From Fibrobacterota bacterium (GTDB lineage: Bacteria > Fibrobacterota > Fibrobacteria > UBA5070), in the NCBI GenBank assembly GCA_016715065.1, contig JADKBN010000018.1, positions 100,280 to 164,279 on the forward strand: 64,000 nucleotides of DNA. Reading direction: 5' to 3'. Shown here one piece after another: positions 1-64,000 of this stretch. A program made the position numbers and the translations under genes. Under the pieces are notes generated by a model, which saw only the letters and a list, made by a program, of their open reading frames with translations, did not search any database and had not been told where the DNA came from. The number at the start of each line of letters is the position of its first letter. The stretch's first letter is position 1.

Positions 1-23
1 CTCTGCCTTCCGCGGAACGTGTC

Positions 24-515
24 GTGAGCGTCCTCCCCTACTGGGATTTGATCGGAGTGGATTCCGAAGGCTCCGTGCATTTCCTCAAGGGATCCAACGG
101 ATCCGGAGATTCCAGTTTCACCGTCCCCTGTATGGACGGAAAACGTCCATCGATCCAAATCTTGGCCCACAGGGGATCGTTCTGGTACGAGCCGGATGTT
201 TTGGTCGATTCATTTGCGATCGGTGCTTCCGCGATCCTAATCCACGGAACCAGCGAACGCCAAGGAGACACCGTCGCACAGGATTTCCGCCTCCCCTTCG
301 GCTTCCTGCAAATCTGGGACAGCGCAGGAGTCCTACCCAGTCTTGTGTCCATCCAGCGCATCGATCCGGACAGTTCAGGACCGATGCGCCATGAATGGAG
401 CCGCAGGACGTTCCTGTTCCCCAAGCCCCTGAAGCCCCGCAGGGACGCATTCCCGCCCGAAGCGGCCCTGCGGAAGTTTCCGATCCCGTTCGGGGAGCTT
501 CCCAGCTCACACTGA
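24..515 (+). CDS. hypothetical protein (uncertain ORF in a lower-GC stretch at the window edge)
   Basis: 163-aa open frame with plausible amino-acid composition. No recognisable motif. It overlaps the spurious out-of-frame tail of the kinase ORF on the opposite strand. Confidence 0.2.
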   Translation: MSVLPYWDLIGVDSEGSVHFLKGSNGSGDSSFTVPCMDGKRPSIQILAHRGSFWYEPDVLVDSFAIGASAILIHGTSERQGDTVAQDFRLPFGFLQIWDSAGVLPSLVSIQRIDPDSSGPMRHEWSRRTFLFPKPLKPRRDAFPPEAALRKFPIPFGELPSSH

Positions 516-559
516 GTCGTTTTCTGTCAAAACGACCGATGCTCGGGAACCCCATTCCT

Positions 560-1629
560 ACAGCGGCGCGCTGGTCCCTCCCAGGTTGATCTCTTCCATC
601 ATTCCTCCCAGCCCCTGCTGGATGGGACTGATCGCCAGGGAATTCCCGCAAGTGCCGCAGAAATGGAAGGTGGGCGGATTGGACTTCCCGCAACGCGGAC
701 ACGCCACCCTTTTCGCCTGAACTTTCCGTGGTGGATTCCAGGACGGTCAGGCGGCGCTTGAATTCCGCCGCGGACGGAATCCGTCTGTCGGGATGTTCTT
801 CCAGCGCCAGCAGCATGGTGGCCCGCAGTTCGATGGGGATGCGCTCGGGATAGAGGTGGCGGGGCCGCTCGCCGGTGAGCATCTGGTAGGCCGTGGCGGC
901 CAGCCCGAACACGTCGGCCCGGCCGTCGACGTTGGTGGCCGACACCCTCTGTTCCGGTGCCATGAAATCCACCGTGCCCAGCACCGATCCGATGGCGGTG
1001 GAATCGCTTTCCGGCTCGTGGGCCAGCCCGAAGTCCACGAGCTTGGGAACGCCGCCGGAGGTCAGCAGGATGTTGGCGGGCTTGATGTCGCGATGGATGA
1101 TCCCGCGGTCGTGGGCCATGGTGAGCGCGTCGCACATCTGCGAGAGGATGGGGATGATCTCCGCGACCGAATACGGCCCTTCTGGCGCAGGTGCTCCAGC
1201 ACGGAGCTGCCATCCCCGTATTCCATCACGATGTAGATGCCCGTTTCGTCCTGCTCCAGCTCGTAGATCTGCACGATGTTGTAATGGGACAGCTGCGCGA
1301 TGGAGCGCGCTTTCCCGCAAGAACCGGTGCAGCACCGTGGAGCTTTTCATGTACTTGGCCAGGATCCGCTTGATGGCCACCTTGCGGTTGAGGCGGCTGT
1401 CGCGGGCGGACCAGACCTCGCCCATGCCACCTTTGCCGATCATCACCAGCTCCTTGTAGCGGTCGGCATTGCGCAGCAGGAGGTACCGGCGGCAGTTCCG
1501 GCGTCTGGCGCGGCTCGGCGTTGGCCAGTTGCTGCAACGATCCCGCCACGCGCTCGCCGCAGAACATGCAGTAGGCGGAATCGCCATCGATGCGGCGGTG
1601 GCAGAAGGGACAGACCATCTTCATGGGGA
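560..1629 (-). pseudogene. Hanks-type Ser/Thr protein kinase with N-terminal and C-terminal zinc ribbons, interrupted by at least 4 single-base frame shifts
   Basis: Across three frames: an N-terminal zinc ribbon MKMVCPFCHRR...CMFCGERV, then IGKGGMGEVW, VAIKRI, IYIVMEYGDG, HRDIKPANILL, DFGLA, APE, then a C-terminal CPRCGKS...CGTCGNSL ribbon before a stop near 560. The frame changes fall in short homopolymer/GC runs. Confidence 0.6.
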
Positions 1630-3282
1630 AGTCTCCCGTACGGAATCCTTGGTTTTCACGAACACGCTTTGCGCGCGGGCGACCAGAGGGTCTTCCTTGT
1701 GGATGTGCTCCAAGGCGAGCTTGGCCCGTTCGCGGGCTTCCTGCATGCGGCCGGTGTTGGCCAGCACGCGGGCCTCGCCCAGGCGTTCCTCGAACCACAC
1801 CACCATGGAATCGATCCAGGTGGCCACGTCCTCGGAGGGCTTGGGAAGATTGGGCGCCAATTCCCGGCATCGCGTGATCCGAGCCTGGGCTTGTGACAAT
1901 TTCCGTTCGCGTGCGAGCTCGGAGGCTTCCGCCACCAGGCGAGTGCAGGAACCCAGGTTTTCGGCCAGGCGACGGTAGACCGCCGGCGGCAGGATTCCCA
2001 GGGTGCGGGCGACTTCGCCCACCAACGGCAGGGCGATCTGGACCGTTTCCCATCTGCCTTGGCGCCAGGTCTCTTCCAGAAGGTGGCTCACACCCATCAG
2101 CACTCCCGCGCCGTGCTCGGCATCGGAGGCCTCGAATTCCGCGCCCAGAAGCCGTAGGCGCCGGATCTCGCGGGCCACCGAATCCCAACCTCCCGCCTGC
2201 AAGGCCAAAAAGACCTGCTCCAGCGCAAGCTTGCCCTGGTCGTCCAGGTTGGATCCGCAATGTCCGCACACCGAATGCCGTTGGTGCTGCCGGTGGCCGC
2301 ATCCGTCGCAGGTCCGGAACAGGTCTTGCAGATTGGATCCGCAGTTGCCGCAAAAGGGACTGTCTTCGGCATCGAAGACGCCGCACTCCGGGCACCTTCC
2401 GTCGCGCGCCTTCAGGCGCCTTCCTCCGACGGCGGAAAGCGCGTCGCGCAATTCTTCCATGCTGCGCCAACGCTCCGAGGAACTCCCCGCCAGGGCACCG
2501 GCCAGGATCTCGCGCAACGAAACGGGAATGGCCGGATCGGAAGCCGATCCGGGCGCACCCAGAAGCATGGTGCGCAGCAGCATGCCCAGGGCGAACACGT
2601 CGTCGCCGATCACGGGCACCAGTGGCTGGATGTCCGGAGCGTCAAATTCCGTCCGGCGCAGCGGGAGCTCGGGAATCTCGATGCGCCCGAACGAATGCAG
2701 ACGGCAACGGCCCTGCGGATCCACCATCACCCGCGCCGGGGTCAGGTTGCCGTGCACCACGCCTTGCTGGTGGGAATAGTGGAGCGCGTCGGCAAGATCA
2801 ACGCCCAGGCGCAACACCTCCTGCAGCTCCATGCGGCTGCCACCTTGCAACCGCTCGCGCAGCGATTGCCCTTCCACGTATTCCACCACCGCGTAGGGGC
2901 CTTCCTTGTCGGCGCCCTCTTCATAGACAGCGGCGATGCCGGGATGGCGCAACCGGGCGGAGGTGCGGAGGACACGCAAGAACGCGGAAAGCCCCTCGGG
3001 GCTGGTGATCACGGAAATCCCCGGCCGACGGATCAGGACCTGGCGCCCCAGCCGCAGATCGCGGGCAAGATCCACCGAGGCTCGATCGGACGCCCAAAGC
3101 CGCTCCACCACGGAGTAGCGCTCCGCACCCGACAACAGCACGGGGTTGCGTCCACGGCGCCGTTCGCCGGTTTCTTCGCGAAAGGTTCCGCCCATGGGCA
3201 GACCGCAGTGCTTGCAGTAAACACCTTCCGGCGACACCAGCTTGCCGCAATGCTTGCAGTAGTAAGATTCCTGTCGGATCAC
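1621..3282 (-). CDS. pseudokinase (kinase-like domain lacking catalytic residues) with one N-terminal and two C-terminal zinc ribbons
   Basis: Intact 553-aa ORF. N-terminal YYCKHCGKL...YCKHCG ribbon. Kinase fold recognisable, but the Gly loop is absent, VAIK is VLIRR, HRD is HGN and DFG is SFG. Followed by CPECG...CGNCG and CDGCG...CGHCG ribbons and a helical tail. Confidence 0.65.
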   Translation of the reverse strand: MIRQESYYCKHCGKLVSPEGVYCKHCGLPMGGTFREETGERRRGRNPVLLSGAERYSVVERLWASDRASVDLARDLRLGRQVLIRRPGISVITSPEGLSAFLRVLRTSARLRHPGIAAVYEEGADKEGPYAVVEYVEGQSLRERLQGGSRMELQEVLRLGVDLADALHYSHQQGVVHGNLTPARVMVDPQGRCRLHSFGRIEIPELPLRRTEFDAPDIQPLVPVIGDDVFALGMLLRTMLLGAPGSASDPAIPVSLREILAGALAGSSSERWRSMEELRDALSAVGGRRLKARDGRCPECGVFDAEDSPFCGNCGSNLQDLFRTCDGCGHRQHQRHSVCGHCGSNLDDQGKLALEQVFLALQAGGWDSVAREIRRLRLLGAEFEASDAEHGAGVLMGVSHLLEETWRQGRWETVQIALPLVGEVARTLGILPPAVYRRLAENLGSCTRLVAEASELARERKLSQAQARITRCRELAPNLPKPSEDVATWIDSMVVWFEERLGEARVLANTGRMQEARERAKLALEHIHKEDPLVARAQSVFVKTKDSVRETSP

Positions 3283-3384
3283 TGAACCGCCATTGTGCCC
3301 ATTTTCCGGCCATCAAGCAAAGAATCCCTGTTGGCTGGACGAGAATATTCCACCCGAAACCTCCGTCGGACGCTCTCGCCTGCC

Positions 3385-5653
3385 TCATCGGTGCAGACCA
3401 AGTCGTGGAATCCAGGAGCCGGGCGGGCCGACCAACTGCGAAACCGGGTCTCCATCCCCAGGTCCCGTCCATCCAAAAGCACCGGATGGCGATGGCCCGG
3501 TCCCGTGTCGCAATTCCACCACCATGCGCTCGGGCTCTCCGGAAAGATCGATCGGCAGGGTCAGAACCGTGTTGGCTTCCGGCAATAGCACCTCCATGGA
3601 GGCTTGGCGAGCCACCGCGTGACAGTCCGGACGCACCGGCGGCAACGAGGGCAATCGACCGGGGTAGGTTTCCCGGTAATAGCTTCCCGACCCGACAGGG
3701 GCCACCAAAAGGGTTTCGCGGACCTGTTGATCCAGGGGATGGCAGGCGGCGTCCACCTGGAAGGTCCGGGCGGAGTCCAACTGGATCACCTGGTAAAACG
3801 AGTCGATCGGTGCGGCTTTGCCCGCTCCCGGCCATCCTGGGGCAAAAGCGGCAGAATCCGAAACATCAAGGGGGCCGCTTGCTGGCGCCCCCAAAGCTGG
3901 GGCCTGCCATCTCCGCGGGGATTGCCCACCCACCCCGACCACCCAACCCGGCGTGATGCCAATGGTCCAGGCATCGCGATGCCCAAAGCTGGTGCCGGTT
4001 TTCCAGGCCACCGGACGCCCTGCGGCGAACGCTTTCCAAGCGGCTTCTTCTTCGATGCGCCCACCGATCCGCAATGCCTTGAGCGTAAGCCAAGCGGCAC
4101 CCGGCGACAGGAATCGCTCTTCCCTCCCCGGTCCGTTCATGGCCGCCAAAAATGCCCTGTGTGCGGCCTCGAGCGAGCCGGTAGCACCTCCGCCCTGCGG
4201 TGGACCACCCACCCGAAGGAGCGAGCCGTCCTGCGTGGCTCCCAGATCCATCGCCTTGGCCACTCCTTCGTTTGCCAAGCCTGCGTACATGCCCACCAGT
4301 TCGACCAAACTCGCCTCGCCCGCCCCCAGGGCCAGGGCCAAACCGTAATCTTGGGCAGGCCGGAACAGATGCCACATCCCCGAACGCACCAACAGATCCT
4401 GAAACGGCTCGACCCCGAGCAATCTCAGTTCGCGCACCCAGGGAACATTCAACGACCGGGCCAGGGCCTGATCGGCAGCCACCAGGCCTTCGAATTTTCC
4501 GGAGGCGTTGGCGGGCCGGAAATCGCCAAACCGGGTGGGCACATCGAAAATCCATTGGCGAGGCAAAACCAGCCCCTGGTCCAACAAGAGCCCGTACAAG
4601 AAGGGCTTCACGGTGCTTCCGGGAGACCGAGGCGCCAGAGCCAGATCCACCTGCCACGCATCGCTTCCCGTTCCGCCCACGCCACCGATCCACGACCGGA
4701 TCGCCGGAGGCGCTCCTTCGCGCAGCTGCGCCACCACCACCGCCACCCCGCGAATCCCCTGGCCCCGCAGATCCTGCACCTGTTCCTTGGCCAACTGGGC
4801 CACCTGGGCCTGGAGATCGGCGTCCAGTTCGGAATGCCAACGTTTTTGCGCCCCACGGGCCTGGAACAGCTCCACCACGTGCGGCGCGATCTGGGGCAGC
4901 GCGTGGGGGGTTTGGGGCAACGGCTCCGATCGGGCGAGTTGGGCCTCCATCGAGTCGATGTCGCCGGCCACCTGCAAGCGCGACAGGATCCAATCGCGAC
5001 GCGCGCGCAGTCGGGCGGTGTCGCCTTGCGGGCGCAAGCGGGCGGGAGCGTTGGGAATGGCCGCCAACAACGCGGCCTCCCCCCACGACAGATCCTGCGA
5101 CCGTTTGCCATACCAACGCCAACTGGCCGCCTCCAGACCCACCACGTTGCCTCCGAACGGGGCGTGGGCGCAATATGCGCGCAAAATCCGCTCCTTGGGC
5201 CAAGCCGCTTCCACCCTCAGGGACAACCACACTTCCACGGCTTTGGCCCACCACGATCGGTGGGCATCCGATCCTCGTGCGCGCCGAGAAATCCGGGCAA
5301 GTTGCATGGTCAGCGTGCTGGCACCCTGCCTCCGGCCTCCGCGCGCAGATTGGACTTCGCCGAGCGGATCACAGCCAACGGGTCCACTCCGGGATGCCAC
5401 CAGAAACGCTGGTCCTCGGCTTCCAGGATGGCACGCATGAAACGGATCGGAACGGAATCGCCGGGGGAACCGCCACTGGCCGTCCGGACCGGACCGCGCC
5501 CCCAGCAATCGATCTTCGCGATCGTAGACGGCCGTCGCGAAGGCGGAGGGAACGAGTGGATCGGGAAGGGGTCACCCGAACCAGTATCCAAGCCAAAACC
5601 AGGAGGATCCCCCCCTTGGTCCATCGGCTCGACAAAACCCGTCGGATGGTCAT
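3385..5653 (-). CDS. pbpC: penicillin-binding protein 1C (bifunctional GT51 transglycosylase / transpeptidase), with at least 2 apparent frame shifts in the N-terminal part
   Basis: TM segment GGILLVLAWILV. GT51 motifs EDQRFWWHPGVD and GASTLTMQLAR. Transpeptidase motifs STVKP (SxxK) and KTGTS (KTG). The N-terminal 100 aa are spread over three frames. Confidence 0.75.
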
Positions 5654-5916
5654 CGTCGACCCATAGGTAGAAGAAAAACCCCCGCGTCAACGGCGGCGAT
5701 GCCATCGAAAGTGCAGACCGGAAAAGGGGAAAACCGGGCAGGTACCCCGCCCGGTCCAGGCCGCCTCTGAAGAGCCCCGTTCCATGTATTCTCCGGAGGC
5801 GATCTGTCCTCCCTCCAATACAACAGCCGTGCCAACCCTGCTTTCACAAGGCGCAACCCGGTTGTTCGATCTCCTGCCCGCAAAAACCGGAACCGAACGT
5901 TCCGGATAGGGACCGC

Positions 5917-7116
5917 TCAGCCCGCTTTTCCGATGGAGCCTTCGTAGACGATCTTCCAGGCTCCGTCTTCGAAGCGCCAGTACTGGCGCTTGCGCATGAG
6001 ATTGGAAAGATTGCTGGATCGGTAGTCCTGCTCGAATTCGACCACCGCCAGGTCCCGTTCTCCCGGAACCAGGAGCATGGAAAGATCAGAGGTGGAGACC
6101 TTGACCCACGACTTGGCCGCAGCGACCCGTCGCTTGTCCCGTTCCCAGCCTTCCAGATCCTGCTCACCCATCTTGAAGTCGTCGGAATAATGCGACAGGT
6201 AGCGGTCCATGTCGTTGGAGGACCAGTCTTCCGTCCATTTCTGGATCGCTCCTGCCAAAATTTGTCGCATCGAGTCCGCCTGGGAGGGATCCACCCAATC
6301 GATCGTATCGGCCAGGATCACCGGCGTACGGCCGAGTTGGAACCACTTCTGGAGGGTGTCGATGTCGTCGTTGGGCAGCACCACGCAACCGTTGGAGGCG
6401 CGCGGCGGGCGCGAGTAGGTGTCGCGGGGGGTGCCGTGGACCCAGATTCCATGGCCCTTGCGGCCCTTGCGCTGTCCCAGTCGTTGGGGTAGTCCAGCGG
6501 ATAGGCGACGTTGCCGTAGTAGGCATCCAATTTCTCTTTCTCGATCCGGGAAACCATGCTGTATACGCCCAAGGGCGTGCGCTGGTCGCCTTCGTTGGAC
6601 TTCAGGGGTCCGTTGAGCCCGATCGAAACGTAGTGGTCGCCTTCCAGCTCCACTTCCCGTCTTTTTGCCGGAACACGAACAGCCGGCTCGCGCGGGCGTC
6701 GACCACCAACACGGTGGAGGCATCCCGGGGGGGCTGCAGGAGAAATCGCGGAATCATGTCCTTGGGCGGAGTCTGCACGTACCGGCCCAGACGCACCCGG
6801 GCCTCGTCTTGCATCGCCCGAGCCTTCGGATCCTTGGAGCGGGGACCGGCGAATTTTTCCAAGCGGCCGTTTTGCGCCAGAAGGATGTCGCCGCGCACCA
6901 ATTGGGCCAGACGGAAATTGGGCTGGCGAGTCACCAGGCTGTCCGACCGCTCGAGCGCCAGATCGAGGCGTTCGGCGCGGATGGCATCGAGGGCGCACCA
7001 ACAAGGATTCGGGGCTGTCGGAAGCGACCGTCACCCGATTCTGATCCGAGGCCAGCACCCAGCTTACGCAGCACAGCCCAGAAAAACAAAGATCGCCGAA
7101 ACGAACGACGCATCAT
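5917..7116 (-). CDS. L,D-transpeptidase (YkuD domain) with C-terminal NTF2/SnoaL-like domain; signal peptide; at least 2 apparent frame shifts
   Basis: Signal MMRRSFRRSLFFWAVL. LVVDARASRLFVFRQKDG. Catalytic region HGTP...SNGCVVLPNDDIDTL. C-terminal NTF2-like domain. The start ATG overlaps the upstream stop (ATGA) with RBS GAGAGG. N-terminal, middle and C-terminal parts lie in three frames. Confidence 0.65.
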
Positions 7117-8133
7117 CCCGCCTCTCTTTCCGATACGATCTTCCACTCCTTTCCTTTCTTTGTCAAGACAATGCGTTTACGCAAAACAAGCTTCGCTTCA
7201 TCGGTTTGGTACAACTGTTTGTAAGTGATCTCGACCTTGTCGGGTCCCGTCAACTTGACCTGCGGCGAAACCATCTCCACCTTGATGGCCTTGGGCGCCG
7301 AAATCCGCTCTCGCCTGCGCGCTTCCCACGCCTGGCGAGACAGTTTTTCCGGAAGGACAAATTGAGCATCGTAAAAGCCCAGGTAGGCATCCACGTCCTG
7401 TGCCGACCAAGCGGCCGCCCATGCGCGAAGGGTGCGAAGCGCTGCGACCTCGGGAGTCTCGGTGGGGCGGAAAAGTGGCCCAACGGGCACAGGGTCGACT
7501 TCCGGCGGCGGCGGCAACGGAGCAACCGGAACCTTTTCCGGGAGGGTGAGGCGAGGTGTCTCGACAGACGCGCTTTCCTTGGTTTGTGCGTCGGAGCTTT
7601 CGACCATGGCGACCCTTCCGCTGGAGAGGAGGGAATCGCGGATCCGGGTCAGATCGTCGATTTCCTGGCGGGCGCGGGTGAGGGCACGGGCAAGGCCGTC
7701 GGAATCCGTCGATGGCTTCGTTCGGGGAGGTTTGGACAGTTGCTTTTGCAAATCCAATTGCAAAGCTGGCAGTTTCGAGGGTGTGCCAAAAGCGCTGTCG
7801 TAGGCAAGTCTGGCCATCCGGGAGCGAAGCTTTTCCAGGATTGGTCGCCACCGATTGGACGTCGCGTCGCACCGCCAATGCCCTGGCCAAACTACGCTGG
7901 GAGCCAAACAAGTCGCCCTGCGCAGCTTCCAAGGCGGCGCGATTGTTCCAAGCTTCCAAGCAGGAGGAATCCTTTTCCGTCACCGCCCGGAAAACTCCCA
8001 GCGCTTCGGAGGTCCGCCCTTTTGCGGCAAACTCCACACCTTGCTGAAACAAGGCAGCCGGACACTCCGCCAAACCATTGACGGCTAGAGCGCAAAGAAA
8101 CGCCCACCATCGTCCGAAATTCCGTCGCCGATC
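7113..8133 (-). CDS. secreted TPR-like / NTF2(SnoaL)-like domain protein, one apparent frame shift near 7870
   Basis: Signal MDRRRNFGRWWAFLCALAVNG. TPR-like helices, Pro-rich linker. C-terminal domain VAALRTLRAWAAAWSAQDVDAYLGFYD, paralogous to the L,D-transpeptidase C-terminus. Translationally coupled to the next gene. Confidence 0.45.
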
Positions 8134-8217
8134 CATCTGTAGAGAGGAAATTTGGTTATTCCCCTCCCCTTGGCGGGAAAGGAGTTTTTGGAGAAGTCGC
8201 AACGCGTCGATGCCGAA

Positions 8218-8646
8218 CTAGATCGCCGCGTCTTCGATCAATGGGACCGCACGGATCAAAAGGTGCGAGGCGAGCCCGCGATCAGGCCCCTGGAAGTGGC
8301 TGAGGAGCCAATCTTTCAGGAAATACATCTCGTTCATGGACATGACGGTTCGGCCATCCCGGATCGAGCGTCGCAGCTCGCGGATTTGGTCCAGAAGTCG
8401 TTCATGCTCGCCTTTGTGCCCCTCGGCGGCGGGAAACGACGTCGCGTCCATGAACTTCTCTTCGGTGGCGAAATGGAACTGGGTGAACTCCAGGACTTCG
8501 CCGAGCGCCTCGACGATGTTGGCCGAGCCTCTTCCCACCCGGATCAAGTCGTAGATCCCGTTGATCAGATCAAACAAACGACGATGCTGATTGTCGATTT
8601 CTTCGACCTGGGTCAGGTACTCGTCCTTCCAGCGCAAAAGCGACAT
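8218..8646 (-). CDS. bacteriohemerythrin-like protein
   Basis: 142 aa. Hemerythrin iron-ligand pattern: IDNQH, HFATEE, HKGEH, DWLLSH. Confidence 0.8.
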   Translation of the reverse strand: MSLLRWKDEYLTQVEEIDNQHRRLFDLINGIYDLIRVGRGSANIVEALGEVLEFTQFHFATEEKFMDATSFPAAEGHKGEHERLLDQIRELRRSIRDGRTVMSMNEMYFLKDWLLSHFQGPDRGLASHLLIRAVPLIEDAAI

Positions 8647-8729
8647 CGCATCCTCCCTGGAGCCGAGCTCCCTGTCCAGGAGCGGCTCGCCTTGCCACAA
8701 ATATAGGACCTCCGACTCCTCCGGAGAGT

Positions 8730-10080
8730 CTATCGATTCGATCGTTCCTCGCGCAACTGTTCGATCTGTTTTTGCTGCTGGTCCAGGCGCTTTTCCTGGG
8801 CGATGGCATGCAAGGTCAATTCTTCCACCTTCTTCAGGAGAACCATGTTCATGGCGGCCACATCCACCCCGCTTGCGGTCATCTCCGCTGCGGAGGGAAC
8901 CTCCGGCAGGTGTTTGTTGGCCTTGGTGAAAGCCTCGATTTCGGCCAAGGGTGCCAACGTGTATTCGGGCTCGAACACGTAATCGGCGGGCGTGGCGCCG
9001 GGAGGGTGGTGAGCTTGCCGGTGATGCGCACATCACCAAGACTTGCCGAGCCTGCCGCGATGGCGGCCGCGGAGCTGATGGTCCCCGTGACATCGAGGTT
9101 CCCGTACACGGTCGCGCCGCCTTCCCGAACCAGGAACTTCAGGGCCGAGTCTCCCTGGGAAATCCCGAATCCATCGGAAGCGACGTTGCTGCTTCGCATG
9201 TTTCCGATCTGCCAGTGGGATCCGTACCAGGCAAAATCCAGGGCGTTTCGGATCGAGGAGAAGCTGTTGCCCAGGCTCTTCATCCGGCCGTTGGGATTGA
9301 TTTTGGTGGTGATGTCGTTGGCCTCGCTGCCTCTCATCACCACCGCATCGACTTTCATGTAGCGGGTGGTGTCGAACATTCCCGTGTGCAGCACGGCCCG
9401 CTCCGCCACACCATCGCTGTAGACGGGAGCACCCTCGCTGAGGCGCACACCCAAATATTTCCCGTGCGCGCGGAGGTAGCTTGCCGAGCCGTTGCGCAGC
9501 CAAGCCACCGAATAGTTCCCTCCGGAAGGCGTCCCGACATCGTCTCCGTAGATCGCGCTCGCCAGGCCATCCGGGTACAATGTCAGCCTGCTGCCGGAAA
9601 CCACCAGGGTGTCGGCTTGCAACATGGGAGATTTGAACGCGCCAACAGAAAGTGTCTTCTCGATCTTGAGATCGCCCTGTACGGTGCCACCTTTGATGCT
9701 CAGCGGCACGAAGCCCAGCGCGTCCTGCTTGGCTTTGAGGGTGTCGCGAAGGCCAGACAAGTTCGCCGGCGTCAAGGCTCCCTTGATGCCCCCTGCCAAG
9801 GTCGCGCTGTCGGTCTTCTGTTTTTGCTTCAACTGGTCCAAGCCGCTTTGGTCCGCCTTTGCGGACTGCAGTTGGCCGACCGTGGCCAGGACCGACTTCA
9901 GTGCTCCGTCGGTCGCCTCCAGGCTGGGTTTGGTGGCCCGATTTTGGATGGCTGTGTCAAGGCGTGTGAAATTTTCGTTCACGTCGCGGGCGATGGCTGG
10001 CTTGTTGGCTTCGAACTGGATGAGCCCTGTCGCCCCGGTCATCGCAGGAACAACAAGTAACGTGAGGTGGAATCTGGTCA
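8730..10080 (-). CDS. secreted tail-fibre/fibritin-like protein, paralogue 1 (C-terminal domain displaced by a 1-nt C-run deletion near 8990)
   Basis: Signal MTRFHLTLLVVPAMTG. N-terminal motif IQFEANKPAIARDVNENFTRLDTAIQN, coiled coil, variable beta-rich centre, GDVRITGKLTT. The C-terminal YxFEPEYTLAPLAEIEAFTKANKHLPEVPSAAEM...LLKKVEELTLHAIAQ lies in the 8730..8978 frame. Restoring one C in ACCACCC(C)TCC rejoins the two frames. Confidence 0.7.
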
Positions 10081-10116
10081 TCTGGTGCATGCTCCTCGGA
10101 TGGGAACTCAAAACGG

Positions 10117-11604
10117 TTAGCGTGATTCGTTCTGCTTGGCGATGGCTTTTTCAAGGTCGCGCAAACGAGTTTCGAAGGACATTTTCTGCTCATGAATCGC
10201 TTTTTCCTGGGCGATGGCATGCAAGGTCAGCTCTTCCACCTTTTTCAGGAGAACCATGTTCATCGAAGCCACATCGACGCCTTGGGTGGTCATCTCCGCT
10301 GCGGAAGGAACCTCCGGAAGGTGTTTGTTGGCCTTGGTGAAGGCTTCGATTTCGGCCAAGGGCGCAAGCCTGTAGTCCGGTTCGAACACGTAGTCGGCGG
10401 GTGTGGCGCCAGGAGGGGTGGTGAGCTTTCCGGTGATGCGCAGGTCGCCCGTGATTGTACCGCCTGCGGAGGTCATCCACTGCCGCCAAGTCGACCAGTC
10501 CGTCGCGTTCCACTTGGTCCGGGTCCGGATATCACCGGAATGCGAGAAGTAGATCTGGGTCTTCTTTTCGCCGCTGCCCATGACCACGAGATCCCCATAG
10601 TCGTAAACTCCTGTCGGACCGTTGTAATTGCCCGGATGAATGGAATACCCGCCGATCGTATTCAACAAGGTCCAATCCGCAGGAGCATCTCCCCGTTCGA
10701 TGAATGTGGTGGCGAACGGGAAATTCCCTGTGTGGTAGACTGCCCGTTCCGCTTTGCCATCACCGAACACCGGCGCATCCGCAGCCGCGCGGATCGCGAA
10801 ATATTGGTCTGCTGTGCGGAGGAAGGTCGCCGAACCATCCCGCTTCCAGGCCACGGAATAATTGCCAGGACCGTGCGGACCGGACTTGTCCCCGTAGATC
10901 GCGCCATGCTCGCCGTCCGGGTACATTTCGAATTGACCACCCGCAACCGCCAGAGTATCGAACCCTCCGCGCAACGCGCTCACATTCCCGCCGGTTTGGA
11001 AGCCCCCCGCGGACACAGCCCCACCCACCGTCAGCGCCTTGGAAATCGACAACTCGCCAGAAATTGTCCCTCCCGCGCTGTTGAGCGGAGCGAATCCGAG
11101 GCTGGCCTGTTTCCCCGCCAATGCAGATTCTGTCTGCCGCTTGAAAAGACCGAAGGTCATCGTGTCAGCCTTGAGCTTCAGGGTGTCGCGGATACCGGAA
11201 AGGTTGCCGGAGGTCAGCGCGCCTTTGAGCGTGGTGTTCACGGACTCGAGGTCCGACTTGTGTTTGCGAGCAAGGTCCGCCAAAGTCCCGGTGTCGGCCT
11301 TGGCCCCAAGAGCCTTTTCCATCGCGCTCTGATCGACTTTGCTTGTCTGGATCTGTCCGATGGTCGCTTGGACTCCCTTGAGGGCGGCGTCGGTGGCTTT
11401 CAAGGATGCATCTGTCGCTTTCAGAGAAGCGGCTACGTCCTCCTGGACGGACTTGACCGCACGGTTCTGGATGGCCGTATCCAGGCGCATGAAGTTCTCG
11501 TTCACGTCACGAGCGATCGCGGCTTTCCCCGACTCGAATTGGATGAGCTCGGTGGAAAACCCAAGAGCGGGGATCAAGACGGACAACATTACGGGCTGGC
11601 GCAT
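10117..11604 (-). CDS. secreted tail-fibre/fibritin-like protein, paralogue 2
   Basis: Signal MRQPVMLSVLIPALG. IQFESGKAAIARDVNENFMRLDTAIQN. Repeated LKATDA coiled coil. Central region distinct from paralogues 1 and 3. GDLRITGKLTTPPGATPADYVFEPDYRLAPLAEIEAFTKANKHLPEVPSAAEM C-terminal domain. Confidence 0.75.
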   Translation of the reverse strand: MRQPVMLSVLIPALGFSTELIQFESGKAAIARDVNENFMRLDTAIQNRAVKSVQEDVAASLKATDASLKATDAALKGVQATIGQIQTSKVDQSAMEKALGAKADTGTLADLARKHKSDLESVNTTLKGALTSGNLSGIRDTLKLKADTMTFGLFKRQTESALAGKQASLGFAPLNSAGGTISGELSISKALTVGGAVSAGGFQTGGNVSALRGGFDTLAVAGGQFEMYPDGEHGAIYGDKSGPHGPGNYSVAWKRDGSATFLRTADQYFAIRAAADAPVFGDGKAERAVYHTGNFPFATTFIERGDAPADWTLLNTIGGYSIHPGNYNGPTGVYDYGDLVVMGSGEKKTQIYFSHSGDIRTRTKWNATDWSTWRQWMTSAGGTITGDLRITGKLTTPPGATPADYVFEPDYRLAPLAEIEAFTKANKHLPEVPSAAEMTTQGVDVASMNMVLLKKVEELTLHAIAQEKAIHEQKMSFETRLRDLEKAIAKQNESR

Positions 11605-11699
11605 GGAAGAACCTCTGAATGGAGAATCGGCGTTCTGCCTCACAAAGTAATTCCACCCCGTCCCGATTCTCGGTTCGAATCCACCGGGCAACGCAGCCC

Positions 11700-13226
11700 C
11701 TACTCGCCTCGCATCGCCTCCAGCCGATCCAATCGGGCTTTCTGGTCGGCCAAATCGGACCGCTGCGCTTCAAGCACCTTCTGCTGCTCGATCGCATGCA
11801 AGGTCAGCTCCTCCACCTTCTTCAGGAGGATCATGTTCATCCCGGCGACATCGACCCCGTTTTTCGTCATTTCCGACGCCGAAGGAACCTCCGGCAGGTG
11901 CTTGTTGGCTTTGGTGAAAGCTTCGATTTCCGCCAACGACGCGAGATCGTAGTCAGGCTCGAACACGTAGTCGGCGGGTGTGGCGCCGGGAGGGGTGGTG
12001 AGCTTACCGGTGATGCGCAGGTCGCCCATCGATGCTGTCGCCGCGGCAAATTTCCCGGTTGGCAAAACCAGGTCGCCAAAGATCCTGGTCTCCGTCAATC
12101 CGACGAGAACCCGCAAGTCGGAATTTCCGTTGGTGATCCCAAATCCCGCACTCGGCTCCGCACCCGACCGGACGTTTCCAATCTGCCAATGGCTGTCGTA
12201 CCAGCGGAAGTCCAAGGCGTGACGAATCGAGGCCAACAGCCCCGCCGAGGTCTCCAACGTCGAATTGTCGTTGAAAACCGTGGTGATCTCGTTGGCCTCG
12301 CTGCCCGCGAAAACGGGCCCCTTCGTGGTCACGAAGGCGGCGGGATCCAGGTTCCCCGAGTGCCAAAGCTCCTTCCCGTCCAGTGTCGGCGCATGGAAGC
12401 TCGCCTCGGGAAGATCCAGAATGTGCGCTGCCGAGCGAAGGCGGAGACCGAAATACCCGGCCACCTGCATTTGGGATCCAACTTCGAGACTTGGTGTACT
12501 GCTCAGGGAAGGAATGTTGGATCGACCCATGCCGTACCAGGTGCCTTCGTCGACCAGATCGCCCACCGTCGAATTGAAAAACACCCTGGAGAGGTGTGCC
12601 GCATCCCCGGTGCGCACGAGCTTGGGAGATTCGCTCGCATCCAGCTTCAGGTCCAGCATCGCGACGGTAGGCAACCCCGCGACGGTGGATTGAATGTTGC
12701 CGATCTGTCCCGCCACTTCGCCGCTGTCGGACTTCACCTTCGCCTGGAAAGTGGAGAAGGTCGATGCCTCTAGCTTGGAGGCGATGTTGGCGTTCGTGGG
12801 GACGCCGGAAATCAACGCTGCGGTCGAAGCGCTGTCTTGCTTCACCTTGGATTTGAATTCCACCAATGCCGAAAGGTCCGCCTTGCTTCCCAAGCCAGAC
12901 GAAATCTGTCCAACCTTGCCGGATTGGGACAGGCTGTCCACGCGGAGCTTCGCCTGGTAGCCGGCGAACGCCGCGCTATCGCGGCGGATTCGAGCGGAGA
13001 TCGCCGCAAGACTGTCCCGCAAGGCGCCTTCGGCCTTGGTGTTGACCAGGGCCGCGAGAGCGTCCATGCCGGCCTGGCTCGCTTTCGTCTGCATCGCGGA
13101 GTCCAGTTGACGGAAATTGCTGTTGATTTCCAAGGCGCGAGCAGGCTGACCTGGCTTAAATTCCGTCAACCCTGCCGCGAAACTCAGCACCGATCCAGCC
13201 AAACAGGTCACGATGGCAGACTTCAC
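11700..13226 (-). CDS. secreted tail-fibre/fibritin-like protein, paralogue 3
   Basis: GTG start with AAGGAG RBS. Signal KSAIVTCLAGSVLSFAAG. ALEINSNFRQLDSAMQ. Shares IRHALDFRWYDSHWQIGNVRS and the C-terminal YVFEPDYDLASLAEIEAFTKANKHLPEVPSASEM domain with paralogue 1. Confidence 0.75.
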   Translation of the reverse strand: MKSAIVTCLAGSVLSFAAGLTEFKPGQPARALEINSNFRQLDSAMQTKASQAGMDALAALVNTKAEGALRDSLAAISARIRRDSAAFAGYQAKLRVDSLSQSGKVGQISSGLGSKADLSALVEFKSKVKQDSASTAALISGVPTNANIASKLEASTFSTFQAKVKSDSGEVAGQIGNIQSTVAGLPTVAMLDLKLDASESPKLVRTGDAAHLSRVFFNSTVGDLVDEGTWYGMGRSNIPSLSSTPSLEVGSQMQVAGYFGLRLRSAAHILDLPEASFHAPTLDGKELWHSGNLDPAAFVTTKGPVFAGSEANEITTVFNDNSTLETSAGLLASIRHALDFRWYDSHWQIGNVRSGAEPSAGFGITNGNSDLRVLVGLTETRIFGDLVLPTGKFAAATASMGDLRITGKLTTPPGATPADYVFEPDYDLASLAEIEAFTKANKHLPEVPSASEMTKNGVDVAGMNMILLKKVEELTLHAIEQQKVLEAQRSDLADQKARLDRLEAMRGE

Positions 13227-13280
13227 GGTCTTACTCCTTCTATTGGGGGATTCATGGAACGCGATCGGATCCGATAGATA

Positions 13281-13308
13281 GAAAAAAGGCACCCGAAACC
13301 GGGTGCCC
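13281..13308 (-). terminator. intrinsic terminator (GC hairpin plus T-run) between the typA repeats and tail-fibre paralogue 3
   Basis: Minus-strand sequence GGCACCCGGTTTCGGGTGCC followed by TTTTTTC. Confidence 0.6.
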
Positions 13309-13346
13309 TGTTCTTCCAGCACGATGACCGCGCGATGGAACCGGTG

Positions 13347-13577
13347 CTACGCCTCTTCGACGTTTTTCGAACGCGACTGGCGCTTCGCACATCTTCGTCT
13401 CCATCTTGCGATGGAGACTGCGCGCGCGGCAGTCGCCACGGCCCTTACGCCTCTTCGACGTTTTTCGAACGCGACTGGCGCTTCGCACATCTTCGTCTCC
13501 ATCTTGCGATGGAGACTGCGCGCGCGGCAGTCGCCACGGCCCTTACGCCTCTTCGACGTTTTTCGAACGCGACTGGC
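13347..13577. repeat. 98-bp direct tandem repeat (2 full copies plus the partial copy that is the real typA 3' end)
   Basis: Period 98 by two landmark alignments. Each unit carries the last 12 typA codons ([12 protein letters not shown]), the TAA stop and a CTCCATC-TTGC-GATGGAG hairpin. Copies at 13347-13444 and 13445-13542, partial at 13543-13577. Confidence 0.9.
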
Positions 13578-15372
13578 GCTTGCGCTCGTTCTCGTCGAGG
13601 TACATCTTGCGGATGCGGATGGATTCGGGGGTCATCTCGACGAGTTCGTCGGTGTTGATCCAGCTGATCGCGTCTTCCAAGGTCATGGGGCGGGGTGGCG
13701 TGAGAACGATGTTTTCGTCCGTGGCCGTGGTGCGCATGTTGGTGAGCTGCTTGCCCTTGACCAGATTCACGATCAGGTCGTCTTCGCGGCAGTGTTCGCC
13801 GAGGATCATGCCGGTGTAGACCGAAGTGCCCGGATGGATGAACAACACGCCGCGATCCTGCATCTTGAACATGGAGAATCCGGTGGTCTCGCCCTCTTCC
13901 TTCGAGATGAGCGCGCCTTCCTTGCGTTCGGCGATCTCGCCCTTGATCGGCTCGTAGCCCTTGAACAAGGTCTGCATCACCGCGTAGCCGCGAGTGAGGG
14001 ACAACAACTTGGAACGCAGGCCGATGAGTCCGCGCGACGGGATGTGGTAGACGATATTCGTCGCGTTGCCGTGCGTTTCCAGGTGGACCATGTCGCCGCG
14101 GCGGCTGCCCAATTCCTGGATGACGGGGCCCTGGTGCTCGGTGGGGACGTCGACGGTGAAGATCTCGACGGGCTCGCAGACCTCGCCGTCGACGTTCTTC
14201 AGGACCACTTGTGGCCGACCCACCGCGAACTCGTAGCCTTCGCGACGCATCTTCTCGATCAGGATGGACAGGTGCAGCACGCCGCGACCGGCCACCAGGA
14301 ACTTGGACGGGTCCGCCTGCTGGGTCACGTGCAGAGCCACGTCGCCAAGCTGTTCGCGACGCAATCTGTCACCGATCTGGGTGGAGGTGACGAACTTGCC
14401 TTCGCGCCCGCAGAAGGGAGAGTCGTTGACCTGGAAAATCATGCTGATGGTGGGAGGATCCACCGTGATGCGCGGCTGGATGACGGGATTTTCGGGATCC
14501 GTCACCGTGTCGCCGAGCTGGAAATCGGAAACGCCGGCCAACTGGACGATCTGGCCGGGACCCACATCGGGCTGTTCGGTGAGCTTGAGTCCGATGTACG
14601 CGTAGATCTTGGTGATGCGCGTGCGCTTGACGGTGCCGTCGGGCTGCGAAAGTCCAACGGTCTGGTTCACCTTGAGGGTGCCCTGCTTCAGGCGGCCGAT
14701 GGCCAGACGTCCCAGGAATTCCGAGTAGTCCAGCGAGCTGATCAGCATCGAGAAGGGCGCGTCGGTCTCTCCGGTCGGGGGCGGGATCTTGTCGACGATC
14801 ATGTCGAACAGCGGAGTGAAGTCGGAGTCCGCGTGTTCCATTTCCTTGCGGCAGGTCCCGTTGCGGGCCGCGGCGAAGATGTGCGGGAAGTCCAACTGCT
14901 GGTCGGTGGCGCCCAGTTCCACGAACAGGTCGAAGACCTTGTCCAGGGATCCGTGCGGATCGCAACCGTCGCGGTCGATCTTGTTTACGACAACGATTGG
15001 CTGGAGGTTCAGCTCGAGCGCCTTTTGCAGGACAAATCGCGTCTGGGCCATGGGGCCGTCGAACGCGTCCACCACCAGAAGCACTCCGTCCACCGTGGAG
15101 AGCACCCGTTCCACCTGGCCGCCGAAGTCGGCGTGTCCAGGGGTGTCCACGATGTTGATGAAGTTCCCTTTGTAGGAAATCGACGTGTTCTTGGACAAGA
15201 TCGTGATCCCGCGCTCGCGCTCGAGATCGTTGTTGTCCATGACCCGCTCGGCGACTTCCTGGTTTTCGCGGAAAGCTCCACCCTGGCGGAGAAGTTGGTC
15301 GACGAGCGTGGTCTTGCCGTGGTCGACGTGCGCGATGATGGCGACGTTTCTGATTTTGCTGGATTCGATCAT
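13543..15372 (-). CDS. typA: translational GTPase TypA/BipA
   Basis: [18 protein letters not shown]1 motif, [18 protein letters not shown]-like domains. C-terminus [13 protein letters not shown]. Confidence 0.9.
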
Positions 15373-15651
15373 TTGGGGCGCAAGGTAGAACCCTGAGGCC
15401 GTGGTGGGGAGATCATTCATTGCAATCTGGTCACAGCGGCGAACACAAAGATGGACGAAACAGTCCACTGTTATGCATCTGCTCCTCTAGGTGCGATTTC
15501 AGAACCCGTGATGGCCGCGTCCGTCCTGGATTAGATTGCAGGATGCGAATTGGTTTCACCCGACCTGGGAATCTTGGCAGACACCTATCATTTTTCCCGC
15601 TCGGGAATCAGAAACCAGCCACCATCAGACAATGCCAAAAAGGACCGTTCC

Positions 15652-16158
15652 ATGAAATTCCTCACCCTCGCCCTATGTGCCACCGCCTCCGCCGCCCTGG
15701 CCGCCTCCCCTTCGTTGGTCAATGGCGACTTCGAGAAAGAGCTGTCCAGCTGGCAGGTCTGGGGGGGCGTGGTCACCCCCGCCGCCCACGGCGGAAAGTT
15801 CGCCGTGCAAATCACCAACAAGGCACCGACCTGGTCCGGAGTCGACCAGGTCATCGACATTCCCACCGGCACCAAGAAGGTCAAGATTTCGGGCTGGATC
15901 AAGGGTGACTCGATCAAGCCGGGCAAGGAAAAGTGGGAACTCGGCCGCATCGCGATCGAATTTCGCGACGCCAAGACCGAAATGGTCGGTGGCTACCCCC
16001 CGGTGGTCGGCGAACTGGTGGGCACCAAGGCATGGACCAAGGTGGAACACACCTATGACATCCCTGCCGGAGCCGCCAGTATCAAACTCCAGTGCGCTTT
16101 GGGCAACACCGTCGGCACCGTGACCTGCGACGACATCGCGCTGGAATACTCCAAGTAA
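15652..16158 (+). CDS. secreted carbohydrate-binding-module-like (jelly-roll) protein
   Basis: Signal MKFLTLALCATASAALAA. NGDFEKELSSWQVWGG pattern typical of CBM4/9/22-type domains. About 168 aa. Confidence 0.45.
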   Translation: MKFLTLALCATASAALAASPSLVNGDFEKELSSWQVWGGVVTPAAHGGKFAVQITNKAPTWSGVDQVIDIPTGTKKVKISGWIKGDSIKPGKEKWELGRIAIEFRDAKTEMVGGYPPVVGELVGTKAWTKVEHTYDIPAGAASIKLQCALGNTVGTVTCDDIALEYSK

Positions 16159-16195
16159 TCCCAAGTCCCTGTCGAAGGGTCAAAAACCAGAGCTG

Positions 16196-16373
16196 CCGTT
16201 CGTCCTGAGGAGGCGCTGAAAGCGCCGTCTCGAAGGGCGAATGGCAGAATCCGTCGACACTTCGATAAGCTCAGTACTGGCTGAAAATCTTCGGATCGAC
16301 TTGGAATGGATACAAGCCGATCCCCCGTTCGCCCTTCGAGACGCCCATTCCATGGGCTCCTCAGGACGAACGG
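16196..16373. mobile_element. palindromic MITE/REP-like intergenic element, copy A
   Basis: Termini CCGTTCGTCCTGAGGAG...CTCCTCAGGACGAACGG. Inner inverted GTCTCGAAGGGCGAA / TTCGCCCTTCGAGAC. Each arm has its own small hairpin. About 100-bp central insert. Lies between convergent gene ends. Confidence 0.7.
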
Positions 16374-16407
16374 AAAGCCAAGCCTCCATGAGTTCGGCAG
16401 ACAGGGT

Positions 16408-17590
16408 TCAGAGTCGCGCGGCGATCTTGGCCAGGCCTGCCAGGGCCAGATCCGCCTGCTCGGCGGTCAATACCAACGGTGGCAACAAGCGCACCACGTC
16501 GCTTCCGGCTCGATAGATGATCAGGCCTTCCTCGCGGGCGGCCTCGATCACTTTGTTGGGATCGACCGCTACCCTGATGCCCAGGAGCATTCCGCGGCCG
16601 CGTACTTCCAGGAAAGGGCCAACTCCGGAAAGGGCCTCCAATCCTGACCGCAGACGCGAGGCCACCGCTCGGACGCCTTCCAAAAATCCAGGCTTCTCCA
16701 GCCGGTCCAACACCGCAAGTCCTGCGGCGATGGCCACGGGGTTGCCTCCGAAGGTGGTGCCGTGATCGCCCGCTTGGATCACTTCTGCCACGGCGCCCTT
16801 GAGAAGCACCGCCCCCAAGGGAAGCCCGCCACCCAATGGCTTGGCCAAGGTCACAAGATCCGGCGCCAATCCGGAAGCAGGAAAGGCGAACCATTCGCCG
16901 GTGCGCCCCAGGCCGGTCTGGATCTCGTCGCAAATCAGCAGGAACCCGTGGCGTTTTTGCAGCACGCAAAGCTCGGCGACAAATTCCGCCGAGGGCTCCA
17001 CCACTCCTCCCTCGGCCAGGATCGGCTCCAGGATCACGGCCGCGGTGTGGGCTCCGACGCATTCGCGCAACGATTCCACCGTGAGATCCGATCGCACGAA
17101 TCCCGGCAACATGGGGCCGAATCCGGTTTGCATCTTGTCCTGGCCGGTGGCGGCCAAGGCTCCGTAGGTGCGCCCGTGGAAAGATTGCGAAAAAGAGACG
17201 ATTTCATGGCGCCACGCCGAACCCTGGGCAAACCAGAACTTGCGGGCGAACTTGAACGCGGCCTCGTTCGCTTCGGTGCCCGAGTTGCAGAAAAAGGCCT
17301 TATCGAACGCCCCGTGGGAGCACAGGATGCGCGCCATGCGGCCTTGGAAAGGCGTGTAATACAGGTTCGAGGAGTGGGTCATCCGTGAAGACTGCTCATG
17401 GATTGCCGCGACCACAGCCGGGTCGGCGTGACCCAGCGCGTTGACGGCGATTCCCGAGGTGAGATCCAGGTATTTGCGACCCTCGACATCCCAGACCCAC
17501 ACGCCCTCTCCTCGTTCCAGGAACAAGGGCTGGCGTGCATAGGTTCCCAGCACCCATTGAGCATCGGTTTCGCGGATTTGCTGCGGCGTC
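16408..17590 (-). CDS. argD: class-III aminotransferase, acetylornithine aminotransferase-like
   Basis: PLP fold motifs LICDEIQTGLGRTG, TLAKPLGGGLP, GTTFGGNP. GGAGAGG RBS before ATGACG. Confidence 0.75.
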
Positions 17591-17689
17591 ATAACCTGTT
17601 GTTCCTCTCCATGCATTGCGCTTCGAACTTGGAATTTTCGGAAAACAAAAGGGAAACAGAACCTGTCCGTCTCCCTTGCCACGCTATTT

Positions 17690-17731
17690 CCGTTCGCTTC
17701 GAGGAAGGCGACCCGCCCTTGAGGCGAACGG
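17690..17731. repeat. 42-bp near-perfect palindrome with the same termini as the MITE family (CCGTTCG...CGAACGG); minimal family member
   Basis: CCGTTCGCTTCGAGGAAGGCGACCCGCCCTTGAGGCGAACGG, between rng and argD. Confidence 0.45.
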
Positions 17732-17761
17732 AAAGGCTTGCTTGCGCCTCCCAACCAGCAA

Positions 17762-19303
17762 TTAGGCCTGGTTGTGCTGGGGCGTCAGCTCTTCGTACGA
17801 GCGCGAGTGGAAGATGCGGAAGCTGTCTGCCGGAGCGTCCGGGTCTTCCACCAGATCCAGCTTGACCCCGAACCTTTCCAGATGGTGGAACGCGTAGGAG
17901 CGCTCGGCCACCAAGTAGTCGATGATCCGGCTGTGGACGATGATGGTGAGTTCCTTGGGTCCGTTCCTGGCCTGGTTGCGACGGATCCAGCGCTCCAACG
18001 CCGCGACCACGGAGCTGGGCAACAGCACGTTGCCGCCGCCGCCGCAGTGGCTGCAGGGTTCGGAGACGGTCTTGACCAATGCTTCGCGCACACGCTTTCG
18101 GGTCATTTCCAGGAGGCCGAACTGGCTGATCTGGCTGGCCACCGTGATGGGGGCGCGATCGCCGCGCAGAGCCTTCTTGAATTCCTTGACCAGCCGCTCG
18201 CGGTCGTCTTCGGAATCCATGTCGATGAAATCCACCACGATGATCCCACCCAGATCGCGCAAACGAAGCTGTTTGGCGATTTCCTTGGCGGCGGCGACGT
18301 TCGTGTCGAAAATGGTCGCGGCTTGGTCGTCGCGGCCCACGTTGCGGCCGGTATTGACGTCGATGGTGGTCATCGCCTCGGTGGTCTGAATCACCAGGTG
18401 CGATCCCTTGCGGATCCAAACCTTGTCCTGGTAGACCTTCTCCACGTCCGGTTCGATCTGGAACACGTCGAACATCGGGGTGTTGTCTTCGTACAGATGC
18501 ACGCGGCTGACCAGATCCGGCGAAAGCTGGCGGATGTAGGCGCGGGTCTTCTGGTAGAAGTCCTTGTCGTCGACCACGACCTTGTCGACTTTTTCGGAGA
18601 AGTAGTCGCGCAGGATGCCCACGGCGGCTTCGCTCTCCTCCAGAACCATCCGCGGGGCTTCGCATTCGGCCGCCACTGACTTGATGAATTCCCACTTGGC
18701 CTCGAGCTGGTGCATCTCGGCCTTGAACTCGTCTTCGGTTTCGTTCAGACCATTGGTCCGCACGATGTAGCCGACATCCTTGGCCACGCGCAGGTCTTGC
18801 ACCAAGCGCTTGAGCTGGCGGCGAGAACCGTGGTCTCGGCTTTTTTTGGACACCCCGATGAACGTGGTGTTGGGCATGCACACCAAAAAGCGCCCCGCCA
18901 GGGAAAGGTATCCGGTGACCTTCGCTCCCTTGGTGGAGATCGGTTCCTTGACCACCTGGACCAGGATTTCCTGGCCTTCGCGCAAAAGCTGGTCGATGGG
19001 CTTCTCGGCGCGGTCGCGCCGACGAGGATCGATGTCGTCGTCGGAATCGTCGTTGTCGTCGAAATCCACTCCACCGGCGGGAGCGACGTCGGCGGCATGG
19101 AGAAAGGCTGCCTTCTCCAGTCCGATGTCGACGAACGCCGCCTGCATGCCGGGAAGCACGGAGACGACCCTGCCCTTGTAGATGTTTCCGACGATCCGTT
19201 GATTGTCGGGTTTGTCGACCACCAGCTCGATGAGCCGGTTGTCCTCGAGCAACGCGATGCGCTTCTCGAAGGGAGATACGTTGATGAAGATGTCTCTACG
19301 CAA
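17762..19303 (-). CDS. rng: ribonuclease G/E-family endoribonuclease
   Basis: 513 aa. S1 domain region IYKGRVVSVLPGMQAAFVDIG. Catalytic-domain block GGIIVVDFIDM. Confidence 0.85.
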   Translation of the reverse strand: MRRDIFINVSPFEKRIALLEDNRLIELVVDKPDNQRIVGNIYKGRVVSVLPGMQAAFVDIGLEKAAFLHAADVAPAGGVDFDDNDDSDDDIDPRRRDRAEKPIDQLLREGQEILVQVVKEPISTKGAKVTGYLSLAGRFLVCMPNTTFIGVSKKSRDHGSRRQLKRLVQDLRVAKDVGYIVRTNGLNETEDEFKAEMHQLEAKWEFIKSVAAECEAPRMVLEESEAAVGILRDYFSEKVDKVVVDDKDFYQKTRAYIRQLSPDLVSRVHLYEDNTPMFDVFQIEPDVEKVYQDKVWIRKGSHLVIQTTEAMTTIDVNTGRNVGRDDQAATIFDTNVAAAKEIAKQLRLRDLGGIIVVDFIDMDSEDDRERLVKEFKKALRGDRAPITVASQISQFGLLEMTRKRVREALVKTVSEPCSHCGGGGNVLLPSSVVAALERWIRRNQARNGPKELTIIVHSRIIDYLVAERSYAFHHLERFGVKLDLVEDPDAPADSFRIFHSRSYEELTPQHNQA

Positions 19304-19314
19304 AGGAATAGTCC

Positions 19315-22300
19315 TCAGAACTTGTATTGGAGTGACGCCAGGCCCTGGATTTCGTTGGTGATGACCATGGCTCCGTTGTTGTCTTCCTGCGCCTTGCGTT
19401 CCGTCCGCTTGTAGCTCGCATCAAAATTGGCGACCAGCCGTGACGTGAAGTTGTAGGACGCATTGGATCCACCGTAAACGGTAGTAACCTCGTCGAGAGT
19501 CTGGGCCTCGACTGGCTCGAAGGTGAGAGGATCGACCGCTTCCTTTTCTTTCCAGGATTTGGTCCAGCCCGCCTTGAAGGTGACCACCAGGTCGTTGTCC
19601 AGCTTCAAAAACCACCGGAAAAGCTGGATTCCGCGCTTGGTCTGGAAGCGGTAGGTAGCGGTACCTTCGTTGCCCATCTCGTAGCTGCGATCCTCGGAGG
19701 TCCCGCCAAACTCGAAGCACAGGTCCCTGGTCACCGTGGGGTCGCTGTAATACGCCGGCAAGCCCATCGATTCCGGGCAGACTCCTTCCGGCCTGGCTCC
19801 ATCCGCGCCGAGCGGGCGCTTGAGGTTGTTGACCGACCGGGTCCTTGCGAAATTGGTTCGATCCTCGAAGCTCCAATTTCCTTTGGTTTTCATTTGCAGT
19901 CCGACCAACGGCTGCCATCGCCAGGTGTAGTTGTCCACGTCCGCGTTCAACAAATGGGGGTGGATTTGTTGAGAGAGCTCCCAGGTCGTACTGTGGTTGA
20001 CCGTGGCGCTTTCGAACCATTTCACCAAAAAAGGCACCCGACCCGCAAAATTGGCCAGATCGGCGGAAACCGTGATTTGGGGCCAGGTCTTGGTGGTATC
20101 GACATTCCAGGGGGACATCCAGCGCTCGTCCCAGGAAATCTGGTAGGCGAGGCTCGGGTGGACCGAAAGGAGCAGACCGGGAATGGTGAAGTCCGAGTTC
20201 CCACTGACACGGTAGCTTCGGGTATTGACCATCGAGCTGCGATCGACGTAGGCATCTTGGGGGCTGGAGATGGTTTCCGTGGAGTTGTCTCTTGGGTAAG
20301 TGGACGGATGATCCAGCCGAGAGGGCTGGTATTGACCCAGTCCAGATTTGGAGCGCGAGCCGGTCACGATGTCGAGAGGGCCTCGGATGAAATCGGCATC
20401 GCCCAACCCCATCTGCCAACGCAAAAGGCTGCCGGCCTCCAGTCGCTCCACCGCCGAGGAATAACCGAGGGACTGGCGTACACCGCTGATACGATCGTCC
20501 ACGGAATATTCCACGCCAAAGCCCGTCCAGCGCCAACGGTCCAATCCCTGCCGGACCTCGTCGAGGGATTTGCCCCAGGCATCCGGCAAGACTCCGCGGA
20601 CCGATTGGAGGATGGCCGGCACATCCAAACGCAAGCTCGATCGAAAATTGTCCGAATGGTCGTGACGCCAGTACTGGATCAGGACCGAATCCCCGGCCAC
20701 CACGCGCTGGAGGGGAGATTCGCGGTTGGCCGAAGCGTTGGACTGGAAAGAGCCCGTGGTGGACAGCCAAGGCAGGATCCGTGGATTGAGTTCGATGCCA
20801 AATTGCACGGAGCGGGCGCCTTCGTTGCGCAAAAACCCAAAACCCTGGCGCTTGCTCTCGCCGCCTTCTTCGGAGGGCGAGCGGACGCGGGTGGTGTCCC
20901 AGTCGAAGATATATGGCATCGCGTCGGCCAGGCCCGTGGAAGGATCGAAACGCTGCGCTTCTTCCCGGCGGTCCCAGAGGCGACTGGATCGTTCCCCCAT
21001 GGTCAGGCGCAGGAAATCGAACAACTGCCAGTCACCGTTGATGCCATGCGTCAAGCTTGCTCGGGCATCGTGGGAGGAATACCGGGGGAGGCTGTCCTTG
21101 TCTGGCGCCAAGATCGAATGGACGCCTTCCAGGTAATCCAGGTCGCCCAGCGTGGAGGTGATGGTGGCAGGCCAAGGCTGGATCGTGAAGTTTTCCACCA
21201 GACTGGGCACCCACTTGCTCTTCGCCTCCCCGAAGGGCCTCCATTGGGGAGGCGGAGCCGGACTGAAATCGTAGTCCAGCCGCAGATTGTGCGCCCAGGT
21301 GGTATCGCGGCGATCCGGCCCCAACGTGCCTTGCTCGGTGTAGGTCCAATTGACCTTGGGCCGGGCGAAGAACGCATTGGTGAGGATGGGCTTCAGACCG
21401 GACTCCTCGTCGCGTCCCCTGGACCACGACGACCCGAGAGATCTGGTGACCACCAAGGTCTGGTAGGCGCGTGAAGTGCGATTGGCGATGTCGGCCGAAT
21501 CACGGCGCATGTCGGAGTCCCACCAGTCGGAGGTGATGTCGGAAAGTCCGTCCCGCGAGAGCGCCTGGTCTGAGCCCGGCCGGGCCCAAGGGCGATCCAC
21601 GAGACCGGTGATGGTGAACGACACCGGAAGTTGCGCCCGCCACGATTCCGGCAGGAATTTCTGCAGGAACAGACTGGTGGTGGCCGTGGCGCGCGCAGAC
21701 GATTTCTGACTGGACAGCTCCGGTTGTTTCTGCCCCATGGGCACGAAATCGCCGCCTCGGTATTCGGTGGAGGCGGAAACGTCCATCAGGTCCGCGAAGT
21801 TCATCTGGGCCGATCCTCGCAAGGCGGTGCCGATGCCCTGGTGAGGATCTTCCAGCCGCAAATCGTTCACCCAAAGTTCGCCGGTGGCGATCTCGTCCTG
21901 GGCGGCGGTTTCCGTGTTGTTGGGCCTCACCCACATCCGCATCCATTTGACCTGCGAAACGCTCGGGTCGCCATAGACGGAAATGGTGTCCTTGCGCGAA
22001 TCCGACCCGGAATGGAGTTCGATCCCCAATTCCTGGCGGTAGATCGAATCGCGCCCTTTTCCCTGGGCGTCGCGTTTGGTCTTCAAGGACGTCAGAGTGT
22101 TCAGAGGGATGCGGATCTGGTTTTGCTCCCAGTTGCCAGGCATGGCCTCCGCTCGCTGCTGGGCGGAGCAATCGACGCCACCGCAAGCGAGCGGAACCGG
22201 ATTGAAGGAGTATTCGTAATACGGCGAGGCCGGATTGGTGGGATCCCCCGAACCGAACTGGACCCCGAACCGGACGGGCTTATCTCCAGTGCGCAGCACA

Positions 22301-25300
22301 CTGGGGACTTCGTGGTAGACCAGCATCACCAGGTTCTTGTACAGCGTGAAGTCGCGTGGGGATTCGTAGTAGCGAAGGGCCTTGCCAGAATCCGCCACGA
22401 TTCTGCCGATCCCGATCCCGCGGTGGAGGTTGGCGTAGGCCAACCGCAACGATTGCTCGCTCTGGAGCGCCTCCGAAGAAGGATCCTTGACCTGGGGCAC
22501 TCCCCAGGCCTTGTAACGGCCTTGGTCGGTGTTGTTTCCGATCACCGACACGTTCAGACGGGAACTGTCGGGAGTCACGATCTTGGTGAGCGAGGTCCAG
22601 TTGGCCGAATAAGTGGCGTCTACCGTGTCGATGTCGTCGTTGGCTGAAAGCCGTTCGCTGCCCTTCCATTGGTTTCCCACCATGGCCATGCGGGCGATCT
22701 GGACCTTGTCCTCCTGCTGGTTGGCTCCGGTGGAAGGGGTGAGCCCGCCGAACCAGACGCGCACGGCCCGCACCTCGCTCCAGTTGGCGCCGCGACCTTT
22801 CTTTTTGAACACCTCGTCCAAGGGAATTCGATACAGCCGCCAGGCGTTGCCCAGCGCCTGGAAAGGCGTGCGATTCTTGCCATTGAGAACAATGCGGAAC
22901 CGGTCGAAGCTGTTGGCGAGGGCCAAGGAACCATCGCGATCGAGATCCTCCGAATCGAAATACGTGTTGGCGCCTCCGCCCAGATCCGTATTGTTGTTTT
23001 CCGCCCCGTTCACGGCACGATCGGGGTTGGCGGAGGTCCGGTCGGCATGGTAGTTGTCGCCGGCGGGATCCACGTACCCTGCGCTGATCAAAGTATCCTG
23101 GCAGTTGCGGCCAAAACATTCCCACCCTCGTCTGGTTTCCAGCGAGTCTTTCATTCCGTCGATGCCGAAGTCGTTTTGTGGCACGCCCGTGGGCAGGCCG
23201 TTGAGAAGATCTTCACCATCCAGCGCACCGTTGGGGGCTTCCCCATTGACGGACAAGTCTTCGGACATCTGTCCGATGTCCAGGAACAATTCGCCTCCGC
23301 CGGAAGGTTTGGCGACCACTTCCAGATAACGCGTGTTGGAGTTGTCCCGCCAGCTGGAAGGCATGGCGCGCATGATCCCGCCCCAGGACATTCCCCTGCC
23401 CGATCGATCGTTGGGACGCAGCCGAAGTTGCAGAACCGACATGCGGGCCGGAGTCGAGCTGCCATCGTCGTGCTGAGGATAGACATCGCGCATCAACACG
23501 CGCGCATTGGAAGACCACGTCATTTCGCCCTGGTGGCGATAATCCAACGTGTCTTCGAAGTCCACATCCGTGGAAACACCCCCCGGAGGGCTGGCCTGCG
23601 ACCAGGAATAGGAAGAGATGGGAAGTTCGTTGGTCACTTGCGATCCTTCGAAGTCCTCCACCAACGCATACCCGTCCAAGCTGGGATCCGTCCAGCTCTG
23701 CGCACCCTCCAGCTCCAATCGCCATTTGGATTCGGCCGTGGTCTTCACCAACGGGACCTTGTTGACCAATTCCGTCAACGACTCCGATTCTCCCGTCAGG
23801 CGAAGGTTCGCTCCCCACAACATGGCCTGGTTTCCTTCGCGCGCCAGCTGCGGTCGCAAGTCGGTCACGCTTTCCTTGCGGTACAGGAAGGTGCCGCCCA
23901 AAACGGATTCCTTGCTGATTTGCGACAACTGGTATTCCAATCGAGCGCCGAACACGGAGCGATTTTCCAACGAGAAGAACGGTGTGCAGGAAAAGTCCAC
24001 CTGGATATCCGCCGAGGCGGCCCGGGCCCGGTCCGAAAGCAAGGTGATGGTGCCGGTCTGGTACTGGACATCGTAGTCCTTGCCCTTCTCCAGCCGAGTG
24101 GAGCCGTTGAGCGTCAGGACTTCGGATCCGGAGAGGATGTCCACGCAATTGGACCCACTGACGCTGGCGTAATCGCGGGAGCCGATCTTGATCGAATCGG
24201 ATGCGGATTTGGAGGTGATTTCGATGCCGAAACGAGGAGAAAGGCCTGGCAGCGCCGTTCGGGTGGAATCGTAGATACCCGCGTTTCCAAATTTTCGAAA
24301 CGGCTCCAACCCAGGCAAATTGAGGGTCCGCGCTCCCCAGTCGAAGATGTCGGTGTTGTCGACCAGCAGGTTACCGGATTCATCGGCGATCCCGAACGTT
24401 TTCGCCCACTCCCGCCCGGTGGAATCGACCGAATTGTCGCCCGTGCGAACTCCAGACAGGTCCAAAATCCGGATCTTCAGGTTACGCCGGTCCCGCTCTC
24501 CGATCGAAGGCAACCGGTAGCGATTGCGTAGTTGCAAGGAGCGCAACGCGGCATCTTCATGATCGTCCGCATATAGCAACACAAGATCTGTCGGGGTTCC
24601 GGTATGTGCGCCCTCTCCAGGGGCCCATTTGACCGCCAATGCACTGCCGTTGCCCACCAGGTCCGGGCGACGAAGACGAAGCACACCGCCCTGATAACCC
24701 CATTCCGTGTTGGCATCCAACAGTCTCCAGCGGCCAGGCAAGGTGACAAAACCTGCACGCCCTAGGCTATCCCAGCTGGTGGCCTTCGCAGGTCTTACCT
24801 GTTTGGCCCATTCCGGATGCGCCCGCAGGTCTTGAGGGAGGATTCGTTGATACACCTCCAAGCCATTGGGAGGAGCCAGTTTTTCGTTGTTGCCGTTGTT
24901 GGCGATCCAACGTTTGCGATGCTCGAAACTCAAGAAAAAATCCGTTCCCAACACGAGGTCGCGGTCGCGAAGAAGCGTGGTGTTGTCGCGAGCCGAGCGG
25001 CCCACGTGCTGCTTTTGCTGCTCGCCTTTTTGGGTGCCTCCGACCATGGTCAGATCCAGATCGCCAAACCGCAGCCGGGCTTTCAGACCCAATACACCCG
25101 TTGCAGCTTCTGAGTATCCGGTAAGACTGGATCCCGGCAGGGCGAGCTGGATCAGACCGGCTTCCGCTTCCTGGAGAATGTCGTCTTCCGTATCCTCCGG
25201 CTTTTCGCCAGCATACCGAATCTGCAAGGCCTGGTTCTGGGTGGCTCCAAACCCTTCCTGGTTCCAGGTCAGGCTGATGGAGACGAACTTCCCAATGTTG

Positions 25301-25896
25301 CCGGTAAGATTGATGTTGGGAATCTGCTCGGGGCTGAAATCGGGAATCTTGTTGGCGGTTCCTTGCTGCTCTTCCAGGTTGGTCCAATGCGAATTGGCCT
25401 TCAGTTGCAGGGTGTAGGAGCCTGTCAGCGTCAAGGCCGGCTTGGTCAGGCCCAAGCGTTTGGCCCACTCGGGAATTTTGACGGGCAACTCGTAGCGGGT
25501 TTCCACTCTGCCCGAATCCGAAAACTTCGATTGCCCCACCAATTCCCGCCGCACCAACCGCCGGTGCTCTTGGGCCAGCATGTCGCCCAAATAATCGGAC
25601 AATTCGCCGTAGTAGCCCTGCCAGAGCTGGATGGAATCCAGCCCCAACGTGGAATCCATGCGCACGTAGCTGCGGATGTCCACCGCCCGGGTGTCGAAAC
25701 CAATCTGGTACTCCGTTGTGACCGGATTGGTCCGGAGACTCATCAAGCCCCTGGGCGACCCGATCTCTGCAAAGGGTGTGATGGCAGCCGGGAGCGTTAC
25801 ATACTCTGGAACATCTGCTGGAGCATGGACTCCAACAAAACCCAAAACAACCGCCAAGAGCGCACCTGAACCTGGACGGCGATGCTGTGCCAGGGA
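19315..25896 (-). CDS. giant outer-membrane beta-barrel protein, SprA/Sov-like (candidate T9SS translocon)
   Basis: About 2,190 aa from MSLAQHRRPGSGALLAVVLGFVGVHA (signal). C-terminal ...GLASLQYKF (aromatic-terminal beta-barrel signature). Size matches SprA/Sov. The SprA assignment is by size and architecture only. Confidence 0.5.
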   Translation of the reverse strand, partial: SLAQHRRPGSGALLAVVLGFVGVHAPADVPEYVTLPAAITPFAEIGSPRGLMSLRTNPVTTEYQIGFDTRAVDIRSYVRMDSTLGLDSIQLWQGYYGELSDYLGDMLAQEHRRLVRRELVGQSKFSDSGRVETRYELPVKIPEWAKRLGLTKPALTLTGSYTLQLKANSHWTNLEEQQGTANKIPDFSPEQIPNINLTGNIGKFVSISLTWNQEGFGATQNQALQIRYAGEKPEDTEDDILQEAEAGLIQLALPGSSLTGYSEAATGVLGLKARLRFGDLDLTMVGGTQKGEQQKQHVGRSARDNTTLLRDRDLVLGTDFFLSFEHRKRWIANNGNNEKLAPPNGLEVYQRILPQDLRAHPEWAKQVRPAKATSWDSLGRAGFVTLPGRWRLLDANTEWGYQGGVLRLRRPDLVGNGSALAVKWAPGEGAHTGTPTDLVLLYADDHEDAALRSLQLRNRYRLPSIGERDRRNLKIRILDLSGVRTGDNSVDSTGREWAKTFGIADESGNLLVDNTDIFDWGARTLNLPGLEPFRKFGNAGIYDSTRTALPGLSPRFGIEITSKSASDSIKIGSRDYASVSGSNCVDILSGSEVLTLNGSTRLEKGKDYDVQYQTGTITLLSDRARAASADIQVDFSCTPFFSLENRSVFGARLEYQLSQISKESVLGGTFLYRKESVTDLRPQLAREGNQAMLWGANLRLTGESESLTELVNKVPLVKTTAESKWRLELEGAQSWTDPSLDGYALVEDFEGSQVTNELPISSYSWSQASPPGGVSTDVDFEDTLDYRHQGEMTWSSNARVLMRDVYPQHDDGSSTPARMSVLQLRLRPNDRSGRGMSWGGIMRAMPSSWRDNSNTRYLEVVAKPSGGGELFLDIGQMSEDLSVNGEAPNGALDGEDLLNGLPTGVPQNDFGIDGMKDSLETRRGWECFGRNCQDTLISAGYVDPAGDNYHADRTSANPDRAVNGAENNNTDLGGGANTYFDSEDLDRDGSLALANSFDRFRIVLNGKNRTPFQALGNAWRLYRIPLDEVFKKKGRGANWSEVRAVRVWFGGLTPSTGANQQEDKVQIARMAMVGNQWKGSERLSANDDIDTVDATYSANWTSLTKIVTPDSSRLNVSVIGNNTDQGRYKAWGVPQVKDPSSEALQSEQSLRLAYANLHRGIGIGRIVADSGKALRYYESPRDFTLYKNLVMLVYHEVPSVLRTGDKPVRFGVQFGSGDPTNPASPYYEYSFNPVPLACGGVDCSAQQRAEAMPGNWEQNQIRIPLNTLTSLKTKRDAQGKGRDSIYRQELGIELHSGSDSRKDTISVYGDPSVSQVKWMRMWVRPNNTETAAQDEIATGELWVNDLRLEDPHQGIGTALRGSAQMNFADLMDVSASTEYRGGDFVPMGQKQPELSSQKSSARATATTSLFLQKFLPESWRAQLPVSFTITGLVDRPWARPGSDQALSRDGLSDITSDWWDSDMRRDSADIANRTSRAYQTLVVTRSLGSSWSRGRDEESGLKPILTNAFFARPKVNWTYTEQGTLGPDRRDTTWAHNLRLDYDFSPAPPPQWRPFGEAKSKWVPSLVENFTIQPWPATITSTLGDLDYLEGVHSILAPDKDSLPRYSSHDARASLTHGINGDWQLFDFLRLTMGERSSRLWDRREEAQRFDPSTGLADAMPYIFDWDTTRVRSPSEEGGESKRQGFGFLRNEGARSVQFGIELNPRILPWLSTTGSFQSNASANRESPLQRVVAGDSVLIQYWRHDHSDNFRSSLRLDVPAILQSVRGVLPDAWGKSLDEVRQGLDRWRWTGFGVEYSVDDRISGVRQSLGYSSAVERLEAGSLLRWQMGLGDADFIRGPLDIVTGSRSKSGLGQYQPSRLDHPSTYPRDNSTETISSPQDAYVDRSSMVNTRSYRVSGNSDFTIPGLLLSVHPSLAYQISWDERWMSPWNVDTTKTWPQITVSADLANFAGRVPFLVKWFESATVNHSTTWELSQQIHPHLLNADVDNYTWRWQPLVGLQMKTKGNWSFEDRTNFARTRSVNNLKRPLGADGARPEGVCPESMGLPAYYSDPTVTRDLCFEFGGTSEDRSYEMGNEGTATYRFQTKRGIQLFRWFLKLDNDLVVTFKAGWTKSWKEKEAVDPLTFEPVEAQTLDEVTTVYGGSNASYNFTSRLVANFDASYKRTERKAQEDNNGAMVITNEIQGLASLQYKF

Positions 25897-26014
25897 CATG
25901 AATCGATTTCGCACCGTAGCGGACAAAGTACCCTTTTGGTGAACGACCGGAAACCTCTCGCAGGCCATGAATCGTTCTGGAGCTTTTTAGAACCCGGTTT
26001 TCAGGTCAAGATGC

Positions 26015-27147
26015 CTAGAATACGAAGTTCAAAGACGGACTGACTGTCCAGCCGCGAAGGTTGAGGTTGAGGTCGGAATCCAGGGGCAGCACATATCCCC
26101 CTCGCACGTCCAGGAGCACTTGCTTGCCCTTGTAGAGCTCCAAGCCCACATGCGGAGTGACCTGGACCAGGTGGCGATTGCGCTTTTGGGAGGACAAAAA
26201 CAGCCCGCCCACCGTGAAGCCGCTGTAGAGGTTCAAGTAGGAGCGCTGCCCCCGCCCGAAATGCCGGGGATAGAAGTCGGTGCCGTACCCGTACAGGAAG
26301 ATGTCGTCGAAAATCGCCGAATCGCCTCGGTGGGCCTCTTGGCTCTTAAGCACTCCCAGCACCAGGTAGCTCTTGCCTTTGGTGAACAAGTACCGGACCG
26401 ATCCACCCATGTACGATCCGCTGGAGATCCCCGCTTTGGGGTTTTCCACCGAGTAATAGGTGAATTCCCCGCCCGGCATGTTGGTGAACTCCACCCAGTT
26501 TTTCCCGGTGGTGGTGGGAGGTTCGCTGGGTTCCTCCAGGGTCAGGTTCACCTGATTGCCCCGGACCTGCTGGCGGGCTTCGATCAGGTTCTCTTCCAGA
26601 GCGAAAATCTGATTGTCGATCTCGCGCGCTTTGGACCACAACGTGTTGTAGGCCTGGGCCTCTTTGCCGCGATCCACCCCTTGCAGTTCCTTGGCGTAGA
26701 CCTCGCGTTCCGATTGACGAAAGCGCAACTCATGGGCGAGCTTTTCGATGTCGTCGGCCTTGCTGACCAAGTCCAGCGTGTATTCGACGGGCTTGCCCAG
26801 CTTGGAAAGGCTGTCCTTCAGCGACCCAAACAGTGAGTCTGGAACCGTGAAGGTCATGGAAGCCTTGCGCTGCCAAGACTCCTCGCGATTGTTCTTCGCT
26901 TCCAACACGTTCAAGCCCATCCGCGCCACCCAGCGCTCCGCGGAAGCCAGGCCTTTGTGGAGATCGTCCACCTGCACCGTGACTTTCAGGCGACGAGACA
27001 GCGCAGCCGACGTTCCAGAGAAATCGGTGATCACCACTTCGCGATCGGCGGGAGCCATCCCGAATTTCGCATCCATCGAGCTCGATCCATAGGACGATTT
27101 GGATGGGGCCTGAAGAAGGGACGTCAAAGCCAAGGCAGTCAGGAGTG
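26015..27147 (-). CDS. hypothetical outer-membrane protein (coiled-coil N-region plus C-terminal beta-barrel-like region ending in F)
   Basis: Possible GTG start with GAGG RBS. Signal-like SALLTALALTSLLQA. Coiled-coil segment. C-terminal LNFVF. The alternative ATG at 27250 gives 411 aa. Confidence 0.35.
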
Positions 27148-27234
27148 CGGACACGGGAACCTCAGACGTGAAAGGAGGGGGGTACCCCCGAAAGGTTAAT
27201 TGAAAACCCGCGGAGCGACCGACCCTGACTCGCT

Positions 27235-28789
27235 TCAGGCCGTGAGCCACCGTCCAAGGTTGCGCTCGACCTTGTCGAACTCCACGCCCACTTTCACCAC
27301 CGTGCGTCCATCGGCATGCCAGGAAACCGCATAGCCCCGGTCTTCAATCTGCGCCAAGGCCTCTTCGGCTGTGCCATTGAGCTTGAACTCGAAAACGAAG
27401 ACGTGGGTCTCGGTTTGCACCACCGCGTCGGCGCGCCCCTTGGCGGATTTCAGTTCGGTCTGCAGGAATTGTCCAAGGAGAGTGAAGACCAGGTAGAACA
27501 CCACCTGGTAATGGCGCTCGGTGCGGTCACTCAGGTCATAAGGGATTTTTTCGAAGAACGCTCTCAGCCTCGTCAGGAAGGCATCCACATCCCCGGCTCG
27601 CAATTCTTGGGAAAACTTGGCGATGTGGAAGCCTCCACGCCCATTTTCCGCACCCGTGAAGCTGGGCAGCAGAAAATTCAAAAAACCGTTTTTGACCTCG
27701 TCGTTGGGATAACCCAATCGATAGAGACCCAGGTCCGGGTCGTAGTCCTGGATGGTGAGGTATCCACTTTGGTAGATCACTGGCAAAGGGCGGTTGGCAT
27801 CCAACCGATAGTCGGAAAATTCCGAAGCCTCCACCTCGATTCCATCCAGCTCGCGCAAGTCGCTGTCGGCTTCCTTGAGTAGCTCCACCAGAAAGGTCGG
27901 GGTACCGGTTTGAAACCAGTAATCACGCAGCTCGCCGGTGCGAAGCAGGTTCAGGGTACTGAACGGATTGAACACGCTCGGACCGCCCGGATGAAACCGG
28001 TAACCGTTGTACATCTTGCGCACATCGGCGAGCACGCGCTCGAAAGGGACTCCTCGCTTGGAAGCGATTTTTTCCAGTTCCGGCAGGAAATTCTCCAGCA
28101 ACTCCGGCTCGGTGATCCCGCAGACGGCGGAATAATCTGCTTCCACAGACAAATCGGTCAGTTGGTTCAGATCGCTGAACACACTCACTTGCCCGAACTT
28201 GGTCACCCCGGTCAGAAGCACAAACTTCAAGTGGGCATCCGCGCTCTTCAGAACCCCGTAGAAGGCCTTGATGGTCTTTTTGTACTCCTCCAACAATTCG
28301 GGACAACCAATCGCCTGGAGCAGGGGCTTGTCGTACTCGTCCACCAACACGATCACCCGACGGCCGGTCTTCTCTCTCGCTCGCTGGATCGCACCTAGGA
28401 AACGCCTTGAAAGGGTATCCTCGTCTGCCTTCGGCATCCCAAATCGTTCTTCCCAGCGGCACACATGGCTGTTCAGGATTGCAAGCAAGGCTTCCGGCGT
28501 ATCGTATTTCTCCGCGTTCAGATCCAGCCGGAGCACCGGATACTCGATCCAGTCTTGCTCCAGTTGTTCGATGGCGAGCCCCTTGAATAGCTCCTTTCTT
28601 CCTTCGAAGTAGGCTCCGAGCGTGGACGAAAGCAAACTCTTGCCAAATCGCCGCGGGCGAGAAAGAAAATAGACTCGACCTTCCGTGGCCAGCCGATGAA
28701 CAAAAGCTGTTTTGTCCACATACAGGTATCCATCCTCGCGCAGAGAAGGAAAATCCTGGATCCCGATGGGCAACTTCCGAAGAGCCATG
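27235..28789 (-). CDS. AAA-ATPase-like (PF09820-type) protein with C-terminal PD-(D/E)XK nuclease-like domain
   Basis: N-terminus MALRKLPIGIQDFPSLREDGYLYVDKT with Walker-A-like RPRRFGKS is typical of the predicted AAA-ATPase family; C-terminal PDDEXK_9-like region. Confidence 0.75.
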
Positions 28790-28816
28790 GCCCTAAGATA
28801 CCTCCCGACCGACCCC

Positions 28817-29591
28817 AGCCACCCCAAGGCGCCAGCGAAGCGGAGCGCCGTTAGGCCACCCTTGCCACGCCCACCAACCCGCGCCACCCCAGCGCGAAAC
28901 AAGCAAAGCGAGTTTCGCCAACGCCAACCCCGCCACCTGCGCTACCCAGCCACCCCAGGGCGCCAGCGAAGCGGAGCGCCGTTTGGCCACCCTTGACACG
29001 TCCACCAACCCGCGCCACCCCAGCGCGAAACAAGCAAAGCGAGTTTCGCCAACGCCAACCCCGCCACCTGCGCTACCCAGCCACCCCAGGGCGCCAGCGA
29101 AGCGGAGCGCCGTTTGGCCACCCTTGCCACGTCCACCAACCCGCGCCACCCCAGCGCGAAACAAGCAAAGCGAGTTTCGCCAACGCCAACCCCGCCACCT
29201 GCGCTACCCCACCACCACAGGGCGCCAGCGAAGCGGAGCGCCGTTTGGCCACCCTTGCCACGTCCACCAACCCGCGCCACCCCAGCGCGAAACAAGCAAA
29301 GCGAGTTTCGCCAACGCCAACCCCGCCACCTGCGCTACCCCACCACCACAGGGCGCCAGCGAAGCGGAGCGCCGTTTGCCCCCCCGTCCACAGGCGAAAA
29401 AGCGAGTTCGCCAACCCGCCTCACCACCCCAGGGCGCCAGCGAAGCGGAGCGCCGTTTGGCCACCCTTGCCACGTCCACCAACCCGCGCCACCCCAGCGC
29501 GAAACAAGCAAAGCGAGTTTCGCCAACGCCAACCCCGCCACCTGCGCTACCCAGCCACCCCAGGGCGCCAGCGAAGTGGAGCGCCGTTAGG
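28817..29591. repeat. 131-bp tandem repeat array, about 6 copies (5 full, one degenerate, one truncated)
   Basis: Unit AGCCACCCCAGGGCGCCAGCGAAGCGGAGCGCC...GCGAAACAAGCAAAGCGAGTTTCGC...CTGCGCTACCC. Full copies start at 28817, 28948, 29079, 29210 and 29422. Two hairpins per unit. Array followed by CATTTTTTT. Not CRISPR: no unique spacers. Confidence 0.9.
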
Positions 29592-29714
29592 AAAACGCCG
29601 AACGCCGCATTTTTTTGCCGTTTATGAGGGATGCAGTCGAAGTGATCCGAACCCGAAGCCGTACTTCAGTACGGCGAGCGGTGAGGATCGCGAGAATGCG
29701 CCCTCAGAAATGGC

Positions 29715-29750
29715 AAAAAAAAGGGCGGCGAGGTAAACCTCGCCGCCAAA
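29715..29750 (-). terminator. intrinsic terminator downstream of mutL
   Basis: Minus-strand sequence GGCGGCGAGGTTTACCTCGCCGCC followed by CTTTTTTTTG. Confidence 0.65.
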
Positions 29751-29908
29751 GGACGTCGCCGCCAATTCCCCGCGCAAAACGGCGATCATCCGTCACTTAA
29801 GTTACGCTTAACATCGACCAAAGTCAAGGGCCAAGGTGGGATTTTTGTAAAAAGATTGATCGACTTATGATTCTATCATTGAAACAGGCGCAAATATTGC
29901 TGGGAATT

Positions 29909-31700
29909 TCAGCGAAAAAGCCGCTGCAGATCCGCAGCCGCGATCCGCGCCACCGTGGGGAAGCCACCCGGAGTCTGCCAGGGCTCCTTGCAAGCGAACA
30001 GCTCGTCGGCCAAGGCAGACCGCTCGGGACCACTCAGCGACTCGGAGCGCCGCAGCGCCGTGGAGCGGGCGTATGCCGCAGCGAAGGCTCGGTGCATCCG
30101 CTCCCGGGTTGGCTCTTCCTCTGCGACCGCCGAAAGCACTTCGGACAGCAAAGCCTCGCCCTGATCCTGGGTGACCGAGGCGGGGATGCCACGCAACAGC
30201 AAAGTCTGCCCCCCAAAGGCTTCCAGATCAAACGAAAGTGCGCGGAGCGCTTCCAGATGGGCGATCGCCATTTGGAACTCCTTGACCGGAAGCTCGATGG
30301 GCCTGGGAAACAACAATTGCTGGGCAGGAAGGGCACCCTCGCGCTCCATGCTCGCCAAGGCCTGTTCAAACAGCACCCGTTCGTGGGCTGCGCGCTGGTC
30401 CAAGCAGAGGAGCCCGCCCTGCAAGGGGCAGAGCAGATACCCTTCCACCTGCAAAAAGGGGATTCCCGATTCAGCGAAGGCCCGACCCGAATCTCCGACC
30501 TTCCGCTCCTCCGCACGAGTTGGAAAGGCCACCAGGTTGGGGTTCTTGGTGGCGAATAGATCGGTTTGCCCAGGATTTACATCGGTAGGCAGGGGCTGAA
30601 GCCCCTCGACCGGCAGAACCGCTTCTACCGGCAATTGGAACCCAGGAATTCCGATAGGCCCCAAGCCCGGCTCGTAGGCTTCCACCTCCGGCGTGGAAGC
30701 TGGGAAAAACAGCGGCAGACTGGAGCGTTTGTCTAGTGCTGCAGCCACCGCATCGCTCACCGCATGGAAGATCGCCGATTCCGCTTGGAAGCGGACTTCG
30801 CGCTTTTGGGGGTGGACATTGATGTCCACCTGTTCGAGCGGGATCGCCAGGTCCAAAACACATACCGGATGGCGCCCCGGCGGTAAACCCATGCCTTGGG
30901 CAACCGCTCGGGCCAGCGTGCCCGATTGGATGGGGCGGCGGTTGACCGCGAAATAGATCTGGTCGGCACGTCCGCGGTCCGTTCCCGGAGCCCCGACAAA
31001 TCCCTGGATGGAAAGACTCCGGTCGGTCCACTCCACCGGCTCCAAGCCATCCGCCAGCGCTCCCAGCAATTCCCGGCAACGGGCTCGCCGCTCGCCGGCG
31101 CGCACATGGAGCAGGTCCTTCGCGCCATGGGTCAATCGAAATTCCACCTCCGGCCGGAACAACGCTTGGCGCACCAGAATTCCCAGCACCCGCTGGGCTT
31201 CGGATTGCGCCGAGCCCAAGAAGCGTCTTCGCACAGGGATTCCCGCGAACAGCCCCCGCACCTCCACCCGGGTTCCGCGCGGCCAGCCCGAGGGCTCGTC
31301 CGACACCAAGTTTCCGCCATGCAAGACCAACGCCCGGCCATCCGATTGGGTGGCGTGGTGGGTATCGATGCGCAAGTGGGCCACCGAAGCCAAGGAGGAA
31401 AGCGCCTCGCCACGGAACCCGTAGGTCCCGACCTGGGCGAGATCCTCGAAGTGCTCCATCTTGGAGGTGGCATGGCGCAACCAGCATTTGCGCAGATCCT
31501 CCTCCACCATGCCACAGCCATCGTCCTCGACGGAGATCAAATCCAGGCCGCCGCCTTCCAGCTTCACCTTGATCCGACGCGATCCGGCGTCCAGCGCGTT
31601 CTCCACCAGCTCCTTGACCGCGCTGGCAGGCCGGTCCACCACTTCGCCGGCGGCGATGCGGTTGATGACCAGTTCATCCAAAAGACGGATCACAGATCCC
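29909..31700 (-). CDS. mutL: DNA mismatch repair protein MutL
   Basis: GHKL ATPase motifs: LVINRIAAGEVVDRPASAVKELVENALDAG, DDGCGM, GTYGFRGEAL. C-terminal dimerisation domain. Confidence 0.9.
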
Positions 31701-31735
31701 CCACGCTCGAACTGGTAGGATGGCCAAACCTTCGA

Positions 31736-31871
31736 CCGTTCATCCTGAGGAGGCTCGCAGAGCCGTCTCGAAGGGCGAACGGTCGAAGCGAAAGGGCAAT
31801 CCGTGATCTCGTCCACTTCCTCCGTTGCCCTTCGAGACGGGAGGCGGCGCCTCCCTCCTCAGGACAAACGG
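31736..31871. mobile_element. palindromic MITE/REP-like element, copy B (between hisS stop and mutL start)
   Basis: CCGTTCATCCTGAGGAG...GTCTCGAAGGGCGAA...TTGCCCTTCGAGAC...CTCCTCAGGACAAACGG. Confidence 0.7.
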
Positions 31872-31889
31872 CGGAAGTCCAAACCCCGT

Positions 31890-33152
31890 TCACAGGGCCT
31901 CGAGGGTGCTTACGGTTTGCTCGCCGGTCATCAGATCCTTGACTTCCACCTGATCGGCCGTGACCCGATCGGATCCTAAAAACACCGCGCGCTTGGCCCC
32001 GTTTTCCTGGGCGGCCTGCATCTGTTTGCCCAGCTTGCCTCCGCCAAAGGCGAACCCGACCTCCAACCCCTTCGCACGCAGGAACGCCGCCGCGCGCGCC
32101 AGGCGGGCTTCGTCGCCATCAACGTTCACCAGCCATAGCTCGGGACCGGGAATCCCGGTGGGAAGAAGTCCCTTGTCCTTCAGAAGCTCGGCGATGACCA
32201 CGTCCCCCATGCCAAAGCCCACGGCAGGCAGGCGCTCGCCGCCCAGCTTGGCCAGAAGGTCGTCGTAGCGGCCACCGCCGGCGATGGCGCGCAGGCTGCG
32301 TCCGGCGTCAAACAGCTCGTAGACCACACCGGTGTAGTAGGCCAAGCCGCGCACCACGGTCGGGTCGAACCGGCACCAATCGCCCACTCCATGGGCATCG
32401 AGCAGGGCAAACAATGTTTCCAGCTCGGCCAAGGCGGCACGGGCATCGTCGGATGTCACCAGCTCGGTCACTTCGGCCAAGGACTTCGCCTCGAACAGCG
32501 CATCCAAACGACGGATTCCGGATTCCGTCAAGCCTGCTCCCGTGAGTCCTTCGATGAACGCCTCGCGTGCGAGCTTTTCACGCCGATCCAGCGCCAGGTA
32601 CACCGGAGGCTTGTCCGTGCAACCCAGCTCGTCCAGCAGCGTGGAGATCAGACGGCGGCTGGAAATGCGCGCGACCACATCGCCGCTTTTCAGGCCCAGT
32701 TCTTCGCAGATGCGACACGCCGCCGCGATCAGCTCCGCGTCGGCGCTGACGGAATCCGACCCCAGGATATCCATGTTGAGCTGGAAGAATTCGCGCAGCC
32801 GGCCTCGCTGCTGCTTTTCGTAGCGCCACAGGCGCGGCAGCGAAAACCAACGGGCGGGGCGCTTGAGATCGCGCCCCAGCTGGTTGGCCAATCGCGCAAG
32901 GGTAGGGGTCATTTCCGGGCGCAACGCGATGTCGCGTTTGCCTTTGTCCTGGAAGTTGTACAGCTGGCCCACGATCTCGTCGCCGGATTTGCCCGTATAA
33001 AGCTCCAGATGTTCGAAGCTCGGGCCTTCGTATTCCTGGAAACCAAAGCGCGAGCACACGCGGCGCCAGGCGGAAAAGATGTGGTTTTGCACCGCCATGT
33101 CGGCGGGGTAGAAGTCTCGGGTTCCCTTGGGGGGCTGGATTTTCTGGCTCAT
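31890..33152 (-). CDS. hisS: histidine--tRNA ligase
   Basis: Class II aaRS motifs: KGTRDFYP, RYEKQQRGRLREFFQ, GGGRYD. ATG at 33152 has a GGGGA RBS; the alternative TTG at 33164 does not. Confidence 0.9.
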   Translation of the reverse strand: MSQKIQPPKGTRDFYPADMAVQNHIFSAWRRVCSRFGFQEYEGPSFEHLELYTGKSGDEIVGQLYNFQDKGKRDIALRPEMTPTLARLANQLGRDLKRPARWFSLPRLWRYEKQQRGRLREFFQLNMDILGSDSVSADAELIAAACRICEELGLKSGDVVARISSRRLISTLLDELGCTDKPPVYLALDRREKLAREAFIEGLTGAGLTESGIRRLDALFEAKSLAEVTELVTSDDARAALAELETLFALLDAHGVGDWCRFDPTVVRGLAYYTGVVYELFDAGRSLRAIAGGGRYDDLLAKLGGERLPAVGFGMGDVVIAELLKDKGLLPTGIPGPELWLVNVDGDEARLARAAAFLRAKGLEVGFAFGGGKLGKQMQAAQENGAKRAVFLGSDRVTADQVEVKDLMTGEQTVSTLEAL

Positions 33153-33197
33153 AGGAATCCCCAAAGGTAGGTCGCCCTCGCGACCCCGCCGAGTTTC

Positions 33198-34850
33198 CTA
33201 GAACCGGTAATTGGCGATCGATTCCTTCAGGGTGCCCGCGGTCGTTTCCATCCGGTGGGAAAACTCCTCGAGTTCCATCGAGGTGGCGGCGGCGACTTGG
33301 GTGTCGCGGTCGGCTTGGTCGATGCGCTGGGAAATCGACTGCACCTGTTCTGCCATTCGATCCACATTGCGCGCGATTCCCTTGGAAAGCCCGCCCGCCT
33401 CGTGCAATCGACGCACCATCTGCTCCACCTGGCCGCTTTGCGATTCCACCGATTGGGAAATCTCGCCCGCCAAGCCGCGCAAGTCCACCAGATCCTCGCA
33501 CATGCCCTGGATCTCGCGGGCTGTCAAAACGCTTTGATCCAGCATCTTGGCCAAGTGCCCTTCGATCTGGTCGACCGCCAAGCCGGTCTGGCCCGCCAAG
33601 GTTTTCACTTCCTGGGCCACCACCGCGAAGCCTTTGCCCAACTCGCCCGCACGGCTGGCCTCGATGGTGGCGTTCAGCGCCAGCATCTTTGTCTGGTCCT
33701 GGATGTCGCGAATCAGACCTGCCGCATCACTGCTTTGCCGCACGATCTGTTCCAGTCTGGTGAGGCTTTCGCGAGCGGAGGCGGCACGGGATTGCGCGGC
33801 TTCCGCCCGGGCCAACTGCCCCTGGCAGGAATGGGCCACCCCGCTGAAGGCACTCCCCACTCCCTCCACGGTCTCGCTCACCTCGTTGACCACCTGCGCC
33901 ATGCGCCGGCCGCCTTCGGCCACGGTCTTGGATTCGCCGGCCATTTCCTGCGCGGTCCCCGTGAGCTCGTTCATGCGGGAAGACAAACTCGCCGTGGCGT
34001 CGCCTACCGAAATCGCCACCCGATGGATCTGACCCGCCCCCTCGTCCAACGTGGAGCAACTGGAAGCGGTCTGGCCCAACGTGCCACGCAAGGTCCGCTG
34101 GGCTTCCTGGAGGGCACGGGCGATGCGGCCGATCTCGTCGTTCGATCGCACCTCGATTTCCGAACCCAGGTCGCCCGCGGCGATCCGCCGAGCTCCGTCG
34201 ATGACCTCCCGCACCGGCGCCACCAGAGTCCGGCTGATCCACCATCCGATTCCGCCCAACACCAGGGCGGAGAACAAACAGGCCAGCAGATTGATCCAAA
34301 TGGCCTGGATGGTTCCTGCCCGAGCCTGTTCACGAGCTTCATTCACCCGCAGATCCAAGGATCCGTCCAACCTTTGCGCAAGCTCCTGCAAGGCGCCCAG
34401 CTTTCGGTGGGCTGGCTCGAGCATCCCTGCAGCAACCGTGGGATCGGCATCCACCATTTCCAGAACCTGGAAGCCGGCCTCCTGGTATTCCCGCAATCGC
34501 AAGAGCAAACTGTCCCGGTCCGTTCCCAGCGCCAGGGAATCCACGCGCGCGGTGTCTTCCCGGCCAAGATCTGCCTTGACCTTGCCAGTGAGGCTGTCGA
34601 TCCGTTGTGCAGAGACCCCAAGCGTCGACCAGTTGAGCACCTGCTGGAGATCGGCGAACTGTTCCACCTGCTGGCGCATGGTCTCCTGAAGCAATAGCCG
34701 TCGAGACGAGACATCCTCCATGCGCACCTGGCGGCTTTCCTGGGAACGCCCCTGCAGAACGGAAAAGACTCCCGAACCCAGCAGAAAGAACAGGCCCAGC
34801 GCCGGAACAAGGAACAACCGGAATCGGAGGTCCCGCGGGAGGAGGTTCAT
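33198..34850 (-). CDS. methyl-accepting chemotaxis protein (2 TM, 4-helix-bundle periplasmic region, HAMP, MCP signalling domain)
   Basis: TM1 [20 protein letters not shown]2 [26 protein letters not shown]. Conserved MCP hairpin region [23 protein letters not shown]. Confidence 0.85.
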
Positions 34851-34854
34851 TTCT

Positions 34855-35292
34855 TCAGTCCTTGTAGATCCCGCAGCACAAGATGAGATCCCCCACCTTC
34901 TTCAAGTAGGTGGTCTTGGCTTCCGTCTTGGCGGTTTCCGGATTCTTGTACTTGTAATCCACCCAACCGCTGCCCTTGGTCTTGGCCAGCTCCACGATTT
35001 CCTTCCGGAACAGCTTGCCATCGACATCCGGCACTTCCAGCAAGTTCTTGCCGATCAGTTTGGGGTTCTTGGGATGGGCCACCATCATTCCCTGGAGATC
35101 GTAGGCGAACACGTAAAGCTCGCCCTTCACCCATTTCCCTTCTGCCTTGCTCAGTTCCGCCACCACGACTTCGCGGGGCTGGGTGGCCAATTGCTTGGCG
35201 GCATCGTCCACCAGCTTGACTGCGTCGGTTTTTGTCTCCGACCAGGCGGCAGCGACCAGCAACAGGGTGGCGAGAATCATTCGACGGACCAA
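34855..35292 (-). CDS. small secreted periplasmic Cache-like sensor-domain protein
   Basis: Signal [32 protein letters not shown] and [12 protein letters not shown] are Cache-like signatures. Sits immediately upstream of the MCP. Confidence 0.45.
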
Positions 35293-35627
35293 GGAGCACC
35301 TCCAACGTTGGACTGCGAACTCGATTTTCCCTCTTCGGCATCCTTCGCGTCAACCACCTTCCTTGCGATCCCTCCGATTCCTGCGTATTCTTTGGGGATG
35401 CCGCACCAGCGGACATCGCCTCGGGGCATGGCCCGACGACGAAGCGTCTGACCAGACGTTCCGTCCGCCGCGGCTTTCCAGGCAACCGAACGCACTTCCC
35501 TGACGCTTCGCGGTTTCTCCTTCGCGCGTGACCATCTTCCAGGTGGACACATGTGGCGGATAGACCCCGGAAAGGTTTGGACGGTGCCCGTCGGCGGACT
35601 CCCCTTCTCGCAATAACGGAGATCCAG

Positions 35628-36821
35628 CCAATGCAAACTCGACACGACAACTTCACCTGGGCTCAACGGGGCCGGAGCGTATGGATGGGAGGAGCCACCC
35701 GTCCCGATCTGTGTATGGTCGCCGGATCCGGCGCCTGGATCCAAGACGCGGAAGGACGAAATTACCTGGACTTCGTGGGAGGGTGGGCGGTGGCCGCGTT
35801 GGGACATGCCCCCCTCGCGGTCAGCAATGCCATCGCCGCGCAGGCCGCCACCCTCCTGCATTGTTCGCCCGGATTCTGGAACCCCACCGCGGTGGAACTC
35901 GCCGAGCACCTGGCGAATCTCACCGGATACCACAAGGTGTTCCTGGGCTGCACGGGCGCGGAAGCCAACGAATGCGCCATCAAGCTCGCACGCAAGCGCG
36001 GATCCGGCAAAGGCGCATGGAAGGTGGTCACCACGGTGGACGGCTTCCACGGCCGCACCCTGGCGACCATGGCCGCCACCGGGAAACCCCATTGGCAGAC
36101 GCTGTTCGGGCCAGCCATGCCAGGATTCGTCCACATCCCGTTCAACGACGCGGCCGCGCTGGAACTAGCCATGGACGACTCGGTGTGTGCGGTGATGTTC
36201 GAGCCCGTGCAAGGCGAAGGTGGCGTGGTGCCCGCCACGGCGGAATTTGCCCGGGCTGCACGCGGTCTTTGCGATCGCCACGACGCGTTGCTGGTGGCCG
36301 ACGAAGTCCAGACCGGCCTGGGCCGGTGCGGTTCCATCCTGGCCCATCGCGAGCTGGGGATTCACGCCGACATCGCCACGTTCGCCAAGGGGCTGGGCGC
36401 CGGATTCCCGGTCAGCACGTGCATGACCTCCACCGATCTGGACGTGTTCGAACCCGGCGACCAGGGAGGAACCCACACGTACCATCCGCTGGGCGCGGCG
36501 GCGGGACTCGCGGTTCTCGCCGAGATCGAACGGCTGGATCTGTGTGCGAGATCACGCGAGGCGGGCTCGGCACTGGAATGCACGTTGCGGGAAATCGCCA
36601 CGCGCCACGCGCTGGCGAACCTGCGGGGCTCGGGTCTTTTGCGCGCGTTCGATCTGCCGACACCGGATGCGGCCCGGCTGGTGGAAATCGCCCGCGAAGA
36701 AGGACTGCTGTTGAATGCACCGCGGCCCGCCACCATCCGCCTCATGCCTCCGTTGGTGGTGACGGATTCCGACATCATGGAATTCGGGGTGCGATTGGAG
36801 CGGGCGCTGGGACGATTGTGA
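35628..36821 (+). CDS. class-III aminotransferase (acetylornithine/ornithine aminotransferase-like), second paralogue
   Basis: LVADEVQTGLGRCG, TFAKGLGAGFP. Pairs with the argD-like gene at 16408. Confidence 0.75.
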   Translation, partial: PMQTRHDNFTWAQRGRSVWMGGATRPDLCMVAGSGAWIQDAEGRNYLDFVGGWAVAALGHAPLAVSNAIAAQAATLLHCSPGFWNPTAVELAEHLANLTGYHKVFLGCTGAEANECAIKLARKRGSGKGAWKVVTTVDGFHGRTLATMAATGKPHWQTLFGPAMPGFVHIPFNDAAALELAMDDSVCAVMFEPVQGEGGVVPATAEFARAARGLCDRHDALLVADEVQTGLGRCGSILAHRELGIHADIATFAKGLGAGFPVSTCMTSTDLDVFEPGDQGGTHTYHPLGAAAGLAVLAEIERLDLCARSREAGSALECTLREIATRHALANLRGSGLLRAFDLPTPDAARLVEIAREEGLLLNAPRPATIRLMPPLVVTDSDIMEFGVRLERALGRL

Positions 36822-36913
36822 TTCGCGCCCCCGATTTCGGGGGCGCCACCGACCCGTCCACGCCATCGAATCGATTTGTCCGTCAACGTGGAAAACGCAG
36901 CCGACGAAATCGG

Positions 36914-39622
36914 TCACCAAGGCTTCTTGATCAGACCCTTCAATTTGTCCTTGGCCTTGTCCGTTGCCTTGTTCGCCTGGTCTTCGGCGGCCTTCTGGAG
37001 CTTGGCCTTTTCGGAGTTCACCCGGGCTTCGGCTTCGGCTTTCAGCTTGTCGGCTTCCGCGCGGACCCGGGCCTCGGCTTGGGCCTTGGCCTCGTTTGCC
37101 AACATCATCGCCGCGCCTTTGGCCAGATCCGAGATCCGCGGCAGGTCGGGCGAGACGGAAGGCGCCGACACGGGCCCTTTGACCAGCCACGAGATCAAAA
37201 CCCGCTTTTGATCGTCCTGGGGCAGCGGGCTGCCGGAGGCGAGACCCAGCTTGCCCGCCAGAGTGCCAGAAGCCGCCAAGGCCGCATTGGCTCCCGATTG
37301 CAAGCCTGCGGAAGCCGACTGGGGCAGGTGGGTGTCCACATGCAGATCCATGGTCTGGTCGGCGGCGATGGTGCCCGCGACCTTGAGCGCACCCAGGCTG
37401 GAGCCCTCGAACGCCATGTCTTGCAAGATGAGCTTGCCTTCGCGCAGCTGCACGCCGCCGCCCATGGTGGCGAAATCCAGGTCGCCCACCTTGGGGATGG
37501 ACGGAAACAGTTCGTGGGCCTTGGCGGTCATGGCTGCCACCGCCGGGAACCCTGTGATCTTGCCCTGCGCCAGGGACATCGTGACATCGGCAGACATTTT
37601 CTGACCAAACTCCGGAAGCAGCGCCTTGCCCCAGGCCTTCAGGGCGATGTTGCCTTTCCCGAAGAGCTTGTCGTGGAACCGACGCGGATTCCCTTCCGGC
37701 AACCGGTCCTTGACGGCCATCAGCACGTCGTTGATCTGCACGCCGGTGAAGTTCGAGGTCATGTCCATCCCGAGAACCTTGGGATTGGACAGGTCCGCGT
37801 CGAGGGCCTGCGAGACGCTCCCCTGGGCCACCTGGGCGGAAAACGACTCCTTGAGCTTGCCGTTTTCGAAGTGCAGCTTCCCGTTGACCGCCCGCATCGG
37901 CAACCCGAAAGCCAAAATGGTCTCGGCCGCGAACGATCCGTCGGCCACGATATCCGGAATCGAGGGAAGTTCGGTCAGAGGCTTGGACTCCGTGGTTTTG
38001 GTGGCCGTGTCCGGCGGTGGCAGGATCCGGTCCAGATCGATCTTCTTGGACCGCGCCGCAAGGTTCATCGACATCTTCTTGCCCTCGGCCAGCGACGGGA
38101 CCACGAAAGCCATCCAGTCCTGGATCTTGGCGTCCACGGAAAGATCGGTGGGTCCGGCCACCACTTGGACCTTCGCTCCAGCCGATGCGTTGGAAAGGTT
38201 CACGGAGCCATCCACCACCGGCCGGTCGGGCAAGCCCTTGATGGTGGCCGAGACTTTCGTGAAGGTGACCTCTCCGGAGGCGGTGATGCCCGAAGGAACT
38301 TTCGGATCCAGACGGCCGGAGGCTTGGACATTCCAGCCCATGATGCCCGATGGCTTCATGGTGTCCAGCACCGGGATCGCCGGCGCGGCCACCTTGGTGA
38401 GGGCGGCAAGGTCGATCTTGCCCAGGGCAAGGAACTTGCGCAACACCGGCACCGACTTGAACCCGCCCACGGGTAGGCTGTCCACCGAGACATCCAAGGA
38501 ACCTGGCGAGCCATCGAGGTTCCAAGTGGTGGAGTCGATTTCCACCGTGCGTGTGCCGATCACGCGAATGCGGGACCCCAATGCGGAGAGCTTGGTGGGA
38601 ACGCCCTGGACGGAAGCCTGCACACCGGCCAGGCGGAAGGAACCATCCACCTTCGGCAACGCTTCGCCGCCCACCTTGCCCACGATGGCGAAGGCCATCT
38701 CGAGCTTGCCGGCGAGCGTGAGCTTGGAAAGCTCGGGATTGAGCTCCTTGGGAATCTCGGCCAGCAATTTGGCCAGGTCGATCGGGCCATCGGTGCCAAT
38801 CTTGAGATCCACCACCGGAGCCACCAGTACATTCGTTGCCTTGCCGGAGAGCTTGAGGGCCACTTCCTGCAAGCCCACGCGCAAGCTCTTCACATCCACG
38901 ATCGCCCCAGGCAGGTTCAAGGCCACGTCATGGGTCAGGGAGAACTTGATCCCGCCCTTGCGCACCGGCACGCCTTTGCCGGACATCGAGACATCCTTGA
39001 CCAGCAAGGTCCCCTTGCTCTCCACGTTCTGCAGGGATTTGTCGGTGGACAGGGAAATTTCCTGTGAGAGCGAGCCGATGGAAACCTGCTGATCGGTCTT
39101 GCGATCGGTCCAGGTCACCGAGCCATCCTCGATCGCGATGCGCCGCACCGTGAGAGGAAAGGGCAGTTCCAACGCCTTCACAGTGTCCTTTTCCGGCTTT
39201 TTGGTGGTGTCTGGCGGTCCGCCCAGCCCATCAAAACTGGTCCGACCATCGGCCAGCACCTCGGCTTTGAAGACCGGTCGAGCCAGAACGATCTGATCCA
39301 CCACGGGGGACATTTTGAACAAACTCGCCACGGAAAGACGCACGTCCAGCGAACCCAGCTCCACCAGTGGATCCTTGGAAAAGCCGCTGTCGGGATTGTT
39401 GGCCACCTTCAAGCCCACCAAGCTCACCCCGAAGAACGGAAAGACCCGGATCGAAGCTTTCTCCAGTTCCACCTTGCGATGGAGGGTTTGGTTGGCCTGC
39501 TCCAGAACAAGCACCTTGACCTTCTCGGGAGGGAACATGATCCACAGCGCCAAAAGGAGTGCGCCCCAGAGCAGCGCGAGGGCGGCCAAGCCGATCAGAC
39601 CGAATCTCAGGAGTTTCTTCAT
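36914..39622 (-). CDS. AsmA-family outer-membrane-biogenesis protein
   Basis: N-terminal TM MKKLLRFGLIGLAALALLWGALLL. Long repetitive beta-rich body. C-terminal Lys/Ala-rich coiled-coil tail. Confidence 0.65.
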   Translation of the reverse strand: MKKLLRFGLIGLAALALLWGALLLALWIMFPPEKVKVLVLEQANQTLHRKVELEKASIRVFPFFGVSLVGLKVANNPDSGFSKDPLVELGSLDVRLSVASLFKMSPVVDQIVLARPVFKAEVLADGRTSFDGLGGPPDTTKKPEKDTVKALELPFPLTVRRIAIEDGSVTWTDRKTDQQVSIGSLSQEISLSTDKSLQNVESKGTLLVKDVSMSGKGVPVRKGGIKFSLTHDVALNLPGAIVDVKSLRVGLQEVALKLSGKATNVLVAPVVDLKIGTDGPIDLAKLLAEIPKELNPELSKLTLAGKLEMAFAIVGKVGGEALPKVDGSFRLAGVQASVQGVPTKLSALGSRIRVIGTRTVEIDSTTWNLDGSPGSLDVSVDSLPVGGFKSVPVLRKFLALGKIDLAALTKVAAPAIPVLDTMKPSGIMGWNVQASGRLDPKVPSGITASGEVTFTKVSATIKGLPDRPVVDGSVNLSNASAGAKVQVVAGPTDLSVDAKIQDWMAFVVPSLAEGKKMSMNLAARSKKIDLDRILPPPDTATKTTESKPLTELPSIPDIVADGSFAAETILAFGLPMRAVNGKLHFENGKLKESFSAQVAQGSVSQALDADLSNPKVLGMDMTSNFTGVQINDVLMAVKDRLPEGNPRRFHDKLFGKGNIALKAWGKALLPEFGQKMSADVTMSLAQGKITGFPAVAAMTAKAHELFPSIPKVGDLDFATMGGGVQLREGKLILQDMAFEGSSLGALKVAGTIAADQTMDLHVDTHLPQSASAGLQSGANAALAASGTLAGKLGLASGSPLPQDDQKRVLISWLVKGPVSAPSVSPDLPRISDLAKGAAMMLANEAKAQAEARVRAEADKLKAEAEARVNSEKAKLQKAAEDQANKATDKAKDKLKGLIKKPW

Positions 39623-39828
39623 GTGTCCCTCACGTTGCGGTTTCCATCGAACCAAAACTGTGCCTGCCATCAAATAGAGACTGCCCAGCGGATCGAGGCA
39701 AGTCACCATCCGCTCCATCTCTCTACAAAAATGCCCATAGCCGCCCAACCTTCAGGTGACGGAGAGTCGGTGGATAGCTCCATTTGAGCGTCGATGTCCG
39801 TTTTTACGAGGATTGGGGAACACCGCTG

Positions 39829-40206
39829 ATGAGCGAAGGTCAACTGGAAATCTGGAAGGAATTCACTTTCGAAGCGGCCCATCTTCTGCCCCATGTTCCC
39901 GAAGGCCACAAGTGCGGCCGACTGCACGGCCATTCGTTCCTGGTGCGGATCACCTTGCGAGGCCATGCGGGAGCCCAGACCGGCTGGGTGTTGGATTTCG
40001 CCGACTTGAAGACAGCCTGGAAGCCGCTGGATTCCGCGCTGGACCACCGGTACCTCAACGAGATCGCAGGCCTGGAAAACCCCACCAGCGAGCGACTGGC
40101 CGTCTGGATCTGGGAGCGTCTTTCCGCCACTTTGCCTCAACTTTTCGAAGTGACCGTCCGAGAAACCTGCACGGCAGGGTGTGCCTATCGGGGCCCAGGA
40201 GGGTAG
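39829..40206 (+). CDS. queD: 6-carboxy-5,6,7,8-tetrahydropterin synthase (QueD / PTPS family)
   Basis: [24 protein letters not shown]: Cys and two His zinc ligands of the PTPS fold. Confidence 0.8.
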
Positions 40207-40216
40207 AATAACCGAC

Positions 40217-41971
40217 ATGAAGAAGTCCGACCTCGCGCTCATGGTGGCTGCGCTCCTTTTCGGAGCAGGCTTTCTCGCCGTGATCCCGCGATTGTGGCCC
40301 ATGCCGGAATTGCCGTTGGACACTCCTGCCCGGACCCTGGAGGCCATGTCCCGCGAACACCAATCGGCAATGGACATGGATCTGTCCAGGCACCTTTCCA
40401 GCGCATCGCTGACCCTGGACGAGTCCGCTCTTTCCTGGCTGGAACGGGATCTTGGGCAGCAGCAGGCGAAAAAACTCCTGGAAAATCTACCGGTATACCT
40501 GCACGAGGTGCAGTTCAAGCGGCGCAACGACCCCACCGTGGGCACATTCTGGATCCATCCTCGCCAAGGTCTGTCCGGATGGCGTCGCACGGTGGAGGAC
40601 GACGAGCCCGGCGAGTCCTTGGATTCGGCCGCGGCGGCAAGCCTGGTCTCGAAGGTCGTCCACCAGCATCTTGGCCAGGAATTGTCCGGATGGGAACTGA
40701 GGCGTTGGGAGCGCAAGAGGCTGGAATCGCGCACCGACCACAGTTTCGTGTACGAGCGCGCCATGGAATCGGGCTCGGATGCCCGCCTGCGGCTGTCGGT
40801 TTCCGTCGCGGGATCGGTGGTGCGGGAAGCGCGGCAAGTCCTGGTGACTCCGCCTGCGTTCCTGCGCGAGCAGCGAAAAAGCGGCTTCAAGGAGCAGTTC
40901 GTCCAGACCTTCGCATTCGCGCTGTTCGCCTCCCTGGGCGTGGCGGCCTTCCTGTACAAGCTCTGGGGCCTGCGGCGAGGCATGGTGGGCCTGGCCGTTC
41001 CCGCCATCGGGGCGGCCGTGGTGGTTGCGAGCCTCGCTCTTTCGCGGGTGCTGCGCTCAGGCAAGCTGTTCGACCTCTGGGACCCCTTGTCGCCGCAATG
41101 GATGTCGGCGGTCAAGGTCCTTCTCCAAGGATCCATCAACGACATGCTCGCGGCCTTGATGGTTTTCTCCTTCCTGGGAGCCGCCGACGCGCTGGACCGC
41201 GAAGCCCCGCGACACCGCGGCATCGCGCTTCGCAACTTCCTGCGCCTGCGCTGGATCCATGTGGACGTGGGCCACGCCTCGATCCGCGGGTATCTGTTGG
41301 GCTGGGTCGCGGGAGGAGTGCTCGCCTTGAGCACCTGGGCACTGACCTCGACGCTTCCGGGAGCGTTGATCGAAATCCAACCGCGAGGTTTTTTCTTCCA
41401 CGGGATCAATTCCAGCCTGCCCACTCTGCTTTTGGGGGCGTTTTTCTTGCAGATCGCCCTGGTGGAAGAGCTTGGGTATCGGCATTTCGCAGGCAACGCC
41501 ATCCTGCGTTTGGGAGCGGGGCGTTGGGCGGCGGTGATCCTCCCCGCACTGATCTACGGCGCCGTGCACAGCGGTTTGGATTTCCTGCCGCCCGCAGAAC
41601 CCTGGTGGGCGCGAATCATTCCCATCACGTTGGTCGGGCTGTTGTGGGGCCTGGCCTTCCTGAAATGGGACGCGCTGACGGTGGTCCTGTCGCATTGGGC
41701 CTGCGACCTGTTTTTGTTCAACCGCACCCGGCTGTTTTCCGAAGACCCGTGGGTGCGTTTGTCGGCCGCAGTGTGCCTGGCCCTTCCGTTGGTACCCGCA
41801 TTCGTATCGATCGGCTGGAAGCTCTGGCTGCAGTGGCGCGCGCCCGCGGAGCCTGAAGCCGAACCCTGGGAGGAAGACCCCGATTTTTCCGGCGCCGATC
41901 CCGGCACAGAACCCGACCTCCCTGTCCAAGCTTCTTCTGAAACGGACGCGACCGACGAGCCCCCCCGGTGA
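40217..41971 (+). CDS. CPBP-family (CAAX) intramembrane metalloprotease with a large N-terminal region
   Basis: Multiple TM helices. EELGYRHF and AVHS motifs typical of CPBP/Abi proteases. Confidence 0.65.
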   Translation: MKKSDLALMVAALLFGAGFLAVIPRLWPMPELPLDTPARTLEAMSREHQSAMDMDLSRHLSSASLTLDESALSWLERDLGQQQAKKLLENLPVYLHEVQFKRRNDPTVGTFWIHPRQGLSGWRRTVEDDEPGESLDSAAAASLVSKVVHQHLGQELSGWELRRWERKRLESRTDHSFVYERAMESGSDARLRLSVSVAGSVVREARQVLVTPPAFLREQRKSGFKEQFVQTFAFALFASLGVAAFLYKLWGLRRGMVGLAVPAIGAAVVVASLALSRVLRSGKLFDLWDPLSPQWMSAVKVLLQGSINDMLAALMVFSFLGAADALDREAPRHRGIALRNFLRLRWIHVDVGHASIRGYLLGWVAGGVLALSTWALTSTLPGALIEIQPRGFFFHGINSSLPTLLLGAFFLQIALVEELGYRHFAGNAILRLGAGRWAAVILPALIYGAVHSGLDFLPPAEPWWARIIPITLVGLLWGLAFLKWDALTVVLSHWACDLFLFNRTRLFSEDPWVRLSAAVCLALPLVPAFVSIGWKLWLQWRAPAEPEAEPWEEDPDFSGADPGTEPDLPVQASSETDATDEPPR

Positions 41972-44319
41972 AACAAACCACCACCAGGATCGATCCGACG
42001 GAGATGGTCTGCCCGGTCACGGGCAAGCGGTATTTGACACGACCGGAATGGTTCCTCAGTTCAAACCATCACAGCTATCGCATCGGGGTGCTGGAGGGTG
42101 AGATCATCCTTTGCCAAAGCTTTGGACGCACCTACGTGGAGGACGTGGTCAAGTACTGCTCCACCATCGAGGCCATCCTGGGCGAGTTCATGCAACCCGG
42201 CCGCAAGATGGTGCTGCTGGAAGACTACACCCATCTTTCCGCCAGCGACAACGCCACTCGCCAGACCTACATCGATTTCCACACCCAGCACCAAGACGAC
42301 CTCCACGGTATTTTCTTCTTCGGGCTGAACCCTTTCCTGAAGCTTTTTGTCCGGCTGTCGCGACGGATTTTGCCATTACGATTCCGGGTGGAGGCCTTCA
42401 ACGACTACCACGAAACCTTGGCTGCTGCATATCAGCACCTGGGCAGGGCATTTCTTTTCGATGTCGTGGAGCCCAGCGACTCGCGGAAGGTATGGCGCTC
42501 GGCCACCGCCTATGCCACCTTCCAGTCTCCCGATGCCGATTCCCTGGTGCGCGTTGCCCTGCACGGTTCCTTGGAGAGAAGAGACGTCGCATCCCTGGCC
42601 CACGCTTTCGAGAGCTTCCTGGCTTCACAGGCCCTGGGACCCTACCGATATTTCCTGCACCTGGATCTCTCCGATTTTTCCCGGACCAGCTTCCTTTCCC
42701 TGTACGCGGCGGCATCGAGCTTCAATCGCCTGAACCAGCTCTTCCCAGCCCAACACCATGTGGTGTCCGGACTTTCCTGGCCTCAGCGCTTTGCCGTCAC
42801 CGCTTTGAATTTTTCCTGTCTGCGGCGAACCAGCCTGGTACCCAAGGGAGTCGATCCCGCCACGCTGCTGGGAAGGCTACCCCAGGCGGCGACTCCACCC
42901 TCCAGCTTTCCCGGCCCCTCGCTCTGGAATCGCTTGAATGGTCGATTCGGACGCGACCAGCAGGAAAACGCAGACAAGCTCATGGAGTTCATCGGCGGAA
43001 TCCAATGGGATTCCGAAGGTGTGGCGACCAACCCCTACCCCCCGGAAAACCCCTTCCATCAGGTCGCGGCTTCCCTTTTGGTGGTGAAGTCGGATTTTGA
43101 CCACCTCCTGGCCGAACGCGTGCGCCGCGAACACGAACTGGAAGCCGCCCGGCTGCGCGCGGAAGAAGCCAACCGCCTGCAAGCGCGGTTTCTGGCCAAC
43201 GTGTCCCACGAGATCCGTACGCCGCTCAACGCCATCCTGGGCATGGGGGAAATGCTCGCCGACACGCCTTTGGAGCTCCAGCAGCAGGAATTGTTGCGCA
43301 CCATGCGCCAATCCTCGCAGGGGCTGCTCACGGTCATCAACGACATCCTGGATCTATCGCGCATGGAAGCCGGTGAATTCCACCTCTCGCAGGAGCCGTT
43401 CGATCCCGGCCTGGTGTTCGAGGATGTCGGGCGGATGCTGGGGTATCTCGCGATCTCCAAGGGGCTGGAATGGCGCGTGCACAAGTTGGGCGCCATCCCC
43501 GGTGCGCTTCGGGGCGACCCCATCCGGATCCGACAGGTTCTGATCAATCTCGCGGGCAACGCCGTCAAGTTCACCGAGCGCGGACACGTCGCCATGGAAA
43601 TGCGTCGGATGGTTTCCTCTGGCGGACACGTGATCTTGCAAGTCCGCATCGAAGACACGGGTCCTGGGATTCCGTCGGGACGCATCGGAGAGCTTTTCCA
43701 GCCCTTCCGACAGCTCGACGGCTCCCTCTCCCGCCGACACGGCGGAACCGGCCTGGGACTGGCCATCGCCCACAATCTGGTGCGCCAGATGGGGGGGTCG
43801 CTCGGAGTGGAAAGTTCGCCGTCGGGATCTGTTTTCACGTTCCGCATGCATCTGGAGGAAGTGGACCCGGCCCTCCTGAAGATCGAATCTTCCACGGGCA
43901 CTCCGGTGGAGCTTTCCGGTCGCATCCTGGTGGCCGAAGACAACCGGGTGAACCAGAAGGTGGTCCTGGGGATGCTCCGCAAACTCGGGCTGGATGCCGA
44001 CATCGCGGAAAACGGACGCGTGGCCCTGGAGCGGCTCACCCACCATTCCTCCGAACACCAGCTTGTCCTGATGGACATCCAGATGCCCGAGATGGACGGA
44101 ATCGAGGCTGTGCAGAGGATGCGCCAAGGCCAGGCGGGCGAACACGGACGGCGCCTGCCCGTGATCGCCCTGACCGCACACGCCATGGAAGGCGACCGGG
44201 AGCAGTTCCTGCGACACGGAATGGACGACTACCTCTCCAAGCCGATGCGGCTGCAAGACCTGCGCGCCGTGCTGGAGCGTTGGCTGGGCAAGGAACACGC
44301 CATCGAAGGGGAGAACTAG
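41968..44319 (+). CDS. hybrid sensor histidine kinase / response regulator
   Basis: HisKA H-box ANVSHEIRTPLNAI. HATPase_c N/G boxes NLAGNAVKFT and GGTGLGLAI. C-terminal REC domain with ILVAEDN...MDIQMP. Confidence 0.85.
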   Translation: MKQTTTRIDPTEMVCPVTGKRYLTRPEWFLSSNHHSYRIGVLEGEIILCQSFGRTYVEDVVKYCSTIEAILGEFMQPGRKMVLLEDYTHLSASDNATRQTYIDFHTQHQDDLHGIFFFGLNPFLKLFVRLSRRILPLRFRVEAFNDYHETLAAAYQHLGRAFLFDVVEPSDSRKVWRSATAYATFQSPDADSLVRVALHGSLERRDVASLAHAFESFLASQALGPYRYFLHLDLSDFSRTSFLSLYAAASSFNRLNQLFPAQHHVVSGLSWPQRFAVTALNFSCLRRTSLVPKGVDPATLLGRLPQAATPPSSFPGPSLWNRLNGRFGRDQQENADKLMEFIGGIQWDSEGVATNPYPPENPFHQVAASLLVVKSDFDHLLAERVRREHELEAARLRAEEANRLQARFLANVSHEIRTPLNAILGMGEMLADTPLELQQQELLRTMRQSSQGLLTVINDILDLSRMEAGEFHLSQEPFDPGLVFEDVGRMLGYLAISKGLEWRVHKLGAIPGALRGDPIRIRQVLINLAGNAVKFTERGHVAMEMRRMVSSGGHVILQVRIEDTGPGIPSGRIGELFQPFRQLDGSLSRRHGGTGLGLAIAHNLVRQMGGSLGVESSPSGSVFTFRMHLEEVDPALLKIESSTGTPVELSGRILVAEDNRVNQKVVLGMLRKLGLDADIAENGRVALERLTHHSSEHQLVLMDIQMPEMDGIEAVQRMRQGQAGEHGRRLPVIALTAHAMEGDREQFLRHGMDDYLSKPMRLQDLRAVLERWLGKEHAIEGEN

Positions 44320-45933
44320 GTGGCCACGCTTCATTCCCAGCCCCACAGCCCCAGCCGCGCCGAGATCCGCTTCGCGGAGGCTTGCCGGAATTTGTCCGAT
44401 GACTGGCACGTGTTCTTCGGGGTGGAATGGACCAGCGTCGGCAGAGGCGGCGAGGCCGACCATTCCGGCGAAATGGACGCGGTCCTCTACCATCGCGAAC
44501 ACGGATTCCTGGTGGTGGAAGTCAAGGGTGGCGGGGTGCGCCGAAACGGCGACCTCTGGTCCAGCATGGGCCGCGACGGCTGGCACGCCATCAAGAACCC
44601 TCTCCAACAGGTCAGGGAATCCAGCTACTTCCTGGTCCACGAGATCAAGGCGCTCACGCGCGCGAATCCCTCCAACGGATTCCCCCTGGTCGCCTGGGGG
44701 CTTTGCTTCCCGGACGTCGACGTCTCCCGTCGGCAGTGGCTGGGCAACGACCTGATGGAGCACCAGATTTTGTCACGCGCGGATCTGGACCGGCTGGAGT
44801 CGCGCGCGGTGGAGATCTTGCTGCGAGTGGGCCACGGTCTGCGCCACGACCCTCCCACCCCCCACCTGGAAAAGCTGTTGCTGGAGCGGTTCCATCCGTG
44901 CTTTTCGCTGCTTCCGCCTGCGGATGTCCTGCTGCAGGAGGAATCGCGTCTGCTGCTGGCTGCCACCGACCACCAGCAGCAGTTCCTGCTGGCGGCCCGT
45001 TCCATCCGCAGGCTCGCGGTGGAAGGCTGCGCGGGATCCGGCAAATCCATCCTGGCCGCCGACCGCGCGCGCCTGCTGTTGCGCGACGGGGAACATGTCC
45101 TGCTGCTTTGCTACTCCAAATACCTGGCCGATCGCTGGCGGGAAGATCCTCGCCTGGCCGGAGTGGATGTGGCCACCTTCCATGAACTTTCCAAGCGTTG
45201 GATCGAATCGGCTGGGCTGGAGTGGCCCTCCCACGAGGAGCACGACTCATGGGAAGCCGAAGCCTCGCTGCGGCTGGCCAAGGCGCAGGCCGCGCGACCG
45301 CTTGCGCTGTGGAGCGCCGTGGTGGTGGACGAAGGACAGGATTTCCAGCCCGAGTGGTGGCCCCTGGTGGAAGGTTTCATGGAGCACCCTTCCGAAGACA
45401 GCTTCACCATCTTCATGGATTCCAGACAGAATCTGCTGCACAGACCCAAGGCGCTTCCGCCCGACATGCCCGTGTTCCATTTGTCGATTTCCGTCCGAAA
45501 CACCCGCGCCATCGTCGCGTGGATCCACGCTCGCACGGGATGGGAGCTCGCCTCGGACCCGCTGTGCCCCGAAGGAGAAGCTCCTCGAGTGCGCCCCTGG
45601 AAAACTCCGGCCGAGCAGGTCCTGTTCCTGCGCCAGGACCTGCAGGAATTCGCCCGCCAAGGCATCCAACCCAACCGCGTTCTGGTGGTGAGCTGTCGCG
45701 ACAAGGCCACATCCGGCCTCTCGATCCTGCCTATGGATCTTCCCGCGGGATGGTCCTCCCCGCCCCAGGTCTGGCGGATCGACCGTGCCAACATCGACAG
45801 CGCGCTGCGCACCCGGGGATTGGAATCGGACGTGGTGATCCTCGCCGACGTCGAGCCCGACACCGCCTCCGACCGCATATACGCCGGCGCCACCCGCGCC
45901 CGCCACCGCCTGGTGGTCTACGAACGGGCCTGA
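44320..45933 (+). CDS. NERD-domain protein fused to SF1 (UvrD/DNA2-like) helicase
   Basis: NERD motif GEMDAVLYHREHGFLVVEVKGG. Walker A GCAGSGKS. Walker B/DExx VVVDEGQDF. C-terminal helicase motif VILADVEP...YAGATRARHRL. Confidence 0.75.
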   Translation: MATLHSQPHSPSRAEIRFAEACRNLSDDWHVFFGVEWTSVGRGGEADHSGEMDAVLYHREHGFLVVEVKGGGVRRNGDLWSSMGRDGWHAIKNPLQQVRESSYFLVHEIKALTRANPSNGFPLVAWGLCFPDVDVSRRQWLGNDLMEHQILSRADLDRLESRAVEILLRVGHGLRHDPPTPHLEKLLLERFHPCFSLLPPADVLLQEESRLLLAATDHQQQFLLAARSIRRLAVEGCAGSGKSILAADRARLLLRDGEHVLLLCYSKYLADRWREDPRLAGVDVATFHELSKRWIESAGLEWPSHEEHDSWEAEASLRLAKAQAARPLALWSAVVVDEGQDFQPEWWPLVEGFMEHPSEDSFTIFMDSRQNLLHRPKALPPDMPVFHLSISVRNTRAIVAWIHARTGWELASDPLCPEGEAPRVRPWKTPAEQVLFLRQDLQEFARQGIQPNRVLVVSCRDKATSGLSILPMDLPAGWSSPPQVWRIDRANIDSALRTRGLESDVVILADVEPDTASDRIYAGATRARHRLVVYERA

Positions 45934-45936
45934 GAT

Positions 45937-45984
45937 CCGTTCGTCCTGAGGAGCGAGGCCATGCCTCGCGTCTCGAAGGGCGAA
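45937..45984. mobile_element. half (left arm only) MITE/REP-like element, copy C, inserted at the helicase stop and flanked by a 22-bp imperfect direct repeat
   Basis: Left arm identical to copy D (CCGTTCGTCCTGAGGAGCGAGGCCATGCCTCGCGTCTCGAAGGGCGAA). Flanks GGTCTACGAACGGGCCTGAGATCC (45914-45936) and GGTCTACGAACGCGCCTGATCC (45987-46008). Confidence 0.65.
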
Positions 45985-46076
45985 GGGGTCTACGAACGCG
46001 CCTGATCCGCGACGCCCACCGACAATATTCGTCGAACGTCACGTTTTTAAATGGGCAAACAAAATGGGGACCGCCA

Positions 46077-46134
46077 ACGGTTTCGTAACGGGCCAACGGT
46101 TTCGTAGAGACGCCCCGCCGGGGCGTCTCTACAA
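46077..46134. repeat. two 14-bp direct repeats (CCAACGGTTTCGTA) followed by a 29-bp perfect palindrome GTAGAGACGCCCCGCCGGGGCGTCTCTAC
   Basis: Read directly from the sequence between the convergent helicase and tonB ends. The palindrome is at 46106-46134. Confidence 0.8.
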
Positions 46135-46263
46135 TCGTTGGCGTCCGTATGACCGATGGCGTCCGATCAATCGTTCGGGTCAAACCAACCATTGGCGGGC
46201 CATCGACCGGCGGTCCACGCCGGTTTTGGCGTTCGGGGATTGCACCGGGTGGTTAACCGTTGT

Positions 46264-47013
46264 TCACCCATCCAACCGGAACCGGTATTGTTTTTTGAAA
46301 CTGCACGACACCGCGCGCCCCAATTCGATCAGCGGTTTGAACGCGGTCGCGTACACGGCCTGGCGCACGGCGTTGTCGAAATCCTTGCCTCCGCTGCGCA
46401 GGAACTTCACTTCCGCCACCTTGCCCTGTTCGTCCAGCGTGACCATCACGTCCACCACGGCCTCCACACCCTGGTCCAAGGCCCACTCGGGATAGTTCGG
46501 CTCCACGGCCCGGCTCACCTGCACATCGAAATTCGACTGCACGGGCGCAGCGGCCAGAGGTGGCGGAGCCTTTTTCACGGTGGTATCGGCCTTGACCATC
46601 AGACTGTTGCCCGTGGCCACCGCGAACCCCCCGTTGGCGGAGGTTCCATCGGAGGGGATGCCAAATTGTGGCGGTGGCGGATCCGGTGTTTCCGGCGGCT
46701 TCTGGTCCGGGTCGGGCGGTGTCTTGACCGGAGGAGGGATCTCCTTGGGCGCAGGAGGAGGCAAGGCTGGCGGAGGTGGCGGCGGCGGCTCTTCCTTCAC
46801 ATCCACCAACGTGACCATCTCATCCAAGGGAACCACATCGCGCAACGTGACCGCCAAGGAAAACACCACGCCCCAAAGGGCCAGAAACACTCCGACGGTG
46901 GTCCACTCCTTGCGACCCAGGCGCGCTCGCGGCGTGGCCGGCACCCGCAGGCTTGGCGGCACCGGGCCCAGCGCCCCTTTGCGGCGCACACGGCGGACGG
47001 TCCCGGCGTTCAC
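46264..47013 (-). CDS. tonB: energy transducer TonB (module 1)
   Basis: N-terminal TM, Pro-rich spacer PPPPPPPALPPPAPKEIPPPVKTPPDPDQKPP, C-terminal TonB domain. Confidence 0.8.
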   Translation of the reverse strand: MNAGTVRRVRRKGALGPVPPSLRVPATPRARLGRKEWTTVGVFLALWGVVFSLAVTLRDVVPLDEMVTLVDVKEEPPPPPPPALPPPAPKEIPPPVKTPPDPDQKPPETPDPPPPQFGIPSDGTSANGGFAVATGNSLMVKADTTVKKAPPPLAAAPVQSNFDVQVSRAVEPNYPEWALDQGVEAVVDVMVTLDEQGKVAEVKFLRSGGKDFDNAVRQAVYATAFKPLIELGRAVSCSFKKQYRFRLDG

Positions 47014-47414
47014 GGCCGCACCACCTTCAAGGCATACTTGGTGACGCCCGCACCGCGCACCAGATCGATGGCTCCCACCACCGACTGGTACTTGAGATCG
47101 CGATCGGCCCCGATCAGCACCTGGTGGTCGGGATTGCCCCGCACCGCCTGGGCCAGGTAGGTGGAAACCGAAAGCGAATCCGTGGCCTGCCCGTCCAGGT
47201 AGAGGTTCGCGTCCTTGTCCAGCACCAGCCCCGAAGCCTTGGGCGCCTGCGATCCGGCGTTGGCCGCCTTGGGGATCTGCACCATGATCTCGCGTTGGTC
47301 GATCACGGAACTGGTGATCATGAAGATGATCAACAGCACCAGGAAGATGTCCACCAGCGGAGTGATGTTGATCGAGGCGATCATCTCCTCGTCGTTTCCT
47401 GTCGCGGCGGCCAT
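47010..47414 (-). CDS. exbD: biopolymer transporter ExbD/TolR (module 1)
   Basis: INITPLVDIFLVLLIIFMITSS. 134 aa. Confidence 0.85.
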   Translation of the reverse strand: MAAATGNDEEMIASINITPLVDIFLVLLIIFMITSSVIDQREIMVQIPKAANAGSQAPKASGLVLDKDANLYLDGQATDSLSVSTYLAQAVRGNPDHQVLIGADRDLKYQSVVGAIDLVRGAGVTKYALKVVRP

Positions 47415-47415
47415 G

Positions 47416-48066
47416 TCAGGACTCCTTGGCGGCGGCGTTCAAGCTGCGCGCCACCACCAGGCCGCGCACCTCGCGGGAGCGGTCCAGGAGGATCTTGATG
47501 CGGTTTTTCAGGATATTGAAGGCCACCACGGCCGGAATGGCGATGATCAACCCCAGCGCAGTGGCTACCAAGGCGCGCGCGATGGCCACCATCACCTCGG
47601 TGGAGCCCTTGCCGCCGGCCTGCGCGAACTTGTTGAAGGCGATCAGGATACCCAAGACAGTTCCTGTCAACCCGAGGAACGGAGCGTTGGCGCCCACCGT
47701 GCCCAGAAACGACACGCCCGTTTCCAGGTGACGGCGTTCGGTGGACTCCTGCACTTCGTAGACCTTTTCCAGGGCTTCCGGCGAGAGCCCGATGTTCTCC
47801 TTGCCCAGCTTCACCACGCGGCCCGGCAGGGTGCGCTCGTCTTCCACGCTCACCTGGACGTGGCCCAGATCGCCGCCCTTGGAAAGACCCTGCGAAAGGA
47901 GCGTGCGCCATTTGTCGGCATCGCCGGTGGCCGCCGAGATGGCGTTCCAGCGCCAGACGAACAGGACCAGCCCGGCCAGGCCGAGGCCGGCAAGAACGGC
48001 GTAAAGGGCGATCTCGACGGTGAACAGCACCGGAGCGAGGGTTTGGATGAGACTGGTGGGATTCAT
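47416..48066 (-). CDS. exbB: MotA/TolQ/ExbB proton-channel protein (module 1)
   Basis: Three TM helices. LGLTGTVLGILIAFNKFA motif. Confidence 0.85.
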   Translation of the reverse strand: MNPTSLIQTLAPVLFTVEIALYAVLAGLGLAGLVLFVWRWNAISAATGDADKWRTLLSQGLSKGGDLGHVQVSVEDERTLPGRVVKLGKENIGLSPEALEKVYEVQESTERRHLETGVSFLGTVGANAPFLGLTGTVLGILIAFNKFAQAGGKGSTEVMVAIARALVATALGLIIAIPAVVAFNILKNRIKILLDRSREVRGLVVARSLNAAAKES

Positions 48067-48257
48067 TTTCTGGGTTCTCCGCGAGTGGATCGTTGGTTGT
48101 GGGTCGGCTGGGCGTTTCCCGGTTGGCGGGATCGGCGCCCCTTCTGAAGACTGGAACACCGTGCGCGCCGAAAACCGTCACCTCCCAGCGCGTTTTTTCG
48201 CGTTTTCCGTTCCACCATCGCCTCCCTCCGCTCCTGGGAGGAAACCCGAGCTCCGAC

Positions 48258-48290
48258 ACGAAAAAGCCCCCGTCCTGAGGACGGGGGCTC
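48258..48290 (-). terminator. intrinsic terminator after the lipoprotein-1 gene
   Basis: Minus-strand sequence GCCCCCGTCCTCAGGACGGGGGC followed by TTTTTCG. Confidence 0.6.
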
Positions 48291-48323
48291 CGCGGGAAAC
48301 GCGCAAGTCGGACCGAAGTGCGA

Positions 48324-49641
48324 TCAGTCGTCGCCGCCCACCATGCCCGCCGTGTAGTCGGTACCGATGCAGAACTTCTCCTCGAATCCCCTGCCGTCGT
48401 TGATGTGGCGATCCCATGCCCTCCTGCAAGCGGCTCCCCGCAGAGCTTCCAGGGGGATGGTGTCGGGGCTGGAGGTGCGCACGAAGAGCTGGAAGCTGTC
48501 CACCAGGGCTCCCGTGAAGTACCCTTGCCCCCCTTGGATGTTGGAGTACCGGGCCACGGTCTTGTCGCCGCCGGCGATCGCGGTCTTGGCCTGGCTGTAG
48601 GCGACGTAGCGGGCATCCACCGCGAAGTACCGCGTGAGGTAGCGTCCCGTGTAGCCGATGGCGATGTTGCTCGTGTAGATGTGGTCGGGCCACCCCACCA
48701 CGGAATTGGAGTAGGCGGCGTACGCTTCGAAGTATCTCGACCCTCCAGCCTGGTAGTCGGAAGCGGAATCCTCGGTGGACCGGTAGTCGTCCCCCACGGC
48801 CTTGCGCAAGGCCCTCACCAGGGCGGGCTCGATGCGGGCGCTGGTGGGATCGAAATACTGGACCGAGAACATCCCTCCGAATCCCGCTCCGCGACGTGTG
48901 GTGTAGACGTACTGGCGGTTGGTGAGGGTCACCCCCTGTCCGGCGATGTTCCTCACCAGGCGGGCATCGGAGTGGATGTACCAGACCGTGTCGCCCCACA
49001 CCACGGGACGCGTCACCGGAATCCCGGCGCGCACGCTGTCGATGGTCCCCAGACCCAGCTTCCAGCGCGCGACGGCGCCCGGGCGTTCGCGATCCCACTC
49101 CCGCAGCGTGGCGCTGTCGGAGGTCGGTTCGGCGCCACCGGCCAGGCTGGGGATCAGGGCCTCGATGGGGGCCTCGGGGGACTTCTCGCGCACCGACCAA
49201 TCCGAGGGCAGGGTGGTGGTGGCGTGCAGCGAGGTGGTGCGAATGTCCCGGCCCGAGGGCCAATCGCGGGAGGCGTTCCAGCGCACCTGGGCGTCCAGCT
49301 CGTAGGTGGCCCCGGCCTTGGCCAGGCGGGTCTGGGCCGGAACCCAGGCCACGCCGCTGCCGGACACCGGACGATACACGACGGAATCCGTCGGGTCGGA
49401 GGTGTTGCGCATGCGGATGGTCGCCTCCTCCACGAAGACGCGGGTGGAGTCGTACTTGCCCTGGATGGGGGTGGTCCGTTCCAGCCAGAGGGTGTCGAAA
49501 GGCATTCCGCCCACCACCATGCTGGACACGATGAGGTCGGGATCGCGTCCCACCTCGTCGGAGGGGTCGATGTTCCAGGGGCCGTTGCAGGCCCCGAGAA
49601 CCAGGGTCGAGACGAGAACGAAAGGGATCTTGGAGTCCATG
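48324..49641 (-). CDS. lipoprotein (DUF4249-like), partner of the TonB-dependent receptor (module 1)
   Basis: Lipobox MDSKIPFVLVSTLVLGAC. Sits 20 bp downstream of the receptor gene. Confidence 0.55.
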
Positions 49642-49660
49642 GCGTGTTTCCTTTGCCTTC

Positions 49661-52291
49661 TCAGAACTGGTATTCGTAGCCGAAGAAGAACGGCAGGATG
49701 GGGAACTGGTAGGTCTCCTCGCGCTTGGGAGGAGTGTCCTTGGTGTTGTAGTTGATCGCGTACACGTTTTCGCGGTCGGTGACGTTGATGATGGTGTAGT
49801 AGAAGCGCCACTTGCCGGTGCGTCCGAAGTCGAAGGGCGTCACGTCCAGGCGGAAGTATCCGGGGCGACGGTCTGCGTTGCGGGGATTGGCGATCACCTC
49901 GGTGTTGTTGTCGATGCCCGGGGTGGGCCATCCGCCCGCCACCTGCCCACCGTCCACGCCCTGCCCGGGTTCGTGGGTGCGGTCGTAGCCCTGGTAGTCG
50001 GTCATGGGCAGGCCCGAGTTGGCCGCCACCTGCACGCTGGAGCGGAAGAAGTCGGCCTTGGCCACCGTCCAGAAGGCGATCATGGGCGGGAACAGGCTGG
50101 TGAGGATCTTGGCCGCCAGGGGCACCTGCCTGCGCGATCCCGCCAGGGCCTCGTTCTTGCCGCGACCCACCCAGTTGAGTCCCACGGTGGACTTGAAGGT
50201 GTGGCGCTGGTCCCAGTCGGCCCAGTAGGGATCGAACTTCACGGTCTGGAGTTCGTTGACCAGATCGGGCCTTTGGAGGGCCGACCAGCCCACGGCGTAG
50301 CTGGCCGTGGCCGTCCACCAGCCGTCCTCCTTGGCCACCGAGGCCTCCGCCCCGGCGGCCCAGCCGTCCAGGCCCACGAACCGCTCGGCGAAGTAGTCGT
50401 TGCCGGTCGCGTCCTTGGCCTTGTCGTCCTGCTGGGTGGTGCTGGTCACCATCAGGGGCACGCCGTGGATGTCCTTGTAGTAGCCCTCCAGACCCACCCG
50501 CAGCCCCATGGACGTCAGATTCTGTCTCTCAAAGCCCAGCGAGGCCAGGTTCTGGGTGGTGGGGGTCATGGGATTCTTCGCGGCGTACCAGAATTCGGTG
50601 GGGATCTCCATGTCGGCGAAGCGGATGGAGGTCATGTACTGGGTGTAGTGCCCCCAGTGCAGGTCGGCCTTCCAATCGGGGGCGAAGCGCCAGGAGAAGC
50701 TCGCCCGGGGATCCAGGTAGATGTCGTGGACCAGGTCCATGTCGTTGTAGGCCCGCAACCCCACGCTCAAGGTCTTGGTGCTGTCCAGCGTCCATCGTTC
50801 CTGGAGCCAGGCCGAATGCAGGTCCGATTCCAGGTCGGAGGTGTTGGTGACCATGGCCACCGGGATGTCCTGGGTGAACAGCACCCCGAAGCGGTTGTAT
50901 TCGTAGCCGGCCGTGATGCGATGGAAGGGATTGGGGCTGTACTGCAGCTCGCCGCGGCCCGTCCAGGTCTCGATCTCGTTTTTCATCTCGAAGATGTCGG
51001 TGAAGGAGAAGACCTGGTCGTAGCGGGAATAGGCCCCGGTTCCGGTCAACAACCAGTCGCTGCCCAGACGCTTGCGCACGTTCACGGGGATCGCCCGGTT
51101 GCCCCAATCCAGCTTGAACGGTCCCAGGTCCAGCTTGTCGCGACCGTCGTAGGCGGACACCCTCACCGTGTCGCCGTCGCGCCCCCAGGCGGCAGAACCT
51201 TGCCAGTCCCAGAAGTCGTAGTCCAGCGCGAAGGTGGTGAGATCCAGGTCGCGGGCGGCTTCCAGGGCCGACCCGATCCAGGTGCGGCGCCCACCCAAGG
51301 CCCACGAAGCCTCGCCCTGGCGACCGTCGGTGGCCAGGCTCCCGGAAAGGGTGGTGAGGCGGAGCGACCCCTGCATCTTCGCCTTGGGGAGGCTGTCGGA
51401 ATCCGTCCGCGTCACGAATCCTTCCGTGGCGCGCAGGCCTTTGTCGGCCCAGCGGCGCAAGGTGCGGGTGGAATCCAACGTGGAATCGAAGTCGGAGGCA
51501 CCCACCTTGGAGCTCACCAGAAGCACGCTGGAGAGTCGGTTGCCGTACTTGGGATCGAACCCGCCCTTGTAGAAATCCAGCCCCCCCGTGGCGTCGGCCA
51601 AAAAGGTGCTGAACAGGCCACCGAAGTGCGCCGGGCTGTACACCGGGGCGTTGTCGAACAAGATCAGGTTCTGGTCGGAGCTGGACCCGCGCACGTAGAG
51701 CTTGGTGGAGAAGTCCGACGACTGCACTACACCCGGCAGAGCCTGCACGGCGCGGATCACGTCAGGTTCGGCCAGGCCCGGCAGGCGCTTGATGGTCTGG
51801 ACCGTGACGCGCTCCTGGCCCAGAACGCGGGGCGGGCGACGCTTGCCGCGCACCGTCACGGTATTGCCCGCCGACGACCTCACCACCTTGGCGCTGGAGG
51901 GCGCTTGCAAGGCGGTGGAATCGAAGCGCGTGGTGTCCACGATGGTGCGGATGGTGTCGCGGGTCTCCACCACCGAATCGATCTTCACTTCCAGCGGCGC
52001 GATGTCCAGGGTGTCGAATCCCTGCGGCCGGATGGGGGTGCAGAGCTTCTGGCCACCCGCCAGAAGGCAAAGCTCGTAGCTGCCGGTGGCGCGCCGGAGG
52101 CTGTCGGTCTGGACACTGGCCAGGAATTTGCCGGTGGAATCCATCCGTGCTTCCACGCCCTCCAGCGTGACTTGGGTTCCCACCGGCGCGGAAGAACGCA
52201 CCACCAGAGGGAAGGTTCTGGGCTCCAGGGCGGCTTGGGCCCCCAGGGACCCCACGATCGAACAAACAAGGAACAGGGCGATTCGACGCAT
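49661..52291 (-). CDS. TonB-dependent outer-membrane receptor with N-terminal carboxypeptidase-regulatory-like domain (SusC-like architecture), module 1
   Basis: Signal MRRIALFLVCSIVGSLGAQA. Plug region. C-terminal FFFGYEYQF. About 875 aa. Confidence 0.8.
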   Translation of the reverse strand: MRRIALFLVCSIVGSLGAQAALEPRTFPLVVRSSAPVGTQVTLEGVEARMDSTGKFLASVQTDSLRRATGSYELCLLAGGQKLCTPIRPQGFDTLDIAPLEVKIDSVVETRDTIRTIVDTTRFDSTALQAPSSAKVVRSSAGNTVTVRGKRRPPRVLGQERVTVQTIKRLPGLAEPDVIRAVQALPGVVQSSDFSTKLYVRGSSSDQNLILFDNAPVYSPAHFGGLFSTFLADATGGLDFYKGGFDPKYGNRLSSVLLVSSKVGASDFDSTLDSTRTLRRWADKGLRATEGFVTRTDSDSLPKAKMQGSLRLTTLSGSLATDGRQGEASWALGGRRTWIGSALEAARDLDLTTFALDYDFWDWQGSAAWGRDGDTVRVSAYDGRDKLDLGPFKLDWGNRAIPVNVRKRLGSDWLLTGTGAYSRYDQVFSFTDIFEMKNEIETWTGRGELQYSPNPFHRITAGYEYNRFGVLFTQDIPVAMVTNTSDLESDLHSAWLQERWTLDSTKTLSVGLRAYNDMDLVHDIYLDPRASFSWRFAPDWKADLHWGHYTQYMTSIRFADMEIPTEFWYAAKNPMTPTTQNLASLGFERQNLTSMGLRVGLEGYYKDIHGVPLMVTSTTQQDDKAKDATGNDYFAERFVGLDGWAAGAEASVAKEDGWWTATASYAVGWSALQRPDLVNELQTVKFDPYWADWDQRHTFKSTVGLNWVGRGKNEALAGSRRQVPLAAKILTSLFPPMIAFWTVAKADFFRSSVQVAANSGLPMTDYQGYDRTHEPGQGVDGGQVAGGWPTPGIDNNTEVIANPRNADRRPGYFRLDVTPFDFGRTGKWRFYYTIINVTDRENVYAINYNTKDTPPKREETYQFPILPFFFGYEYQF

Positions 52292-52395
52292 CGGTGTCTC
52301 CGCGGTGGTGTTGTCTACCCTCAATAGGACACCAACGAAACCCCAATCTGTCACCCGGTCACCATAAATTTCCGTAAAGTCGCCCGTGCGATCTC

Positions 52396-52523
52396 CGTTC
52401 GTCCTGAGGAGCGAGGCCATGCCTCGCGTCTCGAAGGGCAAGGGTTGGCGCATTCGACCAATCGTCTTGGCGAGTCTGCGCCGTCCGCCCTTCGAGACGC
52501 CTACGGCTCCTCAGGACGAACGG
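52396..52523. mobile_element. palindromic MITE/REP-like element, copy D (between tonB-2 stop and receptor-1 start)
   Basis: CCGTTCGTCCTGAGGAGCGAGGCCATGCCTCGCGTCTCGAAGGGCAA...CGCCCTTCGAGACGCCTACGGCTCCTCAGGACGAACGG. Confidence 0.7.
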
Positions 52524-52550
52524 CATCAGATCCACTTGAATTCAATCCCG

Positions 52551-53309
52551 TTATCCGTCCAATCGGAACCGGTATTGTTTTTTGAAACTGCACGGCACCG
52601 CGCGGCCCAGTTCCACCAAGGGTTTGAATTTGGTGGCACGGATCGCCGCCTGGACGGACTTGTCGAAATCCGTCCCTCCGCTGCGCAGGATCTTGATGTC
52701 CGAGACCTTTCCCTGGTCATCCAGCGTGATCAGCACGTCCACCACCGCTTCCACGCCTTGGTCTTCCGCCCATTGCGGGTATTCGGGCTGGACCGCCTGG
52801 CTCACCTGCACATCGAAGTTCGATTGCACGGGAGCGGTGGGCAGCGGCGGTGGCGCCTTCTTCACGGTGGTGTCTGCCTTGACCATCAAGCTGTTGCCCG
52901 TGGCCACCGCGAATCCACCGTTGGCGGAGGTTCCATCCGCCGGAATGCCAAATTGTGGCGGCGGCGGGTCCGGCGTGGGCGGCGGCGGCTTCTGGTCCGG
53001 GTCCGGAGGCGTCTTGACCGGAGGCGGGATTTCCTTGGGCGGCGGCGGTGGTGGAGGCAATGCGGGCGGAGGCGGTGGAGGTGGCTCTTCCTTGACGTCA
53101 ATAAACGTCACCATGTCGTCCAAGGGCACCACATCGCGCAAGGTGACCGCCAAGCCGAAGATCGCTCCCCAGAAGGCGAGAAACACCCCGACCGCGATCC
53201 ATTCCTTGCGCCCAAGTCCAGGTCGAGGAGTGGCTGGCACCCGCAGGCTGGGGGGCACCGGACCCATCGCCCCTTTCCGGCGAACCCGGCGAAGCGACGA
53301 GCCGTTCAC
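52551..53309 (-). CDS. tonB: energy transducer TonB (module 2)
   Basis: Paralogue of the tonB at 46264 with the same architecture and a longer Pro-rich spacer. ATGA overlap with exbD. Confidence 0.8.
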   Translation of the reverse strand: MNGSSLRRVRRKGAMGPVPPSLRVPATPRPGLGRKEWIAVGVFLAFWGAIFGLAVTLRDVVPLDDMVTFIDVKEEPPPPPPPALPPPPPPPKEIPPPVKTPPDPDQKPPPPTPDPPPPQFGIPADGTSANGGFAVATGNSLMVKADTTVKKAPPPLPTAPVQSNFDVQVSQAVQPEYPQWAEDQGVEAVVDVLITLDDQGKVSDIKILRSGGTDFDKSVQAAIRATKFKPLVELGRAVPCSFKKQYRFRLDG

Positions 53310-53710
53310 GGACGGACCACCTTCAAGGCGTACTTGGTGACGCCCGCCCCGCGCACCAGATCGATGGCTCCCACCACCGACTGGTACTTGAGTTCGCGGT
53401 CGGCTCCGATCAGCACCTGGTGATCGGGATTGTCGCGCACCGCCTGGGCCAGGAATGCCGAGATGGAAAGCGAATCGGAGGCCTGGCCGTCCAGGTAGAG
53501 GTTCCCGTCCTTGTCCAGTACCAGTCCGGAGGCCTTGGGCGCTTGCGATCCGGCGTTGGCCGCCTTGGGGATCTGCACCATGATCTCGCGTTGATCGATC
53601 ACGGAACTGGTGATCATGAAGATGATCAACAGCACCAGGAAGATGTCCACCAGCGGCGTGATGTTGATCGACGAGATCATCTCGTCGTCGGCTGCGGTCG
53701 ATCCGGCCAT
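53306..53710 (-). CDS. exbD: ExbD/TolR (module 2)
   Basis: Read by eye, it matches the module-1 ExbD at most of its 134 positions. Confidence 0.85.
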   Translation of the reverse strand: MAGSTAADDEMISSINITPLVDIFLVLLIIFMITSSVIDQREIMVQIPKAANAGSQAPKASGLVLDKDGNLYLDGQASDSLSISAFLAQAVRDNPDHQVLIGADRELKYQSVVGAIDLVRGAGVTKYALKVVRP

Positions 53711-53711
53711 G

Positions 53712-54362
53712 TCAGGACTCCTTGGCGGCGGCGTTCAGGCTGCGGGCCACCACCAGACCGCGCACCTCGCGGGAGCGGTCCAACAGGATCTTGATGCGGT
53801 TTTTCAGGATGTTGAAGGCCACCACGGCCGGAATGGCGATGATCAAGCCCAACGCCGTGGCCACCAGGGCGCGTGCGATGGCGACCATCACCTCGGTGGA
53901 CCCCTTGCCGCCGGCCTGCGCGAACTTGTTGAAGGCGATCAGGATACCGAGGACAGTTCCTGTCAACCCGAGGAACGGGGCGTTGGCGCCCACCGTGCCC
54001 AGAAACGACACGCCCGTTTCCAGATGGCGACGCTCGGCCGACTCCTGCACTTCGTAGACCTTCTCCAGCGCTTCCGGCGAGAGCCCGATGTTTTCCTTGC
54101 CCAGCTTCACCACGCGGCCCGGCAGGGTGCGCTCGTCTTCGATGGTCACCTGCAGATGGTCCAGATTCGCACCCTTGTCCAGATCCTTGGAAAGCAAGGC
54201 GCGCCATTTGTCGGCATCGCCGGAGGCCGCCGAGATGGCGTTCCAGCGCCACACGAACAGCACCAGCCCGGCCATGCCGAGACCGCCCAGCAGAACGTAC
54301 AGGGCGATTTCGATGGTGAACAGCACCGGGGCGAGGGTTTGGATCAGGCTGGTGGGATTCAT
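53712..54362 (-). CDS. exbB: ExbB/TolQ/MotA (module 2)
   Basis: MNPTSLIQTLAPVLFTIEIALYVLL... Nearly identical to module 1. Confidence 0.85.
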   Translation of the reverse strand: MNPTSLIQTLAPVLFTIEIALYVLLGGLGMAGLVLFVWRWNAISAASGDADKWRALLSKDLDKGANLDHLQVTIEDERTLPGRVVKLGKENIGLSPEALEKVYEVQESAERRHLETGVSFLGTVGANAPFLGLTGTVLGILIAFNKFAQAGGKGSTEVMVAIARALVATALGLIIAIPAVVAFNILKNRIKILLDRSREVRGLVVARSLNAAAKES

Positions 54363-54410
54363 GCGATGGTTTCTCCTATGGTCGGGTTGTTGTTGCGGTA
54401 ATGGAAAGGC

Positions 54411-55739
54411 TCAGGAGCGAGGGCCGTCGCCGCCGCTTCCGACAGGCGCAGCCTTGTACTTGGTGCCGGCGCAAAAGGACGTGTCGAAATCGTCGCCGTC
54501 CTTGATGTGGTTGTCCCAGGCGATCCGGCAGGCCGCCGCGCGCAGGGCCGGAATGGACAACGTGTCCTTGGTGGGCGACTTCACGTAGAGCATCACGCTG
54601 TCGGCCAAGGCGCCGGCGAAATACCCGCTGCCTCCGCGGACATTGGTGTAAGGGATCGTGGTGCGGTCTCCGCCTGCAATGGCGGTCATGGCGCGGTTGT
54701 ATGAAACGTAGTTGGGATCCACCGAGTAGTAGACCATCCAGTTCGGGCCCGTGTAATCCAAGGCGAGATTCGAGATCAATCCGATTTCCGGCCAGCGGTA
54801 GATCAGGCTCTCGTAGCTCCCGTAGGGCCCGAACCCGTATCGCGAGTTTCCTGCTTGGAACCTACGGGCGGAGTCCTGGGTGGTCGACTTCTCGTTGCCA
54901 CGGGCCGCGCGCATCGTCTGGGAGATGGGGTTGTCGATCCGCGCCCGGGTTGGATCGAACCGCTGTACACCGAAGGCTCCTCCGAACCCGGCGCCATGTT
55001 CGAATTCCACCACGAATTCGCGGAAAGCCAATCCGACATTCTCTCCGGCAAGGCTCGTCACTCGGGGAAACAGCGTGGGAATGTACCACACCGTGTCGCC
55101 AGAGGCGATCTTGCGGAAGGTCGGCAGCCCCCTCGACAAACTGTCCAGCGTGGCAACGGTCAGTTTGTAACGCGCCACCACTCCTGGAATCGCGGAATCC
55201 GCCGTTTTGAGTACGCTGGTATCCACCAGCACCCCGGCCCCCAGCGCCAAGAAGGAGACCATCGCTTCCACCGGTGCCTGGATGCTGTCGGAAACCGACC
55301 AAGCCACAGGCACCGTGGTGGTCGCCGAAAGTTCGGTCAGACGCATGTTGGTGGCGGAAGGCCAGTTCTGCGAGGCGTTCCAACGCACGCGGGCCCGCAG
55401 GGTGTAGGTGGCCCCGGCGGCAACGGGGTGTGCACGGGCGGGAAGCCAGGCCACGGCGCTTCCCGGTGCGGGAAGGTAGCTGACAGAATCCGACGGATTC
55501 CCGTCGCGGGTCACGACGATGGAGGCTTCGTCCACGAACTTCGTGGTGGAGTCGTACTTCCCGGTCAGTGGCGTGGTGCGCTCCAGCCATAGGGTATCGA
55601 AGTTCCTGCCCCCGATGGAAAACAGCGAAACGAAAAGGACCGGATCGCGGTCGACCTCGTCGGAGGGCATGAGGTTCCAGGGGCCGTTGCAGGAGGCGAA
55701 CGCCAGGAGGGAAGCGAAAGCGAAATGTTTGATCTTCAT
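54411..55739 (-). CDS. lipoprotein (DUF4249-like), module 2
   Basis: Lipobox MKIKHFAFASLLAFASC. Paralogue of the lipoprotein at 48324. Confidence 0.55.
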   Translation of the reverse strand: MKIKHFAFASLLAFASCNGPWNLMPSDEVDRDPVLFVSLFSIGGRNFDTLWLERTTPLTGKYDSTTKFVDEASIVVTRDGNPSDSVSYLPAPGSAVAWLPARAHPVAAGATYTLRARVRWNASQNWPSATNMRLTELSATTTVPVAWSVSDSIQAPVEAMVSFLALGAGVLVDTSVLKTADSAIPGVVARYKLTVATLDSLSRGLPTFRKIASGDTVWYIPTLFPRVTSLAGENVGLAFREFVVEFEHGAGFGGAFGVQRFDPTRARIDNPISQTMRAARGNEKSTTQDSARRFQAGNSRYGFGPYGSYESLIYRWPEIGLISNLALDYTGPNWMVYYSVDPNYVSYNRAMTAIAGGDRTTIPYTNVRGGSGYFAGALADSVMLYVKSPTKDTLSIPALRAAACRIAWDNHIKDGDDFDTSFCAGTKYKAAPVGSGGDGPRS

Positions 55740-55760
55740 CGGAGGGGTTCCTTTGCCGGC

Positions 55761-58418
55761 TCAGAACTGGTATTCGTAGCCGAAGAAGAACGGCAAGATG
55801 GGAAACTGGTAGGTCTCCTCGCGCTTGGGCGGATTCTTCTGGGTGTCGTAGTTGATCGAGTAGACGTTCTCGCGATCGGTGAGATTGATGATCGTGTAGT
55901 AGAATCGCCACTTCCCGGTGCGCCCGAAGTCGAAGGGGGTCACGTCCAGTCGGAAGTAGCCAGGACGCCGATCCACGTTTCGGGGATTGGCGATGGTGGC
56001 CGTGTTTTCCTGCAATCCCATGGTGGGGCCGCCCGCCCCTTGACTTCCGTCCACCCCCTGCATCGGCTCGTGGACGCGGTTGTAGCCCTTGTAGTCGGTC
56101 ATGGGCAGCCCCGAATTGGCCGCCACCTGGATGCTGGAACGGAAGTAGTCGGACTTGTCCAGGGTCCAGAATGCGATCATGGGCGGGAAGAAGCTAGTGA
56201 GGATCTTGGCCACCAGCGGCACCTGCTTTCGCGTTCCCACCAAGGCCTCGTTTTTGCCGCGTCCCACCCAGTTCAAGCCGCCGGTGAGCTTGAAGGTGTT
56301 GCGCTGGTCCCAATCGGCCCAGTAGGGCTCGAAGGCGGTGTTGACCAGCGCGTCGGAATAGTCGCGACGCCGCAGCGCCGACCAGCCCGCCGCATAGCTG
56401 ACGGATCCTGTCCACCAGCCGTCATCCTTGGACAGCGCCGCTTCCAGGCCCATGGCCCAACCGTCGAGCTTCTGGAAGCTCTCGGCGAACAGATCGTTTC
56501 CCGACGCCTGGATGGACGAATCCCTGGCTTGGGAGACGGAATTTGCCAGCAGCGGCACGGCGTAGATGTCCTTGTAATACCCCTCCAACGAGGCGCGCAA
56601 TCCCAACGGGCCCCAGTTCTGGCGCTCCACGCCCAACGAGGTCAGCCACTGGGTGGTGGGCTCCATCGGGTTTTGCGCCGCGTACCAGAACTCGGTGGGG
56701 ATCTCCATGTCGGCAAACCGGATGGAGGTCATGTACTGGGTGTAGTGGCCAAAGTGCGCATCCGCCTTCCAGTCCGGAGCGAAGCGCCAGGTGAACCCGA
56801 TGCGCGGATCCCAGGAGAGGTCGTTCACCAGATCCATGTCGTTGTTCACCCGCAATCCCACCGACACGGATTTTGTCGTGTCCAATATCACGCGATCCTG
56901 CAGATACACGGCGTGCAGATCCGATTCGGTCTTCGATTCGAAGCTGATGCTGGCCACCGGGATGTCCTGTCGGAACACAACATCGAAACGATTGAATTCG
57001 TATCCGGCCGTCAACCGGTGCTCCGGGACCGGGGTCCACTGCAGCTCGCCGCGCCCCGTGTAGGATTCGATCTGGTTGGCGAACGTGAAGATGTCCGAAA
57101 AGCCCACCACCTGGTCGTATTTGGAATAGGCGCCGGTGCCGGAAACCACCCAGTCGCTGCCCAGGCGCTTGCGCACGTTCACCGGGATGGCCCGATTGCC
57201 CCAGTCGGCCCCGATCAATCCCAGCCCCAGCTTGTCGCGGCCGTCGTAGGCGGAGATCCGCACCGTGTCGCCCGCGCGCCCCCAGGCTGCGGAAGCTTGC
57301 CAGTCCCAGAAGTCGTAATCCAAGGCAAGCGTGGTCCAATCCAGGTCCCGGGCCGCTTCCAATGCAGTTCCGATCCAGGTGCTGCGCGCCCCGCCCGACC
57401 ACGAGACCTCGTTTTGCCGTCCGTCGGTGGCGATGCTTCCGGAGAAGGTGGTGAGCCGCAGCGACCCCTGCATCCTGGCCTTGGAAATGCTGTCGGAATT
57501 TGTCCTGGTGACGAATCCTTCCGTCGCGCGCAGGCCCTTGTCGGCCCAGCGGCGCAAGGTGCGGGTGGAGTCCAACGTGGAATCGTAGTCGGAGGCGCCC
57601 ACCTTGGAGCTCACCAGAAGCACGCTGGAGAGGCGGTTTCCGAACTTGGGATCGAAGCCGCCCTTGTAGAAGTCCAGTCCTCCCGTCGCGTCGGCCAGAA
57701 ACGTGCTGAACAGACCGCCGAAGTGCGCCGGGCTGTACACGGCGGCGTTGTCGAACAGGATCAGGTTCTGGTCGGAGCTGGAGCCGCGCACATAAAGCTT
57801 TGTGGAAAAGTCCGACGATTGCACCACACCCGGCAAGGCCTGCACGGCGCGGATCACGTCGGGTTCGGCCAGGCCGGGAAGCCGCTTGATGCTCTGCACC
57901 GTCACGCGCTCCTGCCCCAGCACGCGCGGAGGCCTGCGCTTGCCACGCACGGTCACGGTGTTTCCCGCCGACGACTTCACCACCTTGGCGTTGGTGGGGG
58001 CTTGCATGGCCGCGGTATCGAACCGGGTGGTGTCCACGATGGTGCGGATGGTGTCGCGGGTCTCCACCACCGAATCGATCTTCACCTCCAAGGGCGCGAT
58101 GTCCAGGGTATCGAATCCCTGGGGCCGGATGGGGGTGCAGAGCTTCTGGCCGCTCACCAAAAGGCACAGCTCGAAGCTGCCCGTGGCCCGGCGTAAACTG
58201 TCGGTCTGGAGGCTGGCCAGGAACTTGCCGGTGGAATCCATCGCGGCGGGGATGCCATCCAGGGTGATTTGGCTGCCGACCGGGGCGGAAGACCTCACCA
58301 CCACAGGGACGCTCTTCGGGGTCGTGCTGGTGGTTGCCATTGCGGAATCCACACTCGCGGCAAAGACCTCCGCGCCTGCGCAGGCAAGCAACATCAGGCA
58401 GAATATCGTTCGGTTCAT
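55761..58418 (-). CDS. TonB-dependent receptor (SusC-like architecture), module 2
   Basis: Signal MNRTIFCLMLLACAGAEVFA. Same C-terminal FFFGYEYQF. Diverged paralogue of receptor 1. Confidence 0.8.
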   Translation of the reverse strand: MNRTIFCLMLLACAGAEVFAASVDSAMATTSTTPKSVPVVVRSSAPVGSQITLDGIPAAMDSTGKFLASLQTDSLRRATGSFELCLLVSGQKLCTPIRPQGFDTLDIAPLEVKIDSVVETRDTIRTIVDTTRFDTAAMQAPTNAKVVKSSAGNTVTVRGKRRPPRVLGQERVTVQSIKRLPGLAEPDVIRAVQALPGVVQSSDFSTKLYVRGSSSDQNLILFDNAAVYSPAHFGGLFSTFLADATGGLDFYKGGFDPKFGNRLSSVLLVSSKVGASDYDSTLDSTRTLRRWADKGLRATEGFVTRTNSDSISKARMQGSLRLTTFSGSIATDGRQNEVSWSGGARSTWIGTALEAARDLDWTTLALDYDFWDWQASAAWGRAGDTVRISAYDGRDKLGLGLIGADWGNRAIPVNVRKRLGSDWVVSGTGAYSKYDQVVGFSDIFTFANQIESYTGRGELQWTPVPEHRLTAGYEFNRFDVVFRQDIPVASISFESKTESDLHAVYLQDRVILDTTKSVSVGLRVNNDMDLVNDLSWDPRIGFTWRFAPDWKADAHFGHYTQYMTSIRFADMEIPTEFWYAAQNPMEPTTQWLTSLGVERQNWGPLGLRASLEGYYKDIYAVPLLANSVSQARDSSIQASGNDLFAESFQKLDGWAMGLEAALSKDDGWWTGSVSYAAGWSALRRRDYSDALVNTAFEPYWADWDQRNTFKLTGGLNWVGRGKNEALVGTRKQVPLVAKILTSFFPPMIAFWTLDKSDYFRSSIQVAANSGLPMTDYKGYNRVHEPMQGVDGSQGAGGPTMGLQENTATIANPRNVDRRPGYFRLDVTPFDFGRTGKWRFYYTIINLTDRENVYSINYDTQKNPPKREETYQFPILPFFFGYEYQF

Positions 58419-58543
58419 CGAGTGCACCCGGCGAATGGTATGTGTTTCCATGTTCTCCACACGAATAGAAATCTTGCGCGGGAGCGACTCGGAAATCCTG
58501 CAACGCAGGTTGCTGGAAAAAGTAGGTTGAACCCAATACCAAC

Positions 58544-59419
58544 ATGAGCAACGAACTGGTTCATTTCCTGCGTGGCGATTCCACGCGCCTGGACGGCAGG
58601 CTGGTGGCGATCGCCAAGGTCACCAGCCCGCTCACGCACGACCACCCCGGCAAGGGCATGGTCCATCGCGGTCTTCTGTCCGTGCAAGGAAACTACCGCG
58701 ACCAGCACACCATGGCGGAATTCTTCCGGATCGAATTCGGGCTTTCCATGGAAAGCGGCATCGAAGAAATCATCGAGCAGGCCCGCCAAAACGGAGGCAT
58801 CGAAGGGGCGCTGGATCCCGAGCAGGTCCGCGAGCGGCTGCGCAACATGGGCGACTCCCAGTACCTGCCCATCCCCGCCAAGGTCATCCGCGTGCCCAGC
58901 CTGGAGGCTGCCTCCGCCATGGACGGCGACGTGGTCTACCTGGGCGAGTTCGGCGATTTCCAGTTCGCCCACATGGCGGTCAACGCATTTCCCATCCTGT
59001 ACCAGTCGCGGTACCGGGAACAGGAACGCGGCGCCATCGCGCTGCAGATCGAGACCATGCTCGAGTTGTTGTCGCCACCTTCCGAGCCTGGCGAGCCGGC
59101 GGCACCCACCCTGGAAACCTTCCAGGGCAACATCGAAGACCACCTCTTGCGCACGATCCTCCCGGATCTGCTTTATGCCGCCGAGGGAAGCTCGGATGCC
59201 GAGGCCGCCCTGAACCGATTCCAAGCCTTCATGTCGCCGCATCTGTATCCTGGTGATGTGCAACGGATGCTGGAACTCGTGCCCCAGGTGCGCCACGGCG
59301 ACCACGAGGCCCTCAAACTGCTGGACCTGTTGGTGCGCAAGGTGGCCGCCATCCAGCGGGAAGACTGGAAGACCCTGGAAACCCTGCGACGGGAGCTGGG
59401 CGAGTCCGGAACCCCCTGA
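58544..59419 (+). CDS. hypothetical protein
   Basis: 291-aa intact ORF with coding-like composition. Divergent from receptor 2. No recognisable motif. Confidence 0.4.
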   Translation: MSNELVHFLRGDSTRLDGRLVAIAKVTSPLTHDHPGKGMVHRGLLSVQGNYRDQHTMAEFFRIEFGLSMESGIEEIIEQARQNGGIEGALDPEQVRERLRNMGDSQYLPIPAKVIRVPSLEAASAMDGDVVYLGEFGDFQFAHMAVNAFPILYQSRYREQERGAIALQIETMLELLSPPSEPGEPAAPTLETFQGNIEDHLLRTILPDLLYAAEGSSDAEAALNRFQAFMSPHLYPGDVQRMLELVPQVRHGDHEALKLLDLLVRKVAAIQREDWKTLETLRRELGESGTP

Positions 59420-59432
59420 ACGCCAAGGCAAG

Positions 59433-59557
59433 CCGTTCGTCCTGAGGAAGGGCGCAGCCCTGTCTCGAAGGGCGGCGGCGACGCGATGGACCCAACATCT
59501 TGTGGATTTGTCGCCACTGCTCGCCCTTCGAGACGCTACGCTCCTCAGGACGAACGG
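59433..59557. mobile_element. palindromic MITE/REP-like element, copy E
   Basis: CCGTTCGTCCTGAGGAAGGGCGCAGCCCTGTCTCGAAGGGCGG...TCGCCCTTCGAGACGCTACGCTCCTCAGGACGAACGG. Confidence 0.7.
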
Positions 59558-59651
59558 TGGCTTGGTGCCATCTGGAGACCTTTCCCGAACCCCTCGGGCG
59601 GGAGCGGGGATGCCGGGCGATGGACTGCCTCCGACATTCCCCAAACACGAA

Positions 59652-59673
59652 GGGCCGCTCCGAGGAGCGGCCC
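59652..59673 (-). terminator. hairpin after the tRNA-Pro 3' end (possible terminator)
   Basis: GGGCCGCTC-CGAG-GAGCGGCCC stem-loop. On the minus strand it is followed by TTCGTGTTTGG, a weak T tract. Confidence 0.4.
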
Positions 59674-59684
59674 TTGTGCATGGA

Positions 59685-59757
<73 letters not shown>

Positions 59758-59896
59758 GATTCGAACCACCTGTTTCCAGGGGGCCGAGGAGGAGGAAAGA
59801 TAGCACCTGTCCGTCTTCTGGAAAGGGAGCACAAAAGACATCTCGCGCTTGCATCCTGTCCGATGGACGCGGTATAGTGGGCTTCCAGAGGAGACC

Positions 59897-60994
59897 CGAA
59901 TGGAACAAGGCGCCCCCAGGATCCTTGTCGTGGACGACGAGAACGCGATCTGCCAAGTCATCCAGGACTATCTGTCCTTGAGAAGGTTCGAAGTGGCCAC
60001 GGCTGGCAACTACGACGAGGCGACCTCTCTGCTGGGCGCGGAGCGGTTCGATGTGCTCCTTTCCGACATCCGCATGCCTGGCAAGAGCGGCACCGACCTC
60101 CTGCGCTACACGCGCCGCCACCATCCCAACACCGCCACCATCCTGTTCACCGGCTACGCCGACATCGGCATCGCGGTGACCTCCATGCAGGAAGGGGCCT
60201 ACGACTTCATCCTCAAGCCCATCCACCTGGAACAAGTGCACATGTCCATCCACAACGCCCTGGAAAAACGGGCCTTGAAGGAGGAAGTGCGCCGCTACCA
60301 GAGAGGCCTGGAAGACCTGGTGGAAAAACGCACCAAGGAGCTCCGGGAGGCGCTACGCCTGGTAGAAGCGGCCAACCTGGATACGGTGACCCGGCTTTCC
60401 CGGGCCGCGGAAATGCGCGACGACGAGACGGGCAACCACGTGTTGCGCATCCGCTCCTATTCGGCGGCCTTGGCGCGCGAACTGGGCATGCCCGGCGACG
60501 AGGTGGGAAAACTCTATGTGGCCAGCTCCATGCACGACGTGGGAAAGATCGGCATCCCCGACCACATCCTGCTCAAGCCCGGACGATTGGACGCGGGTGA
60601 ACTTTCCATCATGAAAAGCCACGCGGTGATCGGGGCCCGGATCCTGGCCGACGCCGACAGCCCCATGCTGCAAGTGGCCCAGGTGGTGGCGCGCAGCCAC
60701 CATGAAAAGTGGGATGGCTCCGGCTATCCCGATGGCCTTTCGGGCGAAACGATCCCGCTTTCGGGACGGATCGTCGCCTTGGCCGACGTGTGGGACGCGC
60801 TGACCACCAGACGCTGTTACAAGGCAGCCTTTTCGCTCACCTCTTCCAAGGACATCATCCTCAAATCGTCGGGATCGCACTTCGATCCGGATGTGGTCGC
60901 CGCCTTCCGTCGCGTGGAGGACGAATTCCAGAGCATCTTCGCCCAATTCCAGGACGAATCTTCCAGCGTCGCGCACGCACCCACAGAGAACTGA
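59897..60994 (+). CDS. response regulator with HD-GYP domain (c-di-GMP phosphodiesterase-type output)
   Basis: REC domain ILVVDDE...LLSDIRMPG. HD-GYP signatures HHEKWDGSGYP and HD earlier in the domain. Confidence 0.8.
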   Translation, partial: RMEQGAPRILVVDDENAICQVIQDYLSLRRFEVATAGNYDEATSLLGAERFDVLLSDIRMPGKSGTDLLRYTRRHHPNTATILFTGYADIGIAVTSMQEGAYDFILKPIHLEQVHMSIHNALEKRALKEEVRRYQRGLEDLVEKRTKELREALRLVEAANLDTVTRLSRAAEMRDDETGNHVLRIRSYSAALARELGMPGDEVGKLYVASSMHDVGKIGIPDHILLKPGRLDAGELSIMKSHAVIGARILADADSPMLQVAQVVARSHHEKWDGSGYPDGLSGETIPLSGRIVALADVWDALTTRRCYKAAFSLTSSKDIILKSSGSHFDPDVVAAFRRVEDEFQSIFAQFQDESSSVAHAPTEN

Positions 60995-61020
60995 CCCCCG
61001 CCGATGGAGCCGCACCGCCC

Positions 61021-61482
61021 ATGACCGACCTCGCCTTGGATGTCCGGACGATTCCCGTCCAGGTTCGGACGGAATCCGACATCGCATCGGATGCCGTGGT
61101 GTTCCTTCCCTTCGCAGAACCACCCGGAGCCCACGGATTGCTGGGACGCATGAACGATCCAGATCGGTTCGTTCCTACCCGGACCGGCGAATCCATCCGT
61201 CTCCTGGCCAAACGCACCATCCGCACGCTCTCGGTGGGGTTCGAACTTCCCGAAATCACCGAACTTTCCGACCTGGGAGCCAAGGCCGTGCATTTGCGCA
61301 TCCATCTCAGCGAAGGTGTGCTTGTGGAAGGTTCCGTGGCCATCCTGCTTCCGGAGCTGCGCGAACGCCCCTTGGATTTCCTCAACCAAGCCGAGCCGTT
61401 TTTTGCCTTGTCCACCCCGGAGGGGACCATCGTGGTGAACAAGGACTGGGTCGATTTCGTGGAACCGGCGGAGAAACCATAG
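61021..61482 (+). CDS. hypothetical protein, co-directional and abutting the pilT-like gene
   Basis: 153 aa. Starts 27 nt after the HD-GYP stop and ends 1 nt before the pilT-like ATG. Confidence 0.4.
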   Translation: MTDLALDVRTIPVQVRTESDIASDAVVFLPFAEPPGAHGLLGRMNDPDRFVPTRTGESIRLLAKRTIRTLSVGFELPEITELSDLGAKAVHLRIHLSEGVLVEGSVAILLPELRERPLDFLNQAEPFFALSTPEGTIVVNKDWVDFVEPAEKP

Positions 61483-62931
61483 ATGGCCACCCTGGACAGC
61501 TACCTGCAGGCGCAACTCTCGCATGGCGCCACCCACTTCGTGCTCCATGCCGGACACGAGATCCTGTTTGTCATCGACGGGGTGGAACGACCGATGACGG
61601 CCGAGAAGGTCGACCAAGCCACCGTGGTGGCGCTCCTTTGCGAAATCGCACCGCCCAACGTGCAACGTTCCATCCAGGCCAACGGCAAGTTCGAGTTCCG
61701 CTACAGCACCAAGAACAGCCCGTTTTTGTGCGCGGGCCATCCCACCGCCACCGGACCGCGCGCGGTGTTCACGGTAGGCGAAACGTTCTTCGTCCCCGAC
61801 GACCCCGCCTCGATCGTCGATGCCGTTTCCGAGCCGATGATCCACCGGCTGTTTCGGATCATGGTGGAAAAGAAGGCCTCCGACCTCCATCTTTGCGTGG
61901 GCGAGCCCCCCATGATCCGCGAGTCCGGCGACATGGCCAAGATCGCCGGCGAGCCCACCTTGACAGACGAATCGCTGAAGGACCTCCTGTTCGAGATCGC
62001 TCCGGCCAGGAACCGCGAGGAATATCTGGAGTGCGGCGACACCGACTTCGCCCACGAAATCCCGGGCCTGGCGCGTTTCCGGGCCAACTACTTCCGCGAC
62101 CGCAACGGTTCCGGAGCCGTCTTCAGACAGATTCCGACCAAGATTCTCACCGTCGAGGACCTGGGACTTCCGGAAGAGGTCAAGCAGCTGTGCTTTTTGT
62201 CCAAGGGGCTGGTGCTGGTCACGGGACCCACGGGATCCGGCAAGAGCACCACGCTCGCCGCGCTGATCGACTTGGTCAACAGGGCGCGCAAGGACCATAT
62301 CATCACCATCGAGGACCCCATCGAGTTCGTGCACCAGAACAAGGGGTGCCTGATCAACCAGCGCGAAGTCCGCATCCACACCAAATCGTTTTCCAGCGCG
62401 TTGCGGGCGGCCTTGCGCGAAGACCCCGACATCGTGCTGGTGGGAGAAATGCGCGATTTCGAAACCATCTCCATCGCCATCGAAACGGCCGAAACCGGTC
62501 ACCTCGTGTTCGGGACCCTGCACACCAGCACGGCTCCCTCCACCGTGGATCGATTGATCGACGTGTTCCCTTCCGACCGCCAGGACCAGATCCGCGTGAT
62601 GCTTTCCGAATCGCTCAAAGGGGTGATCGCCCAGACCCTGTGCCGCAAAAACGGCGGAGGCAGGGCCGCCGCCTACGAGATCCTCATGGGCGTTCCGGCG
62701 ATGTCGGCCTTGATCCGCGAAGGCAAGACCTTCCAGATTCCCAGCGTCATGCAGACAGGCAAGAAGTTCGGCATGTGCACGCTCAACGACAGCTTGTTGG
62801 ACCTGGTGCGCCGCAAGACGGTGGACCCCAAGGAGGCCTACATCAAGGCCGTCGACAAGCAGGGTCTGCTGTTGCAATTCAAAAACCAGGGAGTCGACAT
62901 GAGCTTCCTCTCGGAGGTCGGCGCCGGATAG
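61483..62931 (+). CDS. pilT: PilT/PilU-family type IV pilus retraction ATPase with an extra, duplicated N-terminal domain
   Basis: Walker A GPTGSGKST, Asp box, Walker B/His box IVLVGEMRD, HLVFGTLHT. PilT N-domain ASDLHLCVGEPPMIRESGDM is preceded by a roughly 110-aa degenerate copy (GATHFVLHAGHEILFVIDGVERPM...GPRAVFTVG). Confidence 0.75.
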   Translation: MATLDSYLQAQLSHGATHFVLHAGHEILFVIDGVERPMTAEKVDQATVVALLCEIAPPNVQRSIQANGKFEFRYSTKNSPFLCAGHPTATGPRAVFTVGETFFVPDDPASIVDAVSEPMIHRLFRIMVEKKASDLHLCVGEPPMIRESGDMAKIAGEPTLTDESLKDLLFEIAPARNREEYLECGDTDFAHEIPGLARFRANYFRDRNGSGAVFRQIPTKILTVEDLGLPEEVKQLCFLSKGLVLVTGPTGSGKSTTLAALIDLVNRARKDHIITIEDPIEFVHQNKGCLINQREVRIHTKSFSSALRAALREDPDIVLVGEMRDFETISIAIETAETGHLVFGTLHTSTAPSTVDRLIDVFPSDRQDQIRVMLSESLKGVIAQTLCRKNGGGRAAAYEILMGVPAMSALIREGKTFQIPSVMQTGKKFGMCTLNDSLLDLVRRKTVDPKEAYIKAVDKQGLLLQFKNQGVDMSFLSEVGAG

Positions 62932-62958
62932 CTCGCGCCGACCGGAGGTTCCACCCAA

Positions 62959-63402
62959 ATGCCCACCGCCATCTGGACCGACGAAATCGAAACCGGCTTC
63001 GAGAAGATCGACGCGCAGCACCGGACGCTGTTTTCCCTCATGGCACAAATCGACACGGAGATGGTCGACAACGCGCCACCCAACGACCTGGCAGGGCGAT
63101 TGCGGCAACTGCTGGAATTCACCGACCTCCATTTCGCCACGGAAGAGCGGCTCATGCGCAAGCTGGGCTACGACGGACTCGATGTGCACGTGAAGTCCCA
63201 CGAGGACTTGTGCGAGCGCATCACCGTGGCTACCACCCGCGAGCTCGACGGACACGATCTCCATGGAGAACTGATGGCGATCCTTTCGGCTTGGCTGGTG
63301 GAGCACATCCACACGCAGGATCTCCCCATGGCCCGTTGGATGAGATCCCTATCGCGCCACGACGAGCCGCCCTCAACTCTAGAACCGGAGATTCGAAAAT
63401 GA
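62959..63402 (+). CDS. bacteriohemerythrin-like protein
   Basis: IDAQH, HFATEE, HVKSHED, EHIHTQD ligand pattern. Confidence 0.8.
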   Translation: MPTAIWTDEIETGFEKIDAQHRTLFSLMAQIDTEMVDNAPPNDLAGRLRQLLEFTDLHFATEERLMRKLGYDGLDVHVKSHEDLCERITVATTRELDGHDLHGELMAILSAWLVEHIHTQDLPMARWMRSLSRHDEPPSTLEPEIRK

Positions 63403-63797
63403 GCCTTGCCGCCTGGGATCCAAAATACGCAACAGGAAATCTCGCCATCGACGGACAGCACAAGAAGCTGTTCCAGATGGTCAACGAACTCCACGACTCC
63501 CTGCTCGCAGGCGCGGGACGGGAAAAAATGGGCCCGACCCTGAAGGGACTCGCGACCTACACGGTGGAGCACTTCCGCACCGAGGAAGGGTTCATGACCC
63601 AAAAGGGGTATCCCGGCTACCCCGAGCACAAGCGCAAGCACGAAGAGCTCCTTGTCCAGGTCACCCAACTGATCACGGATTTCGACGCTGGCAAGCTCAC
63701 CTTGCCCCTGACGCTGGCGCGCTTCCTTGCCGACTGGATCCGCCACCACATCGACGAGGAAGACCAAAAACTGGCCAAGTGGATCAAGTCCAACTGA
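63399..63797 (+). CDS. bacteriohemerythrin-like protein (second, translationally coupled by ATGA overlap)
   Basis: IDGQH, HFRTEE, HKRKHEE, RHHIDEED. Confidence 0.8.
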   Translation: MSLAAWDPKYATGNLAIDGQHKKLFQMVNELHDSLLAGAGREKMGPTLKGLATYTVEHFRTEEGFMTQKGYPGYPEHKRKHEELLVQVTQLITDFDAGKLTLPLTLARFLADWIRHHIDEEDQKLAKWIKSN

Positions 63798-63846
63798 TCG
63801 ATTCCGGCTGTTCGCTTTGGGAACATGGCCCGCGCGGGCGGGGCTC

Positions 63847-64000
63847 TACTCGATCTTCGCTCGGATCAGGATGGAGAATATCTCCTGGCTGTACTGCCAT
63901 TTCTTCTCCTTGGGCTCCAAGGTCCGGTCGTACGCCTCGGCGGCTTCCTCGTCCAGATCGTAGACCGGGCTTTCGAAGAATCGCCAATTATTGTCAGAAA
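63847..64000 (-). CDS. 3' end of an unidentified gene running off the window (partial)
   Basis: Open minus-strand frame ending ...SQEIFSILIRAKIE with a stop at 63847-63849. Identity unknown. Confidence 0.25.

Follow-up and report, generated by a model that had tools for sequence, protein, structure and literature searches.

A tandem cassette of three mosaic, fibre-like paralogues in a Fibrobacterota bacterium: probable exported adhesins sharing modules with phage tail fibres

Introduction

Among the closest described counterparts of the locus reported here is the mosaic adhesive trimer (MAT) family of Bdellovibrio bacteriovorus, whose members are exported by Sec and displayed on the cell surface as phage-like trimeric fibres that have a conserved N-terminus in common and differ by swapped tips (Caulton et al. 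2024, PMC10769870). The MAT N-terminal domain is beta-rich and about 130 residues long, the shafts are of the beta-prism or beta-helix type, and 13 of the 21 MATs end in an S74 domain (PMC10769870).

Three phage-type fibres also have to be considered. Knob domains of the R-type pyocin / phage P2 gpH type (6cl5, 6cl6, 6ct8) have a near-distal position in the fibre; pyocin fibres end in a foot domain, carry no signal peptide, are attached to a baseplate and depend on a separate chaperone. The gp37-class long tail fibre distal subunit of T4-like Acinetobacter myophages is encoded in a fibre gene set. T4 fibritin starts with an N-terminal piece for attachment, continues as a segmented coiled coil of alpha-helices and closes with a small folding unit, the foldon, which is a beta-hairpin unit. 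Cassettes of alternative fibres are known from both phages and tailocins.

Results

Layout of the cassette

We analysed a window of 64,000 nucleotides (the whole stretch of DNA) from an uncultured Fibrobacterota bacterium (GCA_016715065.1, JADKBN010000018.1:100280-164279). An earlier note on this DNA had described three co-directional paralogous genes, and the ORF calls agree with it in position, while adding the strand, which had gone unstated: the three paralogues and the bacteriohemerythrin gene are all coded on the minus strand, in the order P3, P2, P1, bacteriohemerythrin. The features are as follows, CTD denoting the C-terminal domain.

13348..13581, no strand: tandem repeat, perfect 98-bp unit in 2.4 copies, duplicating the typA/bipA 3' end and the downstream hairpin
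13286..13309, minus: intrinsic terminator, 10-bp stem and T-run, where the typA transcript ends, 60 nt ahead of the P3 start
11700..13226, minus: paralogue 3 (P3), 508 aa, GTG start after GAAGGAG (ORF and sequence); leader (aa 1-19), N-motif LTEFKPGQPARALEINSNFRQLD, helical stalk, beta body, T4-fibre-like block and CTD
12027..12356, minus: P3 central block, …SEANEITT…IRHALDFRWYDSHWQIGNVRS…GFGIT…, homologous to a mid-fibre segment of T4-like distal subunits (tblastn)
11700..12026, minus: P3 CTD, GDLRITGKLTTPPGATPADYVFEPDY…KHLPEVPSA…LLKKVEELTLHAI and coiled-coil tail (alignment, repeat family D1, CTD HMM match)
10117..11604, minus: paralogue 2 (P2), 495 aa (ORF, AlphaFold2 model); leader, N-motif, helical stalk (aa 31-168), beta domain (aa ~224-290), knob (aa ~293-385) and CTD
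10450..10728, minus: P2 knob, related to the R-type pyocin / P2 gpH-type tail-fibre knob (profile matches)
10117..10449, minus: P2 CTD (alignment, repeat family, CTD HMM, CTD-only AlphaFold2 model)
8730..10081, minus: paralogue 1 (P1), 450 aa after repair of a 1-nt deletion
9038..9361, minus: P1 central block, of the P3 type, IRNALDFAWYGSHWQIGN…
9003..9006, minus: P1 frameshift site at the body/CTD junction, a C-run read CCC here and CCCC in a near-identical contig
8218..8640, minus: bacteriohemerythrin, 140 aa (PF01814, NF033749)

The gaps between and after the paralogues measure 95, 35 and 89 nt, the last of these lying between P1 and the bacteriohemerythrin gene, which may be co-transcribed with P1. 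The bracketing that had been noticed before, by a strong terminator and the typA repeats upstream and a hemerythrin gene downstream, is confirmed, the 98-bp repeat being a boundary feature outside the cassette proper. The hemerythrin assignment is clear in both Pfam (PF01814, E 2.5e-15, 57.5 bits against a cut-off of 25.3) and NCBIfam (NF033749, E 2.6e-34, 118 bits against a cut-off of 84). Its position is conserved in two related loci, L001 and L002, and a hemerythrin is found in the L018 locus too. A repeat scan of the region returned the CTD, the N-motif, one 51-nt intragenic match and the typA repeat.

L002, a 99%-identical ENA contig, has one copy fewer of the typA-end repeat and contains a gene for an identical 508-aa P3. 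It also bears on P1, which is present as a paralogue, as had been claimed for 8730-10080, but not as a single open frame. At about 9003 a run of four Cs (C4) has lost one (C3), which leaves two frames: 8879-10081 codes for 400 aa and lacks the CTD, and 8730-8978 codes for the CTD in 82 aa. An intact, otherwise identical 450-aa P1 is present in L002. The deletion is probably a sequencing or consensus error, because the window differs from L002 by 19 small indels between about 3.5 and 13.5 kb, which lie mostly in mononucleotide runs.

The remaining window ORFs that were scanned, and those of the syntenic relatives, are housekeeping genes. Neither a reverse transcriptase nor any family of tail, baseplate, sheath or assembly-chaperone proteins was detected among these window ORFs, in line with what the earlier note had said of tail, baseplate and reverse-transcriptase genes in the neighbourhood, and four related Fibrobacterota loci (L001-L004) have no tail, baseplate or fibre-assembly genes either. 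Tandem pairs in other Fibrobacterota loci sit in different housekeeping contexts.

Leader, N-terminal motif and stalk

All three proteins have the shared N-motif directly behind a hydrophobic leader, and all end in a strongly conserved, near-identical block of about 100 residues, the CTD; both had been recognised earlier. The mature N-terminal motif is about 30 residues long and common to 76-97 of 120 aligned homologues, the named members being mostly Fibrobacterota. The strict pattern is matched by 76 of the 120, with a basic-hydrophobic leader ahead of the motif: the median distance between the start and the conserved Phe is 22 residues, K or R occurs within the first eight residues in 62 of the 76, and the median Kyte-Doolittle value of the hydrophobic core is 2.28. 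These leaders, judged by simple sequence rules rather than by SignalP, suggest Sec-type export of all three proteins. A tblastn comparison with phage sequences gave no match for the Fibrobacterota N-motif.

The AlphaFold2 model of P2 (mean pLDDT 73.7) leaves residues 1-17 unmodelled, with pLDDT below 50, and predicts the helical stalk at 31-168 followed by beta domains and a helical CTD. The cassette proteins thus resemble T4 fibritin in having an N-terminal piece, a segmented helical coiled coil and a small C-terminal unit, but they carry beta modules between stalk and CTD, and their CTD is helical, unlike the foldon. The comparison with solved structures gave no sequence or fold match to fibritin. 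"Fibritin-like", as the proteins had been called, is no more than an analogy drawn from the helical stalk.

Phage-fibre homology of the central modules

Among the three paralogues, only P2 belongs to the knob class. A profile of this class (A4, P2 included) matches the solved R2 pyocin fibre (6cl6/6ct8, E 2.6e-6) and R1 fibre (6cl5, E 4e-3), and with P2-type sequences alone the same structures are still ranked top (6cl6, E 3.8e-3; 6cl5, E 9.6e-3). The best Foldseek matches were 6cl5/6cl6, at no better than E 9e-3, and tblastn with the knob found the GpH tail fibre of an Acinetobacter phage (E 2e-4). The knob signature is shared by a sister "pyocin-knob" type that matches pyocin chains too. P2 resembles the pyocin fibre in this signature and in the near-distal position of the knob; it differs in that the CTD comes after the knob and a tail cluster is lacking.

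The P1/P3 centre matches the long tail fibre distal subunit in 34 T4-like Acinetobacter phage records (tblastn), with 36-39% identity over about 100 residues and E down to 6e-10. The P3 block aligns at about residues 470-575 of a 1227-residue distal subunit, a mid-shaft position in the phage protein, whereas in P1 and P3 it stands just before the CTD of an exported-type protein of 450-508 residues. These matches bear out the idea that tail-fibre modules are present, and all three proteins appear to be assembled from such modules.

Age of the paralogues and exchange of modules

The CTD-coding DNA of P1, P2 and P3 is just 84-88% identical, with dS of 0.50-0.68 and dN/dS of about 0.1. These values mark the genes as old paralogues and not assembly duplicates, an objection that had been raised against the cassette and that fails here, and they point to purifying selection on the CTD.

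The alignment confirms that P1 and P3 have a central block in common (IRxALDFxWYxSHWQIGN) and that the P2 centre is of another type. The P3 block shares 77-85% identity with paralogue R3 of a related metagenome-assembled genome (MAG), against 22-50% for the rest of P3. "Hypervariable centres", the term used before, is misleading, for the centres differ by exchange of entire modules with sharp identity breaks, not by scattered hypermutation. The layout of receptor-binding proteins diversified by duplication that had been proposed is upheld, with module exchange added. Copy number varies as well: a MAG with a P2 orthologue of 72% identity keeps the order bipA-[cassette]-hemerythrin-Cds6_C-YkuD-PBP1C and has four paralogues, compared with three in the window.

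The C-terminal domain

A CTD-only AlphaFold2 model of P2 (pLDDT 88) has helices at 34-44, 53-59 and 63-112, that is, two predicted short helices and then a long, heptad-patterned one. The domain is amphipathic and charged, and its conserved residues in the alignment are D, Y, V, F, H, L, P, S, A, K, E and T. The family has no entry in Pfam, NCBIfam or PHROGs, no relative was detectable among solved structures, and the comparison with toxin and enzyme families gave no match.

The CTD had been likened to S74-type intramolecular chaperones, in spite of a missing SDxRxK motif. S74 domains (endosialidase, T5 pb1, MYRF) do resemble it in lying C-terminally after a fibrous body, in ending with a long helix and in occurring on phage fibres and cellular proteins alike. 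However, the SDxxxK motif is indeed absent from the CTD alignment, PF13884 gave no match at E ≤ 1, hhalign against four solved S74 domains returned a probability of 0.27% (with a small, four-sequence template profile), and there is no fold similarity. The proposed resemblance of the CTD to an S74 chaperone is thus not supported. Nor is a trimeric autotransporter adhesin or a type IX secretion (T9SS) cargo supported, since neither a YadA-type beta-barrel anchor nor a T9SS C-terminal sorting domain was matched in Pfam or NCBIfam and the CTD is predicted to be helical.

The family comprises 37,086 representative clusters and occupies at least 587 places in species-representative genomes, where as many as 13 of the genes stand co-directionally in one tandem array. 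Such arrays occur in Bacteroidota, Fibrobacterota and other phyla, and the taxa of the family include Balneolaceae, Verrucomicrobiota and some Alphaproteobacteria. In the arrays listed as examples, the proteins start with signal-peptide-like leaders. About 14 of 79 Bacteroidota loci adjoin giant secreted proteins with DUF6443, RHS repeats or PKD domains, and some Bacteroidota arrays share an operon with type II secretion (T2SS)/type IV filament genes (pseudopilin, GspF), which indicates export. Fibres encoded on 13 IMG/VR contigs likewise carry the CTD as their cap, in one of these contigs in the gene directly after a baseplate wedge gene; these are fibrous proteins of 336-3052 residues without signal peptide, the 336-aa ORF starting at a contig end. 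A few proteins hold two or three internal copies, which fits poorly with a strictly terminal cap.

From its position and conservation we guess that the CTD is a folding, oligomerisation or docking module. It might also be recognised by a T2SS- or type IV filament-like machine, which is conceivable because of the shared operons with pseudopilin and GspF genes.

Discussion

Compared by description, the cassette resembles the MATs in being chromosomal and outside a prophage, in encoding a multi-gene family with signal peptides and a conserved N-terminal part, and in joining to a long fibre phage-adhesin-related C-terminal modules that are exchanged among paralogues. In contrast, the beta-rich N-terminal domain of the MATs is replaced here by a motif of about 30 residues, with helix from residue 31, and all the cassette proteins end in the non-S74 CTD. 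In addition, MATs are tied to predation, and the Fibrobacterota are not known to be predators.

On balance, we consider it probable, with moderate confidence, that the genes encode exported, adhesin-like, probably homotrimeric fibres of exchangeable modules and that these fibres do not belong to a phage, prophage or tailocin. The three old paralogues would form a small operon-like array, and a cleavable leader would take each product across the inner membrane by Sec. The N-motif end may dock to the cell or to a partner, followed by a segmented alpha-helical stalk of variable length and by one or two beta-rich modules for binding, drawn from the repertoire of phage tail fibres (the pyocin/gpH knob in P2, the T4 gp37-type block in P1 and P3). 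Stalk and CTD would drive oligomerisation, and the different modules displayed outside the cell would provide adhesin- or lectin-like recognition, its specificity varied through duplication and recombination between paralogues. Among the options raised previously, exported surface fibres or adhesins fit best; a domesticated tailocin fibre set is unlikely, given the Sec-type leaders, the lack of tail, baseplate and reverse-transcriptase genes among the scanned ORFs and the unrelated contexts of the relatives.

More tentatively, the CTD could mark a very large unannotated class of exported, tandem recognition proteins that trade modules with phage fibres, the domain itself being a new folding, oligomerisation or docking unit. 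The Fibrobacterota cassette would then be the form of one lineage, distinguished by an N-terminal anchor and a helical stalk of its own.

Two alternatives seem to us unlikely, to about the same degree. The proteins could be secreted antagonistic or toxin-associated proteins (bacteriocin-like or RHS-accessory), with the CTD as effector or delivery part. Polymorphic toxin and bacteriocin loci combine a variable binding part with a conserved end and tandem diversification, which the cassette recalls, and RHS-type giants adjoin some of the Bacteroidota loci. Yet the window has no RHS gene, the gaps between and after the paralogues leave no immunity-sized genes, the amphipathic, charged CTD has no toxin or enzyme match, and it also occurs on phage tail fibres of the ordinary kind, for which a toxin would hardly be expected.

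The other is that these are coiled-coil proteins with a structural role in the envelope or periplasm, retained within the outer membrane, their phage-like domains binding peptidoglycan or envelope glycans. The Sec leader comes without a recognisable outer-membrane export signal or anchor in Pfam or NCBIfam, nothing near the cassette points to a way through the outer membrane, and cell-wall genes (PBP1C, the L,D-transpeptidase YkuD, Cds6_C) adjoin it. However, the neighbours differ at other Fibrobacterota loci, the association of some Bacteroidota arrays with filament genes speaks against retention, and module swapping with variable copy number suggests changing external ligands.

We regard as still less probable that the cassette supplies alternative receptor-binding fibres to a phage-derived particle (tailocin, eCIS or prophage) encoded elsewhere in the genome. 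Alternative-fibre cassettes have their precedents, every recognisable module has a phage or pyocin fibre homologue, and the CTD is found on true phage fibres. But the Sec-type leaders, which the phage CTD proteins do not have, disfavour assembly of a particle in the cytoplasm, the Fibrobacterota N-motif has no phage counterpart, and particle genes are missing from the scanned window ORFs and from L001-L004. Finally, a diversity-generating retroelement or other hypermutation system acting on the cassette, suggested by the conserved ends and divergent centres noted earlier, is hardly credible, as neither a reverse transcriptase (window ORFs scanned) nor a template/variable repeat pair (among the region's repeats) was found, and replacement affects whole modules with sharp boundaries in paralogues that dS marks as old.

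Exported chromosomal fibres that reuse phage receptor-binding modules have until now been described for the predator Bdellovibrio. The cassette suggests that free-living Fibrobacterota and Bacteroidota, both of them major degraders of polymers and particles, may widely follow the same logic. Naming the CTD and solving its structure would annotate very many "hypothetical proteins", and protein engineering may gain from the domain a new tag for trimerisation or chaperoning. The sharing of modules with phage fibres points to a common pool of binding domains in hosts and viruses, which would bear on the evolution of phage host range.

Cassette layout and the P1 reading frame

The three fibre-like paralogues, P1, P2 and P3, lie in one orientation next to a bacteriohemerythrin gene, and ORF, family and repeat evidence bears out both the coordinates and the flanking features of the earlier note, with the hemerythrin downstream and a terminator and the typA repeats upstream:

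8218-8640, minus strand: bacteriohemerythrin, 140 aa (PF01814, E = 2.5e-15; NF033749, E = 2.6e-34)
8730-10081, minus strand: P1, 450 aa once repaired
10117-11604, minus strand: P2, 495 aa
11700-13226, minus strand: P3, 508 aa, GTG start preceded by GAAGGAG
13286-13309: strong terminator, between the typA repeat and P3
13348-13581: perfect tandem repeat, 98-bp unit, 2.4 copies, duplicating the typA/bipA 3′ end
13543-15468: typA/bipA, upstream of the cassette

The intergenic gaps are 95 nt (P3-P2), 35 nt (P2-P1) and 89 nt (P1-hemerythrin). Each 98-bp unit consists of the final ~36 nt of the typA/bipA coding sequence and the 62 nt 3′ of it, hairpin TCTCCATCgcaaGATGGAGA included, and L002, an ENA contig 99% identical to the window, holds one copy fewer. 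The order bipA-[cassette]-hemerythrin-Cds6_C-YkuD-PBP1C is conserved in the related MAG GCA_016718115.1, where the cassette has four paralogues (R1-R4) versus three in the window. A third Fibrobacterota genome (MAG JBDKGS010000279.1) carries a hemerythrin gene and a gene with the same conserved C-terminal domain (CTD) in one locus, and the pairing of the two may be more than local synteny.

P1 had been described as a single gene; its position stands, but in the window it is two ORFs. The C-run at ~9003 reads CCC where CCCC is expected, so that the 400-aa body is read on out of frame and the CTD forms a separate 82-aa ORF. In L002, P1 is intact, with 450 aa identical to the repaired translation of the window gene. 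The window differs from L002 by 19 one- or two-nt indels over ~3.5-13.5 kb (~3470-7840 and 13483), most of them in mononucleotide runs; the Cds6_C, YkuD and PBP1C ORFs are fragmented or shifted in the window, while L002 has Cds6_C and YkuD intact and PBP1C split instead. The window around the cassette appears indel-prone. Given this, and the intact gene in the near-identical contig, we take the P1 frameshift to be a probable sequence error, and a programmed frameshift or a pseudogene is judged unlikely.

One paralogue of GCA_016718115.1 is also split by a 1-nt deletion (L001, 12740-12900), ~25 nt upstream of the P1 break position. A different paralogue is thus broken in each of the two genomes, in both cases by loss of one nucleotide no more than ~25 nt from the body/CTD junction. 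Polishing of long reads over a repeated segment may have introduced these breaks, or the CTD may be switched on and off.

Conserved ends and exchanged centres

In the three-protein alignment, a basic-hydrophobic leader of 17-19 aa is followed by the N-motif (LIQFE.xK.AIARDVNENF.RLDTAIQNRA in P1 and P2, diverged in P3), an Ala/Lys/Asp-rich segment, a beta-type body and a nearly identical C-terminal block of ~100 aa, the CTD. The N-motif and the CTD align in all three proteins, which confirms the conserved ends reported earlier. Among N-motif homologues (n = 76), the median distance of the motif's conserved Phe from the start is 22 residues, 62 proteins have K/R among their first 8 residues, and the median Kyte-Doolittle value of the hydrophobic core is 2.28; judged by these features, leaders throughout the family resemble Sec signals.

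The CTD-coding DNA is only 84-88% identical among the paralogues, with dS of 0.50-0.68, and assembly duplication and recent gene conversion are therefore excluded. These rates, together with a dN/dS of 0.09-0.12, indicate that the cassette copies are old and that the CTD is under purifying selection. The centres were compared pairwise as identity per 40-aa window:

P1 vs P2: 45-70% in the first 240 aa, 15-17% in the next 80 aa, 95% in the CTD
P1 vs P3: 22-47% ahead of the IRxALDFxWYxSHWQIGN block, 60% within it
P3 vs R3 (GCA_016718115.1): 22-50% over 280 aa, 77-85% in the next 120 aa
R2 vs R3 (GCA_016718115.1): 85-92% in residues 80-200, 5-22% from residue 280 onward

The common central block of P1 and P3, and the different centre of P2, are evident from the 60% and 15-17% identities. 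The breaks in identity between paralogues are sharp, and across homologues a common N-motif and a common CTD enclose any of several unrelated bodies. The centres noted earlier as hypervariable do differ, but by recombinational shuffling, in which whole modules are exchanged. A likeness of the P3 N-terminal half to R1, suspected at first, was unsupported by windowed identity.

Origin of the fibre modules

Scans of P1, P2 and P3 against Pfam, NCBIfam, PHROGs and PADLOC gave no significant match, and neither phmmer of P2 nor profiles of the CTD or the P1/P3 centre retrieved anything from PDB sequences. The AlphaFold2 model of P2 (mean pLDDT 73.7; leader residues 1-17 unmodelled) has helices at 31-168, beta domains at ~224-290 (pLDDT 80-94) and 338-377, and a helical CTD. 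A sister type found among homologues aligns with the second beta domain; NCBI names one of these homologues (P0030) 'pyocin knob domain-containing', a label not reproduced with the NCBIfam or Pfam copies used. A joint profile of the P2 and sister types matched the R2 pyocin fibre (6cl6, 6ct8; E = 2.6e-6) and the R1 fibre (6cl5; E = 4e-3), and with a profile from P2-type sequences alone pyocin fibre chains were the top three matches (3.8e-3 to 2.2e-2). By tblastn, the P2 knob also matched the GpH tail fibre of an Acinetobacter phage (E = 2e-4). In 34 records of T4-like Acinetobacter phages, the long tail fibre distal subunit matches the P1/P3 centre at 36-39% identity, with E-values as low as 6e-10; the match falls mid-shaft in a 1227-aa phage protein within the usual fibre gene set. 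These pyocin/GpH and T4-like matches show that both body types have true tail-fibre homologues, in support of the tail-fibre reading of the modules.

The CTD itself had been likened to the S74 intramolecular chaperone. This resemblance is unsupported, since hhalign of the CTD with four S74 domains from the PDB gave a probability of 0.27%, and what remains is an analogy of position. The CTD profile, built from 45 sequences, matched no solved structure by sequence; a confident CTD-only model (pLDDT 88) consists of two short helices and one 50-residue helix, in which hydrophobic residues, read by eye, are regularly spaced by 3-4. Conserved CTD residues include the D of DYVF, the H of KHLP, the S of PSA, a K in LLKK and the EE of VEEL. 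Literature searches on the CTD motifs and on tail-fibre proteins in Fibrobacterota/Bacteroidota found nothing relevant. Some chains (P0121-P0127, e.g. P0123 of 677 aa) hold two or three complete CTD copies, each preceded by a short GxxVGIGT-type segment, and the domain is therefore not strictly terminal.

No match to the CTD was found by tblastn in 50,697 GenBank phage records, and its phage link comes from IMG/VR only, where a variant in 13 contigs ends fibrous proteins of 336-3052 aa without leaders (the 336-aa ORF begins at a contig end); in one contig, the CTD gene comes directly after a gene for a baseplate wedge protein (phrog_219, E = 4.5e-26). Phage fibres thus share the CTD with a far more numerous group of cellular, probably exported proteins. 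The contig IMGVR_UViG_3300036553_000069 encodes a CTD protein of 246 aa that has a signal peptide; its neighbour is a 905-aa protein with a C-terminus resembling, by eye, a T9SS-type sorting tail. This 'viral' contig is probably bacterial DNA, so that not all 13 matches are phage fibres.

Proposed exported fibres and alternative readings

The observation is real and more than chance. With moderate confidence, we propose that P1-P3 are fibres, putatively exported by Sec and probably trimeric, that display alternative binding modules of phage origin, and that they would act as adhesin- or lectin-like recognition proteins, varied through duplication and recombination. The lineage-specific N-motif would be the proximal, docking end, and the CTD may be a folding, oligomerisation or docking unit. 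The closest described concept is the mosaic adhesive trimer (MAT) fibre family of Bdellovibrio (PMC10769870); compared by description, the N-terminal domain, shaft type and end-domain differ, and the cassette is therefore not counted among the MATs.

Two other roles, as secreted antagonistic or toxin-associated proteins and as periplasmic envelope proteins, are each considered unlikely. That the genes supply fibres for a particle encoded elsewhere in the genome is more doubtful still, because Sec-like leaders and a non-phage context speak against cytoplasmic assembly. The window ORFs scanned include no phage structural, T6SS or reverse-transcriptase family, in agreement with the earlier remark that phage tail, baseplate and reverse-transcriptase genes are absent nearby; with the leaders, this leaves a domesticated tailocin fibre set unsupported. 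Window genes include SprA, RNase E/G, aminotransferases, MutL, HisRS, MCP, AsmA, TonB-dependent receptors, two-component proteins and a T2SSE ATPase at 61483-62931, and in other Fibrobacterota tandem pairs occur in unrelated housekeeping contexts. A target of a diversity-generating retroelement is highly improbable, as the scanned ORFs hold no reverse transcriptase, no template repeat was found, and the centres differ by module shuffling.

Two secretion-related genes lie in the window away from the cassette: SprA, the type IX secretion translocon (19315-25968; PF14349, via syntenic loci), and the 61483-62931 ORF, a type II/IV secretion ATPase (PF00437, E = 2.5e-46).

The CTD family

Of the representative clusters at the 50% identity level, 37,086 match the CTD profile at E ≤ 1e-3, and 34,142 still do so at E ≤ 1e-10. 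A scan of one genome per species gave at least 587 CTD places, in Fibrobacterota, Balneolaceae, Verrucomicrobiota, Bryobacterales, some Rhodobacterales and Hyphomicrobiales, and many Bacteroidota (Pedobacter, Sphingobacterium, Chitinophaga, Flavobacterium, Cytophagales, Marinilabilia and others). Cultured carriers include Sphingobacterium spiritivorum ATCC 33861, Pedobacter zeae DSM 100774 and Flavobacterium sp. C3NV. A CTD HMM search of the fetched loci (L-numbers) found co-directional tandem arrays to be frequent:

L078, Arcticibacter: 13 CTD genes in 12 kb
L087, Flavobacterium: 9 CTD genes
L094, Thalassococcus: 9 CTD genes
L032, L040, L042, L058, L065, L070 and L091, various: 7 CTD genes each

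The array members inspected have mostly signal-peptide-like leaders and variable beta-rich bodies with a GNVGIGT..P..KL.V.G motif. Giant secreted proteins with DUF6443 (E = 6e-47), RHS repeats or PKD domains stand beside the arrays in ~14 of 79 loci (L051 340-4752, L080 36-2132, L076 6315-10763 and ~11 more).

No universal accessory gene was found beside the arrays in the 79 loci; T2SS-like genes accompany them in seven. Recurrent flanking genes were seen in seven Bacteroidota loci (L058, L080, L056, L070, L040, L064 and L077), and in three they abut the array directly in the same orientation (L058 6302-9986, L080 7285-10972, L056 6264-9424); those of L058 include genes for a protein with a pseudopilin N-terminal methylation motif (PF07963) and for T2SS protein F (PF00482, E = 1e-44). 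In some Bacteroidota, CTD genes stand in operons with pseudopilin and GspF genes, and these T2SS-like neighbours may be the export route of the family. Of most interest, beyond the window itself, is that the conserved end-domain identifies a very large family that forms arrays and lacks annotation.

Follow-up and report, generated by a model that had tools for sequence, protein, structure and literature searches.

Few non-coding features of bacterial genomes are as common as REP-type repeats, and those of E. coli are known to act on mRNA ends, processing or termination, or through the binding of DNA-structuring proteins (summarised in PMC3733652). A mobilising enzyme, RAYT, is to our knowledge known solely for REP families of the GTAG type, and there the enzyme subfamily pairs with the repeat type. 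CGTC-type repeats dominate in Alphaproteobacteria. Free-standing GIY-YIG homing endonuclease genes are known from phage T4 (I-TevI and the Seg proteins), endonuclease ORFs of fungal mitochondria are associated with GC-rich palindromic or double-hairpin elements, and structure-specific nucleases of the Slx1 type cut branched DNA.

In REPINs (Bertels and Rainey 2011, PMC3116915) and in the BIMEs of E. coli, the mobile unit consists of two inverted short hairpins separated by a short spacer; it is intergenic, occurs in many copies accompanied by single remnants and leaves no target-site duplication. The description of CGTC REPs by Di Nocera, De Gregorio and Rocco (2013, PMC3733652) gives them an unpaired CGTC (or TGTC/CCTC) tag, a stem of 8-9 bp that starts with A-T and T-A pairs, a loop of 4-5 nt and a CCA tail, and notes that they 'apparently lack a dedicated transposase'. 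Bacterial MITEs such as Correia/NEMIS, ERIC, RUP and Coxiella QMITE1/2 (PMC5896051) are 50-500 bp long, have terminal inverted repeats, are intergenic and co-transcribed, and have gene-bearing relatives with the same ends.

The present analysis concerns a family of intergenic palindromes in a 64-kb stretch of DNA (the window, taken at its full length) from a Fibrobacterota bacterium found in wastewater. These elements share with REPINs and BIMEs the inverted pair of short hairpins around a short spacer, the intergenic position, the single remnants, the lack of a target-site duplication and probably the high copy number, and the gene of their candidate enzyme is likewise flanked by repeats and kept at a conserved site. 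Unlike REPINs and BIMEs, they are built from a ~50-nt unit that lacks a GTAG head, has a tandem G.A step and contains a private hairpin nested within it. No RAYT was found, and the gene that lies between the repeats in other genomes encodes a 92-aa GIY-YIG nuclease rather than an HUH tyrosine transposase. Vertical inheritance is described for REPIN-RAYT systems, whereas the present family is found in more than one phylum. They resemble bacterial MITEs in every trait named above but differ in lacking a consistent target-site duplication and any sequence similarity to them, and in having a gene-bearing relative without a known transposase family.

Architecture of the repeat unit

The initial annotation had recognized four full copies, one half copy and one minimal palindrome of 42 bp. 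The basic unit is in fact a single hairpin of ~50 nt, CCGTTCG-TCCTGAGGAG-(private stem-loop)-CGTCTCGAAGG-GCGAACGG, and the 'full copies' are inverted doublets of it, arranged as in REPINs and BIMEs. The window thus holds four inverted doublets, one single unit and one degenerate single unit, all intergenic:

16196-16373, no strand: 178-bp inverted doublet with its left unit at 16196-16244 and its right unit at 16325-16373, separating a CBM_4_9 gene (stop 16158) from a class-III aminotransferase gene (stop 16408), whose 3' ends converge on it; fold -106 kcal/mol, z -10; inverted repeat I1, with 49-nt arms that are 84% complementary
16260-16274, minus strand: degenerate third unit core CTGAGCTTATCGAAG in the 80-nt centre of that doublet
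17690-17731, minus strand: degenerate single unit, a 42-bp palindrome CCGTTCG-CCTCAAGG-GCGGGTCGCC-TTCCTCGAAG-CGAACGG, between an RNase E/G stop (17762) and an aminotransferase start (about 17616); fold -27.9 kcal/mol; I13
31736-31871, no strand: inverted doublet, 136 bp, in the hisS-mutL spacer, 18 nt past the hisS stop (31890) and 42 nt ahead of the mutL start (31693); the imperfect inverted repeat reaches 31730-31877; I2, I19, I22
31724-31730 and 31879-31885: 7-bp direct repeat CCAAACC flanking that doublet
45937-45986, plus strand: single unit CCGTTCGTCCTGAGGAG-CGAGGCCATGCCTCG-CGTCTCGAAGGGCGAAGG, immediately 3' of the stop codon (45931-45933) of a NERD-UvrD-like helicase gene, the other neighbour being unknown to Pfam; plus-strand fold -35.6 kcal/mol
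45915-46005, plus strand: 19-nt direct repeat around the single unit (GGTCTACGAACGGGCCTGA at 45915-45933, GGTCTACGAACGCGCCTGA at 45987-46005; 18/19 identical)
52395-52523, no strand: inverted doublet, 129 bp, between a TonB stop (52551) and the start of a TonB-dependent receptor (signal peptide from about 52291), both genes on the minus strand; fold -94 kcal/mol, z -12; I4, I23
59433-59557, no strand: 125-bp inverted doublet, flanked by a hypothetical ORF (stop 59419) and by tRNA-Pro(CGG) (59685-59757, minus strand); I12

That these copies form a genuine family, as had been claimed, is borne out by the 17-mer CCGTTCGTCCTGAGGAG, which has nine matches (at most one mismatch) in the window against 0.35 expected, a number reached in 0/100 shuffles, and by a separate inverted-repeat scan that retrieved the same elements (I1, I2, I4, I12, I13, I19, I22 and I23). 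Eight of the matches pair up as the ends of the doublets (16196+/16357-, 31736+/31855-, 52395+/52507- and 59433+/59541-), and the one at 45937+ is unpaired. Three of the four full copies have the boundaries originally given, the third beginning at 52395 and not at 52396, and the half copy at 45937 corresponds to the single unit. The doublets measure 125-178 bp and have outer inverted repeats of 16-49 nt, within the 50-500 bp range of MITEs, as well as the inner boxes that had been reported: GTCTCGAAGGGCGAA occurs nine times inside the copies (12 times in the whole window against 3.3 expected). The 42-bp palindrome has the 7-nt ends CCGTTCG/CGAACGG common to the family and degenerate inner boxes, but to say that its termini are the same was an overstatement, since the 17-nt terminus has no match in it within three mismatches.

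In its general form the unit is an imperfect hairpin, CCGTTCG-YCCTGAG...TCGAAGGR-CGAACGG, whose stem has a conserved tandem G.A/A.G step where TGAG lies opposite CGAA; the window has 12 units of the CTGAG..TCGAAG type, compared with 1.4 in shuffled sequence. In the subfamily of the window, a private stem-loop occupies the loop position of the simple form. It does vary from arm to arm as proposed, with the sole exception that the hairpin at 45937 is identical to that of the 52395 left arm. A loose count of base pairs around GAGC..CGA proved too noisy, and a stricter count over 358 distinct units was used instead. In these, the three pairs that lie beyond the core show complementarity in 74-85% of cases, with several pair types, and the bracketed positions of CTGAG[G]AG and GT[C]TCGAAG covary (165 G..C, 31 T..A, 5 other). 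The private inserts are mostly distinct (172/201), and 59% of them, against 8% of shuffles, can form at least three terminal Watson-Crick pairs. These data show that the unit is a hairpin with compensatory changes. Folded as RNA, the full copies form the stable hairpins that had been anticipated, at -82 to -106 kcal/mol with z = -6.7 to -12.3, the two strands being alike.

The 5' end of the unit reads CCGTTCGTCC, with no GTAG head, and its stem CCGTTCGTCCTGAG.. contains a nested hairpin and is followed by no CCA tail. Positions 6-9 are CGTC, CATC or TGTC and are predicted to pair with GGGCG or GGAC, hence there is no unpaired tag. As far as the text description of CGTC REPs extends (Di Nocera, De Gregorio and Rocco 2013, PMC3733652), several features are common to the two families: most arms here have CGTC (CCGTT-CGTC-CTGAG), the main hosts are shared (Sphingomonas, Sphingobium, Sphingopyxis and others), both are mostly dimers downstream of genes and a dedicated transposase is known for neither. 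By the same description, the window unit has none of the structural traits that define CGTC REPs: its CGTC lies in the stem, its stem is longer and interrupted, and the CCA tail is missing.

Other classes of structured element were considered. The string CUGAGGAG..helix..GUC..CGAAG resembles the core of a hammerhead ribozyme, which was rejected because its elements come in an order that does not fit, with no GAA directly following helix II, and because nothing was found in Rfam at E <= 5; on the window, Rfam 15 gave gathering-score matches to tRNA-Pro only, and no match at E <= 5 overlapped an element. An integron attC site was rejected on sequence, the ends being unlike RYYYAAC/GTTRRRY and the copies dispersed rather than arrayed. 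The element sequence itself retrieved from the literature only chance matches in eukaryotic primers.

Mobility, gene context and spread across bacteria

Comparison with relatives points to recent insertion. The hisS-mutL spacer is 196 bp long with its element in the window and 67, 79 and 7 bp long without one in relatives whose HisS is 82-88% identical; in three relatives, 55 kb of compared sequence contained no copy. In a 91% relative (locus L199, GCA_035913415.1), the same spacer has a different copy at a different position, which matches the doublet at 59433-59557 in length and in both arms. Since the spacers of close relatives are empty or filled by another copy, the doublets are mobile and recent. 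The flanks of the window copies are unrelated, so they are not fragments of a single duplicated region, a possibility raised at the outset. Among 67 doublets searched for target-site duplications of 2-6 bp, none was consistent (best 11/67, for 2 bp with shifted borders), and the family thus behaves like REPINs and not like classical MITEs. Taken together, the window doublets are very probably mobile, REPIN-like selfish repeats. Every test that could be run agrees with their initial description as dispersed REP/BIME/MITE-like intergenic palindromes, which is supported. The 64 kb contain six copies, each of them intergenic, and by extrapolation the host genome would have a few hundred.

Direct repeats flank only two of the window copies and measure 7 nt and 19 nt. 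They fall outside what the model proposed below explains; the helicase ORF ends inside the first copy of the 19-nt repeat (45915-45933).

Pfam assignments agree with the gene contexts originally named (CBM_4_9/aminotransferase class III, RNase E/G/aminotransferase, HisS/MutL, helicase, TonB/TonB-dependent receptor and hypothetical/tRNA-Pro), and all copies are still intergenic once the starts of the receptor, aminotransferase and mutL genes are corrected to the positions listed above. All six lie just past stop codons or between co-directional genes, and their folds are very stable, both of which would suit hairpins selected by the host for RNA 3'-end protection, RNase III uncoupling of cistrons, termination or the binding of DNA-structuring proteins, effects for which E. 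coli REPs are known. However, the position is not conserved, orthologous spacers in close relatives being empty or, in one case, occupied by a different copy, and the unit adjoins unrelated genes in unrelated phyla. The copies are not followed by a T-tract, and a scan of 45000-60500 classed no element there as terminator-like, so that an intrinsic terminator was rejected. Host selection therefore has very little chance of being the explanation, although a secondary effect on mRNA is possible and would be compatible with a selfish origin.

The family is spread across phyla. Among the matches listed, the 17-mer is present in >108 stretches of other genomes, mostly from Sphingomonadales but also from Legionella, Coxiellaceae, Lysobacterales, Cypionkella and Fibrobacterota MAGs, and the ~50-nt unit occurs in Sphingomonadales, Legionellales and other lineages. 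Eighty doublets were collected from other genomes (modal length 100-125 bp), two of which contain a gene, and units are also present on three viral contigs (L001-L003). PLSDB plasmids gave no match to the window element.

The build of these doublets, two inverted hairpin units around a short spacer, intergenic and without target-site duplication, is what would be expected if they were mobilised, as in classical REP/REPIN systems, by a RAYT (IS200-like tyrosine transposase) whose gene lies in another part of the genome, the more so as the visible host sequence amounts to 64 kb. However, the RAYT partner that the initial annotation had suggested seeking did not appear: a crude regular-expression test for the NPVRAGL-type motif found none in six-frame translations of the window and of 1.2 Mb of element-bearing loci, clustering of element-adjacent ORFs from 111 loci produced no RAYT-like family, and the GTAG head typical of RAYT-linked REPs is missing from the units. 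The absence of a dedicated transposase from the published description of alphaproteobacterial CGTC-type REPs (Di Nocera et al. 2013, PMC3733652) argues in the same direction, and a search of the literature on RAYT in Sphingomonas returned nothing relevant. We judge a RAYT-driven system to be quite improbable here.

A GIY-YIG nuclease gene between the hairpins

Other genomes contain cassettes of ~400 bp (median outer size 395 bp) whose inverted ends are related units, starting with CCGTTCG like the window elements, and whose sole gene encodes a 92-aa GIY-YIG nuclease of the UPF0213 type. In two loci (L093 and L101), this ORF lies exactly between the two arms of a 387-bp unit. The protein is a GIY-YIG domain (PF01541, E = 3e-17) and belongs to the UPF0213/COG2827 family, together with E. 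coli YhbQ and B. halodurans BH0048 (PDB 1ZG2 and 1YWL; profile E = 1e-18 to 1ZG2). No NCBIfam model exists for this first subfamily. The branched-DNA cutting of Slx1-type nucleases would fit a presumed cruciform or hairpin target. In the literature, these proteins are treated as repair nucleases of unknown role; the COG2827 genes of Caulobacter, of which one is under SOS control, are considered UvrC-like repair nucleases (PMC1839093). No link to repeats was found in the literature searched, and a dedicated search for bacterial GIY-YIG genes in connection with REPs, REPINs, MITEs or terminal inverted repeats likewise found no paper making the link.

The association was assessed in 80 metagenome loci, without taxonomy, that had been retrieved by the GIY-YIG protein alone. 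The forward motif was found upstream of the gene in 53/76 and the reverse motif downstream in 64/79, with both in 46/75, against 4/663 background windows per orientation. These counts are a cleaner statistic than an inverted-repeat score around the genes, for which the control was poor, every unit being a palindrome in its own right. The units are thus statistically associated with GIY-YIG genes, and the isolate genome of S. parapaucimobilis YK209 (protein WP_347092679.1) has the same arrangement. The cassettes occupy about 50 different gene contexts and, in addition, a conserved site between nrdR and a methyltransferase gene; some 25% of the GIY-YIG loci are at a single orthologous site and so are non-independent. 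Classical CGTC REPs, a repeat type of another kind, flank the genes of a second GIY-YIG subfamily, a pairing of nuclease subfamily with repeat type that recalls RAYTs and REPs. In the 64-kb window, tblastn with the GIY-YIG protein found no such gene (best E = 0.03).

The association is compatible with dependence in either direction, and the nuclease gene could instead be a homing gene that targets pre-existing repeats, cutting empty doublets and being copied into their centre by repair, with the doublets themselves spreading by recombination, another enzyme or DNA transfer by phage or GTA. In favour of this reading, the gene occupies exactly the variable centre that the inner boxes enclose, doublets with the gene are greatly outnumbered by those without it (two of the 80), some GIY-YIG genes have one arm only or sit beside a complete doublet (L013, L153 and L156), and units occur on viral contigs. 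As in the GIY-YIG homing genes and mitochondrial ORFs mentioned above, a small gene would be found in or beside short mobile palindromes, and spread by break and repair is plausible. Homing enzymes differ in having a separate DNA-binding domain and a single site in a gene or intron, whereas here there is a bare 92-aa catalytic domain whose presumed target is a dispersed hairpin repeat. Homing would, however, leave the spread of the doublets unexplained, and the stability of the gene at single conserved sites (nrdR-methyltransferase and mdh-sucD) across many species is more like that of a vertically inherited partner, as RAYTs are, than like constant homing. Overall, homing seems unlikely to us.

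Proposed mobilisation by a GIY-YIG nuclease

The explanation that we favour on balance, if by a small measure, is that of geneless selfish hairpin repeats whose mobilisation is driven by a GIY-YIG nuclease. The window copies would be geneless, non-autonomous members of the family, in which the mobile doublet, two inverted units around a short variable centre as in REPINs, inserted recently into intergenic spacers of the Fibrobacterota genome. Co-transcribed with the flanking genes, the elements could fold into very stable four-way hairpins and may affect mRNA. The most likely mechanism is that the candidate nuclease recognizes or cuts the folded hairpin or cruciform and that cassette and geneless doublets alike are copied as a result, the role that RAYT has for REPINs. 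On its own, the claim that this nuclease mobilises the repeats stands a little short of an even chance. The window copies would then probably be mobilised in trans, presumably by a nuclease of this type encoded by the Fibrobacterota host.

The family in any case offers a concrete, testable candidate enzyme, a 92-aa GIY-YIG gene sitting between hairpins, which has RAYT-like traits in that the nuclease subfamily tracks the repeat type and single conserved sites retain the gene. If confirmed, this would be a new enzyme class in prokaryotic mobile DNA and genes annotated as UvrC-like repair nucleases would be reassigned. A broader proposal, possible but rather doubtful at present, is that UPF0213-type GIY-YIG nucleases are the missing mobilisers of a large class of REP-type repeats, namely the CTGAG..TCGAAG family and, through the second subfamily, the alphaproteobacterial CGTC REPs. 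In that case, the ~400-bp arrangement of hairpin, 92-aa gene and inverted hairpin would represent a novel type of mobile element in prokaryotes, built on GIY-YIG rather than on a DDE, HUH, serine or tyrosine enzyme, and few autonomous elements would be smaller. The copies in the window would be passengers of this element that lack the gene and had been transferred into Fibrobacterota.

For a phylum about which little is known, the elements of the window mark where insertions have recently taken place. Metagenome assemblies may be broken by them, and they cause spurious ORF extensions such as PFETRGMASLLRTNG at the receptor start.

Elements of the window and their unit

Six elements of one family lie in the window. 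Re-reading confirmed the observation made in the initial annotation and bore out its sequences and coordinates apart from two corrections: the third of the four full copies begins at 52395 rather than 52396, and the 42-bp palindrome at 17690, credited with the same termini as the others, has only 7-nt ends and a diverged core in common with them.

16196-16373, doublet (full copy)
17690-17731, degenerate palindrome
31736-31871, doublet
45937-45986, single unit
52395-52523, doublet
59433-59557, doublet

The 17-mer CCGTTCGTCCTGAGGAG matches the window nine times with at most one mismatch (0.35 on average in shuffles, none of which reaches nine). Eight matches form four convergent pairs (16196/16357, 31736/31855, 52395/52507 and 59433/59541), and the ninth, at 45937, is unpaired. 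The inner box GTCTCGAAGGGCGAA is present nine times inside the copies, and these same elements gave the strongest pairs when inverted repeats were sought blindly across the whole window. Every arm constitutes a unit in its own right, CCGTTCG-TCCTGAGGAG-(private stem-loop)-CGTCTCGAAGG-GCGAACGG; the ‘half copy’ at 45937 consists of a single unit that folds alone, while a full copy is two inverted units separated by a variable centre of 40-80 nt. Within the unit TGAG stands opposite CGAA with CCT/AGG pairs on either side, which on both strands corresponds to a tandem G.A/A.G step within a Y-GA-R context. Such steps are stable in nucleic-acid hairpins, and one presumably forms in the window units.

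Comparison of 358 distinct units from all fetched DNA supports the predicted hairpin: the three pairs beyond CTGAG..TCGAAG show complementarity in 74-85% of cases and are of several types, and the bracketed position in CTGAG[G]AG / GT[C]TCGAAG changes as a pair (165 G..C, 31 T..A, 5 other), though inheritance of two subfamilies, instead of repeated compensation, may account for this switch. Private inserts are mostly distinct (172/201), and at least three terminal Watson-Crick pairs close 59% of them but 8% of shuffles. Private hairpins of Sphingomonadales often hold another CTGAGC-N3-5-GTCGAAG core, so that the motif is nested in itself.

The long RNA hairpins originally proposed agree with the folding of the full copies, which are strongly structured on either strand (-82 to -106 kcal/mol, z -6.7 to -12.3). 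One alternative reading of the family is that its hairpins have been co-opted as RNA elements; a scan of 45000-60500 flagged no copy there as terminator-like, and no Rfam family matches any element even at E <= 5. By Pfam, the neighbours are CBM_4_9, class-III aminotransferase, RNase E/G, HisS, MutL, NERD/UvrD-like helicase, TonB-dependent receptor and TonB. Together, N-terminal translations and the genes called on identical metagenome contigs put the true starts of mutL, receptor and aminotransferase outside the elements, so that all six copies are intergenic, each following a stop codon or separating co-directional genes, as initially described. ORF finders lengthen the receptor and aminotransferase genes 5' through elements (52291-52453, minus strand, and 17616-17754, minus strand), giving spurious N-termini such as MRQPLPFETRGMASLLRTNG, and peptides of this origin (PFVLRS.., SFET.., LLRTNG) are likely to feed false ‘hypothetical proteins’ in annotated genomes.

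A mobile family found in several phyla

When one genome per species was scanned for exact matches, the motif was found in at least 108 stretches of other genomes, as expected of the dispersed repeat family proposed at the outset, with the second box at the right spacing in nearly all matches listed. Among these, most are from Sphingomonadales (Sphingopyxis, Novosphingobium, Sphingomonas, Aurantiacibacter, Tsuneonella and others), and further hosts are Cypionkella, Legionella (a GC-rich unit set in AT-rich DNA), Coxiellaceae, Lysobacterales, unclassified Alpha- and Gammaproteobacteria, as well as three Fibrobacterota MAGs with units of the window's GGGCG form. Matches in Streptomyces, Synechococcus and one deltaproteobacterium lack the second box and were dismissed as chance. 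The family is thus spread over several phyla. MAG mis-binning could inflate the host list, but the family's presence in Fibrobacterota is established by the copies in the 64-kb window. Here HisS is 74% identical to a Fibrobacterota MAG protein and 52-54% to Fibrobacter and Fibrobacteria proteins, the type IX secretion protein SprA is encoded, and a Fib_succ_major domain occurs at one relative's locus; wastewater metagenomes contain contigs that match the window at 99.9% identity. Units also occur on three IMG/VR viral contigs (L001 6434; L002 8255; L003 1722), and prophage or GTA-like DNA may have carried them between lineages. These contigs have capsid-region ORF clusters in common with two alphaproteobacterial MAG contigs (L014, L019).

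Mobility is seen in the hisS-mutL spacer, where the element makes up 136 of 196 bp in the window.

Table. The hisS-mutL spacer in relatives (HisS identity; spacer; element)
74%; 193 bp; none
82%; 67 bp; none
85%; 7 bp; none
88%; 79 bp; none expected at such length (from gene positions alone)
91% (GCA_035913415.1); 292 bp; a different doublet

No copy was found in 55 kb of DNA from three of these relatives. The GCA_035913415.1 doublet lies 117 nt past hisS, versus 18 nt in the window, and is unlike the window's own hisS-mutL copy; it is of the 59433 type in both arms, both private hairpins and length. One spacer has therefore received two independent insertions, with the doublet moving as a whole. 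The family is real, structured and mobile. No consistent target-site duplication was found across 67 doublets; among the window copies, direct repeats flank just two, measuring 7 bp around the 31736 doublet and 19 nt (18/19 identical) around the single unit at 45937.

A small GIY-YIG gene between inverted units

When all ORFs of 111 element-bearing loci were clustered, one small family, a GIY-YIG nuclease, was found in seven loci, and in eight after tblastn with its sequences. In L093 and L101 a 279-nt ORF is exactly central (unit, 9 nt, gene, inverted unit; 387 bp in total), L063 has the same arrangement with other private hairpins, and in a Legionella contig a window-type arm comes after a remnant of the gene. 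Independently of the repeat, 80 metagenome loci were fetched with the GIY-YIG protein alone, which has at least 579 relatives. The forward motif lies within 160 bp upstream of the gene at 53/76 loci, the reverse motif within 170 bp downstream at 64/79, and both at 46/75, compared with 4/663 per orientation in background windows of the same loci lying 400 bp or more away. Units are thus strongly associated with this gene in other genomes. The protein is a PF01541 domain and UPF0213 member (PDB 1ZG2, 1YWL). The cassettes, of median outer size 395 bp, have inverted ends opening with CCGTTCG or CCGCTCA, as in the window, and window-subtype ends (CTGAGGAG or CTGAGTAG plus private hairpin) border the gene in four or more contexts, among them L153, whose short-hairpin units have GGGCG ends resembling the window's.

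Twenty-three loci share one orthologous site, nrdR / RNA methyltransferase, and the rest occupy about 50 different contexts. The isolate S. parapaucimobilis YK209 has there nrdR, unit, an annotated ‘GIY-YIG nuclease family protein’, inverted unit and methyltransferase, the last two genes being annotated separately with a 4-nt overlap. In four species the GIY-YIG frame continues at this site without a stop through the right-hand unit into a SpoU/TrmJ-like RNA methyltransferase, an arrangement that might be accidental in GC-rich DNA or might represent true fusion or coupling:

L013, 1292-2527
L063, 25-1206
L093, 544-1641
L101, 6555-7733

Within this GIY-YIG-associated family, the window elements are doublets and single units that lack the gene. 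The nuclease would be the candidate mobiliser of such units and doublets; alternatively, the gene could be a homing parasite of the repeats. No GIY-YIG gene was found in the 64-kb window by tblastn, and one is presumably encoded elsewhere by the Fibrobacterota host. The family resembles REPINs in its inverted doublets, its lack of target-site duplication and a repeat-flanked partner gene retained at one site. An unseen RAYT, the transposase suggested as partner in the initial annotation, could instead move the doublets, but a crude motif test of 1.2 Mb found none; the GTAG head of REPINs was likewise not found. The element is best described as a REPIN-like repeat with no RAYT found. The initial reading is supported, and the family has a specific, testable candidate partner in the GIY-YIG gene. 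It is this lead, not the repeat alone, that gives it interest. In the literature covered, with subscription journals mostly outside it, GIY-YIG genes were not tied to REPs, REPINs, MITEs or bacterial inverted repeats; Caulobacter COG2827 genes are treated as UvrC-like repair nucleases (PMC1839093), and an earlier description of the link elsewhere is possible.

A second nuclease-repeat pair and other repeats

A distinct GIY-YIG subfamily of 96 aa has classical CGTC REPs (CGTCATCCCGGCGAAGGCCGGGACCCAG, for example), usually doublets, on its flanks rather than CTGAG..TCGAAG units. Three independent members (L202, L212, L216) all lie between mdh and sucD with REP doublets alongside:

L043, 5845-6132
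L060, 3302-3586
L202, L212 and L216, 1201-1491/1494

Nuclease subfamily and repeat type thus go together, a pattern known for RAYTs and their REPs. Di Nocera et al. (PMC3733652) present CGTC REPs as apparently having no dedicated transposase, a claim on which this pairing bears; they define them by a tag that is not paired, a stem of 8-9 bp with A-T as its first pair, a loop of 4-5 nt and a CCA tail, a definition that the window family does not fit, although hosts and dimer habit are common to both. L212 has an additional decayed gene copy between further REP doublets. Most contigs matching the 96-aa proteins (P0121-P0240) are shorter than 1.5 kb, as expected if flanking repeats break metagenome assemblies.

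Other repeats in the window are as follows:

13397-13418 and 13495-13516, 22-nt palindrome GTCTCCATCTTGCGATGGAGAC twice, 76 nt between, bearing no relation to the family
28814-29385, 131-bp unit repeated in tandem (4.4 copies, 97% matching)
29610-29721 and 29717-29792, AT-rich inverted repeat (TTTTTTTGCCGTTTATGAGGG / CCCTCAGAAATGGCAAAAAAA)
46104-46132, perfect 14-bp stem with a 1-nt gap (GTAGAGACGCCCCG / CGGGGCGTCTCTAC), upstream of an ORF starting at 46156
47010-48177 and 53306-54410, paralogous gene pairs adjoining TonB-related genes

The tandem array, collapsed in same-strain metagenome assemblies, adjoins an AAA-ATPase_like/PDDEXK_9 gene (27235-28941), whose block from mutL to sprA is wholly missing in relatives with 82-88% HisS identity. 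The AT-rich repeat just beyond the array overlaps a weak Rfam match to the Burkholderia sRNA ncS54 (30.4 bits against a gathering threshold of 43, E = 0.006), which is probably chance. The paralogous pairs contain identical 61-bp stretches (47313-47373 and 53609-53669) and identical promoter-like sites (TGGACA-16-GATCAT), pointing to a duplicated tonB-associated cluster.
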